A stretch of DNA of 64,000 bases, from contig OZ037771.1 in assembly GCA_964035545.1 (NCBI GenBank), positions 1,871,628-1,935,627 on the forward strand, in the 5' to 3' direction. The stretch is from Bugula neritina (Eukaryota; Animalia; Bryozoa). The position numbers and the translations under genes were made by a program. Numbering within the stretch: the stretch's first letter is position 1; every line of letters begins with the position of its first letter. The notes below the pieces were generated by a model. It saw nothing but the letters and a program-made list of their open reading frames with translations, was not told the origin of the DNA and ran no database searches. Below, piece by piece: positions 1 to 64,000 of the stretch.

Positions 1-379
1 GGTAAACATAAAAGTTGTTGTATTTATTATTAAAAATGTAATTAATTGGTACTGATTCATAAGCAATATTAAAGTTGAAGAAAATAAATGTCAATATGGT
101 GAAAAATGCAAATAATGAAATATTAACTTTTTGGTGTAAGGCTAGATTTCTGTTTGAGTATGGAAGCCGTGTTTGAATCAGAAAACTGTATTATTCTACA
201 TTTATTTTAGTAATTTTCCAGATAGTTATTCTGAAGTTTTATTATTCTGCTTTAGTTTTGACATCAATAAAATAGTAAAGTCTAGTTTAGGAGTAAGCAA
301 GCATAGTATACATATCTGATGGATAGAGGTCACGTGTTTAATTTATTGTACTTTATTTTTACAGATATATATTGAAATC

Positions 380-784
380 ATGAGAACTCCACCTAGACAG
401 AGAGCAGACAACTCTTGTCCCTGTATCAAGCAGAAAATAAAAGATCAAAGGCAAACAATATTGGATATTGGCTCAGAGAGAATACATAAACTAAATGCTA
501 AAGACAGAAATCTCCATAAAAGGCTGGTAGTACTCAAAGCCCTAAAACTAGTAAACTGTCTGCCAGCAAAAACTTTTCAAAAGCAACTGTTGGCTGTTTG
601 CCTGGAGGTGGGGGTGTGCTTGCACACTGGCAGAAACCCCCCTCTACCAGAAATCAGAAGAGCACCAGCTATTGAGACTAATACTACTGCAGCTGAAGAA
701 CCAGCTTTAGATATATTTGTTGATGATGACACAGTAGCTTCTGTCCTTGAAGACCTTGATGAGTTCTCAGAAAGCTATGAGTGA
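380..784 (+). CDS. SERTA-domain-like protein, type A copy 1 (134 aa)
   Basis: Intact ORF with a splice acceptor (ttttttacag) just before the ATG. QRQTILDIGSERIHKLNAKDRNLHKRLVVLKALKLV matches SERTA spacing without gaps, by eye. It has CxC and CxH motifs and an acidic C-terminus, and is conserved in 3 copies. Confidence 0.8.
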   Translation: MRTPPRQRADNSCPCIKQKIKDQRQTILDIGSERIHKLNAKDRNLHKRLVVLKALKLVNCLPAKTFQKQLLAVCLEVGVCLHTGRNPPLPEIRRAPAIETNTTAAEEPALDIFVDDDTVASVLEDLDEFSESYE

Positions 785-1079
785 TAGTTGACTATCTTAA
801 TCAGATAAAGGAAATGTGCTCTCCTGCACATATAATATGATACAATAGATTTATACTTAATTATTATCTCCTCCTGTTCCAACTACAGATGAGCTCTTAT
901 TTATGCTGCTTTTATGTATGACTACATACACTGTGTTTCTTTTACTAATAAATGAATATAAATATTCATATATGTTTTATAAACACTTTATACTTGATGG
1001 GCAGGTGCTTAACTAAAAGAAGCTAATGCTAGTATATATGCAAAACAATTTCACTTATATAACTAATCACTATTTTTTC

Positions 1080-1169
1080 ATATATATAGATGAAGAAACT
1101 GTATCTTCAGTACTGAAAGGTCTTGCAGAGTTTTTTGCAAGGTTGAAGTGCCAGTTTACCATCTTATAG
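1080..1169 (+). pseudogene. Relic duplicate of the type A C-terminal coding segment
   Basis: Translates as IYIDEETVSSVLKGLAEFFARLKCQFTIL, versus the A end IFVDDDTVASVLEDLDEFSESYE**LTIL. Also present at ~7485-7570 and ~21683-21772. Confidence 0.6.
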
Positions 1170-1604
1170 TGTTTCAAATAAATAATAACTTGCACTCTCT
1201 TTTATGTTAATATATTCAGTTATACTAATTACTATTATAGGCTTTAAACCTGTTCATTAGCATTCTAAATGTCTTATTCTACCAGAAATGGGAAATTATA
1301 GCCTGACTGCTAATGATGAGAAAGAAATAGGGACTAAATTTTACAAATGAATTTATTCTCAAAGTGAACAGAGCCATCTGTTAAATACAATTTATATTTC
1401 CCAGCATATAAAAGACTGCAACTCTACATACATATACCAGTTACATAATATATGAATATAATCTTCTCAAAACACAGGAAAAGGACAGAATACATAAAAA
1501 CATTTAGAAAGAAATGGAGAGGGAAGTTGTAGATCAAAGTTTATTTACAGGCGAATGTTGTGAAGAGTTAAATCTTTCTGCATATGTTAGTTCAAGCTGG
1601 TGGC

Positions 1605-2147
1605 TCACTGATTAATTACATAGTCTAACATAGACAGTATGGCTTCATCACTTTCAGGATCATCATGTAAAGGTGTGTGAGTTGTGTCCCCAGCACTGGG
1701 TGTAGAATCACCAGCATTACTTGCATTCCCTGCAGTATTTGGTTGGTTATTAGCATGTCCATTAAGGTCATGACCCTCAAGATAGTTACTGTGCACAGCT
1801 TGACTTCCACTTTGACCCTCTTGTCTTTCTAGCTCTTCATTTTGGCCATCTTGTACTCTACTTCCTTCACCATTGTTTGAAGAATTTGAAGGAAGGACAT
1901 GGGAACACAATCCTTCTTCTGGACACATTTTCAAAAACTGCTTTCTAAAGCGAGATTTGGACAAGAAGTGAATTCTGCAGAGAGTGTTACGAAGAATCAA
2001 TTGTTTTTGCAAGTTTTTATCCTTTGCTTTGAGCTCTTCAAAATTCTCCATTCCTAGTTCAAACCATTGCTTTCGTCTTTTCTCTATCTTCCTCTTGATG
2101 CAAAAACAAGAGCGGTTGCCTCTGTTTCTTCTAATGGTGACTCTCAT
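1605..2147 (-). CDS. SERTA-domain-like protein, type B copy 1 (180 aa)
   Basis: Intact ORF with an acceptor just upstream of the ATG (tttatag|gtaaaaaATG). Core RRKQWFELGMENFEELKAKDKNLQKQLILRNTLCRIH is SERTA-like; CFC and CSH motifs; acidic tail ending DEAILSMLDYVINQ. Confidence 0.8.
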   Translation of the reverse strand: MRVTIRRNRGNRSCFCIKRKIEKRRKQWFELGMENFEELKAKDKNLQKQLILRNTLCRIHFLSKSRFRKQFLKMCPEEGLCSHVLPSNSSNNGEGSRVQDGQNEELERQEGQSGSQAVHSNYLEGHDLNGHANNQPNTAGNASNAGDSTPSAGDTTHTPLHDDPESDEAILSMLDYVINQ

Positions 2148-2201
2148 TTTTTACCTATAAATGAAGACATAATATAAGTTTAAGGTTTTTTACTGCTTTG
2201 A

Positions 2202-2203
<2 letters not shown>

Positions 2204-2273
<70 letters not shown>
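2204..2273. repeat. (GT)n microsatellite, ~35 units, in the inferred 5'-UTR intron of B1
   Basis: Directly visible in the sequence. Confidence 0.98.
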
Positions 2274-2275
<2 letters not shown>

Positions 2276-4733
2276 TAAAAGTGAGAGTGTGAGAAAGTGT
2301 CATAGTTTAAACAGAACCAATTAAATTATAGTGCAATTAAATCATGTATTGGAAGAGTGAAGCCCAGGCTAGCATGGTCAAATTCAAAGTAGGTAGAGAA
2401 AGGTACTCAGCTGGTGTATTTGACTTGTAAAATGAAACTCAACTCTAACTTCAAACATGAGAATATTCTCAATTCAGAATGAAATAATTTTATGAAACAA
2501 TACACTTTTCACTGTTTTGCCAGTAGTCGTTTAAAAAAATCATCATGTTTTGTATTTGGAAAACTTAAACACAAAGACAAGTTTACCATCAATGAATTTT
2601 AAAAAGAGAATTACAATTTTAACTATATTTTTATAGTCAGTGTTTCAAATCTTTCCATAAAAAAACTTGGATAATTCATAGCACTCTTACCTTGTTAGAA
2701 GCACTCACTATATTCAACCAAATATAATGTTTTATATTCAAATTGGGTCCTTTTTACCAACTCTTATTGAGTATTCTCTGTATTTCAGATCTGTTAGACA
2801 GTGGGAACACAACCTGCTTCTACCAAAACATAGATACAATTGATGGTGGTGGTAAATTTCTGATAATCTCTTGGCTTTATTAGTAGTTAAAGCTTTCTAT
2901 TGTATTTACTTGAATAGACTCTTTATAAAATAGCTTTTCCATAATGCAATTTTTTCATCATAATTGTAGCAAATAAAGCTAAAATAAAGTCGGTTTATCC
3001 ATCTTATAATAGTAATGATGTTTTAATTAGATTTTCTCAATTGATAAAAAAAATCCTGCAATAAAACATCTTTTAACTATCCAATATCATTTAAGTTTTT
3101 ATAGTGTTACAAAATGTGCTTTATTATATTTATTTTTATAACCTGTCACATAACCCTTCTCTATAAATTAAGTTACATTATATACAATACAATAGTCTAT
3201 ACATACAACCCATAGTTAACTGGTATGTTTTTTCAATGAAAATGAATACATTATAAATTTGAGAAGTTTATATTTTTGCAAACAAGTAGCCCAACGGTAA
3301 TAATATCTTAACTAAAATTTATGTAATCTAGAAGATTAATTGTGTAAAAACTTGAAGATTTAAAAAAATCCATTTTGTTTTGAATTATAACTCAAAATAG
3401 TATATTGTATATTCCAATATACTATATTATTATTAGATTTATGCAGTAGCTTCAGAAATATATACATGTAATACAGAAGCATAATTTGCACTTGTCTTCT
3501 GCTGTTAAAACACAGAGCTAAATGTATATATCTTTATAATGCACTGCTATGCAATGGAATATTATCTAACCAATGCGCTAGCTTTTAATATTGCACCAAC
3601 TATCAAACTTTGAACAAGTTGTAATTTTAGTCAATGCACAGTTTGTACAAAATATGATTTTCCACACAAAAACTCAAATCAAATTAAATGCATGTTTTAC
3701 GGAAGCTCTAAGAGGTGTAAAACATTTACTACGCATAAAGAAAATTTTTTTAGATTTAAAATGTTTATTTATCCAGAACTATATTGTATTTTGAAGCAAT
3801 AGAAGCTGCTTTAAATTATATAAAACAATCCTATATATTATGTTGTATGCTCTTTGTGCTTAAATATAAAATAATTTCTGATTGGTCTTGCCCTTATCAA
3901 ACTAATAAGATTAACTAACAACTGAAGTTAAAAAGTTTACTTTTTTACTATAAGTAAAAGCTTTGCATGAGAAAGAAATTAAACACTCCAGTTTTGGAGG
4001 TCGTTTGCTCTATGCTTGTAATAATTTTATTATGTTGTTATGCTTTATTTGTAACAAAACTTTAGCTGGTGTCAACTTTTATTAAATACGCTTGCAGAAC
4101 CTTCATTGACCTATTATACCGTTTTATTTGATGATCGGATTATTACCCTAATTATGTAAGATGTTGTAACTTAGTTTATGAAAAGGAAATCAGAATAGAA
4201 TGTCTGCTAGGGTTATGCTGCAAATGCATGACTAGGCCACCATGTTGAATAAATAAAATAGTTGGGGTAGCATTTAATATTTTTTTCGAAAATATATTAA
4301 AATTGATAGTTAATTGTACAGATTTAAATACAACTGGTTTTAATAAATTTAATTGGTGTTTTGCATGTGTTTTACTCCTTGAAAACTGGTATCAAAAGTG
4401 AAATTGTGATTTGTCCTGGGAATGACAGAATATTTGGCTTTCTAGTGCTTTACTGCAAATGTCTACTTTATGCAAAATCATACTTTTAGAAAGTAATATT
4501 ATTCGGTACATTATAGTTAGATTTTCCAAAATTTATTGCAGTTTAAAAGAATTAATTGTAAATGTGTAAATACAATAAATGAAGTAAAAGGAAAATGTGT
4601 CAAGTTACACAATATAATGAGATAAGAACATTTATCAAGACAGCAGGTTAAATTAGTAAAATTATTTACACCAAAATTTAAAACTAGTATTAGTGCTACA
4701 AATATAATTATTTATATCTTGGTAAGTTGTATT

Positions 4734-5351
4734 TTAAAGTGTCTGAAGATATTGTTCCAGGAAGTCTGTAGCTCTCTTACATTCATCATCATTATTGAAA
4801 GCTTGAGGGAACTCATTAGAGCCAACAGAGCTAGGCAAGAGAACATCGTGAGTAAAATTATTACTGTTGTTACTTTCTTCCATCTCTTGTATGATATTAT
4901 GAAGATCTCCCTCTTGGCCATTATCAGTGCAACTCTGTTCACCAGAGTAACCACTGGGGTTCTGTTCTTCAAGATAATTACTAAAGCTCTCCAATTCAAG
5001 GCTAATCTCACTGTTATACTCCATTTGACCTTCCCCTTGATCTTCATTGACTTCACTTTCATCATCACTACTCTGTGCTTCAAAAGATGTGAGCACATGG
5101 GTGCACAACCCTTCTTCTGGGTGCATCTCTAAATATTGCTTTCGAAAATTGGACTTAGACAGCAGCTTTATGTTGTTTCTTGTTCTACGAATTGCCAACT
5201 GTTTTCGTAGGTCTCTCTTCTTTTTCTTCAGCACTTTCAGATTCTCTTTTCCAAGTTTCAGAAGTTGGTTTCTTTTCTCGGCCATTTTGTAGTCAATGCA
5301 AGCACATGCACTGCTACCATCTGCCCAGCTTCTTCTAATAACAACCCTCAT
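4734..5351 (-). CDS. SERTA-domain-like protein, type C copy 1 (205 aa)
   Basis: The ORF-track start at 5378 lies in an intron; the acceptor tttatttcag|atacaact precedes the ATG at 5351 (MRVVIRR, homologous to B MRVTIRR). CAC and CTH motifs; long acidic tail ending DFLEQYLQTL. Confidence 0.8.
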   Translation of the reverse strand: MRVVIRRSWADGSSACACIDYKMAEKRNQLLKLGKENLKVLKKKKRDLRKQLAIRRTRNNIKLLSKSNFRKQYLEMHPEEGLCTHVLTSFEAQSSDDESEVNEDQGEGQMEYNSEISLELESFSNYLEEQNPSGYSGEQSCTDNGQEGDLHNIIQEMEESNNSNNFTHDVLLPSSVGSNEFPQAFNNDDECKRATDFLEQYLQTL

Positions 5352-5687
5352 AGTTGTATCTGAAATAAAAACCCACACATATGATATTTACAGAAATGAC
5401 TACACTGTTTCTGTGCTAAAGAAAAGTTACAAACTGTAATATATGCTACCCTCAGCCAAATAATACACTTTTGTTTAAAAAAATAAAAAAATATTTACTA
5501 TCATAGTCTTACTTTCTTATTTTTATTCAAAATTGTGGAATGAAAGCAAATTTTTCATGCAATAATAAATTTATATTTCACATAAAATATAGTTTTTATG
5601 TAAATAACTTGAATATGTCATAAAAAATTTTGTTCAACTTAAGTAATTATGCATCAATTACTAGATTTTAAAATGAATTAGACGTAC

Positions 5688-6250
5688 CTGTACAGAATTG
5701 GTAGCTGTAGTTGTATAGTAAGATTTTCCAATCAAAAGAGTTTCTTTATCTAACTGATACTGAGGAATGCAAAAATGAAAGCTTCTTGTTGAAACTGAGA
5801 GCACAACTTACTTCTACAAAAGCAAAGTGTAAAATGACTTCAAATAATATGCTGGAACAGCTAAGTAATCATATTTAATAATCCTCAAGGCTTTTCTATT
5901 GTGTGAGAGCTATCTGGTAATTCAAAGTATTTTATAATAAAAAAGAAATACCTTTAGTACACTGTAAAGCCTGTAAAATATAAGCTTGAAGTGTAATTAA
6001 ATGATTGTAAGCTGTAAATTACCTGAATGTAAAGATGAAACTATTGTGTAGATAGCTAAGGGATTAAGTAAGAGTTCTTGGAACTGCTAAAACTTTTAAA
6101 CTGGGCTGTCATTTTCAGACCAGAACTGGTGCCAGCAAGTTGGTAACTCTTATTAGCTCGGCTCATTTAACTGCTACAGTTTCAAGAAGCTCTTTGTGAT
6201 AAACTTACTTATAACTACCAGTGCAGTCACTGAATTTCTGTTTTGTCAAG
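5688..6250. promoter_or_regulatory. Candidate bidirectional promoter and 5'-UTR exons of head-to-head genes C1 and A2
   Basis: Outward-facing splice donors: minus strand cag|gtacgt at 5687 and plus strand aag|gtaggt at 6251. They pair with acceptors before each ATG (5361-5360; 6771-6772). Both donors are conserved in unit 2. Confidence 0.45.
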
Positions 6251-6787
6251 GTAGGTAGAAGTTACCTCAACTTATTTAATATATCCTAAAAAAGTAAAAC
6301 TACACAGAGTTGATGTAAGTATAGTTTATATCAACAGAAATTTTAAAATAATGGAGGAGAATTCTTTTGAAATAAGCTTTTCAACATACGGTAAACATGA
6401 AAGTTGTTGTATTTGTTATTAAACATGTAAATCATTATAGTACTGATTCATAAGCAATATTAAATTTAAATAAAATAAATGTCAATATGGTGGAAAATGC
6501 AAATAATGAAATCTTAACTTGTTGGTGTAAGGCTAGATTTCTGTTTGAGTATGGAAGCCATGTTCGAATTAGTTGATTGTAAAAATTTACTTATATTATA
6601 AACACCTTCATTTCAGTAATTTTTCAGATAGTTTTTCTGAAGTATATATTATTCTGCTTGAGTTTTGACGGATCAATTAACTTTAAATTCTGTTTTAAGA
6701 ATAAGCAAACATGGTATACACATCTGATGGATAAAGGTCACGTGTTTAATTTATTGTACTCTATTTTTACAGATATATATTGAAATC

Positions 6788-7177
6788 ATGAGAACACCAC
6801 CTAGACAGAGAGCAGACAACTCTTGTCCCTGTGTCAAGCAGAAAATAAAAGATAAAAGGCAAGCAATATTGGATATTGGCTCAGAGAGAATACATAAACT
6901 AAATGCTAAAAATAGAAATCTCCATAAAAGGCTGGTAGTACTCAAAGCCCTAAAACTAGTGAACCGTCTGCCAGCAAAAACTTTCCAAAAGCAACTGTTG
7001 GCTGTTTGCCCAGAGGTGGGGGTGTGCTTGCACACTGGCAGGAACCCTCCTCTACCAGAAATCAGAGGAGCACCAGCTATTGAGCCTATTACTGCAGCTG
7101 AAGAGTCAGTTTTAGATATACTTGTTGATGACGACACAGTAGCTTCTGTCCTTGAAGACTTTGATGAGTTCTCATAA
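6788..7177 (+). CDS. SERTA-domain-like protein, type A copy 2 (129 aa, stop 4 codons early)
   Basis: Paralogue of A1. A GAA>TAA change truncates ESYE, and the original agctatgagtga still follows. Confidence 0.75.
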   Translation: MRTPPRQRADNSCPCVKQKIKDKRQAILDIGSERIHKLNAKNRNLHKRLVVLKALKLVNRLPAKTFQKQLLAVCPEVGVCLHTGRNPPLPEIRGAPAIEPITAAEESVLDILVDDDTVASVLEDFDEFS

Positions 7178-8008
7178 AGCTATGAGTGATAGTTGACTAT
7201 CTTAATCAGATAAAGGAGTTGTGCTCTTCTGTACATATAATATGATACAATAGATTTATACTTGATTATTATCTCCTCCTGTTCCAACTACAGATGAGCT
7301 CTTATTTATGCTGCTTATATGTATGACTACATGCACTGTGTTTCTTTTACTAATAAATGAATATAAATATTCATATATGTTTTATAAACACTTTATACTT
7401 GATGGGCAGGTGCTTAACTAAAAGAAGCTAATGCTAGTATATATGCAAAACAATTTCACTTATATAACTAATTATTATTTTTTCATATACATAGATGAAG
7501 AAACTGTATCTTCAGTACTGAAAGGTCTTGCAGAGTTTTTTGCAAGGTTGAATTGACAGCTTACCATCTTATAGTGTTTCAAATAAGTAATAACTTGCAC
7601 TCTCTTTTATGTTAATATATTCAGTTATACTAATTGTTATTACAGGCTTTAAACATATTCATTAGCATTTTAAATGTCTTGTTCTACCAGAAATGTGAAA
7701 TGATAACCTGACTGCTAATGATAAGAAAGAAAGAGTGACTGAATTTGGCAAATAAGTTTATTCTCAAAGTGAACAGAGCCATCTGTTAAATACAATTTAT
7801 ATTTTTCAGCATATAAAAGACTACAACTCTACATATATATACCAGTTACATATTATATGAATAGAATCTTCTAAAACACAGGAAAAGGACAGAATACATA
7901 AAAACATTTAGAAAGAAATGGGAAGGGAGTTTGTAAATTAAAGTTTAGTTAGAAGCTAATGTTGTGAAGAGTTGAATCTTTCTGCATATGTTAGCTCAGA
8001 CTGGTGGC

Positions 8009-8551
8009 TCACTGATTAATTAAATAGTCTAACATAGACAGTATGGCTTCATCACTTTCAGGATCATCATGTAAAGGTGTGTGAGTTGTCTCCTTAGCAC
8101 TGGGTGTAGAATAACCAGCATTACTTGCATTCCCTGCAGTATTTGGTTGGTTATTAGCATGTCCATTAAGGTCATGACCTTCAAGATGGTCACTGTGCAC
8201 AACCCGACTTCCACTTTGACTCTCTTGTCTTTCTAGCTCTTCATTTTGGCCATCTTGTACTCTACTTCCTTCACCATTGTTTGAAGAATTTGAAGGAAGG
8301 ACATGGGAACACAATCCTTCTTCTGGACACATTTTCAAAAACTGCTTTCTAAAGCGAGATTTGGACAAGAAGTGAATCCTGCAGAGGGTGTTACGAAGAA
8401 TCAATTGCTTTTGCAAGTTTTTATCTTTTGCTTTGAGCTCTTCAAAATTCTCCACCCCTAGTTCAAACCATTGCTTTCGTCTTTTCTCTATCTTCCTCTT
8501 GATGCAAAAACAAGAGCGATTGCCTCTGTTTCTTCTAATGGTGACTCTCAT
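8009..8551 (-). CDS. SERTA-domain-like protein, type B copy 2 (180 aa)
   Basis: Near-identical paralogue of B1 with an intact ORF. Confidence 0.8.
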   Translation of the reverse strand: MRVTIRRNRGNRSCFCIKRKIEKRRKQWFELGVENFEELKAKDKNLQKQLILRNTLCRIHFLSKSRFRKQFLKMCPEEGLCSHVLPSNSSNNGEGSRVQDGQNEELERQESQSGSRVVHSDHLEGHDLNGHANNQPNTAGNASNAGYSTPSAKETTHTPLHDDPESDEAILSMLDYLINQ

Positions 8552-8605
8552 TTTTTACCTATGAAATAATTTATCATTTAGGTTTGAGGTTTTTTACTGT
8601 TTCGA

Positions 8606-9289
<684 letters not shown>

Positions 9290-11316
9290 ATAGTTTAAAC
9301 AGAACCAATCAAAGTATGGTGCAATTAATTCATGTATTGTGAGAGTGAAACCCTGGCTATCATGGTCAAATTCAAAGTAGGTACAGAAATGTACTCAGCT
9401 TGTGTATGTGGCTTCTAAAAATAAGACTCAACTCTAACTTCAAACATGAAAATATTTTCAATTCAGAATGAAATAATTCTATGAAACAATACACTTTGCA
9501 CTGTTTTGCCAGTAGTCATTTTAAAAAAATCATCTTGCTTTGTATCTGGAAAACTTTAAAACAAAGACAACTTTAACATCAATTAAACTTAAAAAAGAAT
9601 TAAAATTTTACCTATACTTTTATAGTCAGTGTTTTAAATATTTCCATATAAAAACTTGGATAATTTGTAGCACTCTTACCTTGTTAGAAGCACTCACTGT
9701 ATTCAATCAGTTAAAATGTTTTATATTTAAAGGGTGTCCTTTTTACCAATTTTTACTGAGTATTCCCTGTATTTCAGATTTGTTAAAGAGTGGGAACACA
9801 ACCTGCTTCTACCAAAACATAGATACAAATGATGATGGTGGCAAAGTTCTGATAATCTTTTGGCTTTATTAGTAGTTGAAGCTTTCTGTTGTATTTACTT
9901 AAATAGGCTCTTTATAAAATAGCTTTTCCATAATGCAATTTTTCATCATAATTGTAGCAAATGAAGCTAAAATAATATCGGTTTATCCATTTTACAATAA
10001 CCGTGGTCTTTTGATTAAATTTTCTTAATTGATAAAAAAGTATTGTAATAAGACGCCTTTTAACTCCCCAATATTACGTAAGCTTTTATAGTGTTACAAA
10101 ATGTATTTTATTATATTTATTTCCATAATCTGTCATACTCTTCTCGACATTATATGTAATACAATAGTCTATACATACAGCCCATGATATTTGACTTTTA
10201 TGTTTTTGATAAAATTGAATTCATGTTGAATTTGAGAAGTTTGGTAATTTAGTATAACGATAATAATTTCCAAACTAAAATCCAAATGATCTAGGAGATT
10301 ATTTGTGCAAAAACTTGAAAATTTAAAAAAACACCCATTTTGCTTGGCATTATAACTCAAAGTAATATTTCGTATTCCAATATAATTTATTATTAGTATT
10401 ATTATTCCGTGGTGGCTTCAGAAATATATACATGTAATACAGAAACATAATTTGTAATTGGCTGCTGTTACAATATAGAGCTAAATGTATATATCTTTAT
10501 AATGCACTGCTATATAATAGAATATAATCTAACCAATGAGATAGCTTCCAATATTGCACCAACTATAACACTTTGAACAAGTTGTAATCTTAGTCAAAGC
10601 ACAGTATGTACAAAATATAATTTTTCTCACAAAAACTCAAGTCAAATTAAATGCATGTTTTATGGAAGCTCTAAGAGGTGTAAAAACATTTACTGCGCCT
10701 AAAGCAACATTTTTTAAACTAGAAATGCTTATTTATTTAAAGCCATATTATATTTTAAAGTAATAAAAACTGTTTCTATTTATATACAACAATCCTGAAT
10801 TATATTGTATGCTCTTTGTGCTTAAATATAAAATAATTTCTGATTGGTCTTGCCCTTATCAAACTAATAAGATGAACTACCAACTGAAGTTAAACAGTTT
10901 ACTTTCCTACTACAAGTAATAGCTTTGCATAAGCAAGTAATTAAACACTCCAGTTCTAGAGATAACTTGTTTTATATTCGTAATAATTTTTATTATGTTG
11001 TTATGCTTTATTTGTAACAAAAGTTTAGCTGGTGCATATTTTTAATGAGTATAGGCTTGTACACTTGCTTGTATATTATTCAGTATATAATTAGATTTTC
11101 TAAGATTTATTGAAGTTTAAAAGATTTAATTGTAGATGTGTAAATACAATAAATGAAGTAAAAGGAAAATGTGTCAAGTTACACAACATAAAGAGACATA
11201 AACATTTGTCAAGACAGCAGGTTAAATTAGTAAAATTATTTACACCAACATTTAAAACTAGTAATATTGTTATAAATATGCTTGCTTATATCTTGGTAAG
11301 TTGTATTTTAGAGTGT

Positions 11317-11929
11317 CTAAAGATATTGTTCCAGGAAGTCTGTAGCTCTATTACATTCATCTTCATCGGCATTGAAAGGTTGAGGGAACTCATTAGAGCT
11401 AACAGAGCTAGGCAAGAGAACATTGTTAGTAAAATTATCACTGTTGTTACATTCTTCCATCTCTTGTATGATACTATAAGGATCTCCTTCTTGGCCATTA
11501 TCAGTGCAACTCTGTTCACCAGAGTAATCACTGAGGTTCTGTTCTTCAAGATAATTACTAAAGCTCTCCAATTCAGGGCTAATCTCACTGTTATTCTCTA
11601 TTTGACCTTCACCTTGGTCTCCATTGACTTCACTTTCATCATCACTACTCTGTGCTTCAGAGGATGTGAGCACATGGGTGCACAACCCTTCTTCTGGGTG
11701 CATCTCTAAATATTGCTTTCGGAAATTGGACTTAGACAGCAGCTTTATATTGTTTCTTGTTCTACGAATTGCCAACTGTTTTCTTAGGTTTCTTTTCTTT
11801 TTTTTCAACACTTTCAGATTCTCTTTTCCAAGTTTCAGAAGTTGGTTTTCTTTTCTCTGCCATTTTGTAGTCAATGCACGCACATGCACTACTACCATCT
11901 GCCCAGCTTCTTCTAATAACAACCCTCAT
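11317..11929 (-). pseudogene. Type C copy 2, frameshifted
   Basis: An extra T (gttggttttc versus gttggtttc in C1) near 11846-11849 splits the CDS into ORF-track 11762..11956 and 11317..11922. A CAG>TAG change also stops it 3 codons early. The indel is in a homopolymer, so an assembly error is possible. Confidence 0.7.
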
Positions 11930-13396
11930 AGTAGTGTCTGAAATAAAAACCCACACAAATGATATTTACAGAAATGCTTAATACGTTTTTGTGTTAAAGA
12001 AAGTTTACAAACTGTAATATATGCTACCCTCAGCTAAATATTACACTTTTGTTTAAAACAATTAAAAAATATTTACTGCAACATCACTGTTATAAGAAAC
12101 TAAATCATAGTCTTACTTTCTTATTTTTATTCAAAATTGTGGAATGAAAACAAAAATTTCATGCAATGAAAAATTTATATTACACATAAAATATAGTTTT
12201 TATGTAAATAACTTGAACATGTCATAAAAAATTTTGTTTAAATTAGATAATTATACAACAATTCCTAGATTTTGAAATAAATTAGACATACCTGTACAGA
12301 ATTGGTAGCTGTAGTTGTAGTAAGATTTTCCAATCAAATAAGTTTCTTTATCTAACTGATACTGAGGAATGTAAACATTGAGGCTTCTTGTTGAAACTGA
12401 GAGTACAACTTACTTCTACAAAAGCAAAGTGTAAAATGACTTCAAATAAAATGCTGGAACAGCTAAGTAATCATATTGAATAATCCCAAAGCTTTCCTAT
12501 TGTGTGAGAGCTATCTGGTAATTCAAAGTATTTTATAAAACAAGAAATACTTGATAATTGATTAGGTGCACTGTAAAGCCTGTAAAAATAGAAGCTTGAA
12601 GTGTAATTAAATGATTGTAAGCTGTAAATTACAGTTTACAGATGAAACTATTGTGTAGATAGCTAAGAGATTAGGTAAGAGTTCTTGGAACTGCTAAAAC
12701 TTTTAAACTCGGCTGTCATTTTTAGACCAGAACTGGTGCCAGCAAGTTGGTAATTCTTATTAGCTCTACTCACCTAACTGCTACAGTTTCAAGAAACTCA
12801 TTGTGATAAACTTACTTATAACTGCCAGTCTAGTCACTGAATTTCTGTTTTGTCAAGGTAGGTGGAAGTTACCTTAATTTATTTAATATATCTTAAAAAA
12901 GTAAAACTACGCAGAGTTGATATAAGTACATTTTATATCAACAGAAATTTTAAAATAATGGAGGGAATTCTTTTGAAATAAGCTTTTCAACATATTATGG
13001 TAAACATAAAAGTTGTTGTATTTGTTATTAAACATGTAAATCATTATAGTACTGATTCATAAGCAATATTAAATTTAAATAAAATAAATGTCAATATGGT
13101 GGAAAATGCAAATAATGCAATCTTAACTTGTTGGTGTAAGGCTAGATTTCTGTTTGAGTATGGAAGCCATGTTTGAATTAGTAGATTGTAAAAATTTACT
13201 TATATTATAAACACCTTCATTTCAGTAGTTTTTCAGATAGTTTTTCTGAAGTATATATTATTCTGCTTGAGTTTTGACGTCAATTAACTTTAAATTCTGT
13301 TTTAAGAATAAGCAAGCATATAGTATACACATCTGATGGATAAAGGTATCGTGTTTAATTTATTGTACTCTATTTTTACAGATATATATTGAAATC

Positions 13397-13798
13397 ATGA
13401 GAACTCCACCTAGACAGAGAGCAGACAACTCTTGTCCCTGTATCAAGCAGAAAATAAAAGATAAAAGGCAAACAATATTGGATATTGGCTCAGAGAGAAT
13501 ACATAAACTAAATGCTAAAGATAGAAATCTCCATAAAAGGCTGGTAGTACTCAAAGCCCTAAAACTAGTGAACCGTCTGCCAGCAAAAACTTTTCAAAAG
13601 CAACTGTTGGCTGTTTGCCCGGAGGTGGGGGTGTGCTTGCACGCTGGCAGAAACCCCCCTCTACCAGAAATTAGAGAAGCACCAGCTATTGAGCCTATTA
13701 CTGCAGTTGAAGAAGCAGTTTTAGATATATTTATTGATGACGACACAGTAGCTTCTGTCTTTGAAGACCTTGATGAGTTTTCGGAAAGCTATGAGTGA
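13397..13798 (+). CDS. SERTA-domain-like protein, type A copy 3 (133 aa)
   Basis: Intact paralogue of A1 and A2 with the same upstream acceptor. Confidence 0.8.
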   Translation: MRTPPRQRADNSCPCIKQKIKDKRQTILDIGSERIHKLNAKDRNLHKRLVVLKALKLVNRLPAKTFQKQLLAVCPEVGVCLHAGRNPPLPEIREAPAIEPITAVEEAVLDIFIDDDTVASVFEDLDEFSESYE

Positions 13799-13954
13799 TA
13801 GTTGACTATCTTAATCAGATAAAGGAGTTGTGCTCTTCTGTACATATAATATGATACAATAGATTTATACTTGATTGTTGTCTCCTCCTGTTTCAACTAC
13901 AGATGAGCTCTTATGTATGCTGCTTTTATGTATGACTACATACACTGTGTGTCT

Positions 13955-14348
13955 TTTACTAATAAATGAATGTAAACATATTCTATTTAACTAACTTCCA
14001 CAATGTATATATAAATATAACAATTAAATACGGAATTAAAAGTTTAATGAATGCATGACATGTTAATAAAACTATAGCAATGTAATATAAATCTAGAAAT
14101 TTGATATAAATATAACAATGTTTGATTTTTAACACATAGCCCATAGACTTAAAGCTTTTTCAGTCAACTCAGCTTTGCTATGGCCCGAACTATGAAAGCA
14201 CATATTATATACATCAAAGCAACCTAATCCCCTATCAAAGAATAATTATAATTATATAATTTAGCTAAGTTCTAATCACAGTGCCAATTTGACAAAAATA
14301 AACTATTTCTAATATATATCTTATCTATTTTATAAATACTTTATAGTT
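13955..14348 (+). repeat. Left ~390-bp direct repeat flanking TNF-like gene 1
   Basis: Aligns collinearly with 21208-21595. Both contain cgaactatgaaagcacatattatatacat and ctatagcaatgtaatat. Confidence 0.9.
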
Positions 14349-15156
14349 TGAGGTTTTTTGCTTATTTTATGACTATCTGCTGGATATATAACCAGGAAAA
14401 ATAGGCTTGCAATACCTTTAAACTATTATAAGTAGAAAACTTCAGTCGATAACTTAAACATGTGATTGGTCCATTATGTAACACCCTATAGCACACTATT
14501 GCAACCAGGAAAGCACATCAACAGGGGTGTACGTATAATATATACAGCCATAGGGGTCAAGAGGTATTGGTTTATTTAGGTATAATCATTCCCTTTTTGC
14601 AGAGAACAACTTCAACAAACAAGTACAAAATAAGCTAGCTATAGTTTATCAGTTATTTTTATTCTTAGTACAACAAAAGCTAAATGGGATTCATGCCAGT
14701 TTTGTTTGTTTGTTTGTTTGTTTATTTGTTATGTTGAATCAAAAGCTCAACTACACAATAAAACTATTATAGCAACATGATAAATAATTTTTTGTTGAAC
14801 TCAGTAAGCTCTTTACTTTTTCTCAAAAATGTTCCACAATTTTTTTATTTCTAAATCTTAACATTTCTTTGAATCCTGAGAAAAATAAAATTTAAAGTCA
14901 AAACAATGTAAATATAAAAAAACTGTATCGTAAGTCAGGCGCAAAGACAATTCAGAGCAGCAATTTGTCATGCATTGGTTAGGAGTGTATAGTTAAATAA
15001 AACATTTGTGACACTACTGCATATATGTGACAATCTGCATCCACCCCTTATCACTATGGATACTTCAAAAGCAAGGCACCTAATTGGGTAAAGCAGAGTA
15101 GCCAGGAGAGGTTGGAACAGAAAGAAATTAAAACATCTGCTAAGAAGCCAACCAGA

Positions 15157-18100
15157 ATGACAGAGTGGTGGAGCTCACAGAGAAATCTCATGTCCCAGCT
15201 TCATTCTAAAGAACACAGAATGCAGAAACTAACCAACATAAAAGTGGACATGAAAGACCACAGCGGGAAACGAGAGGAAAGAAACAACTGTGGAATCTGT
15301 GTGCTCTTCACCATCTTTCTCGTCTTTGTCTTCATAGTTGCCATGATCTGCATTGGAGTCGTCTACATCCAAAACCTGCAGACAAACCTGGTTAACCTGG
15401 AGAAGCGAGTCAGAGACTTGGAAAGGCAGTCTTCCAAGCAAACAACCTTCAAGGTAAGTATACCGGTATATTATTGTGTAATTGCTGTTTTTGATAGTTT
15501 ATTTGAATTATTAGTACAAGACAAATGTTAAAAAAATACATTTGATTTGCTTTTTAATACCTTTAACTGACAATCGTTAGTTAGGAAACGTAGGTAGTTT
15601 CACATTGTTATGCTTGCTGTTAACCTTAAGAATATCTTTGTTTTTTAAATAAACACAACCCAAAGTAGTTTTAGCAATGAGGAAGTAACCTACTTGTCTG
15701 GGTAGTTATATGAAAGCAACACACTTTGAATGCTAAAAGTTTATCTAGTGTTGAAATAAGTGACTGTCGAACTTGTGACAGTTTTGTTACAGGATACATT
15801 TTTGTTCATACAGTCTTCTCTTAAGAAACACTCCTTCAACTCTGCAGCTTAAAACTAATACATGCTTTAAATAATATATAAATGCAACATTATATGTGAT
15901 AACTTAGAAGTCATAAACTTGTAGTAAGTTAATTGTAATGTACTGTTCATATATGTCTTAGTCATTAGGTGACTGACTGCTGCAGGTTGAAGCTGTACAT
16001 ACTCCCAGCGTACTTGTTTGCAGTAGATAACAAGCAGTTTGCATTGTTGGCATTATCATATTTCTTTTGAGAGTATTTTGATATTTGAGCGATAAATTGT
16101 TGATAATTATTTTGGCAAGCTACCCAAAGATTATATAAGCTGTATCTAGTTCCTTGTATGGTATCACAGCCCCATGACTAGTATTAGACTAGTTTCTGTT
16201 ATTTCAAAGTCAGTTTTCAAAACGCAAACGCACCAGGGTCTAGTAATTCTGACGTTGCTGCAAATTTTAGGTCATTAATTATAATTCACTGATCAAAAAC
16301 ACCTCTGTTTAATGTGTTTTAAAATAAACCAATTCTAATTAGAACTCAATGATAAACAAAACATAAGAAAACTCCAAAATAAAAAAAGAGTTTTTGAGTA
16401 AATTTTGAGTGAGTTTTTGAGTGAGTTTTTGAGTAAGTGAGTGAGTGTGTTAGTTAGTGAATGAGTTAGTGTGAGTGAGTGAACAACAATTGTTGACAAC
16501 CACAGTTAATGATTTACTTAGCAACTGGAGCGCAGGGGAATTTTTAGGTCCTTAGGATTCTACTAGCTGATTAACCTGGGACTTCCCCTTGTTTCTCGCA
16601 AAAGACCCACAAGCTTTTGATTGATGAATAGCTTCAGATTAGCATTGATTTTGCTAACATAAGTATGTCAACATTTCAAAAACATGGAAACTTATCTTGA
16701 AATTTTCCTGGAAGGAGAGTGTCCATACATTGATAAAGTGTCACAGTTTAATGTACACTGGATAAAGATTAATATTACCAAGAGCTTTTATCCTTACTGT
16801 CTATCTCACTAACAAAACAAGCGTCAACTAGTCTCGTTACTTTATCCATCTTGGAGATTTAAATTTATAATGAAACTTATAATAACTGAAGTTTTAATGT
16901 AATACTTTAAATTTGTTTGATTTGGAAGCTTCTAGGTTTATAAAATCTTTCTGAATGCATGTGTTATAGATTTTTTCAGTGGTTGTGTGCCCACAAATAT
17001 ATATCTAATTTTTTCAGAAAACTGCAGCTATGAAATAAAAAACAACTTGGTGCACACATGGATGGTTTATTTTGGACTAATGTAAGACCTCCTGCTAAGA
17101 TATTGTTATTATGTTTCCTGGCAGAATTGAAATAATGAGCTATAATATAATTATAAATAGAAAGCAGTCAACTGTACAACTCTTATAGAAATTACCCTGG
17201 ATTTTTGGCAGCAGCTACCAGCTAACAGTGTAAACAAAGTTATCAAGAGTTATCAATACAATATATATGCATATCCAGCTTTAGATTAAACAAGAGTTTG
17301 TTTTAATAGATATAATATAATACTATATTCATTTGCATTATTTATTCAACATTTTTAGAGCAAAGACAATAGAGAGGAGAAGGCAACTCTAAGAATCAAA
17401 AGGAACACACATGATCACGATGAAGGAGAAGACGACCACATCCGGCTGGAGCACCACGGTCAGTTAACTTGCAATAACTTTGCTAGGAAATATGTAACAT
17501 ATTATTATGTTACATATTTCCTTAGAATGCTATTTGGTTTGCTCTATTAATATACTGCCTAAGATGTGTAAAAGTGCAAAATGTATCAACCAAAGTTATG
17601 GGATAATCACAAAGTAAAACTTCATGTTTCAGGTATACCCACCCACCATGTTGCCTACATCTTTGGAGATCCCAAGAAAGTTGAGGAGCATGTTTTACGT
17701 AACGGTAACAGAAAAATATATAACAACATAGCTGTTGTAGTATAATTTAATCCTTAATATTATATTACAATATAGCTATCATATTATCATAATGGCATAA
17801 ATTTGTCATCATTTTGCGTGGGAGCAGATATAATTGTAAACAAAAATTTTTCATCAGCTAAATTAATTTGCCTCTTATTGAAATACTAATTTTGCAAAAC
17901 CTGGTGACTAAATGTTAGGAGTACAACTCCTACTAACTTACACACATACCTTGTTAGGAAAACTACATGATAATATATAGGCATCAAACCTATAGTTTTT
18001 CAATAATGTATGACACTCATTCCTTAACTTTGCAAATAGTATGTAATATATTATGATATCTATTAGGGCATGCTATGTGACCAGCTTTCATTATGTGCAG

Positions 18101-20752
18101 CCATATTCAAAAATACACTTACAGTCAGCTATAGACTGTGGTTTCACACACCTTAAATTGAAAATTATAAACATTGGATTTTTGATTGTAAATTCTGATG
18201 ACAATTCAATACAATGAAATTATTGAAAAAAGAAATAAGCTGCAATTAAAACCTGTACACGCAACTATTTTGTTCTTTAAAGCACAATCAAAGGCTTGCA
18301 TTATATATGAAACTTGAATCAACAATCGATTTAATGAATAAATTGCACTCTTGCTGTGAAAGATTGATAAAGTTAAAAACTTGCAAACAATAAATCGAGC
18401 AATATTTGCACGCATTTTTTATGAAATGAAAAATAGAACAGAACTCATTAACTTTTGGAGACAAATTACAGCTGAAATAAAAGCTTTGAAATAAAAGTTG
18501 AATGAATAAAGCTGCAGTGCTAACCAGATTATTATTCTATACACACCACCTTCCTACTATTTCGGCAGATTCATCTCATTGGTTTCCAAACGACCTGTCT
18601 AACTACGATAGATCGGAATATGGAAACAAGTATTTTGAAAGAATTGACAACCAGATATGGTGCCCTGCCCCCAGTAAAAATGGATATGGGCGTTACCAGA
18701 CTACTGGTAAGTACATTAGTACTATCACTGATGTTTTCATTGGTTAAACGTTTTAGGTTTATTTTCTTTTGACGCTCTGTTTAAACCAAATGGTAAAAAA
18801 AATGGGTGTGATGGCACCTTAATGGTGAATATAAAAAACCGGGTGCATTTTTTTGTGCAAAGAAAGTTCACGGACAGGCAGACAAAATGTTGTTAACTTG
18901 TAAGCCAGCTTTGAATCATAATTTCCGTGTGATACTGATCAGGCTACCACCTAACGAAGCCCAATTTTTGTTTCGAATAAAATGAGGCACAAATTTATAA
19001 TTTAATATTGTAATATTTTATAGCTTTTCTTTATAATGTTTTTGTTGCACTTTGCAAACGACTCATTTTTCAAGAAAGAAAATTGCCCTTATTGGCTTCT
19101 TTCCATAGTTAAGCATGACATAACAGCTACTTTTAATATTTTTAAGATGAGCAAAAATTTTCCGGTAAAATAAGGTCTTAAACTAACTTTTTTATTCACC
19201 GATAGACAATATTTTTAGTACCAGGCTCGTTAGATTTACAAATACTCTCAATGAACTTCAGCTGCACATTATTTGAAAACTTCCTTCAAACTTTTTGGAC
19301 AAGCATTTTCATCATATCATAGTTATTGATTAGATATATTTATAATTGCTATCTTTAATACAAAGCAGATACATTTTAAATTTGTTTTTAGAATTTGAAT
19401 TATTTTAAAAAAAATTCAACTAAATTAAATAAAAGAACTGACCTCTAATTATCTGTCACAGGATCACCTTTTTTAAACTTAGCTTAATACTGTTATACCC
19501 TTTTGACAATTTTTTTTTACATATTTGCTTATATTTGTAGTCAAAAATCCCTTTTACGACTACTTTGCAAAAGCTGGGTGGATGAAAAACAATCATCGTT
19601 CTCATGAAAATTACGAGCTGCACAGTGATGGAAAAATCTCAGTGAAGAAAGCCGGGCTGTACATTGTACACGCCAGTGTAAGTTTAATAAAAGCAACGTG
19701 GTAATATTATAACAAAATCAAATGCTACTTCAAACTGTTTAAAAAATATTTTTCTCGCATTTTGAATTATAAGTTATGACTGTTTAATTTTTTTTTAATG
19801 TTTCTCGTTTATCTTTGTTTTATTTCTTAATAAAATTTATAAAGAGCATCAATTAACAAAACTTATGCTGAGCATGCAATCAAAATTATCTACTTTTGTA
19901 GTAAATAACGAAATTTCAATTTTACTTTTTAGATCCATTTCAGCGACCTAACAAAAAGGGATAACCCATACTATGGAGTATACAAGACTGACCGTAATGA
20001 GAATAATACAGCTTTAATTAGTAAATGTGTTGCGACAACGTTTGAAAACCCAGAAGAAGATATACTAGGAGTGTACCCATGTCAAGCTTGGCAGGTGAGT
20101 CATAAGTTGCAAACCACCTGTTTATGCAAATAAAGTAAGAAAATAATAAACAGTTAACTGCTTTCAAATTGCTAAGCTATATTGCTCATTAAATAGCTGC
20201 TTTGTCTGAGTTGTTATACAAGAATAAAAATGTTGATCTAAGTGAAAATATTTATCAATATTATATTTTGTTATAAACTTTGCAAATATCTGTTGAGATA
20301 GGTGGTTTAATTTGGATGTGCTAAAACATACAATCTTTTAAAATTTAGTAAAACAGCACTACCCAAACTATTGTACATACGTTTAACTACAAATTGTAAT
20401 ATTTAATTTTTTAGAATTTAATTTTGTTTTCTGTTGTTGTACTATATATAAAGACAGCAAACCTCAATCTAATTTTTCAACATTACATATTATACAAAGA
20501 GCTGAATGACTAACACATATTGGGAATTCTGAGACAGTTTTAAGCATCTCAGCTGACACTAATGTTTATAAATAATTGAATACTTTCTAATTTAATAGAT
20601 ATTTAATAATGTTTGTTTTAATCTTGTAGCTGGTGCCTCTAGAGCAAGGAGATTTAGTTTACCTGAAAATTTCTGGTTACACCTGGTTTAGAGTTGAGAA
20701 AGAAACCTTCCACCTTGCCCTTATACGCCTTAACAAAGAAAGACTAGAGTAA
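15157..20752 (+). CDS. TNF-superfamily ligand 1 (type II membrane, Eiger/EDA-like), 7 exons, ~342 aa
   Basis: Exons 15157-15453, 17359-17458, 17633-17704, 18569-18706, 19541-19677, 19933-20094, 20630-20752; all GT-AG and in phase. TM segment, coiled coil, furin site RIKR, TNF motifs GKISVKKAGLYIVHASIHF, SKC...YPC and LEQGDLVYLKI. The start ATG is uncertain (downstream in-frame ATGs exist). Confidence 0.88.
16578..16587 (+). promoter_or_regulatory. NF-kB consensus site (GGGACTTCCC) in intron 1 of TNF-like gene 1
   Basis: Matches GGGRNNYYCC; a partial GGGGAATTTT lies at 16535. Function is untested. Confidence 0.35.
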
Positions 20753-21207
20753 AGTTGTAGTAGAACTGACCCAGCAATCAGACTAGCAACCAGCCTAGCA
20801 ACAAGCAGAGCACCCTTTAAAAGTTAGAAAGCATGTCTAAGCATATTTTTTAGTTGGTATTTTTTAGCTTTACAAACACAGAAATTTTAAAAAATACGTT
20901 ATTCAAGCTGCTTTTATAAGTTTAAATGTTTAAGTTGCATATCTAACCTTTTTGAGTGTACATTTTAGTAGAGTGAGACAGTTGTTTAATCTTTGCTAAT
21001 ACATGTAAAATTTCTTTTTTTAATATTTTTGCTCTAAAATAATTTTGTTTCATAGACTTATATGTTTGTATATAACCATGCATACAACTTTTTCTATAAT
21101 TTGATAGTATTTGATATTTTATTGGAAATCCCGGTACATAAAACTACATATTTTATATAATATACTATCTCACTATATTTTTAATTATATATAAATATAT
21201 AAATGAT

Positions 21208-21595
21208 TTACTAGTAAATGAATGTAAATATATTCTATTTGACTAACTTTCACAATGTCTGTACAATCATAACAATCAGAAACACTAATGAAAATTTAAT
21301 GAATGAATCAGAAATTATTAAAACTATAGCAATGTAATATGAATCTAACAATCTGATATAAATATAACAATATTTGAATTTTAAAATATATTCCATAGAC
21401 TTGAAGCTTTTTCGGTCAACTCAGCTTTGGTATGGCTCGAACTATGAAAGCACATATTATATACATTAAAGCAACCTAATTCCTTATCAAAGAATAATTA
21501 TAATTATATAATCTAATCTAATCGCAATGACAATGTGACAAAAATAAGCTATTTAGAGACCTAACTCATATCTGTTTTATAAACACTTTATAGTT
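21208..21595 (+). repeat. Right ~390-bp direct repeat flanking TNF-like gene 1
   Basis: Diverged copy of 13955-14348. It runs directly into the normal A-B spacer seen at ~975 and ~7380. Confidence 0.9.
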
Positions 21596-22207
21596 AATGG
21601 GTATGTGCTTAACAAAGAGAAGCTAACGCTAGTATATATGCAAAACAATTCCACTTAATAAAAATTAAAAACTATTTTTTCATATATATAGATAAAGAAA
21701 CTGTATCTTCAGTACTGAAAGGCCTTGCAGAGTTTTTTTGCAAGGTTGAAGTGCCAGCTTACCATCTTATAGTGTTATAAATAAATAATAACTTTAAAAT
21801 AACTCTTTTATGTTAATATATTCAGTTATAATAACTATTATTATAGGCTTTAAACCTGTACATTAGCATTCTAAATGTCTTATTCTACTAGAAATGTGAA
21901 ATTATAGCCTGATTGCTTATGATAAAAAAAGAGTGACTAAATTAATTTACAAATAAATTTATTCTCAAAATGAACAGAGCCATCTGTTCAATACAATTTA
22001 AATTTTCCAGCATAAAAAAACTACAACTCTACATACATATACCAGTTACATTATATATGAATATAATCTTCTCAAAACACCAGAAAAGGACAGAACACAG
22101 GGAAACATTTAGAAAGAAATGGAAAGGGAACTTGTAGATTAAAGTTTATTTACAGGCTAATGTTGTGAAGAGTTGAATCTTTATGCATGTCAGTTCAGGT
22201 TGATGGC

Positions 22208-22750
22208 TCAAAGGTTATGGAAATAGTCTAATATAGAAGTTATGATTTCATCACTTTCAGGATCATCATCTACAGGTGTGTGAGTTGTCTCCCCAACACT
22301 GGGTGTGGAATCACCAGCAATGCTTGTATTCCCTGCAGTATTTGGTTGGTTATCAACATGTCCATTGAGGTCATGACCTTCAAGATGGTCACTGTGCACA
22401 ACTCGGCTTCTACTTTGACTTTTTAGTCTTTCTAGCTGTTCGGTTCGGCCATTTTGTACTCTACTTCCTTCACTATTGTTTGAAGGATTTGAAGGAAGCA
22501 CATGGGAACACAATCCTTCTTCTGGACACATTTTCAAAAACTGCTTTCTAAATCGAGACTTGGGCAAGAAGTAAATTCTGCAGAGGGTGTTACGAAGAGC
22601 CAATTGCTTTTGCAAGTTTTTATCTTTTGCTTTGAGCTCTTCAAGATTCTCCACTCCTAGTTCAAGCCATTGCTTACGCCTTTTCTCTATCATCTTCTTG
22701 ATGCAAAAACAAGAGCGGTTGCCTCTGTTTCTTCTGATGGTAACCCTCAT
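22208..22750 (-). CDS. SERTA-domain-like protein, type B copy 3 (180 aa)
   Basis: Intact and more diverged B paralogue with the same motifs and acceptor. Confidence 0.8.
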   Translation of the reverse strand: MRVTIRRNRGNRSCFCIKKMIEKRRKQWLELGVENLEELKAKDKNLQKQLALRNTLCRIYFLPKSRFRKQFLKMCPEEGLCSHVLPSNPSNNSEGSRVQNGRTEQLERLKSQSRSRVVHSDHLEGHDLNGHVDNQPNTAGNTSIAGDSTPSVGETTHTPVDDDPESDEIITSILDYFHNL

Positions 22751-24774
22751 TCTTCTACCTATGAAATAATCTATGATTTAAGTTTGAGGTTTATCACTGC
22801 TTCAATCTCCCTCTCTCTGGAAAACTTAAACACAAAGACAACTTTAACATCAATGAATTTTAAAATAGAATTACAATTTTGACTATGTACTTTTATAGTC
22901 GGTGTTTTAAATCTTTCCATATAAAAACTTGGATAATTTATAGCACCCTTACCTTGTTAGAAGCACTCACTGTATTCAATCAGTTATAATGTTTTATATT
23001 TAAATTGAGTCCTATTTACCAACTTTTATTGAGTATTCTCGGTATTTCAGATCTGTTAGACAGTGGGAACACAACCTGCTTCTACCAAAACGTAAATACA
23101 AATGATCATGGTGGCAAAGTTCTGATAATCTTTTGGCTTTATTAGTAGTTAAAGCTTTCTGTTGTATTTACTTGAATAGACTCTTAATGAAATAGCTTTT
23201 CCATAATGCAATTTATTATCATAATTGTAGCAAAAAAAGCTAATAGAATCCTGGTTTATTCATTTTATAAGAATAATGGTGCTTTAATTAAATTCTCTTA
23301 ATTAATAGAAAAATGCTATAATTATAAGACATTCTCTAACTATTCAATATTATTTATGCTTTTATAATGTTACAAAATGTATATTGTTATTAATTATATA
23401 TTTTGATAACCCGTTAAACTTGTCTTTAAATTCAGTTACATTATATGTAATACAATAGTCTATACATAAAGCCCATATTTGACTTTTTTGTTTTTGATTA
23501 AGTTGAATTCATGTTGAATTTGAGAAGTTTGGTAATTTAGTAACGATAATAATGTCTAAAATAAAATCCACATGATCTGGAAGATTATTTGTGTAAAAAC
23601 TTGAAGATTTAAAAAAACACCCATTTTGCTTGACATTATAACTCAAAGTAATATTGCATATTCCAATATACTTCAACATTATTTTGCAGTAGCTTCAGAA
23701 ATATATACATGTAATACAGAAACATAATTTGCAATTGTCTTCTGCTGTTACTTAACATAGAGCTAAATGTATATATCTTTATAATGCACTGCTATGCAAT
23801 AGAATATAATCTAACAAATGAGCTAGCTTTTAATATTGCACCAACTATCAAACTTTGAACGAGTTTTAATCTCTAAGATAATTACTCAAAGCATCGTTGT
23901 ATAAAATCTAATTTTCCACGCAAAAACCCAGGTCAAGTTAAATGCATGTTTTATACTCGTAGAAGTTTGGAGAGGTGTAAAGACATCCAATGCACGCAAA
24001 GCAACTTTTTTTCAATTTGAAATGCTTATTTATCCAAAACTACATAGTATTTTAAAAAGTTGGTGAACAGACACTGAAGTAATAGAAGCTGCTTTTAATT
24101 ATGTACAACAATCCTATATATTATGTTGTATGCTCTTTGTGCTTAATTATAAAACAATTTCTGATTGATCTTGCCCTTATCAAACTAATAAGTTGAACTA
24201 ACAACTAAAGTTAAAAAATTTACTTTCCTACTATAAGTGAAAGCTTTGCATAAGCAATAATTGAACACTCCAGTTCTGAGGATTATTTGTTCTATATTTG
24301 TAGTAATTTTATTACGTGATTATGTAACAAAAGTTTAACTGATTGCTTTCATACCATTTCATGCAATAATCAGATTATTACAAATTACCCAAATTATTTA
24401 AGATGTGGTAATCTAGTTTATGAAATAGAAATCAGAATAGAATGCCTGCTTATAGGGTTATGCTGCAAATGCATGACTAGGCCACCATATTGAATAAATG
24501 AAATAATTGTGGTAGCATTTAATTTTATCTTCTAAAATACATTGAAATTGATAGTTGATTGTACAGATTTAAATACAATAAATAAAACAAAAAGAAAGAT
24601 GTGTAGCATTACATCACATAAGGAGACAAGAAATATACAGAGTGTGTTAGTAAGTAAGTTGAACCTGTTAGAGAAATTTGAAGAGTATCTACCATAAAAA
24701 CTGGTGAAGTCTGTAAAATAAATTTAAAAAGTCTAGTTGCATAGAGCGTTTATATTATATTGGTAAGTTGTATC

Positions 24775-25443
24775 TCAAAGTGTCTGAAGATATTGTTCTA
24801 AGAATTCTGCAGCTCTATTACATTCATATTCATCATCATTGAAAGCTTGAGGGAACTCATTAAAACTATCAGAACTTGCCAAGATAAAATCATGGGTAAA
24901 ATTATCGCTGTTGTTACTTTCCTCCATCTCCTCTCCATCTCCAGATTTATTTTTTACCTGGTCATTATCAGTGTAGCTCTGTCCACCAAAACAAGCATTG
25001 AAGTCCTGTTCGAGATAACTAAGAAAGCTCTCTGCATCAGGGCTAATCTCACTGCTATAGTCATCAAAATCTTCCGCAAAGTTCTCATCATCAGAATCTT
25101 CACTACTGTCTTCATCAAACTCCATGCTATCTTCGCTTTCATCTTCAGAAACTGAGCTCTCTTCTCCACTATCTGAGGAAGCCGATGGGGGTACATGGGG
25201 ACATAATCCCTCTTCTGGCCACATTTCTAAAAATTGCTTTCTAAACTGAGATTTAGACAAGCAATGAATTCCGTTGAGGGTGTTCCACAGAATTACTTGT
25301 TTCTGCATATTTCTATCCTTTCCTGTTAGTTCTTCCAGATTTTCTTGTCCCATTTCTAACCATTGTTTTCGCCTTTTTTTTATTTTTCTTTTGATGCAAA
25401 AACAAGGATTGTTTCCTCTATTTCTTTGAGTGGTAATGCTCAT
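24775..25443 (-). CDS. SERTA-domain-like protein, type D (B-like N-terminus, C-like tail; 222 aa)
   Basis: Acceptor tattttatag|gcacaaat precedes the ATG at 25443. N-terminus RNRGNNPCFCIKRKIKKRRKQW resembles B; the tail ending EFLEQYLQTL resembles C. Confidence 0.8.
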   Translation of the reverse strand: MSITTQRNRGNNPCFCIKRKIKKRRKQWLEMGQENLEELTGKDRNMQKQVILWNTLNGIHCLSKSQFRKQFLEMWPEEGLCPHVPPSASSDSGEESSVSEDESEDSMEFDEDSSEDSDDENFAEDFDDYSSEISPDAESFLSYLEQDFNACFGGQSYTDNDQVKNKSGDGEEMEESNNSDNFTHDFILASSDSFNEFPQAFNDDEYECNRAAEFLEQYLQTL

Positions 25444-26694
25444 ATTTGTGCCTATAAAATACATAATTTATAATAGTGTTGTTTAAGTTCAAAAATCTTC
25501 TTCTGAAATTAATCAATTTAAACTAAAAAACTGTTTTTTTTTCAAATTTTCAAGTCTTCTAAACAATTTTTATTTATAAACTTATAAGTTGAAATAAATT
25601 TTTTAGAACATATAGCTGCAGTTTCTGTTACCCAAAAACTTTTTTGTTTTATACCAGGTGAGATGTTTATTTTACCAATCAACCAGGTTTCAATGTTTAC
25701 AATAATGTCTACTGCCAATTTTAAATATGTGTATTGACTTGAATGAAAAATTACTAATTTTTTGTGGTAAATCAGAATTTTCTATTTAATTTAAATGCTA
25801 GTACAGACTTACTTTCAGTTGTGAAAGTTTTGAAATTTTATGACACCTACCTTGCAGAAAATAGAGATTCTTTGCTGTCAGTCAGCTGTATATTCAAATT
25901 GAGTCCTTATGACTGGAAGAAGCTGAGTATTCTGTAAATTTGTTAAATAACAACCTTCTTGTATCAAAGCTAAATATAGAATGATCCCCTGAAAGCTGTT
26001 CTCTGTAATTATAGAAAGCTTGCCAGATTTAGCCTGCTTGCAAAAAGCCAGGCAATTACTAAGAAAAGTAAAACATAGCTGTGGTGAGCCACCAAATTAT
26101 AGGCATCAGCTTTGCGTTAAATTTATAAAATCCGCTAACAGATATCCAATCCGTTATGTCCAATAAAATTACAACATTAAATAGTTCATTAAAGTATAAG
26201 GAATCATTAGGCTGAGGTTGGAATATAATGTACAAATGTTCAAGCTAGTTAATTACCTAAAGCTGAATAATGTACAGCTAGGAATCCTCATTGAAAGAAT
26301 GAGCTTGCAAATATTTGGTTGTATGCTGAAGCAACATGTTTAGTTGAAGGTTTAATGTAATTCAATAAGAAGATGATCTCTTAAGGTTAGAGTATTTTAC
26401 TTTGCATTTTCCTCCGCTATTCATACTTAACTTATGCAAACAGAAATTTCAAAGTTACTCAATAAAATATGTCAAGCTTCAGCCATATAAAGTTTTTTGT
26501 AGCTTTGTTTATTTTTTGTCAGTTTTGTATGACGGGCTCAGAATTATTATCATTGAGTGGGAAAAAGTTGCAGTACACATAATAGTCATCGAAAGCATTA
26601 CACAAGCAAATACATGCAGGTAGGTATATTAGGTGTATAATTAACTTTATACATGGAGTTCACATCAGCGATCAACATTGAGAAATTAAATTAC

Positions 26695-28045
26695 CAAAAC
26701 TGCATGAGTGAAGAAAGGCACATCATGAGCTCCATATGTTATCATCTGTGAAACAGGTTGATGCACTAAATAAGTGGAGTATGATATATTACTTAGTATA
26801 ACAAACCCTTTCCATGATAGGAATTTCTCTATCCAGCCTGTAAAATCAAATTGAACATTACCTTATTATTACAGGTCGATTCTGTTAAAGATTTTAGGGA
26901 GCAGCTGTGGTCTAGGGGTTGGATCGCTGGCTGTTAGTAAACTAAAAAGTTATGGGCTTAAACCTCCATAAAGGCCATTGGTGATGTTATGAAGAGCATC
27001 CGGTCATAATTGCTCTTGTACCACATGTGAAACAAATTTTAAAAATCCTTTCTATCGGAGACTCTCACAGTGATAGTGGCTATAAGCTTTCGTGAGTTTT
27101 ATTCTGTTCTAAATCTACTTTAATTTTTAGTTATTTCAATCAGTGAAACTTTGCATACACGCCATATACAGGTGCCTTTCTAACAATATACCAGAAAAAT
27201 CTTGTTACTATGCCAACTAAATTAGCATACAATCTTACTCACTCTAGTGCAGTTTAACATGCTGTTAATTTTGATAAGGATTGTATACACTCACCTCCCT
27301 GTCCATTGCTACAGGATAAGATGATACACCCGAGACCCACTGCCCAAGCTGCACCAGAAAATGTGTTGAACATGTTTGATTCAAACAGGGTTGCTCTATG
27401 CCAGCCTGAGCTGACAGGAAATGTGCCGAATACTACACTGGGACAGAGCACTCCAGCAACTACCCATAGCAATGCATTTATACTCTGCAAATACAAAACT
27501 AATCTTTGGGCTTCTATACTGTTTTTGGATAATATTTTGGTTTTTGTTAAAAAGCATTTATAGTTTTGATTTTAATGAATTACTTTTTTTCGGAAAATAA
27601 CATTTTGGACAAACTTTTGCAACCAACCCTAGCAAAGTAAGCTACATAAAAGTTTCAGTTTTAGCTTTAGAGAGGTTTCTCAGTAAAATATTGAACACAT
27701 ACACAATTATACACTTATCCTAGCTGTAATTTAATGATGATCAAAAGGCTTGCAGTGTTTTACTATACCTAATCTGGGTATTTGTCTACATAATCGTCAT
27801 TATAGTCACACAATTTGTCATCATTGGTCACACAATGCTTTAAGTCACAAACAAACTGTAACTTAAAACAATATCGGAAATTACAATTTCATGTAATTAA
27901 TAAGACGCTAAAGTAAATTTCTTTAGTACACTTACTTTTGGTAAGCAGTTCTTTTGCTGACGAAGCTTGAATATAAGAAACCCAACTAGAATTCCCACTC
28001 CATATGACTTGTATCTCACCCATAGAGAGTGGTAGAAATTCCAAC
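26695..28045 (-). pseudogene. Three-exon fragment of an NRF-6/O-acyltransferase-like (acyltransferase-3) gene
   Basis: In-phase exons 28045-27936 (WVRYKSYGVGILVGF), 27484-27295 (FSGAAWAVGLGCIILSCSNGQG) and 26837-26695 (GWIEKFLSWKGFVILSNISYSTYLVH). These are typical NRF-6 C-terminal motifs. No upstream exons or final exon were found. Confidence 0.7.
26897..27090 (+). mobile_element. tRNA-derived SINE-like element
   Basis: Degenerate A/B-box-like head followed by the core ggccattggtgatgttatgaagagcatccggtc, shared with the copies at 32.4, 36.1, 38.6 and 57.2 kb. Confidence 0.6.
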
Positions 28046-29193
28046 CTATCTTTAGAGCAAATTGGCTAAAATTCATAAATAATATATGAGTAACAACTAT
28101 AACAGTCTGCCACAAAATAGTTTTATTGTTTATAGACTGAATTGAAGTTTAGATATCTATATTGTAAAAGATTGTAAAAGATAGCTGCAGATAGGATAAT
28201 ATTGTTTCAGCTATCTCAAAGCAAAATTCTATATATACACACTTCTATGATATATTATATTTTATGATTTATATGTTCTTGTCAATTTTCTAGTTTTATT
28301 TACTGATATTTCACGTTAAATGGTTGCATCTACACTCTTTTTGACTAAAAGCATGCATTTTATATAAGTGATCAGGCCTACATCAAAGGGTATACAGCTG
28401 TTTTCAACCATGCAGGTCCTCTAATGTTTTCTGTGTTATTTTCAGTACTAAAAAACACGTTGTCTCCTGCACTTTGACCATAAAAGTAATTTTCAACACT
28501 CATTCTTTAGTTTTATTAGGAGTTGTCTTTTATCTAAAATTGCATCATATAAGTATAAAGCTAAGTAAAAGACAAACAGACGTTATATTTTCCAGTATTT
28601 TACTCAATAATTTAGTATAAGGCAGCCAAATAAAATATTTTTTCAATTGCTAATAGCTTTTTAAATTACCTTCAGCTACGTAAATATTATAATATAAGCC
28701 TTTAACTAAGACTGAAATCTTAACCAGTTTCAAAAGCTTAGAAGGTTGTGATTTTATCATTGTTATAACTTTTAGAGTTTAAACATAAATATGTTTTCTT
28801 TTCTTTGCGAAAAGCATCAAAAAAGCCGGACCAGAACCTTCACAATGTAACAGCGACAGCAGCTTTAGATTGGCAGCAATTAAAGAGAGCATAGTTTTAA
28901 AATACAAGATGATAAATAACACTACTAAGAATCTTGATCTTTTTTTATAAAATATCTTTATTATTATAACATATAAGCTAATTTTAGCTATTATTACTAT
29001 AATGTAGAATATTAGACTAACTAAATTTTCATTTATATCTAAAGCTGGCTGCCGAATGAAAACTATTTGTTTTGTTCTAGAATGAGGCTACAAAATCTAC
29101 ATACAAGAAAGGTATCCGCATTATCAGAAAGCCAAGTGGTTGCATTTTAAACGTAGCTTGTCTATAGAGCCATCCTTGAAAGCATTTGCCACA

Positions 29194-29319
29194 GATACCG
29201 TGACTAAAGACACTGTGACCAAAGACACTGTGACCAAAGATACTGTGACCAAAGACACTGTGACCAAAGACACTGTGACCAAAGACACTGTGACCAAAGA
29301 CACTGTGACCAAAGACACT
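29194..29319. repeat. 15-bp minisatellite (gacactgtgaccaaa) x8
   Basis: Directly visible, about 480 bp upstream of the TNF-like gene 2 ATG. Confidence 0.97.
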
Positions 29320-29799
29320 CTGATTGCAGACACCTGCTACTAAATTGTGAGTTTTATAAGTTACATTAAGTCACTGTGATTTGCATTGTATTGAGTTAAA
29401 ACTTTGATAAAATTAATTTGAGCTTTTTAAGAGATAATTACTCAGTGCTTCTGCACCCAAAGTTTAGTGAAATCAAATATAAACATTTACGCGAAATATA
29501 TAAACTACAAATTGTAAATAGTTACGTAAACTCTAGGCTTTTAAAAACAGTGTTTATGCTATTTTTCTTTCCCTGTCAAACAAAATTAATTTCTTAATTT
29601 TTACTTCCCTATACTCAGCCTTTGGCTCATTGTTTAATAATTTCTGCTATATCTTTGCTATTTTTAAATGTTTACACTGTTTTACATCATGCAAGGCGCC
29701 AGTTTGGATATAAAACATGCATTTATAAACAATTTCTTAGCATATAAACAATATTTATAATGTATCTGCATTTCATTTCAACTTAATCAGCTTAACAAG

Positions 29800-30611
29800 A
29801 TGGATGAGCAAAAAGACTTTAGCCCTAGGAAAAGACAGTCTTGGGCTGTTTGCGTTTCTGTCTTTTCTCTACTGGTAACTCTTTCCGTGGTGTGTGCTGG
29901 AGGCGTTTATGTCTACCAAACAGAACAAAGAATTGGTCAACTGGAGAAAGCAAACATTGAGTTTGATGCTTCCTCGCAAAGGGTGAGATATTGGCGTGGT
30001 TTAAATTGAGTACTTTAAGTTTGATGCAACCAATTGGTCTTTATGGTACTCGGAATGACTTGTTAACAACTAGTATATGAAACAGCATTTAAGGAATCTT
30101 ATTGCAAACTTTTTTTTCTCTTTAAATTCGTTTTATATAGTTAGAAAAATTACACCGTTGTTAATTTAATACAGATTTAAATATAAATTGCTTACTGCTG
30201 GGTTTTTGAGAGTTAAGGCCAACAAGTCTTCATGCATTTAGTCAGCTTGCTATATATTTTAATGCTTTACATTAAGTTATTTTATTTTGCTATAAGGTTG
30301 CGTGAATTTTTTTCTTCTTGCAGTCAATGCTGTAAGATATTAACACAAATATTTTTTTTTTAAAATTGCAACTTATGTTTAAAAAAGGAGAATGGAGAGA
30401 CCAGGCTTAGTCAGAAAGACTCAATTCAGGAACGCATCAAAAGACAAATAGATTTCCATGTAGAAACAGATCATGGGGCTCTTGAATATCCTGGTAGGCT
30501 AACAATTCCTCCTACACTCTGGCTTACTTTTCTAACTCTGTTGCTGTTTAATATAAACTTGCATAAAATACCTAGTCAGGAATAAAGGTTATTTTATACA
30601 CACACACACAG

Positions 30612-30708
<97 letters not shown>

Positions 30709-33377
30709 TTGTATAATAAAATATATATACAGTTCAGATCAAATAGTATCTATATTGCAGGAGTTCCATCAAGCATGATTGCTCTAATCTATGGAGATAC
30801 TGCATACCACAGAGAAGTGATGAAGTTAAACGGTAATCCTAAATTCAAACTTTGTTCCATGCAGCTGACCTACTATTAATTGTTATTTGTTGTCCACACA
30901 CCATGTTCCTGGCTACCATAGACCTACCTATAAGATAATAATTTTATAATTATTGTAAAACTTAGGCCTTGGAATATTGTGATTAAAATTAATGCATGTG
31001 ATGTATCACTTAGTCTTCACTGCAATGAATTAACTCAGATTCAAAAGATGTTCTTTTATGGTATTGCCTTCTTCTAGAATTACATAATCTTTCATTTAGC
31101 ATACGCAATGGTGAGAAGATGTAGTTTTGCTAATATTTTTCATAATAGTGTGCACATCCTGTTTGCTAAGAAATAATATGCAGCAGCACTGCCAAACTCA
31201 AATGCTTAACTTTATAATGCATATGGTATTTTTCTCCGTAAAATTTTGCCATATTACAGAGAGTAGGCTGCAGTTAGAAAGATTGGAGAAAGCAGAATAT
31301 GATTATGGCTGTCACTCAGTTATGCGTGACAAGTTAACAGAAGAGTATTGGTGCTATACTAATTCTGACACTCAAAGTGATCGTTTCATGACAGCTCGTA
31401 AGTCTAAACTTATATAGTTTACATGGCACATTCATGGTAGGCAAACAAAAGTTTTTTAGGCTTATCTCCTCTTGCTTTTTTTTTTAATAACGATTTTACA
31501 AAAATTCTTTCAAATTGTCATTGCTATAATAAGCATGTTTGTCAGGAGTTACTGTAAAACTTAGTGCTTTAAAATTCATGACAAAAAACAATATAGTAAT
31601 GTCTACTTCAGGCTTATCTCCTCCTGAATTATTTTTGTATTTATCACTAGCAGCATTTTAAATTACATACATTGCACATTGCACATTTTACCTATACATC
31701 ACCATATCTCTATGAAAATATAAAAAACTGCTAAATTCAGCCTGGCATTGAGTTATAATATTGTTTGCTCTAAATGAAGCCATAGTGAAAATATTTATAA
31801 CCAGTTTAACATAAGTTGAATAATTTAATTTATCTTTTTATATCTTCAAAGCCTCACATTTATTTTTGAGTGTGATATATTTTCAATAAAATGATCATAG
31901 TAAATGAACTTTAATATGTTTTGCAACTTAATAATTTTATTACAATGTTTTTTAAAACATCAAACTGGAAATAATGACTCGGGTCTTGTTATAAACTGCC
32001 TCAATTAAGTTTATTATAGCTATAAGCCAGTGATTAAAACTATGTACCCTAATATTTTATGCATACTATTGCTATTTTTTATGATTATTTTATAGTTTAC
32101 AATCATCGATATCCACATTTCAAGATGGCTCCTTGGATGAATACAACAAGTTCATATGAAAATTATAAGTTTACCAGCGAAGGAAATCTTCTAATTAAGA
32201 AAACAGGGTTGTACATTTTATACGCTAATGTAAGTAACTACAAAATTGTTGTATATATACTTCACTATATATAATTAAAAAAACTGATTAAATGCAGCTT
32301 TATAGACTGCTGAATAAAACGATAGAAATAAAGAAATTTCTTGAAAAAACTATATCTTTCCTTACCAGCAATTGCATGGAGCAGTAGTAGGAGCACAAGT
32401 CTAGTATAACATGAGTCATGAGTTCAGGTCAAGGCTGTTAATGATGCTAAAAAATTACTTTATCTTAACTGCTCTTGTGCCTCGCGTCAGTCAAAGCCTT
32501 CTAACCAATTTGCTAGCATGATGAGAAACACAGGCTTTAGCTTAAATTTTTTGCTATCAGAGGACTGGGTAAATTGTGCAAGCTTCAAATGAGAGATTAG
32601 ACGAGCTTTAACATGTATTCTGTTGATCAGTTTTATAAGTTATAATATATATTATATAATATTCATTATGTAATATTTATTTCATAATAATTATTATGTA
32701 ATAGTTATTATATAAAATTTATTATATAATATTTATTATGCAATATCTATCATATAATTTTTATAAGATAGTTTTTATTCTATAGCATTTATTATATAAT
32801 AATTATTATTTAATATAATATATTATATAATACTTATTGCATAGTATTTATCATTAATTAATTTTATAAATTATAATTTTTATTATATAACATTTGTTTA
32901 CAGGTAATGTTTGCTGATGTTGGACAAGGTGACCGCCCAGGTTATGGCGTGTACAAAACTACCAGTCAAAATGATGAACAGTTAATTAGCTTTTGCTTCA
33001 CATCTGATTTGGGTTATGGCACATCTTGTCAAACCTCACAGGTAAGTCAGAATAATGCCTCTGATCTGAATTATTCATATGCAGAACTATTTTGTAAGAA
33101 ACATTCTACCATTTACTTTGTCAATACTAATTAGTGCGCCAGCTTATTTTTGAATTTTAATATAATAAGCAAGTTTAAATGTTTTGCCAAATTACAGTGT
33201 CTTTCATAGTAGTTGTTAGATTAAATACAATGTTGAGTTGTTTTCTCTTTGTAGCTAGTGAGTTTAACAGCTGGTGACGAGGTTTACATGAAAATTCAGA
33301 GTTATGTATGGATCGAGTTGAAGAAGGAGAATTTCAATCTTGCTCTGATTATGCTGAACAATGAGTCACTGTTTTAG
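29800..33377 (+). CDS. TNF-superfamily ligand 2, 7 exons, ~297 aa
   Basis: Exons 29800-29982, 30388-30493, 30761-30832, 31260-31397, 32096-32229, 32904-33041, 33255-33377. Same intron phases (0,1,1,1,0,0) as gene 1. TM segment, RIKR, GNLLIKKTGLYILYANVMF, LTAGDEVYMKI. Confidence 0.88.
30598..30705. repeat. (CA)n microsatellite
   Basis: Directly visible, in intron 2 of TNF-like gene 2. Confidence 0.97.
32367..32485 (+). mobile_element. Degenerate tRNA-derived SINE-like copy
   Basis: gtcatgagttca...ggctgttaatgatgct...actgctcttgtgcc resembles the other copies. Confidence 0.45.
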
Positions 33378-34337
33378 AGTTGTGACAAACCACAGTTCTG
33401 TTTAATTGCTTGCCTACTGTCCTCTTACGTTAAACTATTTTCTTATATACAAGAATATTTGTAATCATCGTTGTAAATTTTTTTTAAACATATGTAATAA
33501 ACTTTTTTAAATAATTATCAACTAGTAGCTTGGATTATAAAGTTTATAAATCTTATAGTTGAATAAAAATATAATAGCACTATAACTGCAGAACTTGTAT
33601 CTTCTATTTTATTTAAAAAATAATATCTAATAATAATAAAATATACACATATAGATAAATATTGTAACTACAACAATATTCATCTATAAATGGCCATATA
33701 ATCATAGTTCTCGGATATAATATTAGGAGTTGCCTGTACTACAGCTACTTGTATATCAACTTTAAAAACAGGTGGGGTGGGGTTGAGTAAAGGCGAGATA
33801 AATCCAGGCTGCATGACATTTAGTATAATATTGAAGATTTGTATTATAGCAACAAAGGCAATACATTTGTAGGTATTAAGTTTCAGTGATATAAGAAGCC
33901 TAAAAATGTGAAACAAAACTTGTTGGAATAAAAATTGGAGAATGTCCAACTTCATAAATAATTCTTTGACATTGTTTCAATCAGTCTTTCTACCTCAATA
34001 GCTTTTGAAAAGGTGTACAATGCAAAAACTATATAGCAAGTTAATGCCAAAGTTTCAACAAGTGCTTAGCCACAGTGTCTAGCTGAAATTTCGAGTTGTT
34101 GCAGCACCCACCCTCAAATACACTATAAGTTCTGTAGTTACTCTGGCAGATTACAGATTGATGTGATTGGGATGTATTGAATAGTAGGATACAACTGTCA
34201 CACATTAGTATATTTGTTGCATGCAAACTTATATCCAGGGTATGAAAGGAGGCGGGCCATCATTGCAAGCATGTAGCAAACAATTCATAGCATCAATTCA
34301 TATCAGCTAAGGTAGGAATATTTTCACTACCTTCAAA

Positions 34338-37300
34338 ATGGAAGACAAACTCAGGCAAAATATTGATGTAACAGAAGAAAATGATAGAGTAATAACATAC
34401 AAAGCTGTTCCTAGCTCTTCCGTCATCCTACAGCAAGTGATAATAGGTGTTCTGCTGATTCTTATCGTCATGGCAACAGCCTGGCATAAAACAAGCATGG
34501 AGACACTAGAAGCCAAGGTACAGAGACTGGAAGATATACTGGTCAATGGATGTTTCGATAGTGTAAGTAAAGAGTCGATGAGTCATTGGTAATTTCAGGA
34601 AAGTTGCTGATTCATTAAAGTGTTAGCTTTAATATAAATCATCCTAGAGTAATCTGTATTATCCAAGATGCAATAGAGTGAAATTTCCATAAAAGTAAAC
34701 ACATTGTAATACATAGCTGTCTATATATTACATTTTGCAAATAGTGTAGAACTCCAAGGGATGGTGATGCAATGATCACGCACTCATTACAATATTTTGT
34801 TACAGAAGCATTCCGTGTACTTTCTAAGCAATTTTTCCAATTAAGTTTAAAATGTGCATCAAATAACTTTGAAATGATATGAAACATTTCAAGTATATTC
34901 TTTTGAATAAGTATATATAAGCATGCATATTTTATTGTCTTACAATGCTTAACTTTTGACGTTTCTATTTTTGGTGAATTTGCGAAATAAGTTCTCACTA
35001 TAATGTATTATAATGCAGCATGGAATTGTTGTACTTTTCCTAATGCCAGCTCTGAAAAAGTTTAGTTCCCTTGATTTACTTGGTATTGTTATGGTTGTAA
35101 AGTTATTATGCTTTTTGAAGTAACAGAAAACATTGCAGCTAGTGATAATAGCAATACATATGGCATAGTCAATCAAATTAATCATTCTTTGACATATTGC
35201 CAACCACAGAAAAAGTTCCTTGTACAAAATTTCCTAGTAGTCATAATGGTAATTACATTTATAAGCGGGAACAAATAAGTTACATCTCAATGCTAAAAGT
35301 AGATTATTTATTGTGCTAAAAAGTCACGAGAAAGTGAGTACAGTGAGCACAAGGAACCAAAATGCTATTGCTTTCTAAGTCATAAGCTTAAAATCATTAA
35401 GCAAAACTTATAAAACCTATACTAAACAACATGAAGTTAGTTAGGTACTTTAAGCTAACCTTCATGACATTGTATACTTTTTCCTTGAACACTTATTATT
35501 TTTTCTCTGTTTGCAAAAAATTCAGCTAGATCTTGGTATTTCAGTTTTCAAAGTTACATTTTTTCCTTTTGTCGTTAATAGCAGAAGAATGGGAAGAAAT
35601 CGGTGCATTTTGGACTGTCTGCAAAAGAGCACTACAACAAGAAAAGAAGTTTGGGCCTTTTGCAAGACACTCACATAAATTATCTTCGTACAGGTGAATC
35701 TGACCACATGAGGGATCATCATCACGGTAAGACAACTATGAACAAACACACAAAACGATTTATCACTGCACTAAAACATTTTCAAAAACTTCTTGGAACT
35801 GAGATAGATCACTTTCGTGGTAAAATTTAAGGAAGTTTTGAATGATAAGATTAAAGCAATGTTTAAGTATAAAGCCACTCAGATTAAGGGGGTGTGACTC
35901 AGGGGGTGTGGCTCAGGAGGTGTGGCTCAGGTGGTGTGGCTCAGGAGGTGTGGCTCAAGGGGTGTGGCTCAGGAGGTGTGGCTCAAGGGAAATAACTAAA
36001 CTTATTTGAGATGAGTTGTAAATTCCCCCCAACAAGGTTATGTAATCAAAAGAACTGAAAAGTGTTTTGGTTAAACCGGGCTAATATTTAAATAAGGCAC
36101 AGGAGCAATTATGACTGGATGCTTTTCCTAACATCACCAGTGGCCTTTGTCTGGGCTTGAACCCATGACTTCGTGTTTACTAGGCAAATATGCTCTAACT
36201 CCTTGACCACGGCTGCTATAACATCAGTTTTCAATAAGTATTTATCACTTCTATTAGGAAGATACAACTACTGCAAGTATCTCTACTGTTTGTTTCAATA
36301 GTCAACAAATAACAGCACTAAAACCTCCTATCTTTTGTTGCTATGACAACCTGAATCACCATAACAACTGTTGTGTTACTTTGTTTTAGGTTTGAGCGTC
36401 AGCAACATTGCCCTGCTTTATGCTGACCCTCTACACATCTCAGATATTAGCAATGCTTCAACAAGTACGTAAATATTTACTTTAACATAGATAAATCATA
36501 AAGAGAATATGCTATTGGAGGTGCTGATATAGTTTTAAAGTTATATTAGTACATGCATGACCAGAGCTTTCATCTCAGGTTATATTGTTTGGCATTGCTT
36601 AAAAGTTGCGAAGTAGTAGTAATAGATGTATAGGCTGCATTTTAAATAATTACAATTACAACATTACAGATATAATAAAATAATATGTGTGATAAATATA
36701 GAACAAAATGGTATAAAATTAAATAACGTTTTACAAGTGCCACTCAGTAATATTATAAGAAAATTTTTTTGATATTTAGCTCTGTAGGCGTATAACTGAA
36801 ACAAATGCTTTTTGGTGGGCAAGTTTTTCAAGTAAAAAGATATTGTATAATTACTAAAAATTAAAGCTATTTATTATTCTAAATGTACTTTTTGCAAATT
36901 ATTTGTATGATGGAATGTGTACGTTTAATGTTTAAAAGTAAAAAAATCAATAAATGATAAAATATTTTAGCAATATAAAAGAGCATAAAAATTGCTTTAT
37001 ATAGATATTATAGGTGCTTTGCTATTGAATAAAAAATGGTTGCCACTCGTCAAGTTTAAAATTATTTCCAAGAGCTGTTAATTAAAATAAAATCAGGATT
37101 TGAGTTATCTAATTGAAATTTTAATAGCAATACTGTTTATAAAACATGTTTAGCAGCTGCAAGCATGAAGATGCAACCCTCCCCTCAACCAAACAACCCT
37201 GACTGTTTCAAGAATGGAAAGGGTAGCATCTGGTGTCGACCTTTGAACCAATATCAAAAGCACAAGTTCAAAATCAAAAGTAAACTACTATTGTTATTTT

Positions 37301-37451
37301 GATTTTAATCCCAAATGGCACCTATTTTATACACTTTGGAATATTAATATTTCTTATATCAATTATTGTAAGATGTTGTTTAAAGCCATAATATATAATA
37401 TAGATGATTATATAAATTATATATATGTGTGTGTGTGTGTGCGTGTGTGTG

Positions 37452-37515
<64 letters not shown>

Positions 37516-39340
37516 TGTGTGTGTATCCATTTGAAGAACTTACTATTAATCTAAAGCACATAATTATTATACACATGTTCTACACTCGCTATAATATACC
37601 TATTACAATGTATATGCCTATATACTATATTATATATTACGAACCTGCTAAGAACCCATGACACACCTACTATAGGTATACTAAGTACCTAAGACACACC
37701 TACTATAGGTATACTAAGTACCTAAGACACACCTACTATAGGTATACTAAGTACCTAAGACACACCTACTATAGGTATACTAAGTACCTAAGACACACCT
37801 ACTATAGATATACTAAGAACCTAAGACACACCTACTATAGGTATACTAAGCACCTAAGATATTTAGAACAAAACTAGAATTTTTTTCTTTTTATAAGGCT
37901 TATTACTTTATTTTATCATTTTACTTTAGAGTAAAAAATTTTATAGAGCTTATTTAAACACTCTAAATATTGAATTATCTCACTATATTATTTTAATGCA
38001 ATATAGAAACCTATTATATACATACGTAATTCTGTCAAAAGGCTACAACTTATAACATGAATTAAACTTTCCATCAGGTATAACAGGGCATTATCCTTAC
38101 TTCAAGCCGGCACCTTGGATGACTGACTCTCTCTCTGAGCAGAATTTCAATGCTTCTCTCTCGGAGAAAGGTGAAGTCACCATTTTGACTTCCGGAATAT
38201 ACATTATAACCTCAAATGTGAGTACATAATATAGTTCTTATCCTGGTATTATCAAATATCATTTTACTACAGAGTCTGTGACCAGCTGAACAATCAGCCA
38301 AGTCCTACTAGTTGTCAGCTACCCTAGTATTTCAATCAGTAATCAATGAGCTACAGAGTATATGAACATACGCTATCGCAGAGAGTTGCTGTCAATATTT
38401 TAGGTAGACAAAATTTTCTACAGCTTAGAGATTGGCAATAAAAATTGAAACTCCTTAAAATGCTGCCTTTTGCTTTTAACTACTTGCGTTATTATTATAA
38501 CATTTTTCTTCAATAATAAACCTCATGCGGTTTTATAATCACTATCCTTGTAAGAACCTCTGGTGAAAAGAAGTTTTTAGCAGGAGCTAAGGCCTTGTTT
38601 TCTATGTGTTAAAAGAACATTTATATCTGAATGGTCTTCCTAACATCACTAATGACCTTTACTATTTGAACCATTGACCCCGTGTTTACTAAGCCATTGC
38701 TCTATCCACCAGACCAATACTGTTACCAACCACTGTTTTTAATATTCATTAAATAAGCTTGCTTTCATAATCTACTTTTACATAATCGTAAATGCAGATG
38801 GATTTTCCTGAAGTCAAGTTTGAGAAAGTGTACTACGGGGTGTACCGACACGTCCCAACCAATGATAAAGATGAAGAACTGAGTTTATGCTCTTTTTCTG
38901 CTGCTAACAAAGGCAGTGGAGGGCAATACCCCTGCCGCACTTGGCAGGTAAAATATCCAAGTTTTAAACTTTATACATCCTATGAGTTTGAAAGATAATT
39001 GCTTTCAATAATAGTTATAAATAATTAGAGTACTTTACAATTTAATTTATTGAAAATTAATAAGTGAGAAATATTTTTGTTTAAACTACTTTATTTATTT
39101 AAATAAACAAAGGAAACTATATTCTCACCAGCTAGCAGTTTCATTAAAAATAAACATTTTGTTTATTCGTTTATTTTATTTCGTGTTATTATGAAATTAT
39201 AAATTGCAATATACTTTTTGTAGTTGGCAACACTAAATGCAGGAGACAAAATATACTTGAGAATTAGTGGGTCTAACTGGTTCAACATTAATAAGAACTT
39301 CTTTCTTGCTCTCATCAAACTTAATGAATGGACTTTGTGA
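34338..39340 (+). CDS. TNF-superfamily ligand 3, 7 exons, ~325 aa
   Basis: Exons 34338-34562, 35582(or 35585)-35726, 36390-36464, 37154(or 37157)-37279, 38078-38217, 38798-38947, 39224-39340. Motifs GEVTILTSGIYIITSNMDF, LC...YPC, LNAGDKIYLRI. Confidence 0.88.
35888..35985. repeat. 14-bp G-rich minisatellite (ggaggtgtggctca) x7
   Basis: Directly visible, in intron 2 of TNF-like gene 3. Confidence 0.95.
36094..36218 (-). mobile_element. tRNA-derived SINE-like element
   Basis: The reverse complement has a B-box-like gggttcaagccc and the core ggccactggtgatgttaggaaaagcatcc. Confidence 0.6.
37426..37524. repeat. Compound (TG)n/(TGCG)n microsatellite
   Basis: Directly visible. Confidence 0.97.
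37648..37859. repeat. 33-bp minisatellite (ctaagtacctaagacacacctactataggtata) x6.4
   Basis: Directly visible, in intron 4 of TNF-like gene 3. Confidence 0.97.
38620..38726 (-). mobile_element. Degenerate tRNA-derived SINE-like copy
   Basis: Shares ttcctaacatcac...cgtgtttacta with the 36.1-kb copy. Confidence 0.5.
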
Positions 39341-40530
39341 AATTTTCCTTGTGAAATTTGTAGTGTGTATTTAAGTTTTTGCAAATTTTATCTTTAAAAG
39401 ATACTTAATACAATTCCTTAGATTATACTCAAGCTATTTTTACCTAAATTACACATTTTTTTTGTTTTTAAGCAATATTTGTATTTAAAAATTATTACAT
39501 TTGTCATAAATTTTTGAAATGCTTCTTTCATTCTTATAAAAAAACTGTTTTTTTTACATTTATATTTATTTCTAAAATTCATTTGTAAAGGATTAAGATA
39601 AACAATTTTGTACATAGTTCCATTTTTTATTTCAGTTTTGTTTTCTATTTAAAAAGCTTTGTAATTACGCAAAACAATGTATATTCCTTTTTATGTAATT
39701 TCTGTTGTCCATTGCATATACTGTTAGATCAAAAGCTAAAAGTAATACAAATATTATGCCACTATAGATATATTATTTTTCGCATAAAGTATTTGCAAAA
39801 TCAAACAAATGTTTTCTTGAAAAAATAATTTTCACATACTGTTTATGTAGTTTATTAACTGCAATGTTTTGGCACAGATTATTAAATTATACTATATATC
39901 TAATACACGATCATAAATTATCTATTAAGATAATGATTTGTGTAATAATTACTATATAATTGCATAAAACTATTACATAAAAGTCATAAACATATATAGT
40001 TATAATAAAATGGGTTGTAGGAGATGCAATCTCAATAAACACAACTGACTGAAAATAGCAATTTTTTTATAAAGAAGACATACTAACAATGTTATTAACA
40101 AAGAAACAAAGCCACTTCCAGTTATTAGAACTTTATATTCCATTGCTGGTGGATAGCCACAAAGGAAAAGGAATTGCCTTCTCATTATCTGTTTAATCAA
40201 GCCAATCAAAAACAAAAAAATGTTTGGAATGGGTTTTAACAACATCTCCTAGCAGCTACTGGGCAATTGTTGAACCTCCCCATTCTTTATGAAGTTGATT
40301 AGCATTTAATTTTTATGCTACATTATTAAGATAAAAGTAGGCTTATGGGTTATGCTTCGATTGCTATTATCAGCAATCAGTGCTGCATGCAAATCATAGC
40401 TCCATATCCAGGGTAGTGGTAGATATTTCCTATTCACTGCGACTGTTCCGTGATCATATACCACCGTTAACAGCTACTCAGTACATCAATGCAATCTAGC
40501 TAAGGTACGACTGGCTTCAGTATCTTTAGA

Positions 40531-43500
40531 ATGGAGAGCAAAATGGAACAAACCATTGACCTGATGGAACGAAATAACAAAGTACCTAATCATAAGAAAG
40601 GCAAGAGCTCTGTGGTGTGCCCCTCTAGTGCTGTGTTATTAGTGACAGCATCGTTGTTGTTGGCAGTGGTTGCCATAGTAACAGCCTGCATCTTGACATT
40701 CAATCTCCGGGAGTCACAACAAAGGGATGCCAAGAGCATTGAGGTACTAAAGGCTAAAGTACAGAAACTGGAAGATCAACAGGCCAATGGGTGTTGTAGT
40801 AATGTAAGTATTTATTCTTGTGAGTAATTGGTAATTTCAGGGAAGTTTTGAGTCTGTCAATAACTGTTTTCTTTTGATGTTAGGAATGATAATGGTATAC
40901 TAGATGGAACTAGGATATTGTTATTGTTAATGAAAGGTCGTAATATCCAAGGTGTAATAAGATGGAAATTTCCAAACTAACTGATTTTATTTGATTAAGC
41001 TTGTAAATAATTGCATCTAGCTTAATATAAATACAAGAGCTAAAAGAATCTTTGATCTAACATAGTTTGCTAAACTGTCAAATTGCTACAATTTTCCATT
41101 ACAGATCTGTAGGAGAAAAACCTCAGGGATAATATGCTTAATTAGAAAAGATAACTCCAAACTTATATTTGGTTTAAAGAATAAAAATTTATCAGTTATA
41201 GCTTACTATGAAGTTAAATTGTCCACCTTGAAGTCGTGTCTGTTGCGAAAAAAATCAAGTTGATAAATTCAATGCAATAGAATTCATAATAATGCACAAA
41301 ATTCCTTGTAGTGTGAGTTTCCTGGTTTTATTACATGTACCTGTTTATGTAATACAATATCATTAAATTCTGAAACTAGGCTCTATTTTCACTGGCTTTA
41401 GTGAAATATGAAATGGCGCCCGGACATTATACAAAACCTAACCTTACTGGCTTGTCATAAAATTTATGAGCACTTATGAATTATCATTTCGATTATTTTG
41501 TTACTGTTGCCAGGGGGCAGATAAAAGGCCTTGTTTACTTATTCCGTCATTTCTAGACATACTCCCATATTTCAACCTCACAAAATACACACTTGCATCA
41601 GAAAGTTTACAGAGTAGCGACAACAGCTGCATGTAACAGCAAGTGCTTGTCGTTATGTCAACTCACGCACCATGAGCTCTTTTTTATTCTTCTGCTGTAT
41701 TAGTTCAAGTTTGTATAGCATTTGTTTTACTTGGCTGTGGTATATAGTATAAGCTTTTGATAATATTATTTGATTTTAGTCAATTGCCTGCATAAATAAT
41801 ATAATATGTTGTTGCTATTTATGTTCTGTACAAATAACATACTACTAGCCAACTACATGGGGAGTTTATCTAACAGCTTATTATGATCAGGGAATCCCCT
41901 AAGTGTTATCAAATGTCAACTTATCTCGATTGTTATTTCATAGAAGCAGTTCAATTGCCAATTGATTAAATAAAAGGCATTAGAATAATAACTTGATATC
42001 CTAGACTGGAACCATTTGTACGAAAACTTTTTACATCATGTAGCAATAATTATGGTAGTGCCTATGTTCCAGTAGCCGAGTTCTAATCTATGTCACAGGG
42101 AAAAGAATTTAGTTTCTTTTATTTGTTTTCATAGACTTGAAGATTTGTCTTTATAATACATCTGATTATTGCTTATAAAATTGATCTAAAGCAAAAGCCT
42201 TTTTCTATTTGACAAAAATTTTGCTTCTCAGATAAATTGCAAACAGACCTGAAAACAATTTTCAAGTCATGCTTTTAAACAAAGTTTTAAAAAACATATT
42301 AACAGCTGTATTTTAATAAGCACAATAATGAATTCAGTTTACCCACTCATCTATACTGCAAATATCATTGTAGAGGTGTGTTTGCTTGTCACTATAGCAA
42401 CAGCCAGGTCTTTGCATCTACTCTTTTGCCAAGTGCAATGCAAAACTTCCTGGTTAAATTATTTCTAGTTTCTTGATTTATTATTGTACTCAATGAACTA
42501 AAACTCCTAGCTATATTTCAATGATTTTAGTTAACTTAATAGTGCTTGCTGGTTTGTTCTCCCGAAACAGAAAGTCATATTTCATTATCTGGTGCACTTG
42601 AAGTGCGTTTCTTAAAGGCTTTTCCATAACAACAAAAGTTTTTCCTTAAATAAATTATCTTAAAGCAATAACTAACAGCTAAATTGTATGTTTCATTGCT
42701 ATTTAAATACAGGCTTATATAACTTTTGCTCAACTAAATTCCATAATAATAACTTAACTGTTATGGAAATTATATCAATATGTAAGTTATTATATTATGA
42801 GTATTATAATTATTATTAATTTAATAATGACTTTATCTACATTGATTTGTCTAATTAATGTGCAGAAGGACGATGACCTCGAGCCAATGCACGGTGGCAT
42901 GTCATTGAGAGAACGGTTTCGCTCCAAGAGAAACGCCAATCTCAATCTCGTACAAAGCAGCCTTCTACAGTCTATTAAACTTGAGGAATCTGACCATATA
43001 AGGAATGAGCATCATGGTGAGACAACTACAAACACATATTCGCTTGTATAAACACTTTTTGACACATTTTAGTCATACCAAAATTATAATAAAAATTTAA
43101 CTTATTAGATATAAAGACTTCCCCTGACAATTTTGTACTTTATTGCAAATATTGTAACTGTAACAAATTTGGCTATAACTGTAAACATAGCTATAACAAC
43201 AACTAAAGCTACTACGTCTACAAAGAAAACTACAACTATCACTGCTACCATAAATAAAACTACAAAATCAACTACCACTGCCCACACAACCGCAACTATA
43301 ACAACTCTAACAGCTAATTACATCATGAATCATATTTTTGTCCTGATAAAACTCATCTCATAAATTATCTTCAAAGACATCTTGAAAACATATTTGTTTG
43401 AAAATTTTGATAACAAGTTTTGGCTCTTGAGCACACAGCTTCCTTCTCTTTAAATGACCAGCTTATCCAGTTTCTCATTATTTCAAATTACTGCTGCCGC

Positions 43501-45803
43501 TGCCCATAAAGTCTAAACAGAAGCTTCGTATTTTACGTCGCTATAACAACTTTTGAATACTCTGTTACAGGACTGGCCAGCAGTCATATTGCCCTGCTCT
43601 ATGGAGACCCTCAACACATCACAGAGATTAGCAACGCTCAAACAAGTACGTGAATATTAATACATCTTTCATCAGGCAATGATGTTTATTGTGTGTTGTA
43701 TTAAAAATATTTACAATTAATACTAATAAATATAAATAGAAAGTAATTGGAGTTATTAGGTTCAATATAATTTACTTAACAATATAAAGAGCTAAATATA
43801 AATATCAATATGACAAATTTTAATGTATTGATATTTATAATTAGCTATTATATTGTTAATTAAATTATATATTAAACTTCATAAATTCAATTACTTTTTA
43901 TTTGATTTTAGACTTAATATTATATTTACATGTAGGCTTACTTATTAAATGTATGCCTAGATGATTATATAATAGTCTATTACTACAATAATGATTTGCT
44001 CCCTCTCTTGCCTGTAAGTTTTGGATATACTGTATGTATTTACTGGCAGCTCCAAACGCAGACCTCAGAATGCGACCTTCATCTCAACCTCTGAACCCTC
44101 TGTGTGCTAGCATGTCTGAGAATGGAAACAGTGACATCTGGTGTAAGCCTCTAAACCAGTACCAGAAACACAAGTTCATGTTATGGGGTAAGAGCCGTGT
44201 TGTTATTTGGATGACATAATATTACACTTAATTTCAGTCTTTAACTTCTCAAGCTTCTAATAAATTTTTAAAACTAGTCATGTGTGTTTTTTTGAATTTA
44301 ATATTGACGTCTCAAGTAACAGAGGGTAAATAAAACTATCAAATAATATTTTATTTCAAGAGCCTTGCTGGTTTTGACTTTTCATTAAATAAACGTTTCT
44401 TGGTTCAGGTTGTCGGTGTTAAGCTTAACAAGTAATGAGTTTTCATGGATGCAGACACAACTATTAAATTATAATCATAATTTGAGTTATGCAGAGTTTG
44501 ATCAGATTATATATAACTTGTATTAAATCATATTTTTTTGCATATAGATCATAGTGGATACTTCCCATACTTTAAGAAAGCTGAATGGATGAATAGCAGA
44601 CTTTCTCGAAAAAACTTCTTGGTTTCCCATTCCGAGAAGAGACAACTTCTAGTTCAAACTAAAGGCATCTACATTGTAGCCTCAAATGTAAGTAACAGAT
44701 TTCAGTTCAAAAAGTAAATTAAGTAAATATTCACTTATAATACCAATGTCTGGCTCTAATAAGCATTTGATTTTGATCTAATGATTTACTATTGATTTAA
44801 CTTAACTTGCAAATATGTTAAAACTAAAATGAAATAATGCTAAAGGCTCTATAAGTGTTGATTATGATGCGTGTAAAAGAAGGTGCATAGTAACCATCTT
44901 TTTACTAAGTTTCAAGTATTTTATAATATTTTTGTTTTAGAAAATTCAATCATTTTTAAATATGCCTATTTCAATGCTACTTGTGTAAAAATTTCCAATT
45001 TGTGTTTTAGATGCATTTCTCTGAGATTCAATCTGATGATCATGAAATCTTTCACTACGGAGTATACAAGACCAATTCAACTGATGGCGATATTCAAACT
45101 CTTAGCCTGTGTACATTTACTGCGGCTAGCAACAGGAGTGGTGGGGTATACCCATGTCCCACTTGGCAGGTAAACCTCTGAGGCTATAATAAAGATTTTC
45201 CTTGACAGATGCAATTATACAATATAGTCATATAAAAAACATCCATGCATTTTTCAAACTTGAAATTACTTACCACTGTTAAAGAGTGATACAGATTAAT
45301 ACCCTAATTTTTAAATTTGTGATGCTATACTAATTGGGTGATGATTAAATAATAACCCAATAGACTGCGATGTCATTGCTTAATATAAAAAATTAATTAC
45401 TCAATATGAATATAATATTTGTTTGATTAAAATATGATATCTCAATAAACTATGTATATTAGTATACTAAAATAATTTACGGACAAAATAATATAAGTTA
45501 GGATTCGATAATAAAAAAAAAGCTGTTTTTATATTGTTGACGAAAATAACAAAGCACTGCATGAACCAAAAACTGACCCCAGGTAAGGGGTGGTGTACTC
45601 GACAATGTCAATCACATAGTTTCATCTGGTGCAATTGTTATCCATCAATTTACAATATTAGGTTTCAAATTTTAATTTTTTTGCAGTTGGCATCTCTGGA
45701 AGCTGGAGATAAAGTCTTTCTCAAGATTAGCGGCTTCAACTGGTTTAATGTTGATAAGAATTTCTTCCTTGCTGTTATAAAGCTCAACGACTGGGGTGTA
45801 TGA
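40531..45803 (+). CDS. TNF-superfamily ligand 4, 7 exons, ~350 aa
   Basis: Exons 40531-40803, 42866-43016, 43571-43645, 44050-44187, 44548-44687, 45011-45169, 45687-45803. TM segment, furin site RSKR, LLVQTKGIYIVASNMHF, LC...YPC, LEAGDKVFLKI. Closest paralogue of gene 3. Confidence 0.88.
41890..41899 (+). promoter_or_regulatory. NF-kB consensus site (GGGAATCCCC) in intron 1 of TNF-like gene 4
   Basis: Matches GGGRNNYYCC; a kB-like palindrome GGAAATTTCC lies at 40964-40973 in the same intron. Function is untested. Confidence 0.35.
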
Positions 45804-46992
45804 AAACCTTTTATATAATAATATAATAGCAAATTTTATATCTTCCATTATAGTACAGTTTTTATTTACGTTTTTAAGTATATGCAGCATTTCAGCAAAT
45901 ACATTTTTATTTTTCCTTGAGATTCCAGAGTCTCTCATTTAAATTTCTTTAAATGCTATTATTTACATTTAAACATAATGCATCTGTTAACACTGTCTAT
46001 GTGCACAAATGATGCAATATTTATATACCATAGTTATTTTTATATTGTATTATTTTCATTAAAATTGCATTAAATTGTTCATGTACATAGTTCAAAAACA
46101 TTTTTATTTTTTTGCAATTATCATACCGGTACAACTAAAGTGTGAAAATATATTTTATTCTGAGAATATCAAACAAATTTTATTCATTAATAAAGCATAT
46201 TTGATAATATTCGAGTAACAAAATAATTAAAAAATAATCTTATAAAAATAGAAATATTAAATAAATAAATAATGTAAAACACTGAATTGTACAAATGTAC
46301 ACATTTCGACTGGTGCTAAATAAATAACTTGTGAACTGCAAAGGAAGCCACAAATACTAATGATATCATACCATATGTGGTATTTTATTTTTCGTTATAC
46401 TGAGCAGAAAAACCCACTATAATAATCCATGTTTTAACTGCAAGTAAGTAATACAATTGAACATAAATTAGTTCTGCTTTTCTAAAATAAAAACTCACTT
46501 TATGATATACTTTGGTAAAGGTAAACTACATGCATATAATGTGCTAAAGCAAAAAAAGTTATTTTGTCAATAAAAATGATTTAATATCTACTATAACCAC
46601 TAGTAGGCCTATTCATTCTTTATGATTCTGTAATGATACTTTTAAAATTGAATAATGTATGGTATATGCATTTTATTTTTGCATTTTAGTAAAACTTTAA
46701 AAAACATTATTACTTTTAAAGCTTTGCCTACCTAAGTCTCAAATCATTTTATGGCAAAAGCATATTACTAAGAATATGCTTAAAAGTTTCTACAGCAGCC
46801 ACTTTTCAATATGAATGTAATTACGCAGTTAAAATTTTGTACTTTTAAAAAGAGCTCAATTATATAGTGCACACCACTTTAATTTAATTTTAATAAAGTT
46901 TAAAAAATTTTAGGCACCGCTTATTCAAAATAAATGAAAATTATATAAATGTTGATAACCTTAAATTTTTATAAAAATTAAATGATAGAGCT

Positions 46993-53429
<6,437 letters not shown>

Positions 53430-54050
53430 CAATGAGTGAGTGTATATTTCGTTGTGGAAATTTTAAAAGAAAACTCAAATGAGTGTCTTCGAAAGTATGA
53501 GTTATGAGTCATAGTCAATAGGTCACATGACTCTTTGGAAAGTCCGAATTCCAGCTCATACAGGTCAAGTTTTCTGTCCAATAGCCATCCGGCTGGGTAC
53601 ACTATATATCTGTCTGTCAATTCAATTTTACAAAATAAAATTATTTAAAAAATATTAGAAATTTATTATCTTCTTGTAACTCTTGCAAAAATTGAACATA
53701 CTTTGAGGAAACAAATGCAATTCCTACTAGCAACTGTACACTAAAACAAGTTTAAATTATTAGTTCATAGGTTCAAAAGTTATTGGCTTTAAAAAGCTGC
53801 CTGTGTTAAAATAAAGCAATCTAGACTTTACTGCATACTAACATAGAAATTCAAAGCATATCATTACTTAAACAACATATTTTTACAACATTCTGAGCAA
53901 TTTGTGTTCAAAAGTAACATTATTGCTAAAATACTTCATAATTTAAAAATCAACAAATCTGTGTAAGTAATAGAAACAGCGAAAGGAAACAAAACATTGA
54001 CCTATCATTTCATATTAAACTCAAACTACGTGACAGATGTTATACATAAT

Positions 54051-57000
54051 CTACTCAAGTCCTAAAGCCCAGTTCACCCCTTGAACAATGGAGAATATTA
54101 TAGGGAGCCAGGCTACGAGGAATCGGACAAAGTCTAAATATCCACTGTAGTATATATGAGTTCTCTCCCAGGGGCTGTGGTTGAACAGTCTCTTCAGATC
54201 AACCTGGAACATTACACAAGAATAATACTGGGTAAATCAGTCTAAAAACTGTTTTAAATGCAGTAACTAAAGCCTTTATATGGACAGCATAGTCGTAACA
54301 CATGTAGTAGAGCTGTAATATAGACAGTATAAGAAGGCAGTAGAAAACATTCTCCAACATCTTTCAATTCAATATGATTCTCTCATATTTATATTAAAAC
54401 TGCTTTATGAAAACAGTTTGCCAGGTAATTGGCAGTTAGGCTAGAATATCAATGGATAGGTGGGGCGTGGAGGTGATGCGCCAATATTACACTTCTTTGC
54501 TATAAAAATCACACTAGTATTTAAAATTTCAGTTTTAGCAACAACTTGTGATGACATACAGCTACCTATCCACTGTTCACTGCCTCCTAAATTATTTAAT
54601 CAGCTGCATGGTTACATAGATGTAAACAAAACCCACATTAAACATAGAAACAATTAAAATAAAAATAATGCAGGTACCCAAACCTTTCCTTCTACATTCT
54701 ACAACTCAACTACAAACTACTACTACTAAGGGCAGGCTAATGCTTTGACCTGCTAGCATACGACCTTGGCAAATTCACACAGTGTCTGATTAGATAATAA
54801 TCAGTATTGAAACTACGCCAAGAAATTGCAACAGGGTAAGAGCTGCGTAACTCCCTTGTGACCAGCAGCCAGTTGTTTGGCAAACAGACAGACTTAGTAA
54901 TAATAAACATAAGCATCTGTTTAATAAATAACCAGCACGCTTGCCCCTCTCAGTTGTCACGGTAACCATATTTTGATATATTAACATAAAGCCCCTAGTA
55001 AAACTACTGCAATGCCAAACTCATATCTCTCAATTGTTTTATCAAACAGACTCCAATCACATCAATTTCTATAATTTTGGGTAAAACAAACCCCTCCCTC
55101 CCCCCCCCCTGAAGCCTGCAAACATATTACTACATGCTGAATAAAGTAGAGGAAAACCTATATTCATTGGTTAGAAACACATTATAGTACGAGTTACCTT
55201 TTCCTTGCAGTAGGGGCAGGTTTGCTTCTTTCCTATAATGTACCAGCCCCGAATACAGAACTCGTGGAATGTGTGGCCACACGTCAGAGTGTACCGCTTC
55301 TCCATCACAGCCGTCTCATTGCTATAGTTTATTTTATTACCACAGATGGCGCAGACGTTCTCATCCAGCTGTCTGCCGGGAAGTCCGCCAGGTGTGTAAT
55401 ACTTCAACACGATAACAACACAAGTAATAACATAGAATAGAATGTGTAATACTTCAACACAGTAACAGCACAATCAATAACATAGAATAGAATGTGTAAT
55501 ACTTCAACACAGTAACAGCACAATCAATAACATAGAATAGAATGTGTAATACTTCAACACAGTAACAGCACAAGTAATAACATAGAATAGAATGTGTAAT
55601 ACTTCAACACAATAACAGCACAAGTAATAACATAGAATAGAATGTGTAATACTTCAACACGATAACAACACAAGTAATAACATAGAATAGAATGTGTAAT
55701 ACTTCAACACAGTAACAGCACAAGTAATAACATAGAATAGAATGTGTAATACTTCAACACAGTAACAGCACAATCAATAACATAGAATAGAATGTGTAAT
55801 ACTTCAACACAGTAACAGCACAATCAATAACATAGAATAGAATGTGTAATACTTCAACACAGTAACAGCACAAGTAATAACATAGAATAGAATGTGTAAT
55901 ACTTCAACACAATAACAGCACAAGTAATAACATAGAATAGAATGTGTAATACTTCAACACAATAACAACACAAGTAATAACATAGAATAGAATGTGTAAT
56001 ACTTCAACACAATAACAGCACAAGTAATAACATAGAATAGAATGTGTAATACTTCAACACAGTAACAGCACAAGTAATAACATAGAATAGAATGTGTAAT
56101 ACTTCAACACAATAACAGCACAAGTAATAACATAGAATAGAATGTGTGATACTTCAACACAGTAACAGCACAAATAATAACATAGAATAGAATGTGTGAT
56201 ACTTCAACACAGTAACAACACAAGTAATAACTTAGAATAGAATGTGTAATACTTCAACACAGTAACATTGAATAAAAATAGTATATATTCATTAATTATT
56301 ATTTATTAATACTTCAACACAAGTATTGACATAGAGTAAAATATTATTATATATCTGCAGACATATTGCATATGAATGATTGAATCAAAGATTGCATAAA
56401 GCATGTAGTTCAAGAATTTGATTATGAAACTCCATGGAAAGATAACTCCAAATTATCACAAAGCAAATAGCATATTCAATGCTGAAAGAAATCAATGAAA
56501 TTTTTTCAAACACACAATTTACAACCAAATATCTACATAATGATTTTTTTTACAAAAAAGTGACATTTTTTGAGAAGTGAACTTATAAATTCAGGCAATA
56601 ATTTCAAGTATACAGATTTCTAGAAGGTAAAATAAAAAAACGACGAATAAGATTCACAATATTCACTGCAATTTCCTAACTTCTACAAACTTATAGAAAT
56701 CAGTTATTTTAGATTACTTGCATCAACCCACACCCACTCATGGCTACTCAAATCCAACCCATCACCAAAACAATGAGGCGAAACAAAACTTTTAGAGCCG
56801 ATGCCAAAAGGAATTTATTTATATTGAATGATTTTCAGATATAAAATTGGCAGAATAACAACAAAAACTATATTCAAAACAATGGCCTAAGATAGAAGCA
56901 AACAAGGAAAAGCTTTCATTTACAGCCAACATTTTGCCAAAAAAAAACCTAATAAATAATTATGAATGCTCTGCCAGGTTGTCATTCCTGCTGGCATAGT

Positions 57001-59792
57001 CTACCGAGAGAGACCCTTCACTAGGAAGGTGAATTATTATAAACTATATTACAAACTATTGCCAAACGCTTATCAACCCTTGTAATATTTTGAAAGATAA
57101 TGTTATACACAGAATGTACCAGCCAGTATCCACAATATTATCCATCAAAACATATTATAAAAACATAAACAGTTTCGCTATGACTCAGTTAGAGGTCAAG
57201 AGGTTAGCGTGAGCTAGGTCATGGGTTCAAATCCCGGCAGGGCCATTGGTGGTGTCAGGAAGAGTATCGCACAATACTAGCTCCTGCGTCACAGTGCTTA
57301 CAAAACCCCGGCACCATCGGGGGTTCTCACAGGGATGAATACTTTAAACAAACTTGAGTTGTGTTATGACTCATAGGGTAGGCCCGGCTGCAAACATAAG
57401 AAAAGACTCTAAAACTACTCGAATCACGTCTACTGTGTGACTCAAAGGTAAGAATTTACTCACCCCTATACTAGCAGCCATGACGTCTGTACACGTCTCG
57501 GAGAAATCTCTACCAACCACACCAAAATATAGTCCATAGAAGAGGATCATAGTTCCAAAGTTCAAGGCCGTATCCGGTCTCACCCCTGAACAACAGCAAA
57601 CTTCAATCAAACTTGGCAATATACAAAAAAAGCTTTATATGTTTACGAAAAATAGAAAGTTATTTTTGAAGTGACAGATAAAAAAAACTAGATAAAAGTT
57701 AGGGAAATTGTGGCATTATTAATATTCTGATAGCAGATGTGCTTACAGTCACATCATATGAAAAATCAATTCCTGAAAGCAATGAGTTAAATATTTTCCT
57801 TTTTTCACTAGGATATGCATTTCTCAGTGCAAGTGATGAGGTAGAGCTGCGGCTATACCAACAACCAACTAGATTATACACAACACTGCTTGGTTTGAGT
57901 TCCTAATTCTTGGCTTAGCATTTAGGTTTGAAATTTTAATATAATCAGACAACTTTTACGTCCCATAGCCGTAGTAGAACTAGGGCTACTAAGCACACAT
58001 ATGGGGTAGGGGTGGCACTTACCCAGCAGAACGTTGAATCCCAAAAATGTTGCGAGAATACAGAAATAGCCAGCCACTCCTGCCGCATAGCAAGATTGAT
58101 AAACGAAAAGGAACCACTTATACACCCACCTAAAGCAAAAGTGAAAATAAACTATTAATTTAGAGTTATTATCTCATATCGCATAGAACAAGCGAGGAGA
58201 CAACTCCAAATAGTACAGCATTATTTAGTAATTATTAGTTATGGACTAAACAGAGTGAAATTGTCATGAAAATCATGTGAAAATTGAACTAACAAATGTG
58301 GCATGGCGTATGTGGGAAACGCAAGCAATAGTAAAAGTTAGAAATACTATTCATAGGGAGAATAAAATATAAAACGGAATTTATTCACCTCGGAGTGTTC
58401 ATTGAGATCGGCTTTTGTACAGCTGCATAGCAGACGTTTCCGGTGATGAGGGAAAAGAGGAACCAGACAACTAGAAACCTCCACCACCACATCTTGAGGC
58501 ATATGATAAGTGGTACCAGCCACATGGCGCATAACGTGGCGGCCTGAGTCAACAGAGAAGCATATTCAGTACACGTAGAAAACATAGAAATAAGAATTAG
58601 GAAGGAAATAAGGGCAAGGTTCAAGAATGGAGACAGCTTCCATGTAATAGATGAAAATTTGGATTATTTTTGGTTTGAAAATTTTAATTAACGTATAGTG
58701 CATAAAGATGAGATTTTTAGTCTGAACTAAATTCTCGTCACTAATACACATTCAACTTTTCTACAAGCGAGGACCAGTTGTGACACACGCAGTGTAAACC
58801 ATATGAAACAGTCTCTTGAGAGTAATTGCTGATGTCAGCAAAGGTATTCACTAATAACCAGTAAATTCCAGCACAGCCTCACCTGGTAGGAACGTGCATG
58901 CTTTGTCCGCCATAGAAGTAGCAGACCCTGAGCCAAGATTAAACTGACCATTAGTATCATCATCATTTCAGCGTGCATAGCCTCGTGCCCTTTGTGCTTC
59001 TCATGCATCTGCTCATGCAAATACCTACAGGTATTGAGCAGCCCATACTAGAGTTACACACCTTAGGCTATGAGAATTTATAACGAACAATGAAACTAAC
59101 ATAATAACAGTCAGCAATTCAGACTGTAACGATTTTCATAGTCAGTTTGCATAATACAAGTCAAGACTATATATAGTCACATTAAATAAAAATATTACAA
59201 TCAGAGAAAGTTCAAAAGTTTGAAAATGGCAATGATATGTCCTATTACAGCAAGTAATTGGGACCACTTTTTATTCTATTAGACGTTTTTGTGAGTATAG
59301 TAAGTTAATATATTGCATTTATATATTGAGAAAATATTATGATATTTAAATATATTGATGACATAGCCTATCACAGACCGGGCTCTTCAATACCACGCCC
59401 CTTCCAGATGACAGAACACTATACAATAAGTTCATGTATGACACAGAACACTGCTAAATAACTAACAACTATCTCAACTCACCTTCTCCGCTCAGCTTCA
59501 CTCATCTTAGATAAGTCAGGTGTAACATGAGGCTGTAGAAAATCAAAGATAATTATTAACTGAAATATACTAAATACACTTTTAATTAAAGAAACGTCTC
59601 AGAAAACAGGTAAAAAAATCTTAAACTTTAGGCAAGTGAAATATGCATAGGATTTTAGCATTGGCAAGTCAAATATAATTAAATGTTTAACAACTAGCAT
59701 TATTTTAGCAGTTTAACTCATGGAACTGCATTTTAGTGTAAAATATAAAAACTTACCAGCACGGCTTCTGCATGAGCTCCATTGTCTGCCAT
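54051..59792 (-). CDS. RNF121: RING finger protein 121/175 homologue (multi-pass membrane RING-H2 E3 ligase), 8 exons, 322 aa
   Basis: Exons 59792-59757, 59532-59483, 59024-58883, 58543-58389, 58129-58023, 57585-57464, 55401-55198, 54203-54051. Motifs [56 protein letters not shown] and terminal LGLE. Confidence 0.95.
55393..56267. repeat. 50-bp tandem repeat, ~17.5 units, built from the RNF121 intron-6/exon-7 junction
   Basis: acttcaacac recurs every 50 bp from 55401 to 56251 (18 times), plus a degenerate copy at 56311. Confidence 0.97.
57176..57345 (+). mobile_element. tRNA-derived SINE-like element
   Basis: B-box gggttcaaatccc followed by ggccattggtggtgtcaggaagagtatc; it shares the ctcacag tail with the 26.9-kb copy. 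Confidence 0.65.
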
Positions 59793-62493
59793 TTTTATTT
59801 ATTTGTTTCTAATTCGGCAAAAATCTGAGTTGAACAATGATCAACTCAATATCTAATACACCCTGGCACTTTAGTTCATAGTCTCTATCAAGGAGCCAAT
59901 ATTCGTCTTAACAGACAAATCAAAGTTTCAGTTTTCCTCTGTGAATAAAGTTGAAATGTTAGAATGGGATTTAGTATTCGATATCAACTGACACCAAATT
60001 GAGCCAAGAGTGGATAGCTTTAGTAAATAGAACTATTATGTTTAGTACTACTATTACCAATTTTTTTACTACAAATATAAGTAAAACTATAAGATATATT
60101 ATAAGTATTAGCGTAAATTCAATTATATCAAGCACTAACAGTAACAGTAACATGGTCGCTGTTAGTAACTCAAACTGAGTAAGACTAACACTATCAACTA
60201 CTAATCACTAGTACTAAAAAATATAACTGCTTGTATAATTATTGCAATATAACAATTAAGTAAATTTAATCAAAATAATATTTATATATTCATATTAATA
60301 GTAGTTGTAATACCAATACTGTGTCAGCACGGATGCTGTTTGGCACGGATGCCCATGTATTGTAATTCACTTAATGAAGGGTGAATGGATGGAGAACACA
60401 GATGCAGGCCACAACTCTATTTTTTGTCTATTGCCAACAGTATATTTGAACTCAGACTCACACTTGAATTCATACTTTACTCGTATTTTACTTTACTTTA
60501 CTTTACTTTACTGTAACCTATAACCATGAAAATTACAAACATATTGTTAACTTAACATCAATTACATAGCTGACAAAACATTTTAGTTAATGAAGTTCAA
60601 AACAAAAGATAATATAATACTTGATACTCACAATTATTTTGACAATTAGGTATAGATTGCCTGCATCTTTAGCAGGAGGAAAACTGAGCTACACTGACTC
60701 ATCAACCAAAAACTGTCAGTAAATAGCTATCGCGAAAGCTTTCACAAATAGCTTTCATTACACAATGGTTTTTGGAAAGCTGCCAAAAAGCTACTGAAAC
60801 AAATACTACCAATAATATTACTAATAGCAACATTTCCACCATCATATTCATAATGATGATCATAAACTCATTATGATTATGATAAATATAATGACAATTA
60901 TAGTTATACTCATAATCACTTCATCATAATGATAATCTAAATCATTATGATAAATTTATGATTATCAAAATGAATATAAATATAAACTCTAGTCATCTAA
61001 TTCTATTATTATCACTATAATTTTGACCGAGCATGGCATTACATTTAATTTCATTACATCATCATATTGATATTATCACAATGATAATTATTATAATAAT
61101 TACTATCAGTATCATTGCGACAAAGTGGTGATCATTATTTTTATGAAATGATGAGTATCTGTAAGTGTATGGTCATGATCATGATGTGATCAGTGATAAA
61201 TAATGCCATCAGCCATGCCCATAGGCATAGCCATAGGTATCACTATAAGATTAGGTACAACTACAATTACAAAAGTCAAGAGTAAATAAATTGAAGTAAA
61301 ATTTTAAAATTAGTTATTACAATATTTTGTTTGAAGTTGGAAGCCAATATGAATATCAATATGAATATCATTATTAATATTATAAATATGAATAGGGCAA
61401 AACTGAAACTAGAAGACTGCAAACAGCTTTTAAAGTGGCTGATCAGAGTTTGTCAGGTTCTCGGGTATTTCCAAAGGGTTACAGATCACGCTGAGCATTT
61501 CTTGATTATAATAGTGTTATTCCACATAATAATAATATTACTAATTAAAATTGCAACCTCAGACTTTTTCATTCTTAAAACGTTTGAAACCCTGACAGCT
61601 ATTGGTAAAACAATTCCTGACAGCTTTTCATCTGACGATGTGTGTTTGGGTCAGATACACGTTAAAATAGTTATTGCCTACACTACAGAACCCAGACTAC
61701 ATTTTTATGCGGAGTATATCCGGTTCTAGTGAGCGTCATTATATTATTTTAATTGGAGTTACTTCCTCTATTCAAAAAGCCCTTTGATGTTGGTAAATTT
61801 ATCAATGTTGTGTTTATTTCACAACAAATAATTACTTCAGCAGGTTATTAGTGAGCTGATTCAATGCAAACATATTTTATTTTTATTGTAGATTCTAAGC
61901 AGCAATAACAGAACGCCATAAGAAGCGAACATAACTCATAATTGATGACAGAAGTTGAAAAAGCAGTGGTGTTTGGGGTGACTAGCACTCCTTAGAACAA
62001 TATTGTTGTATTACTGCTGAAAAAATGAACACATGCATTGCTTTCTCACATGCAAAAACTGCAGCAAAACTTAAATAAATTGCTATATAATTGATTGTTT
62101 GATAACCAAATGTGACATATATTTTTAAGACTAAATAGCAACAAACTGCATGTTATAAAAATATATTAACTCTTTGAAATTGCCAATATTGAATAACAAT
62201 TATAGAATTGAATCAAATTTTAATCTTACTGATTAGGTACACTAATACCGAGGCATGAAAGTTTTTGAACACTTTGCTGTAATTATCAGTAGATAACAAT
62301 TATAGAGCAAAGGAAAAGCATATTATGCTACTGTGATTGCTTCCTATAATTGGAGTTTATCAAAAATAACAAAATTTCATTAAAACATTCTACAAACATG
62401 CTAACAAGCATTTTGGATAAAAAACAAGGTCCAGCATTAAATCACGATGGCAACGCTAAATATATGAATAACACAAAACAGGAACTTTGCATT

Positions 62494-63922
62494 CTAAGAG
62501 TTACTAGCAGCCATGTTTTCTTTCCATACTGCAGAATACACTCTGGTTGTGTTAGAATCAATTATCGTAGAAAATTCAACATCTCCGAAGTCTTGTAGTC
62601 TGTGACTGCAAACAAACAACATTCCAATGAGAGTTTCTAAAACCTTTACCATCACATTAATATTCAGCTTCATAAAATACACCCGCAGCGCTAGACTAGA
62701 AAAAGTATCCAATATTTCAAACAAGTGGATAAAATATTCTTACAAGTCTGGTTGAGTGATATTTTCTCTCTGGGGGTATCTCTGCTGATACTGCCTCAGC
62801 TCCCCACTGCCATGTATAGCGTATGCATTCAACTTGTCTATGTTTGGTGGGAAATATTCAATGGGAATGGAAGCTTCAGCTACCCAGGAGTTGTCAGTCC
62901 TTGACATAACTTGATATTTCATTTGCAGCATTGTCTGTAAAAGCATGAAAATATAAGTTTGGACAGCCGCAACTTCTGTGCCTCATTATTCTATCTTCCC
63001 TGCCAAAATCTGAGTCAAACTGAGTTAAACATATCATTTTATATAAAATTTAAATATAATTTATCAAATCTGTATAATGTTAATTATTTGATTTTGATAC
63101 TCTTGAGCTATCTTTAATACCTCAATTGTTCAAAGCACATGTTTTTTTATAGTATTAAAAACAAACAAAACTTGATTTTTATGACTAACTTTTATAATAT
63201 TTCGTCGGCCTTGAAGGAGAAGTACTAAGTGATGGCCATATCTGCAATATACAAGAAACTTATCAAATGACATGCTAAAGCGGTCAATGCATTTAAAAAG
63301 AATATAAAATAAATTTAGTCATCAAGCTTAGCTAGAATATAATTCACAAATTACTTGACTTGGTTTTAATTTTTGAATCCTCATGATTTGCTTATAAACA
63401 ATGATGTCCATATCAATTGTTCTAGATTAGATGAGTAACTTACGGACCCAGCTCAACCTCAAGGTACGTATCGTCTGCAGAATTCAGAAAGAATACTTCA
63501 ACTACTTCGTAGTCCCACAGCTGATCCGTCGCTCCATCGCAACCTGTCAGCCGATAACATACATTATGTGATAGTAGTGTCAGAGATTATCTAACTTGTT
63601 CAAATTAGATGTTTTTCAGCCTACTCTTGATCAACATTAACTAATACAACGGTGGTCCCCACGATAACAAGAACTTTAAACTTTGCAATAAAGCCTTTGC
63701 AATGACAAATAAAATGCTTTGTTTTTAGAGAGCTTGAGATCAGCAAAGTTTGAAGAAAGATTAGTTACCTGGGCTGACAGCTGGAGGAGAAGGAGGGTCA
63801 TTAAACAGAATGCCAGAGGCAGTAACCTTGACTGTCCCATTCTTTAGCGGTGCTATAGAAACTTTCATAGGAGCATGGGTCAATGGCTTGCCGTTCCACA
63901 TATTGTCAATATGAAATTCCAT
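62494..63922 (-). CDS. C4orf33: UPF0462 protein C4orf33 homologue, 5 exons, 202 aa
   Basis: Exons 63922-63769, 63543-63444, 63241-63190, 62934-62744, 62605-62494. Motifs [58 protein letters not shown]. Confidence 0.93.
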
Positions 63923-64000
63923 TGTGAACCAGGGTTAGTTGCAACAACTACTTTTCTGTCAAGATTGTCCAATCTCTCAGAAAAAAATACCATTTTACTA

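Follow-up and report, generated by a model that had tools for sequence, protein, structure and literature searches.

A tandem array of SERTA-derived genes with a putative Cys/His zinc site in the bryozoan Bugula neritina

Introduction

The SERTA domain (PF06031) is found in SERTAD1-4, CDCA4 and Drosophila Taranis, and its proposed superfamily includes the N-terminal domain of IER2/IER5 (IER5-N50), a hairpin that binds PP2A/B55alpha (bioRxiv 10.1101/2023.08.29.555174). B55 is also bound by SERTA domains of widely separated species (PMC11446282), and the recognition of SERTA/IER hairpins as a general PP2A-B55 docking module is recent. Helix 1 of the hairpin follows the consensus [I/L]-hydrophobic-x-hydrophobic-S-hydrophobic-x-K-hydrophobic, the Ser and Lys of which are invariant among 19 canonical SERTA proteins. 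In IER5, each of the exchanges S14A and K17E abolishes co-immunoprecipitation of B55.

Here, we describe an array of divergent SERTA-like genes in a window of 64,000 nucleotides, the whole stretch of Bugula neritina DNA that was analysed (contig OZ037771.1). An initial annotation of this window had proposed a tandemly expanded SERTA-like family with an invariant zinc clasp, acting as transcriptional co-regulators or PP2A adaptors.

Results

The region from 380 to 25443 of the window contains nine related, intronless ORFs of four subtypes (A to D), eight of which are intact and one frameshifted; a tblastn search of the window revealed no copy beyond these nine. Subtype A is encoded on the forward strand by three intact genes at 380..784 (copy 1, 134 aa), 6788..7177 (copy 2, 129 aa) and 13397..13798 (copy 3, 133 aa), with the C-terminal end of copy 2 being 4-5 residues short of the other A copies. 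All remaining genes are located on the reverse strand. Subtype B comprises three intact copies of 180 aa each at 1605..2147 (copy 1), 8009..8551 (copy 2) and 22208..22750 (copy 3), and the only subtype D gene (24775..25443), likewise intact and with its ATG at 25443, encodes 222 aa. Subtype C copy 1 (4734..5351) encodes an intact protein of 205 aa from the ATG at 5351; the listed ORF extends to 5378 via an upstream GTG. Subtype C copy 2 (11311..11929) is a probable pseudogene, in which a frameshift between 11849 and 11865 puts the CxC motif in another frame than the remainder, and a stop occurs three codons ahead of the usual end. DNA contigs of run X1 display no indel where they cover this copy. 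Since these contigs probably stem from the same sample as the source sequence, they lend no independent support with regard to the frameshift.

The order of the genes reflects a tandem segmental duplication, which spans 303..13995 (unstranded; repeat families D1-D15). The duplicated unit [A+,B-,C-], about 6.4-6.6 kb in length, is found three times, and its copies are 89-98% identical. The third unit is broken off after the A gene, and the B gene at 22208 resumes it. The array continues upstream of the window, where two degenerate A-like copies are situated, and three further copies on another contig bring the total to about 20. The repeated three-gene unit, in combination with 21 genomic matches to the family in two clusters, bears out the tandem expansion that had been proposed.

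All eight intact copies of the window share a basic N-terminus, a CxC motif at residues 14 and 16 (subtype B numbering), F(Q/R)KQxL and GxCxH (residues 79-83), followed by a tail that ends in an amphipathic stretch. In these copies, the net charge ranges from +8 to +15 in the domain and from -10 to -40 in the tail. The earlier description of nine paralogues in four subtypes with common motifs and acidic tails thus holds, eight of the copies being intact.

The domain is under purifying selection, and the acidic tails evolve faster. Among the B paralogues, dN/dS of the domain amounts to 0.04-0.17, with 0.04 between copies 1 and 2, and cross-species orthologues give 0.11-0.17. The A paralogues yield domain values of 0.28-0.58, which are based on just 4-6 changes of each kind, and A copy 1 gives 0.35-0.63 against the other A copies. 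For the tails, dN/dS is 0.2-1.3. Orthologues of subtypes B, C and D are present in other Bugula-type data, and the subtype D ortholog of a related species (P0005) displays a dN/dS of 0.22.

A profile HMM search of 1.84 billion (1.84e9) proteins retrieved members of the family alone, all of them from Bugula-type bryozoans, and no SERTAD, in agreement with the lineage-specific set envisaged at the outset. The protein-level search also suggests that the family is absent from the annotated proteins of Watersipora. No RNA run was found to contain the array stretch. The Logan contigs of SRR4020077/83/84, which encode orthologues, were considered as transcripts on account of a length of 929 nt and an end 13 nt past an AATAAA. 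As these contigs are collinear with the genomic flanks and a 5 kb single-gene contig occurs in the same runs, they were treated as DNA; no paper citing these runs was found.

Comparison with the SERTA domain gave different results depending on the method. The Pfam SERTA HMM (gathering score 25 bits) matched none of the nine ORFs at E<=10, and in a six-frame scan of the genome with PF06031 the canonical gene on contig C2 was the only one to score (25.8 bits), with no match in the array. By contrast, 18 of 18 canonical bryozoan SERTA proteins match the Pfam model. BLASTP of the canonical protein (L001:1423-1836) reached E 1e-4 against subtype B and 1e-3 against subtype A, and these alignments are collinear, starting at the first Cys and reaching residue 77. 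In profile-profile comparison with hhalign, the family profile aligned with the 18 bryozoan SERTA proteins at 90.1% probability (score 42.6, E 1.6e-6, 64 gap-free columns) and with a broader SERTA set at 91.7% probability (E 7.7e-7), the gap-free span across both comparisons being 64-65 columns and both profiles being shallow (Neff about 2-3). Column shuffles scored 13.0 ± 2.6 with a maximum of 24.1, so that 0 of 300 reached 42.6, and the reversed profile scored 10.6. The gap-free alignment to SERTA proposed initially is therefore supported at the level of profile-profile comparison and not by the Pfam HMM, and a lack of profile similarity, which had been named as evidence against the assignment, applies to the latter only.

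The helices predicted by AF2 for the canonical protein (residues 12-37, 41-60, 63-72 and 75-86) agree with those of the family (15-42, 46-61, 64-74 and 76-79) at an offset of +1. On the basis of ESM features, the top cluster consists to 88% of SERTA proteins (score 0.91, 203 of 256 features in common), and SERTA appears in 26 of 30 matches. Moreover, the likeness to the canonical protein extends into flanks that are specific to bryozoans, C..(I/V).KR..EKR.K before the motif and LS.K.F.(R/K)Q.L after it. Within helix 2, subtypes B (KQLILRN) and D (KQVILWN) are close to the consensus [H/K/R]xxL[L/I]x[S/N], and the last Asn is missing from subtypes C (KQLAIRR) and A (KRLVVLK). In conclusion, hhalign scores far above those of shuffled profiles, matching helix boundaries and SERTA clusters as ESM neighbours uphold SERTA descent, and the family most likely derives from the single canonical SERTA-domain gene of bryozoans.

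Helix 1 retains the hydrophobic positions of the consensus and neither its Ser nor its Lys. Gly32, invariant in the family, stands in place of the Ser, and the position of the Lys is occupied by Asn35 in subtypes B, C and D or by Arg in subtype A. Because both residues are needed by IER5 for B55, it is doubtful whether PP2A-B55 binding has been retained, and the idea of a PP2A-B55 adaptor, raised in the initial annotation, is weakened by these replacements in every member of the family.

B copy 2 serves as numbering reference, with residues 1-84 of the domain encoded by 8300-8551 on the reverse strand and the codons of C14, C16, C81 and H83 located at 8510-8512, 8504-8506, 8309-8311 and 8303-8305, respectively. 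These four residues are present in all eight intact copies of the window and in the cross-species orthologues. Two exceptions were encountered: L012, a B-like and otherwise apparently intact copy on contig C5, in which an in-frame deletion of 4 residues takes one Cys of the CxC motif, and P0009, an A-type fragment from a different data set, which is devoid of the C and H. Hence the invariance claimed for CxC and CxH is valid for the intact copies of the window and does not extend genome-wide. Across subtypes with 25-40% identity, C16, C81 and H83 represent three of ten invariant columns, and the columns of Pro76, Glu77 and Gly79 beside the CxH motif are invariant or nearly so. Residue 75 is variable, being Cys in A and B, His in C and Trp in D. 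C14, present in 17 of 18 sequences, is by alignment the only ancestral residue of the cluster; C16, C81 and H83, and with them the CxC and CxH motifs as such, are derived.

According to AF2, helix 1 comprises 28 residues and helices 2 and 3 together with their linker 29 residues. Due to this near equality, antiparallel packing would place residues 74/75 beside residues 14-16, and it is these helix lengths that suggest closeness of the putative metal ligands. A Pfam scan of the nine ORFs matched no zinc-finger family; DAG_kinase_N, Ribosomal_L22e and others appeared as sub-threshold noise. Among PDB sequences, the family profile hit nothing but eL22 (E 0.2-0.4), which was taken as chance, and the canonical profile one designed protein (E 0.36). 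Foldseek against the PDB gave nothing at E<=0.001, and a shape search of the ESM-Atlas returned unrelated helical proteins. VIA-align wide yielded generic hairpins throughout (best Z 5.9), including CsoR/CstR (Z 5.6-5.7), which were tied with all others and gave no metal-site evidence. IER5 was not recovered by any sequence or fold search, and nothing relevant was found in the literature on SERTA with bryozoans, or on SERTA with zinc and cysteine.

Discussion

We favour the reading, at a probability of roughly 0.6, that the array encodes functional, lineage-restricted and tandemly amplified SERTA-derived paralogues, in which a basic three-helix module with a putative zinc site is joined to an acidic tail. 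A single canonical bryozoan SERTA gene would have been amplified by tandem duplication of the three-gene unit. The N-terminal basic module of about 84 residues would consist of the SERTA helix-loop-helix and the bryozoan-specific third helix 'LS.K.F.(K/R)Q.L', and the fast-evolving tail is probably disordered, with a short amphipathic helix at its end. One zinc ion would most likely be bound by the derived residues C16, C81 and H83, by the ancestral C14 and often by C/H75, thereby connecting the turn that follows helix 3 with the helix-1 N-cap and stiffening the hairpin. The basic module may act as docking surface and the tail as effector or partner-recruiting arm of proteins that are presumably expressed and probably nuclear. 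Since the helix-1 residues needed for B55 are replaced, the proteins have probably acquired a different docking partner or bind B55 in an altered mode. A more specific proposal, that the hairpin was remade as a zinc-stapled module, left PP2A-B55 and was multiplied to about 20 tandem copies with rapidly changing acidic tails as bugulid-specific adaptors for another partner, is put forward tentatively.

A competing reading holds that the canonical role has been kept, with the family acting as PP2A-B55 adaptors or inhibitors or as SERTAD-like transcriptional co-regulators and the Cys/His cluster as a mere additional staple. Helix 2 of B and D retains a basic residue followed by L-I-L-x-N-T (V-L-I-R-N-T in canonical proteins), subtype A is still basic at the position of the helix-1 Lys, and binding of B55 by SERTA domains is found across distant species. 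However, subtypes B, C and D carry Gly and Asn in place of the Ser and Lys that are invariant in the 19 canonical proteins, each of the IER5 exchanges S14A and K17E is sufficient to lose B55, and the helix-2 N-T is missing from subtype A. A retained role is in our view doubtful. Slightly less credit is given to a function of the Cys/His residues other than zinc binding, be it redox sensing, a disulfide, another metal or cofactor, direct contact to a partner, or an intermolecular metal bridge forming a dimer clasp. Such a function would be in line with ligand geometry being derived from helix lengths, the tolerated loss of one Cys in L012, the C/H/W variation of residue 75 and the missing match to Pfam zinc-finger models. 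Nevertheless, two Cys and a Cys-x-His in a basic, presumably intracellular protein are the usual signature of structural zinc, and near-invariant Pro76, Glu77 and Gly79 beside the CxH motif suggest a fixed turn.

Two further explanations would deprive the array of its SERTA ancestry or of its function. That the family is an unrelated orphan, resembling SERTA by convergence of basic helical hairpins, might be argued from the commonness of such hairpins and from the lack of any HMMER-level link to a SERTAD. This is improbable given an alignment score about 11 SD over composition-matched shuffles, the same order and boundaries of helices as in the canonical protein, and a likeness that continues past the SERTA motif into the bryozoan-specific flanks. 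That the array consists of non-functional duplicates in decay is less probable still: one frameshifted copy, two degenerate A-like copies upstream of the window and the lack of RNA evidence are outweighed by eight intact ORFs out of nine, a domain dN/dS of 0.04-0.17 at a synonymous divergence of 0.13-0.29, and the retention of orthologues in other species.

Functional SERTA-derived paralogues of this kind provide a clear example of tandem amplification, within one lineage, of an animal regulator that is normally single-copy. As the family alters both key contacts of helix 1 and adds a likely metal staple, its members represent ready-made variants for studying what B55 binding needs and how the fold is re-purposed. 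Should the proteins bind no zinc, or the genes not be transcribed, the array would merely be a fast-evolving lineage-specific family of modest interest.

The closest relatives are the SERTA proteins themselves, which in bryozoans (L001:1423-1836, P0010-P0029) are single-copy. They share with the family small single-exon genes whose products carry a third helix after the basic helix-loop-helix and have an acidic C-terminal region, the 64-65 gap-free columns including helix 2 (L..[LV][IL][IL].NT) and the bryozoan-specific flanks, as well as the first Cys, C14. In contrast, the family has no Pfam match, has exchanged the helix-1 Ser/Lys for Gly and Asn/Arg, has gained C16, C81, H83 and C/H75, and comprises about 20 tandem copies confined to Bugula-type bryozoans. 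Moreover, its C-terminal motif differs from the conserved ..RQLVAVS at the end of the canonical protein. With IER5, whose function requires a nuclear localisation sequence, the family has the hairpin of the proposed superfamily and its basic character in common; the equivalents of S14 and K17 are lost in the family, and IER5 possesses neither the Cys/His cluster nor the third helix. CD4 or CD8alpha (CxC) and Lck (CxxC) form an intermolecular 'zinc clasp' of four Cys ligands, which joins two different proteins. The motifs of the family, which bears no sequence relation to this clasp, are located in one chain and one of their ligands is His; the similarity, as far as zinc is putative in the family, lies in the combination of CxC with a second two-ligand motif holding helices.

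Organisation of the gene array

Nine related single-exon ORFs occupy positions 380–25443 of the window, which has a G+C content of about 30%, contains long (TG)n tracts and belongs to an animal genome of 216 Mb (G000:C7:1871628-1935627). The three A genes (starts at 380, 6788 and 13397) lie on the plus strand and encode 129–134 amino acids. All other copies are on the minus strand: three of subtype B (1605–2147, 8009–8551 and 22208–22750; 180 amino acids), two of subtype C (4734–5351 and 11311–11929; 205 amino acids) and one of subtype D (24775–25443; 222 amino acids). Protein matches, 77–83% identical, are the Bugula neritina hypothetical proteins EB796_000177, EB796_006500 and EB796_006498, which indicates a related bugulid as the source, and tblastn with every subtype as query found no additional copies in the 64 kb window. 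The array is built from an [A+,B−,C−] unit of about 6.4–6.6 kb, repeated three times with 89–98% identity between units; in the third, the A gene is followed by an interruption of about 7.6 kb, and B and D close the unit. The longer spacing of some repeat families (about 6.99 kb versus 6.40 kb) is explained by a (TG)n microsatellite, roughly 700 bp long, at 8578–9342, just downstream (plus strand) of B copy 2. Long ORFs at 4712–5132 and 11110–11709, which overlap the C-type genes or run antisense to them, arise from AT-rich, stop-poor opposite frames and are not separate genes. The insert itself (13955–21595) is flanked by 300-nt direct repeats (13955–14254 and 21207–21506, 86% identical) and contains a type-II membrane-anchor ORF (15112–15531) as well as short ORFs (18502–18747 and 19525–19704) resembling strands of the TNF-homology domain; judged by their sequences, these ORFs look like a multi-exon TNF-ligand gene.

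A profile search of the whole genome yielded 21 matches to the 90-residue family domain. On contig C7 the array spans 1850510–1897070, which places its start some 21 kb upstream of the window; three more copies are located on contig C5 near 9.01 Mb. In the upstream units, two degenerate A-like copies, L025 (G000:C7:1854396-1854620) and L024 (1868961–1869179), lie between B and C and have no counterpart in the units of the window; CFC and GVCLH are retained in both, but helix 2 is largely missing and there is no in-frame ATG. Within the window, C copy 2 is broken, with its first 27 codons, CxC included, out of frame with the remainder and a premature stop three codons early. The DNA contigs of the sole public run holding the region show no indel in this copy over the stretch covered, but give no independent support since the run probably represents the source sample.

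Selection and subtype history

Among the B paralogues, dN/dS is 0.04–0.17 in the domain (at dS 0.13–0.27) and 0.8–1.3 in the tails; the A paralogues give 0.28–0.58, based on few changes. Comparison with cross-species orthologues yields 0.22 for D (domain 0.17, tail 0.23; flanks 85% identical) and, for the B-like gene on contig C5, 0.11 in the domain and 0.59 in the tail. No RNA run holding the region was found among the public runs, and orthologue-encoding Logan contigs were rejected as transcripts because they behave as genomic DNA. The family members are very probably functional genes.

In a phylogenetic tree, every family copy falls into one clade relative to the canonical SERTA proteins; within it, A, C and D each form a supported group, and the B copies are unresolved at its base. 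Since B-, C- and D-type sequences of other Bugula-type data sets group with their own subtype, the subtypes are older than the species split. The B. neritina protein P0008 joins a body of type C to a terminus of type B, a mosaic suggesting that paralogues have exchanged sequence.

Probable descent from SERTA

The SERTA assignment of the initial annotation failed at the level of HMMER: the Pfam SERTA HMM (PF06031) matched none of the nine copies at E≤10. When all six frames of the genome were scanned with this HMM, just one gene exceeded the cut-off, a single-exon ORF of 137 amino acids on contig C2 (L001:1423-1836, 25.8 bits), representing the bryozoan canonical SERTA protein. Orthologues of this protein, each matching Pfam SERTA at around 1e-5, are present in no fewer than 18 further data sets, that of Watersipora subatra among them. 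When 1.84 billion representative proteins were searched exhaustively with a profile HMM of the family, the three sequences recovered all proved to be family members, and no link to SERTADs emerges at the sensitivity of HMMER; on the evidence of public data, the family is therefore confined to Bugula-type bryozoans.

Profile comparison nevertheless connects the family to the canonical protein. In single, collinear BLASTP comparisons the latter matches B with E 1e-4 and A with 1e-3. When the family profile was aligned by hhalign to 18 canonical proteins, the probability was 90.1% (E 1.6e-6, score 42.6); with a broader set including more distant SERTA proteins it was 91.7%. Both profiles are shallow. 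The gap-free alignment initially claimed is borne out over 64 columns; 300 column shuffles of the family alignment, controlling for the Lys/Arg/Glu/Leu-rich composition, scored 13.0 ± 2.6 (maximum 24.1) and the reversed profile 10.6. Convergence on a common helical motif is disfavoured: the match reaches past the 36-residue Pfam motif into sequence specific to bryozoans, with C..(V/I).KR..EKR.K preceding the motif and LS.K.F.(R/K)Q.L following it, and so favours an origin from the bryozoan gene. By ESM-Atlas features, the B domain lies closest to SERTA clusters of chordates and arthropods (26 of 30 matches carry SERTA; best score 0.91, 203 of 256 features shared). AlphaFold2 places the family helices at 15–42, 46–61, 64–74 and 76–79 (mean pLDDT 80.9) and those of the canonical protein at 12–37, 41–60, 63–72 and 75–86, so that the boundaries of helices 2, 3 and 4 agree within one residue at an alignment offset of +1. 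Shape searches (Foldseek against PDB, ESM Atlas and VIA-align wide) gave generic helical hairpins only and are neutral. Taken together, descent from SERTA has a probability of roughly 0.85. Since the family neither matches the Pfam model nor bears the helix-1 signature, it is best regarded as a SERTA-derived variant and not as a canonical member.

Cysteine/histidine cluster and acidic tail

Only 10 columns are invariant across the subtypes (25–40% identity), among them C16, C81 and H83; Pro76, Glu77 and Gly79, next to CxH, are invariant or nearly so. The initial annotation described CxC and CxH as invariant. Conservation is evident, strict invariance is not, since the B-like copy L012 on contig C5 has lost one Cys of CxC through an in-frame four-residue deletion. 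In the hhalign register, C14 aligns with a conserved Cys (DPCR) of canonical SERTA, whereas C16, C81, H83 and the Cys or His at position 75 were gained in the family. Helix 1 (28 residues) nearly equals in length the segment formed by helix 2, linker and helix 3 (29 residues); antiparallel packing would set residue 74/75 beside residues 14–16, with CxH a short turn off. A zinc site in the domain is predicted with slightly better than even odds. A literature search found no publication that connects SERTA with zinc or reports its expansion in bryozoans. In addition to the N-terminal Cys, the canonical proteins (alignments A4 and A5) possess an invariant Cys where helix 2 begins, C44 (..AEQCLRQ..), which is Asn in the expanded family. 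P0035, an ENA protein of 127 amino acids found with the canonical profile, carries an N-terminal RING-H2 finger (PF13639) directly joined to a canonical-type SERTA domain and, unless a gene-model artefact, would represent another, independent case of SERTA combined with a zinc module.

The domain has a net charge of +8 to +15 (pI about 10) and the tail of −10 to −40 (pI about 4). The acidic tail with an amphipathic end noted initially is confirmed, each subtype having its own terminal stretch; the canonical C-terminus, in contrast, is a conserved ..RQLVAVS. The proteins most likely act as small, probably nuclear adaptors, in which the basic three-helix module would provide a docking surface. 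A single zinc ion on C14, C16, C81 and H83 most likely makes this module more rigid; in A, B and C, residue 75 would be a spare ligand. The tail, acidic and ending in a helix, would serve as a variable effector or recruiting arm, diversified by tandem duplication and fast tail evolution.

Comparison with PP2A-B55-binding proteins

The published IER/SERTA consensus includes a Ser and a Lys in helix 1. In IER5, S14A and K17E each abolish co-immunoprecipitation of B55, K17E also abolishing inhibition, and a triple mutant of the CDCA4 SERTA domain, Lys included, loses PP2A-B55 recruitment (PMC11446282). Among 19 canonical SERTA proteins, most of them from bryozoans, neither residue (S31 and K34) varies. 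The family, in contrast, has an invariant Gly32 in place of the Ser, and Asn35 (B, C and D) or Arg (A) in place of the Lys. Helix 2 is near the SERTA consensus in B and D, and its Asn-Thr is absent in A. Retention of B55 binding appears doubtful; with the helix-1 Ser and Lys replaced and the helix-2 Asn-Thr lost in A, binding mode or partner is probably altered relative to the IER and SERTA proteins.

Follow-up and report, generated by a model that had tools for sequence, protein, structure and literature searches.

A cysteine-containing exon cassette in the TNF domain of candidate bryozoan TNF ligands

TNF ligands are among the best-studied cytokines, and a few surface loops determine which receptor they choose. 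Mutually exclusive tandem exons are familiar from genes such as tropomyosin and arthropod Dscam. For TNF ligands, we know of no report of mutually exclusive exons, and searches of full-text literature returned none. In EDA, splicing inside the TNF domain switches the receptor: two residues distinguish the isoforms EDA-A1 and EDA-A2, whose receptors are EDAR or XEDAR (PMC8685516). In TRAIL, an insertion of ~12-16 residues between strands A and A' is credited with receptor recognition in the passages of PMC10402122 that cite Cha et al. 1999 and 2000.

The genes described here lie in a window of 64,000 nucleotides of Bugula neritina DNA, in which positions 15157-45803 of the + strand hold four intact genes, G1 to G4 (Table 1). 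Each comprises seven exons, all introns have GT-AG boundaries, the intron phases are 0,1,1,1,0,0 in all four genes, and the reading frames are complete and free of internal stops. We propose, with a probability of roughly 0.6, that these genes encode bryozoan-restricted type II membrane ligands of the TNF superfamily, that they belong to a six-gene array, and that their exon 4 is a diversifying cassette. A preliminary description of the sequence reported a cluster of four genes with identical seven-exon architecture. The four genes hold, but the tandem array really contains six, since two G1-like copies (G0a, G0b) precede the window at distances of 7 kb and 24 kb. G1 is a segmental duplicate of the upstream G0b, with introns that are 84-96% identical and exons 3, 5, 6 and 7 that are 98-100% identical. 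Contig C3, which is another chromosome, carries four further and more distant paralogs, one of which has a stop codon in exon 5. No TNF receptor gene is found in the window, and the nearest TNFR_c6 matches are ~430 kb away on the same contig, where TNFR-like genes lie at C7:1.41-1.44 Mb.

Table 1. Positions of the four genes, their fourth exons and the second exon-4 copy of G1 within the window
Feature	Coordinates	Strand	Length	Remarks
G1	15157..20752	+	342 aa	exons 15157-15453, 17359-17458, 17633-17704, 18569-18706, 19541-19677, 19933-20094, 20630-20752
G1 exon 4 (type a)	18569..18706	+	138 nt	phase 1-1; WC kept, first Cys lost
G1 second exon-4 copy (type b)	18757..18899	+	143 nt	50 nt past exon 4; AG and GTAAGC sites; in-frame stop
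G2	29800..33377	+	297 aa	exons 29800-29982, 30388-30493, 30761-30832, 31260-31397, 32096-32229, 32904-33041, 33255-33377
G2 exon 4	31260..31397	+	138 nt	phase 1-1; Cys pair ending in WC; groups with type-b exons (z 5.4-5.6)
G3	34338..39340	+	325 aa	exons 34338-34562, 35582-35726, 36390-36464, 37154-37279, 38078-38217, 38798-38947, 39224-39340
G3 exon 4	37154..37279	+	126 nt	phase 1-1; Cys pair ending in WC; z ~22 to G4
G4	40531..45803	+	350 aa	exons 40531-40803, 42866-43016, 43571-43645, 44050-44187, 44548-44687, 45011-45169, 45687-45803
G4 exon 4	44050..44187	+	138 nt	phase 1-1; Cys pair ending in WC; z 12-13 to Watersipora P0003 exon 4

As read directly from the exon-1 translations, G1-G4 share a type II membrane topology without a signal peptide: a charged N-terminus or cytoplasmic tail is followed by a single hydrophobic anchor of ~20-25 residues. 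The stalk, which carries a dibasic motif of the R-x-K/R-R type, is encoded by exon 2, and the stalk exons contain no Gly-X-Y repeats. Exon 6 has two invariant Cys residues, and exon 7 closes with an FxLALIxLN-type motif. The A-strand motif in exon 3 and the xFxxAxWM segment in exon 5 are ~64 residues apart. These readings bear out several features of the preliminary description, namely a gap of ~60 residues between strand A and a (Y/H)FxxAxWM segment, the replacement of a final FG by LA, and a fourth exon of 126-138 nt in phase 1-1, with WC in all four genes and a second Cys in genes 2-4.

Homologs are found in the bryozoan genus Watersipora. The full-length Watersipora subatra proteins P0003, P0005 and P0006 can be aligned with the window genes over their whole extent, through exon 4 as well, at 24-39% identity. 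Searches for wider homologs with full-length queries or profiles returned Watersipora proteins alone, and an exon-7 profile run against 1.84 billion representatives gave 11 clusters, three of which are from Watersipora. Fragment clusters P0001 and P0007 were also observed, the latter from an ENA metagenome assembly. In addition, the intronless Logan contig L019 (1309 nt; protein P0016) maps as seven blocks, exon 4 among them, on the C3 paralog C3a. This contig is a cDNA of a close relative, and P0016 is a Bugula-type product. The preliminary description suggested a new TNF subfamily, a fair label in so far as no publication describes the family. RefSeq already lists orthologs as uncharacterized proteins that match Pfam TNF.

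The TNF membership of the window genes is transferred from these Watersipora homologs, and the Pfam and fold results are those of homolog proteins. P0003, P0005 and P0006 score 30.5, 30.2 and 29.3 bits against Pfam PF00229, for which the cut-off is 23 bits, and the Bugula-type P0016, at 20.3 bits, falls below the same cut-off. The window exons taken singly have no TNF match in Pfam, and PF00229 applied exon by exon over the whole genome gave no usable match. Two weak genomic matches to PF00229, on contigs C1 and C2, proved on inspection not to resemble TNF genes. AlphaFold monomer models of P0014 and P0005 have mean pLDDT values of 81 and 79, and their jelly-roll TNF homology domain, strand A included, superposes on solved ligands. 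Foldseek ranks Eiger 6i50 first for the homolog model (E 1.4e-11), with EDA, RANKL and TRAIL next. VIA-align places EDA-A2 first (Z 17.9, rmsd 1.8 A, 136 of 140 residues aligned), with EDA-A1 and Eiger each at Z 17.7, and the nearest cluster in the ESM Atlas is arthropod Eiger. In the model, the two invariant Cys residues of exon 6 are residues 159 and 177, placed in the predicted strands E and F, the strands that a disulfide joins in the EDA/BAFF/APRIL/TWEAK/Eiger subgroup.

C1q-like proteins are also among the matches. Single-exon profiles searched against solved structures retrieve TNF ligands and adiponectin at the top, but at no better than E 0.1-1, and the best match of the exon-7 profile is adiponectin (E 0.12). 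The C1q domain of Caprin-2 also aligns to the model with Z 14.2. However, this is the first C1q chain in the VIA-align results and it appears at rank 48, behind top matches that are all TNF ligands; moreover, the relatives exceed the Pfam TNF cut-off, whereas the C1q family (PF00386) is unmatched. The proteins likewise have a membrane anchor at the N-terminus and a stalk with a dibasic motif in place of a signal peptide and a collagen-like stalk. It is therefore very improbable that the genes encode C1q-like proteins, and the models support their assignment as probable TNF-superfamily ligands of the EDA/Eiger/BAFF type.

An insert at this position could in principle have been part of the stalk. 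In the models, strand A (residues 16-21, pLDDT ~95) precedes the insert (residues ~24-90), whose pLDDT of 51-70 derives from a very shallow alignment of four sequences, exon-4 fragments having been left out because MAFFT misplaced them onto exon 6. Because strand A lies before exon 4, the models support exon 4 as a predicted insert of ~45 residues in the A-A' loop, inside the TNF domain as first proposed and outside the stalk. A hairpin predicted within the insert (residues 52-57 and 63-67) holds the WC pair. The two insert Cys residues are in or beside this moderate-confidence hairpin and are not direct cross-strand partners. When submitted alone to the ESM Atlas, the insert has no meaningful look-alike fold.

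Exon 4 is present in every member of the family examined, namely all six genes of the array (contig C7), C3a, C3b, C3c and all three Watersipora genes. W-C is the sole invariant pair across exon 4 of G1-G4. The other Cys, which comes first in the exon, is retained in G2-G4 and lost from both G1 and G0b, and at the position of the Tyr of G1 the upstream paralog G0a carries a Cys. Two Cys residues occur in 12 of the 14 exon-4 copies compared. Across two genera, the copies keep their frame, a length of 126-159 nt, and an aromatic residue or Leu before the second Cys. These regularities support the interpretation of exon 4 as a family-wide and apparently constrained cassette. Skipping of exon 4 would preserve the reading frame in its 1-1 phase, but it is seen in no transcript, and a search for RNA runs of this Bugula genome returned none.

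The cassette was previously proposed to be swappable, and this proposal is strengthened by a Watersipora subatra gene for which RefSeq predicts two isoforms, X2 (P0005) and X1 (P0014), that are identical except for exon 4. Their alternative exons, at approximately L012:11718-11864 (147 nt) and 11919-12056 (138 nt), are 54 nt apart, and both are in phase 1-1 with AG/GT sites. Exon 4 of G1 resembles the upstream alternative exon of this gene (shuffle z 6.6-8.8). In Bugula, G0a, G0b and G1 each have a second exon-4 copy 45-54 nt downstream of exon 4. The G0a pair consists of 138 and 144 nt exons separated by 45 nt, and its second copy (L001:7781-7924) is open, while the second copy is frame-broken in G1 and G0b. 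The Watersipora and G0a pairs both belong to one exon-4 family, with equal phase and with splice sites belonging to each exon. The Watersipora isoform pair from tandem exon 4, and the same pair in G1-like Bugula genes, are new in this analysis.

The type-b copy of G1 is a broken alternative exon, which leaves G1, within the window, with one usable copy, the upstream one. The frame-breaking indels of G1 and G0b lie at homopolymer runs. No indel is listed at this second copy in the short-read DNA contigs of run X1. A second copy was not seen in G3 or G4. In G2, an open frame at 31441-31554, 62 nt downstream of exon 4, was considered as a relic of one, but its similarity is at the level of chance (shuffle z ~0). 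The tandem duplication of the cassette occurs in one old lineage, comprising the G1-like genes and one Watersipora gene. The Watersipora gene may make two ligand variants from one locus, and the spacer of 45-54 nt could sterically bar joint use of both copies.

The preliminary description also called exon 4 highly divergent. Joined Bugula proteins served for alignment, dN/dS and a tree. The divergence holds for the comparison of G2, G3 and G4 with G1, in which amino acid identity is 13-22% for exon 4, 30-45% for exon 5, 29-41% for exon 6 and 50-55% for exon 7. It does not hold between G3 and G4, whose exon 4 is as conserved as the domain core (53% versus 47-50% identity in exons 5 and 6; dN 0.32 versus 0.37-0.44). 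The proposed per-exon comparison of substitution rates is similarly divided, with exon 4 set apart from the core in the G1 subgroup and constrained between G3 and G4. In that subgroup, exon 4 of G1 and G0b is 91.3% identical in nucleotides and 82% in amino acids, and the core exons are almost free of amino acid change. The ratio of non-synonymous to synonymous changes differs between exon 4 and the core (Fisher p 0.006). Its dN/dS there is 0.46-2.7, with no significant excess over 1 (p 0.19), and the pace is about that of neutral sites. The loss of a Cys, the neutral-like rate and the frame-broken second copy in the G1 subgroup fit decay as well as diversification.

Exon 4 might instead be a loop decoration or spacer that is tolerated but lacks a binding role, whose removal would be neutral or slightly harmful and whose divergence reflects nothing more than relaxed constraint. 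The neutral-like substitutions and Cys loss in G1 and G0b agree with such a role, as do the low to moderate pLDDT of the insert and its lack of a look-alike fold. On the other hand, the frame, length, residue before the second Cys and Cys pair have been kept over two genera and at least two old lineages, and the G3-G4 exon is conserved like the core. Moreover, between G0a and G0b no other segment of the gene is as well conserved as the second copy, at 96.5% compared with 80-89% for other exons. We consider the decoration unlikely, and favor a functional cassette.

The function of such a cassette need not involve receptors. In G0a and G0b, an R-R-K-R run directly follows WC, and several further exon-4 copies are rich in Lys or Arg past the second Cys. 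The insert might thus serve processing or attachment to the matrix, as a second dibasic cleavage site or a proteoglycan-binding basic patch, rather than receptor choice. The basic run is not conserved, however, being missing from G1 and replaced by acidic or neutral residues in G2, and this function seems improbable.

Bugula is a colonial animal, and in the G1 subgroup the tandem array carries a surface module that changes fast, so that the cluster might also encode polymorphic self/non-self labels for colony fusion. However, orthologous lineages have been maintained in both Bugula and Watersipora: G3, G4 and Watersipora P0003 form a clade with support 92/92, and at least two gene lineages are old. 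Also, in the short-read DNA contigs from one individual (run X1) that cover G1, exon 1, exon 7 and introns contain variants but exon 4 does not. An allorecognition role is therefore very improbable.

Under the preferred explanation, a cassette-bearing TNF ligand, exons 3 and 5-7 encode a TNF homology domain that has EDA and Eiger as its closest counterparts and carries two Cys residues in strands E and F. The proteins would be released as soluble trimers after cleavage at the dibasic motif. The cassette might form a small Cys-braced beta-hairpin on the trimer exterior and tune which receptor or co-factor is bound. Two routes would have diversified it, one through duplicated genes whose exon 4 diverged and the other through mutually exclusive splicing. 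More tentatively, and as a possibility we rate below even, the old mutually exclusive exon pair might allow one TNF ligand gene to produce two ligands that differ only in a ~45-residue Cys-braced A-A' module, each with a different receptor, while gene duplication plays the same role elsewhere in the family.

A loop replaced by an exchangeable, exon-encoded mini-module would be a natural experiment in rewiring ligand specificity, with exchange by gene duplication in Bugula and, in Watersipora, by what appears to be mutually exclusive splicing. Splicing inside the TNF domain would thereby gain a second case, structurally far larger than that of EDA-A1/A2, and if the two-receptor reading is true, ligand diversification at the level of splicing would extend well beyond that two-residue switch. 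For bryozoans, a colonial phylum whose immune signalling is almost undescribed, the family offers specific candidate ligands that could be matched to TNF receptors.

Among known systems, Eiger (6i50, 6zt0) is, like the putative bryozoan ligands, an invertebrate type II membrane TNF ligand, and no other solved structure matches as well in sequence (E 0.0095). VIA-align aligns 150 of its 157 residues over model residues 12-220 at ~20% identity, leaving no counterpart of the exon-4 insert. Also, Eiger is a single gene in flies, in contrast to about ten copies in the bryozoan family. The TRAIL insertion occupies the same A-A' loop, but the bryozoan insert exceeds it three- to fourfold in length, carries Cys residues and has its own symmetric exon, and the two have no homology as far as tested. 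The alternative exons resemble those of the tropomyosin and Dscam type in being homologous, tandem, of the same phase and used one per annotated isoform. Unlike Dscam-type arrays, they comprise only two copies in only one gene lineage, with isoform use taken solely from RefSeq models. EDA-A1/A2 provides the best structural match and the precedent for alternative splicing within a TNF domain. However, EDA has a collagen-like stalk, which the bryozoan family lacks, and it changes two residues through an alternative splice site, whereas the bryozoan family appears to swap a ~45-residue cassette in the A-A' loop between tandem exons.

Exon 4 of the four TNF-type ligand genes in the window (G1 to G4) encodes a module that is predicted to lie within the ligand domain. 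All four genes are complete, and they encode 342, 297, 325 and 350 amino acids, respectively. The models were built by three-frame translation, with splice sites picked by phase and by agreement among paralogs. Each gene consists of seven exons, every intron is GT-AG, and the intron phases are always 0, 1, 1, 1, 0, 0, so the single architecture ascribed to these genes in the preliminary description is borne out. Exon 4 is 138, 138, 126 and 138 nucleotides long in G1 to G4 and is phase 1-1 in each. That description of the exon is correct, because a W-C pair is its sole invariant pair and a second Cys is present in G2, G3 and G4 only. The exon had also been called highly divergent. This holds relative to G1, to which the other three genes show 13-22% residue identity in exon 4, compared with 30-45% in exon 5, 29-41% in exon 6 and 50-55% in exon 7. 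It does not hold between G3 and G4, in which exon 4 is conserved to the same extent as the core.

Ten family loci are found in the 216-Mb assembly by profile searches with exons 5 and 7. Six occur in tandem on the contig of the window (C7), where G1 to G4 are preceded by two intact, seven-exon paralogs resembling G1, namely G0a (24 kb before the window start) and G0b (7 kb before it). The introns of G1 and G0b are 84-96% identical, and by sequence these genes are a recent segmental duplicate pair. The remaining four loci are on contig C3, at 18.62-18.79 Mb. One of them, paralog d, is probably a pseudogene, because its conserved exon-5 Trp codon reads TGA, a stop. Another, C3a, is matched in seven blocks (88-98% identity, exon 4 included) by an intronless Logan contig of 1309 nucleotides (run SRR4125604, protein P0016), which is transcript-level support for the seven-exon design in a close relative.

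Single window exons are too short to give a Pfam match, and single-exon profiles have only weak matches to solved structures (Eiger, lymphotoxin, CD40L and adiponectin). Relatives were found by searching an exon-7 profile of the ten paralogs against 1.84 billion representatives, which matched 11 clusters. Three of these come from the cheilostome bryozoan Watersipora subatra; they are full-length, are listed in RefSeq as "uncharacterized proteins", and their genes are located on one chromosome, all within about 170 kb. The Watersipora proteins align with the window genes end to end, exon 4 included, in a scripted alignment. The proposed Pfam check has a split outcome: PF00229 is matched by the full-length Watersipora proteins at 29-30 bits (cut-off 23), and the single window exons are unmatched.

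AlphaFold models of two Watersipora isoforms, based on an alignment of the Watersipora proteins with exon-by-exon Bugula gene fragments, have mean pLDDT values of 81 and 79. The top Foldseek match in the PDB is Eiger (6i50, E 1.4e-11), followed by EDA, RANKL and TRAIL, and the nearest ESM Atlas cluster is arthropod Eiger. With VIA-align, EDA-A2 gives Z 17.9 (rmsd 1.8 A, 136/140 aligned), and EDA-A1 and Eiger give 17.7 each. A better fit to C1q had been raised as an alternative; TNF ligands lead the ranking, and the best C1q domain (Caprin-2) appears at rank 48 with Z 14.2. A second alternative was that strand A follows exon 4, which would make the insert mere stalk. In the models, strand A is instead the exon-3 motif (residues 16-21, pLDDT about 95), at which the alignment of solved ligands begins. 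Because strand A precedes exon 4, the modelled exon extends the A-A' loop as an insert and does not belong to the stalk. The roughly 65 residues that follow strand A, mostly from exon 4 and modelled from four sequences, have pLDDT 51-70 and include a predicted beta-hairpin containing WC; from the exon-5 Trp segment onward, the core is again modelled with confidence. Without exon 4, about 25 residues would separate strand A from this Trp, which is within the usual range for TNF ligands. The two exon-6 Cys residues, previously likened to the EF-disulfide group, are located in predicted strands E and F.

Exon 4 is present in all examined members (the six C7 genes, C3a, C3b, C3c and the three Watersipora genes). 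Two Cys residues occur in 12 of the 14 exon-4 copies, and the residue before the second is Trp, Phe or Leu. In the G1 subgroup, constraint on exon 4 is much weaker than on the core. Comparison of G1 with G0a gives a ratio of non-synonymous to synonymous differences of about 24:3 for exon 4, compared with 36:26 for exons 5-7 (Fisher p 0.006). In exon 4 of this subgroup, dN/dS does not significantly exceed 1 (p 0.19). Purifying selection on the G1/G0b core is clear (p 0.0005). In both G0a and G0b, WC in exon 4 is immediately followed by an R-R-K-R run, which fits the dibasic convertase-type pattern and lies within the ligand domain; G1 has no such run at this position.

The exon had further been proposed to be swappable, and this is supported to the extent that RefSeq-predicted isoforms of one Watersipora gene (X1, P0014; X2, P0005) exchange tandem copies of it. 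The isoforms differ in the exon-4 segment only, and they map to two exons of 147 and 138 nucleotides, 54 nucleotides apart, each of which is phase 1-1 and flanked by AG and GT sites. The same layout is found in the G1-like Bugula genes, in which a second exon-4-like exon lies 45-54 nucleotides downstream of the first, with acceptor TTTTAG and donor GTAAGC. The second copy has 144 nucleotides and an open frame in G0a. In G1 and G0b it has 143 nucleotides and a stop because of a homopolymer indel, a different one in each gene; short-read DNA contigs over G1 list no indel in this copy. Between G0a and G0b the second copy is 96.5% identical, compared with 80-89% for other exons and 63-64% for its immediate flanks (the upstream spacer and the rest of intron 4), so no other part of the gene is as well conserved. 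In shuffle-based scores, the exon-4 copy that comes first in the G1-like genes groups with its upstream counterpart in Watersipora (z 6.6-8.8), and all remaining copies form a second type. In a tree of exons 5-7, one Watersipora gene joins G3 and G4 (support 92/92), and the G1-like genes stand beside the tandem-pair Watersipora gene, in a group without resolved branching. Together, the shared exon types and this tree suggest that the cassette and its duplication are older than the split between Bugula and Watersipora. Another Watersipora gene (P0006/P0012) has its last exon in two copies, which are used differently by RefSeq X1 and X2. Exon duplication with alternative use seems to be recurrent in the family.

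A TNFR_c6 profile search of the genome found no TNF receptor gene inside the window. The suggested search for receptors does give matches over the cut-off; these share contig C7 with the ligand array, precede it by about 430 kb, and are both the nearest and the best in the genome (36.9 bits). Weaker clusters occur on C1 and C8. The TNF array is surrounded and interrupted by small, intronless, paralogous genes of 129-229 amino acids with a common N-terminal C-x-C motif; four of these had no Pfam match. A GC-skew spike at 8-10 kb is due to a (CA)n microsatellite.

Locations of ligand genes, exon copies and neighbouring features (window positions unless prefixed)
Feature	Position	Strand	Remark
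G1	15157-20752	+	
G1 exon 4	18569-18706	+	
G1 second exon-4 copy	18757-18899	+	
G2	29800-33377	+	
G3	34338-39340	+	
G4	40531-45803	+	
G0a exon 4 with R-R-K-R	L001:7600-7734		
G0b exon 4 with R-R-K-R	L002:7624-7758		
Paralog d exon 5	L008:902-1030		
Watersipora last-exon copies	L013: 29017-29151, 31519-31650		
Best TNFR_c6 matches	C7:1412191-1443681		
Weaker TNFR_c6 clusters	C1 near 23.96-24.02 Mb; C8 near 7.42-7.49 Mb		
Intronless C-x-C ORFs	380-784, 6788-7177, 13397-13798	+	
Intronless C-x-C ORFs	1605-2147, 4734-5378, 8009-8551, 11317-11922, 22208-22750, 24775-25464	-	
(CA)n microsatellite	8578-9342		about 700 nt
Tandem minisatellite	29124-29343		15-nt unit; just upstream of G2
Tandem minisatellite	37662-37874		33-nt unit; G3 intron 4; adjoins CA/CG-rich repeat 37425-37560
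CBM_20 starch-binding domain exon	48707-49006	+	unrelated neighbour gene; Pfam E 1.9e-9
RING finger exon	55174-55473	-	unrelated neighbour gene; Pfam E 6e-9

The short spacer between the tandem exon-4 copies suggests that steric exclusion might prevent their joint splicing. By analogy with two known ligands, exon 4 may be a binding-surface module whose exchange would alter the choice of partner. TRAIL has an insertion of 12-16 residues in the same loop as the exon-4 module, and this insertion has been linked to receptor recognition (PMC10402122). In EDA, a splice difference of two residues switches the receptor (PMC8685516).
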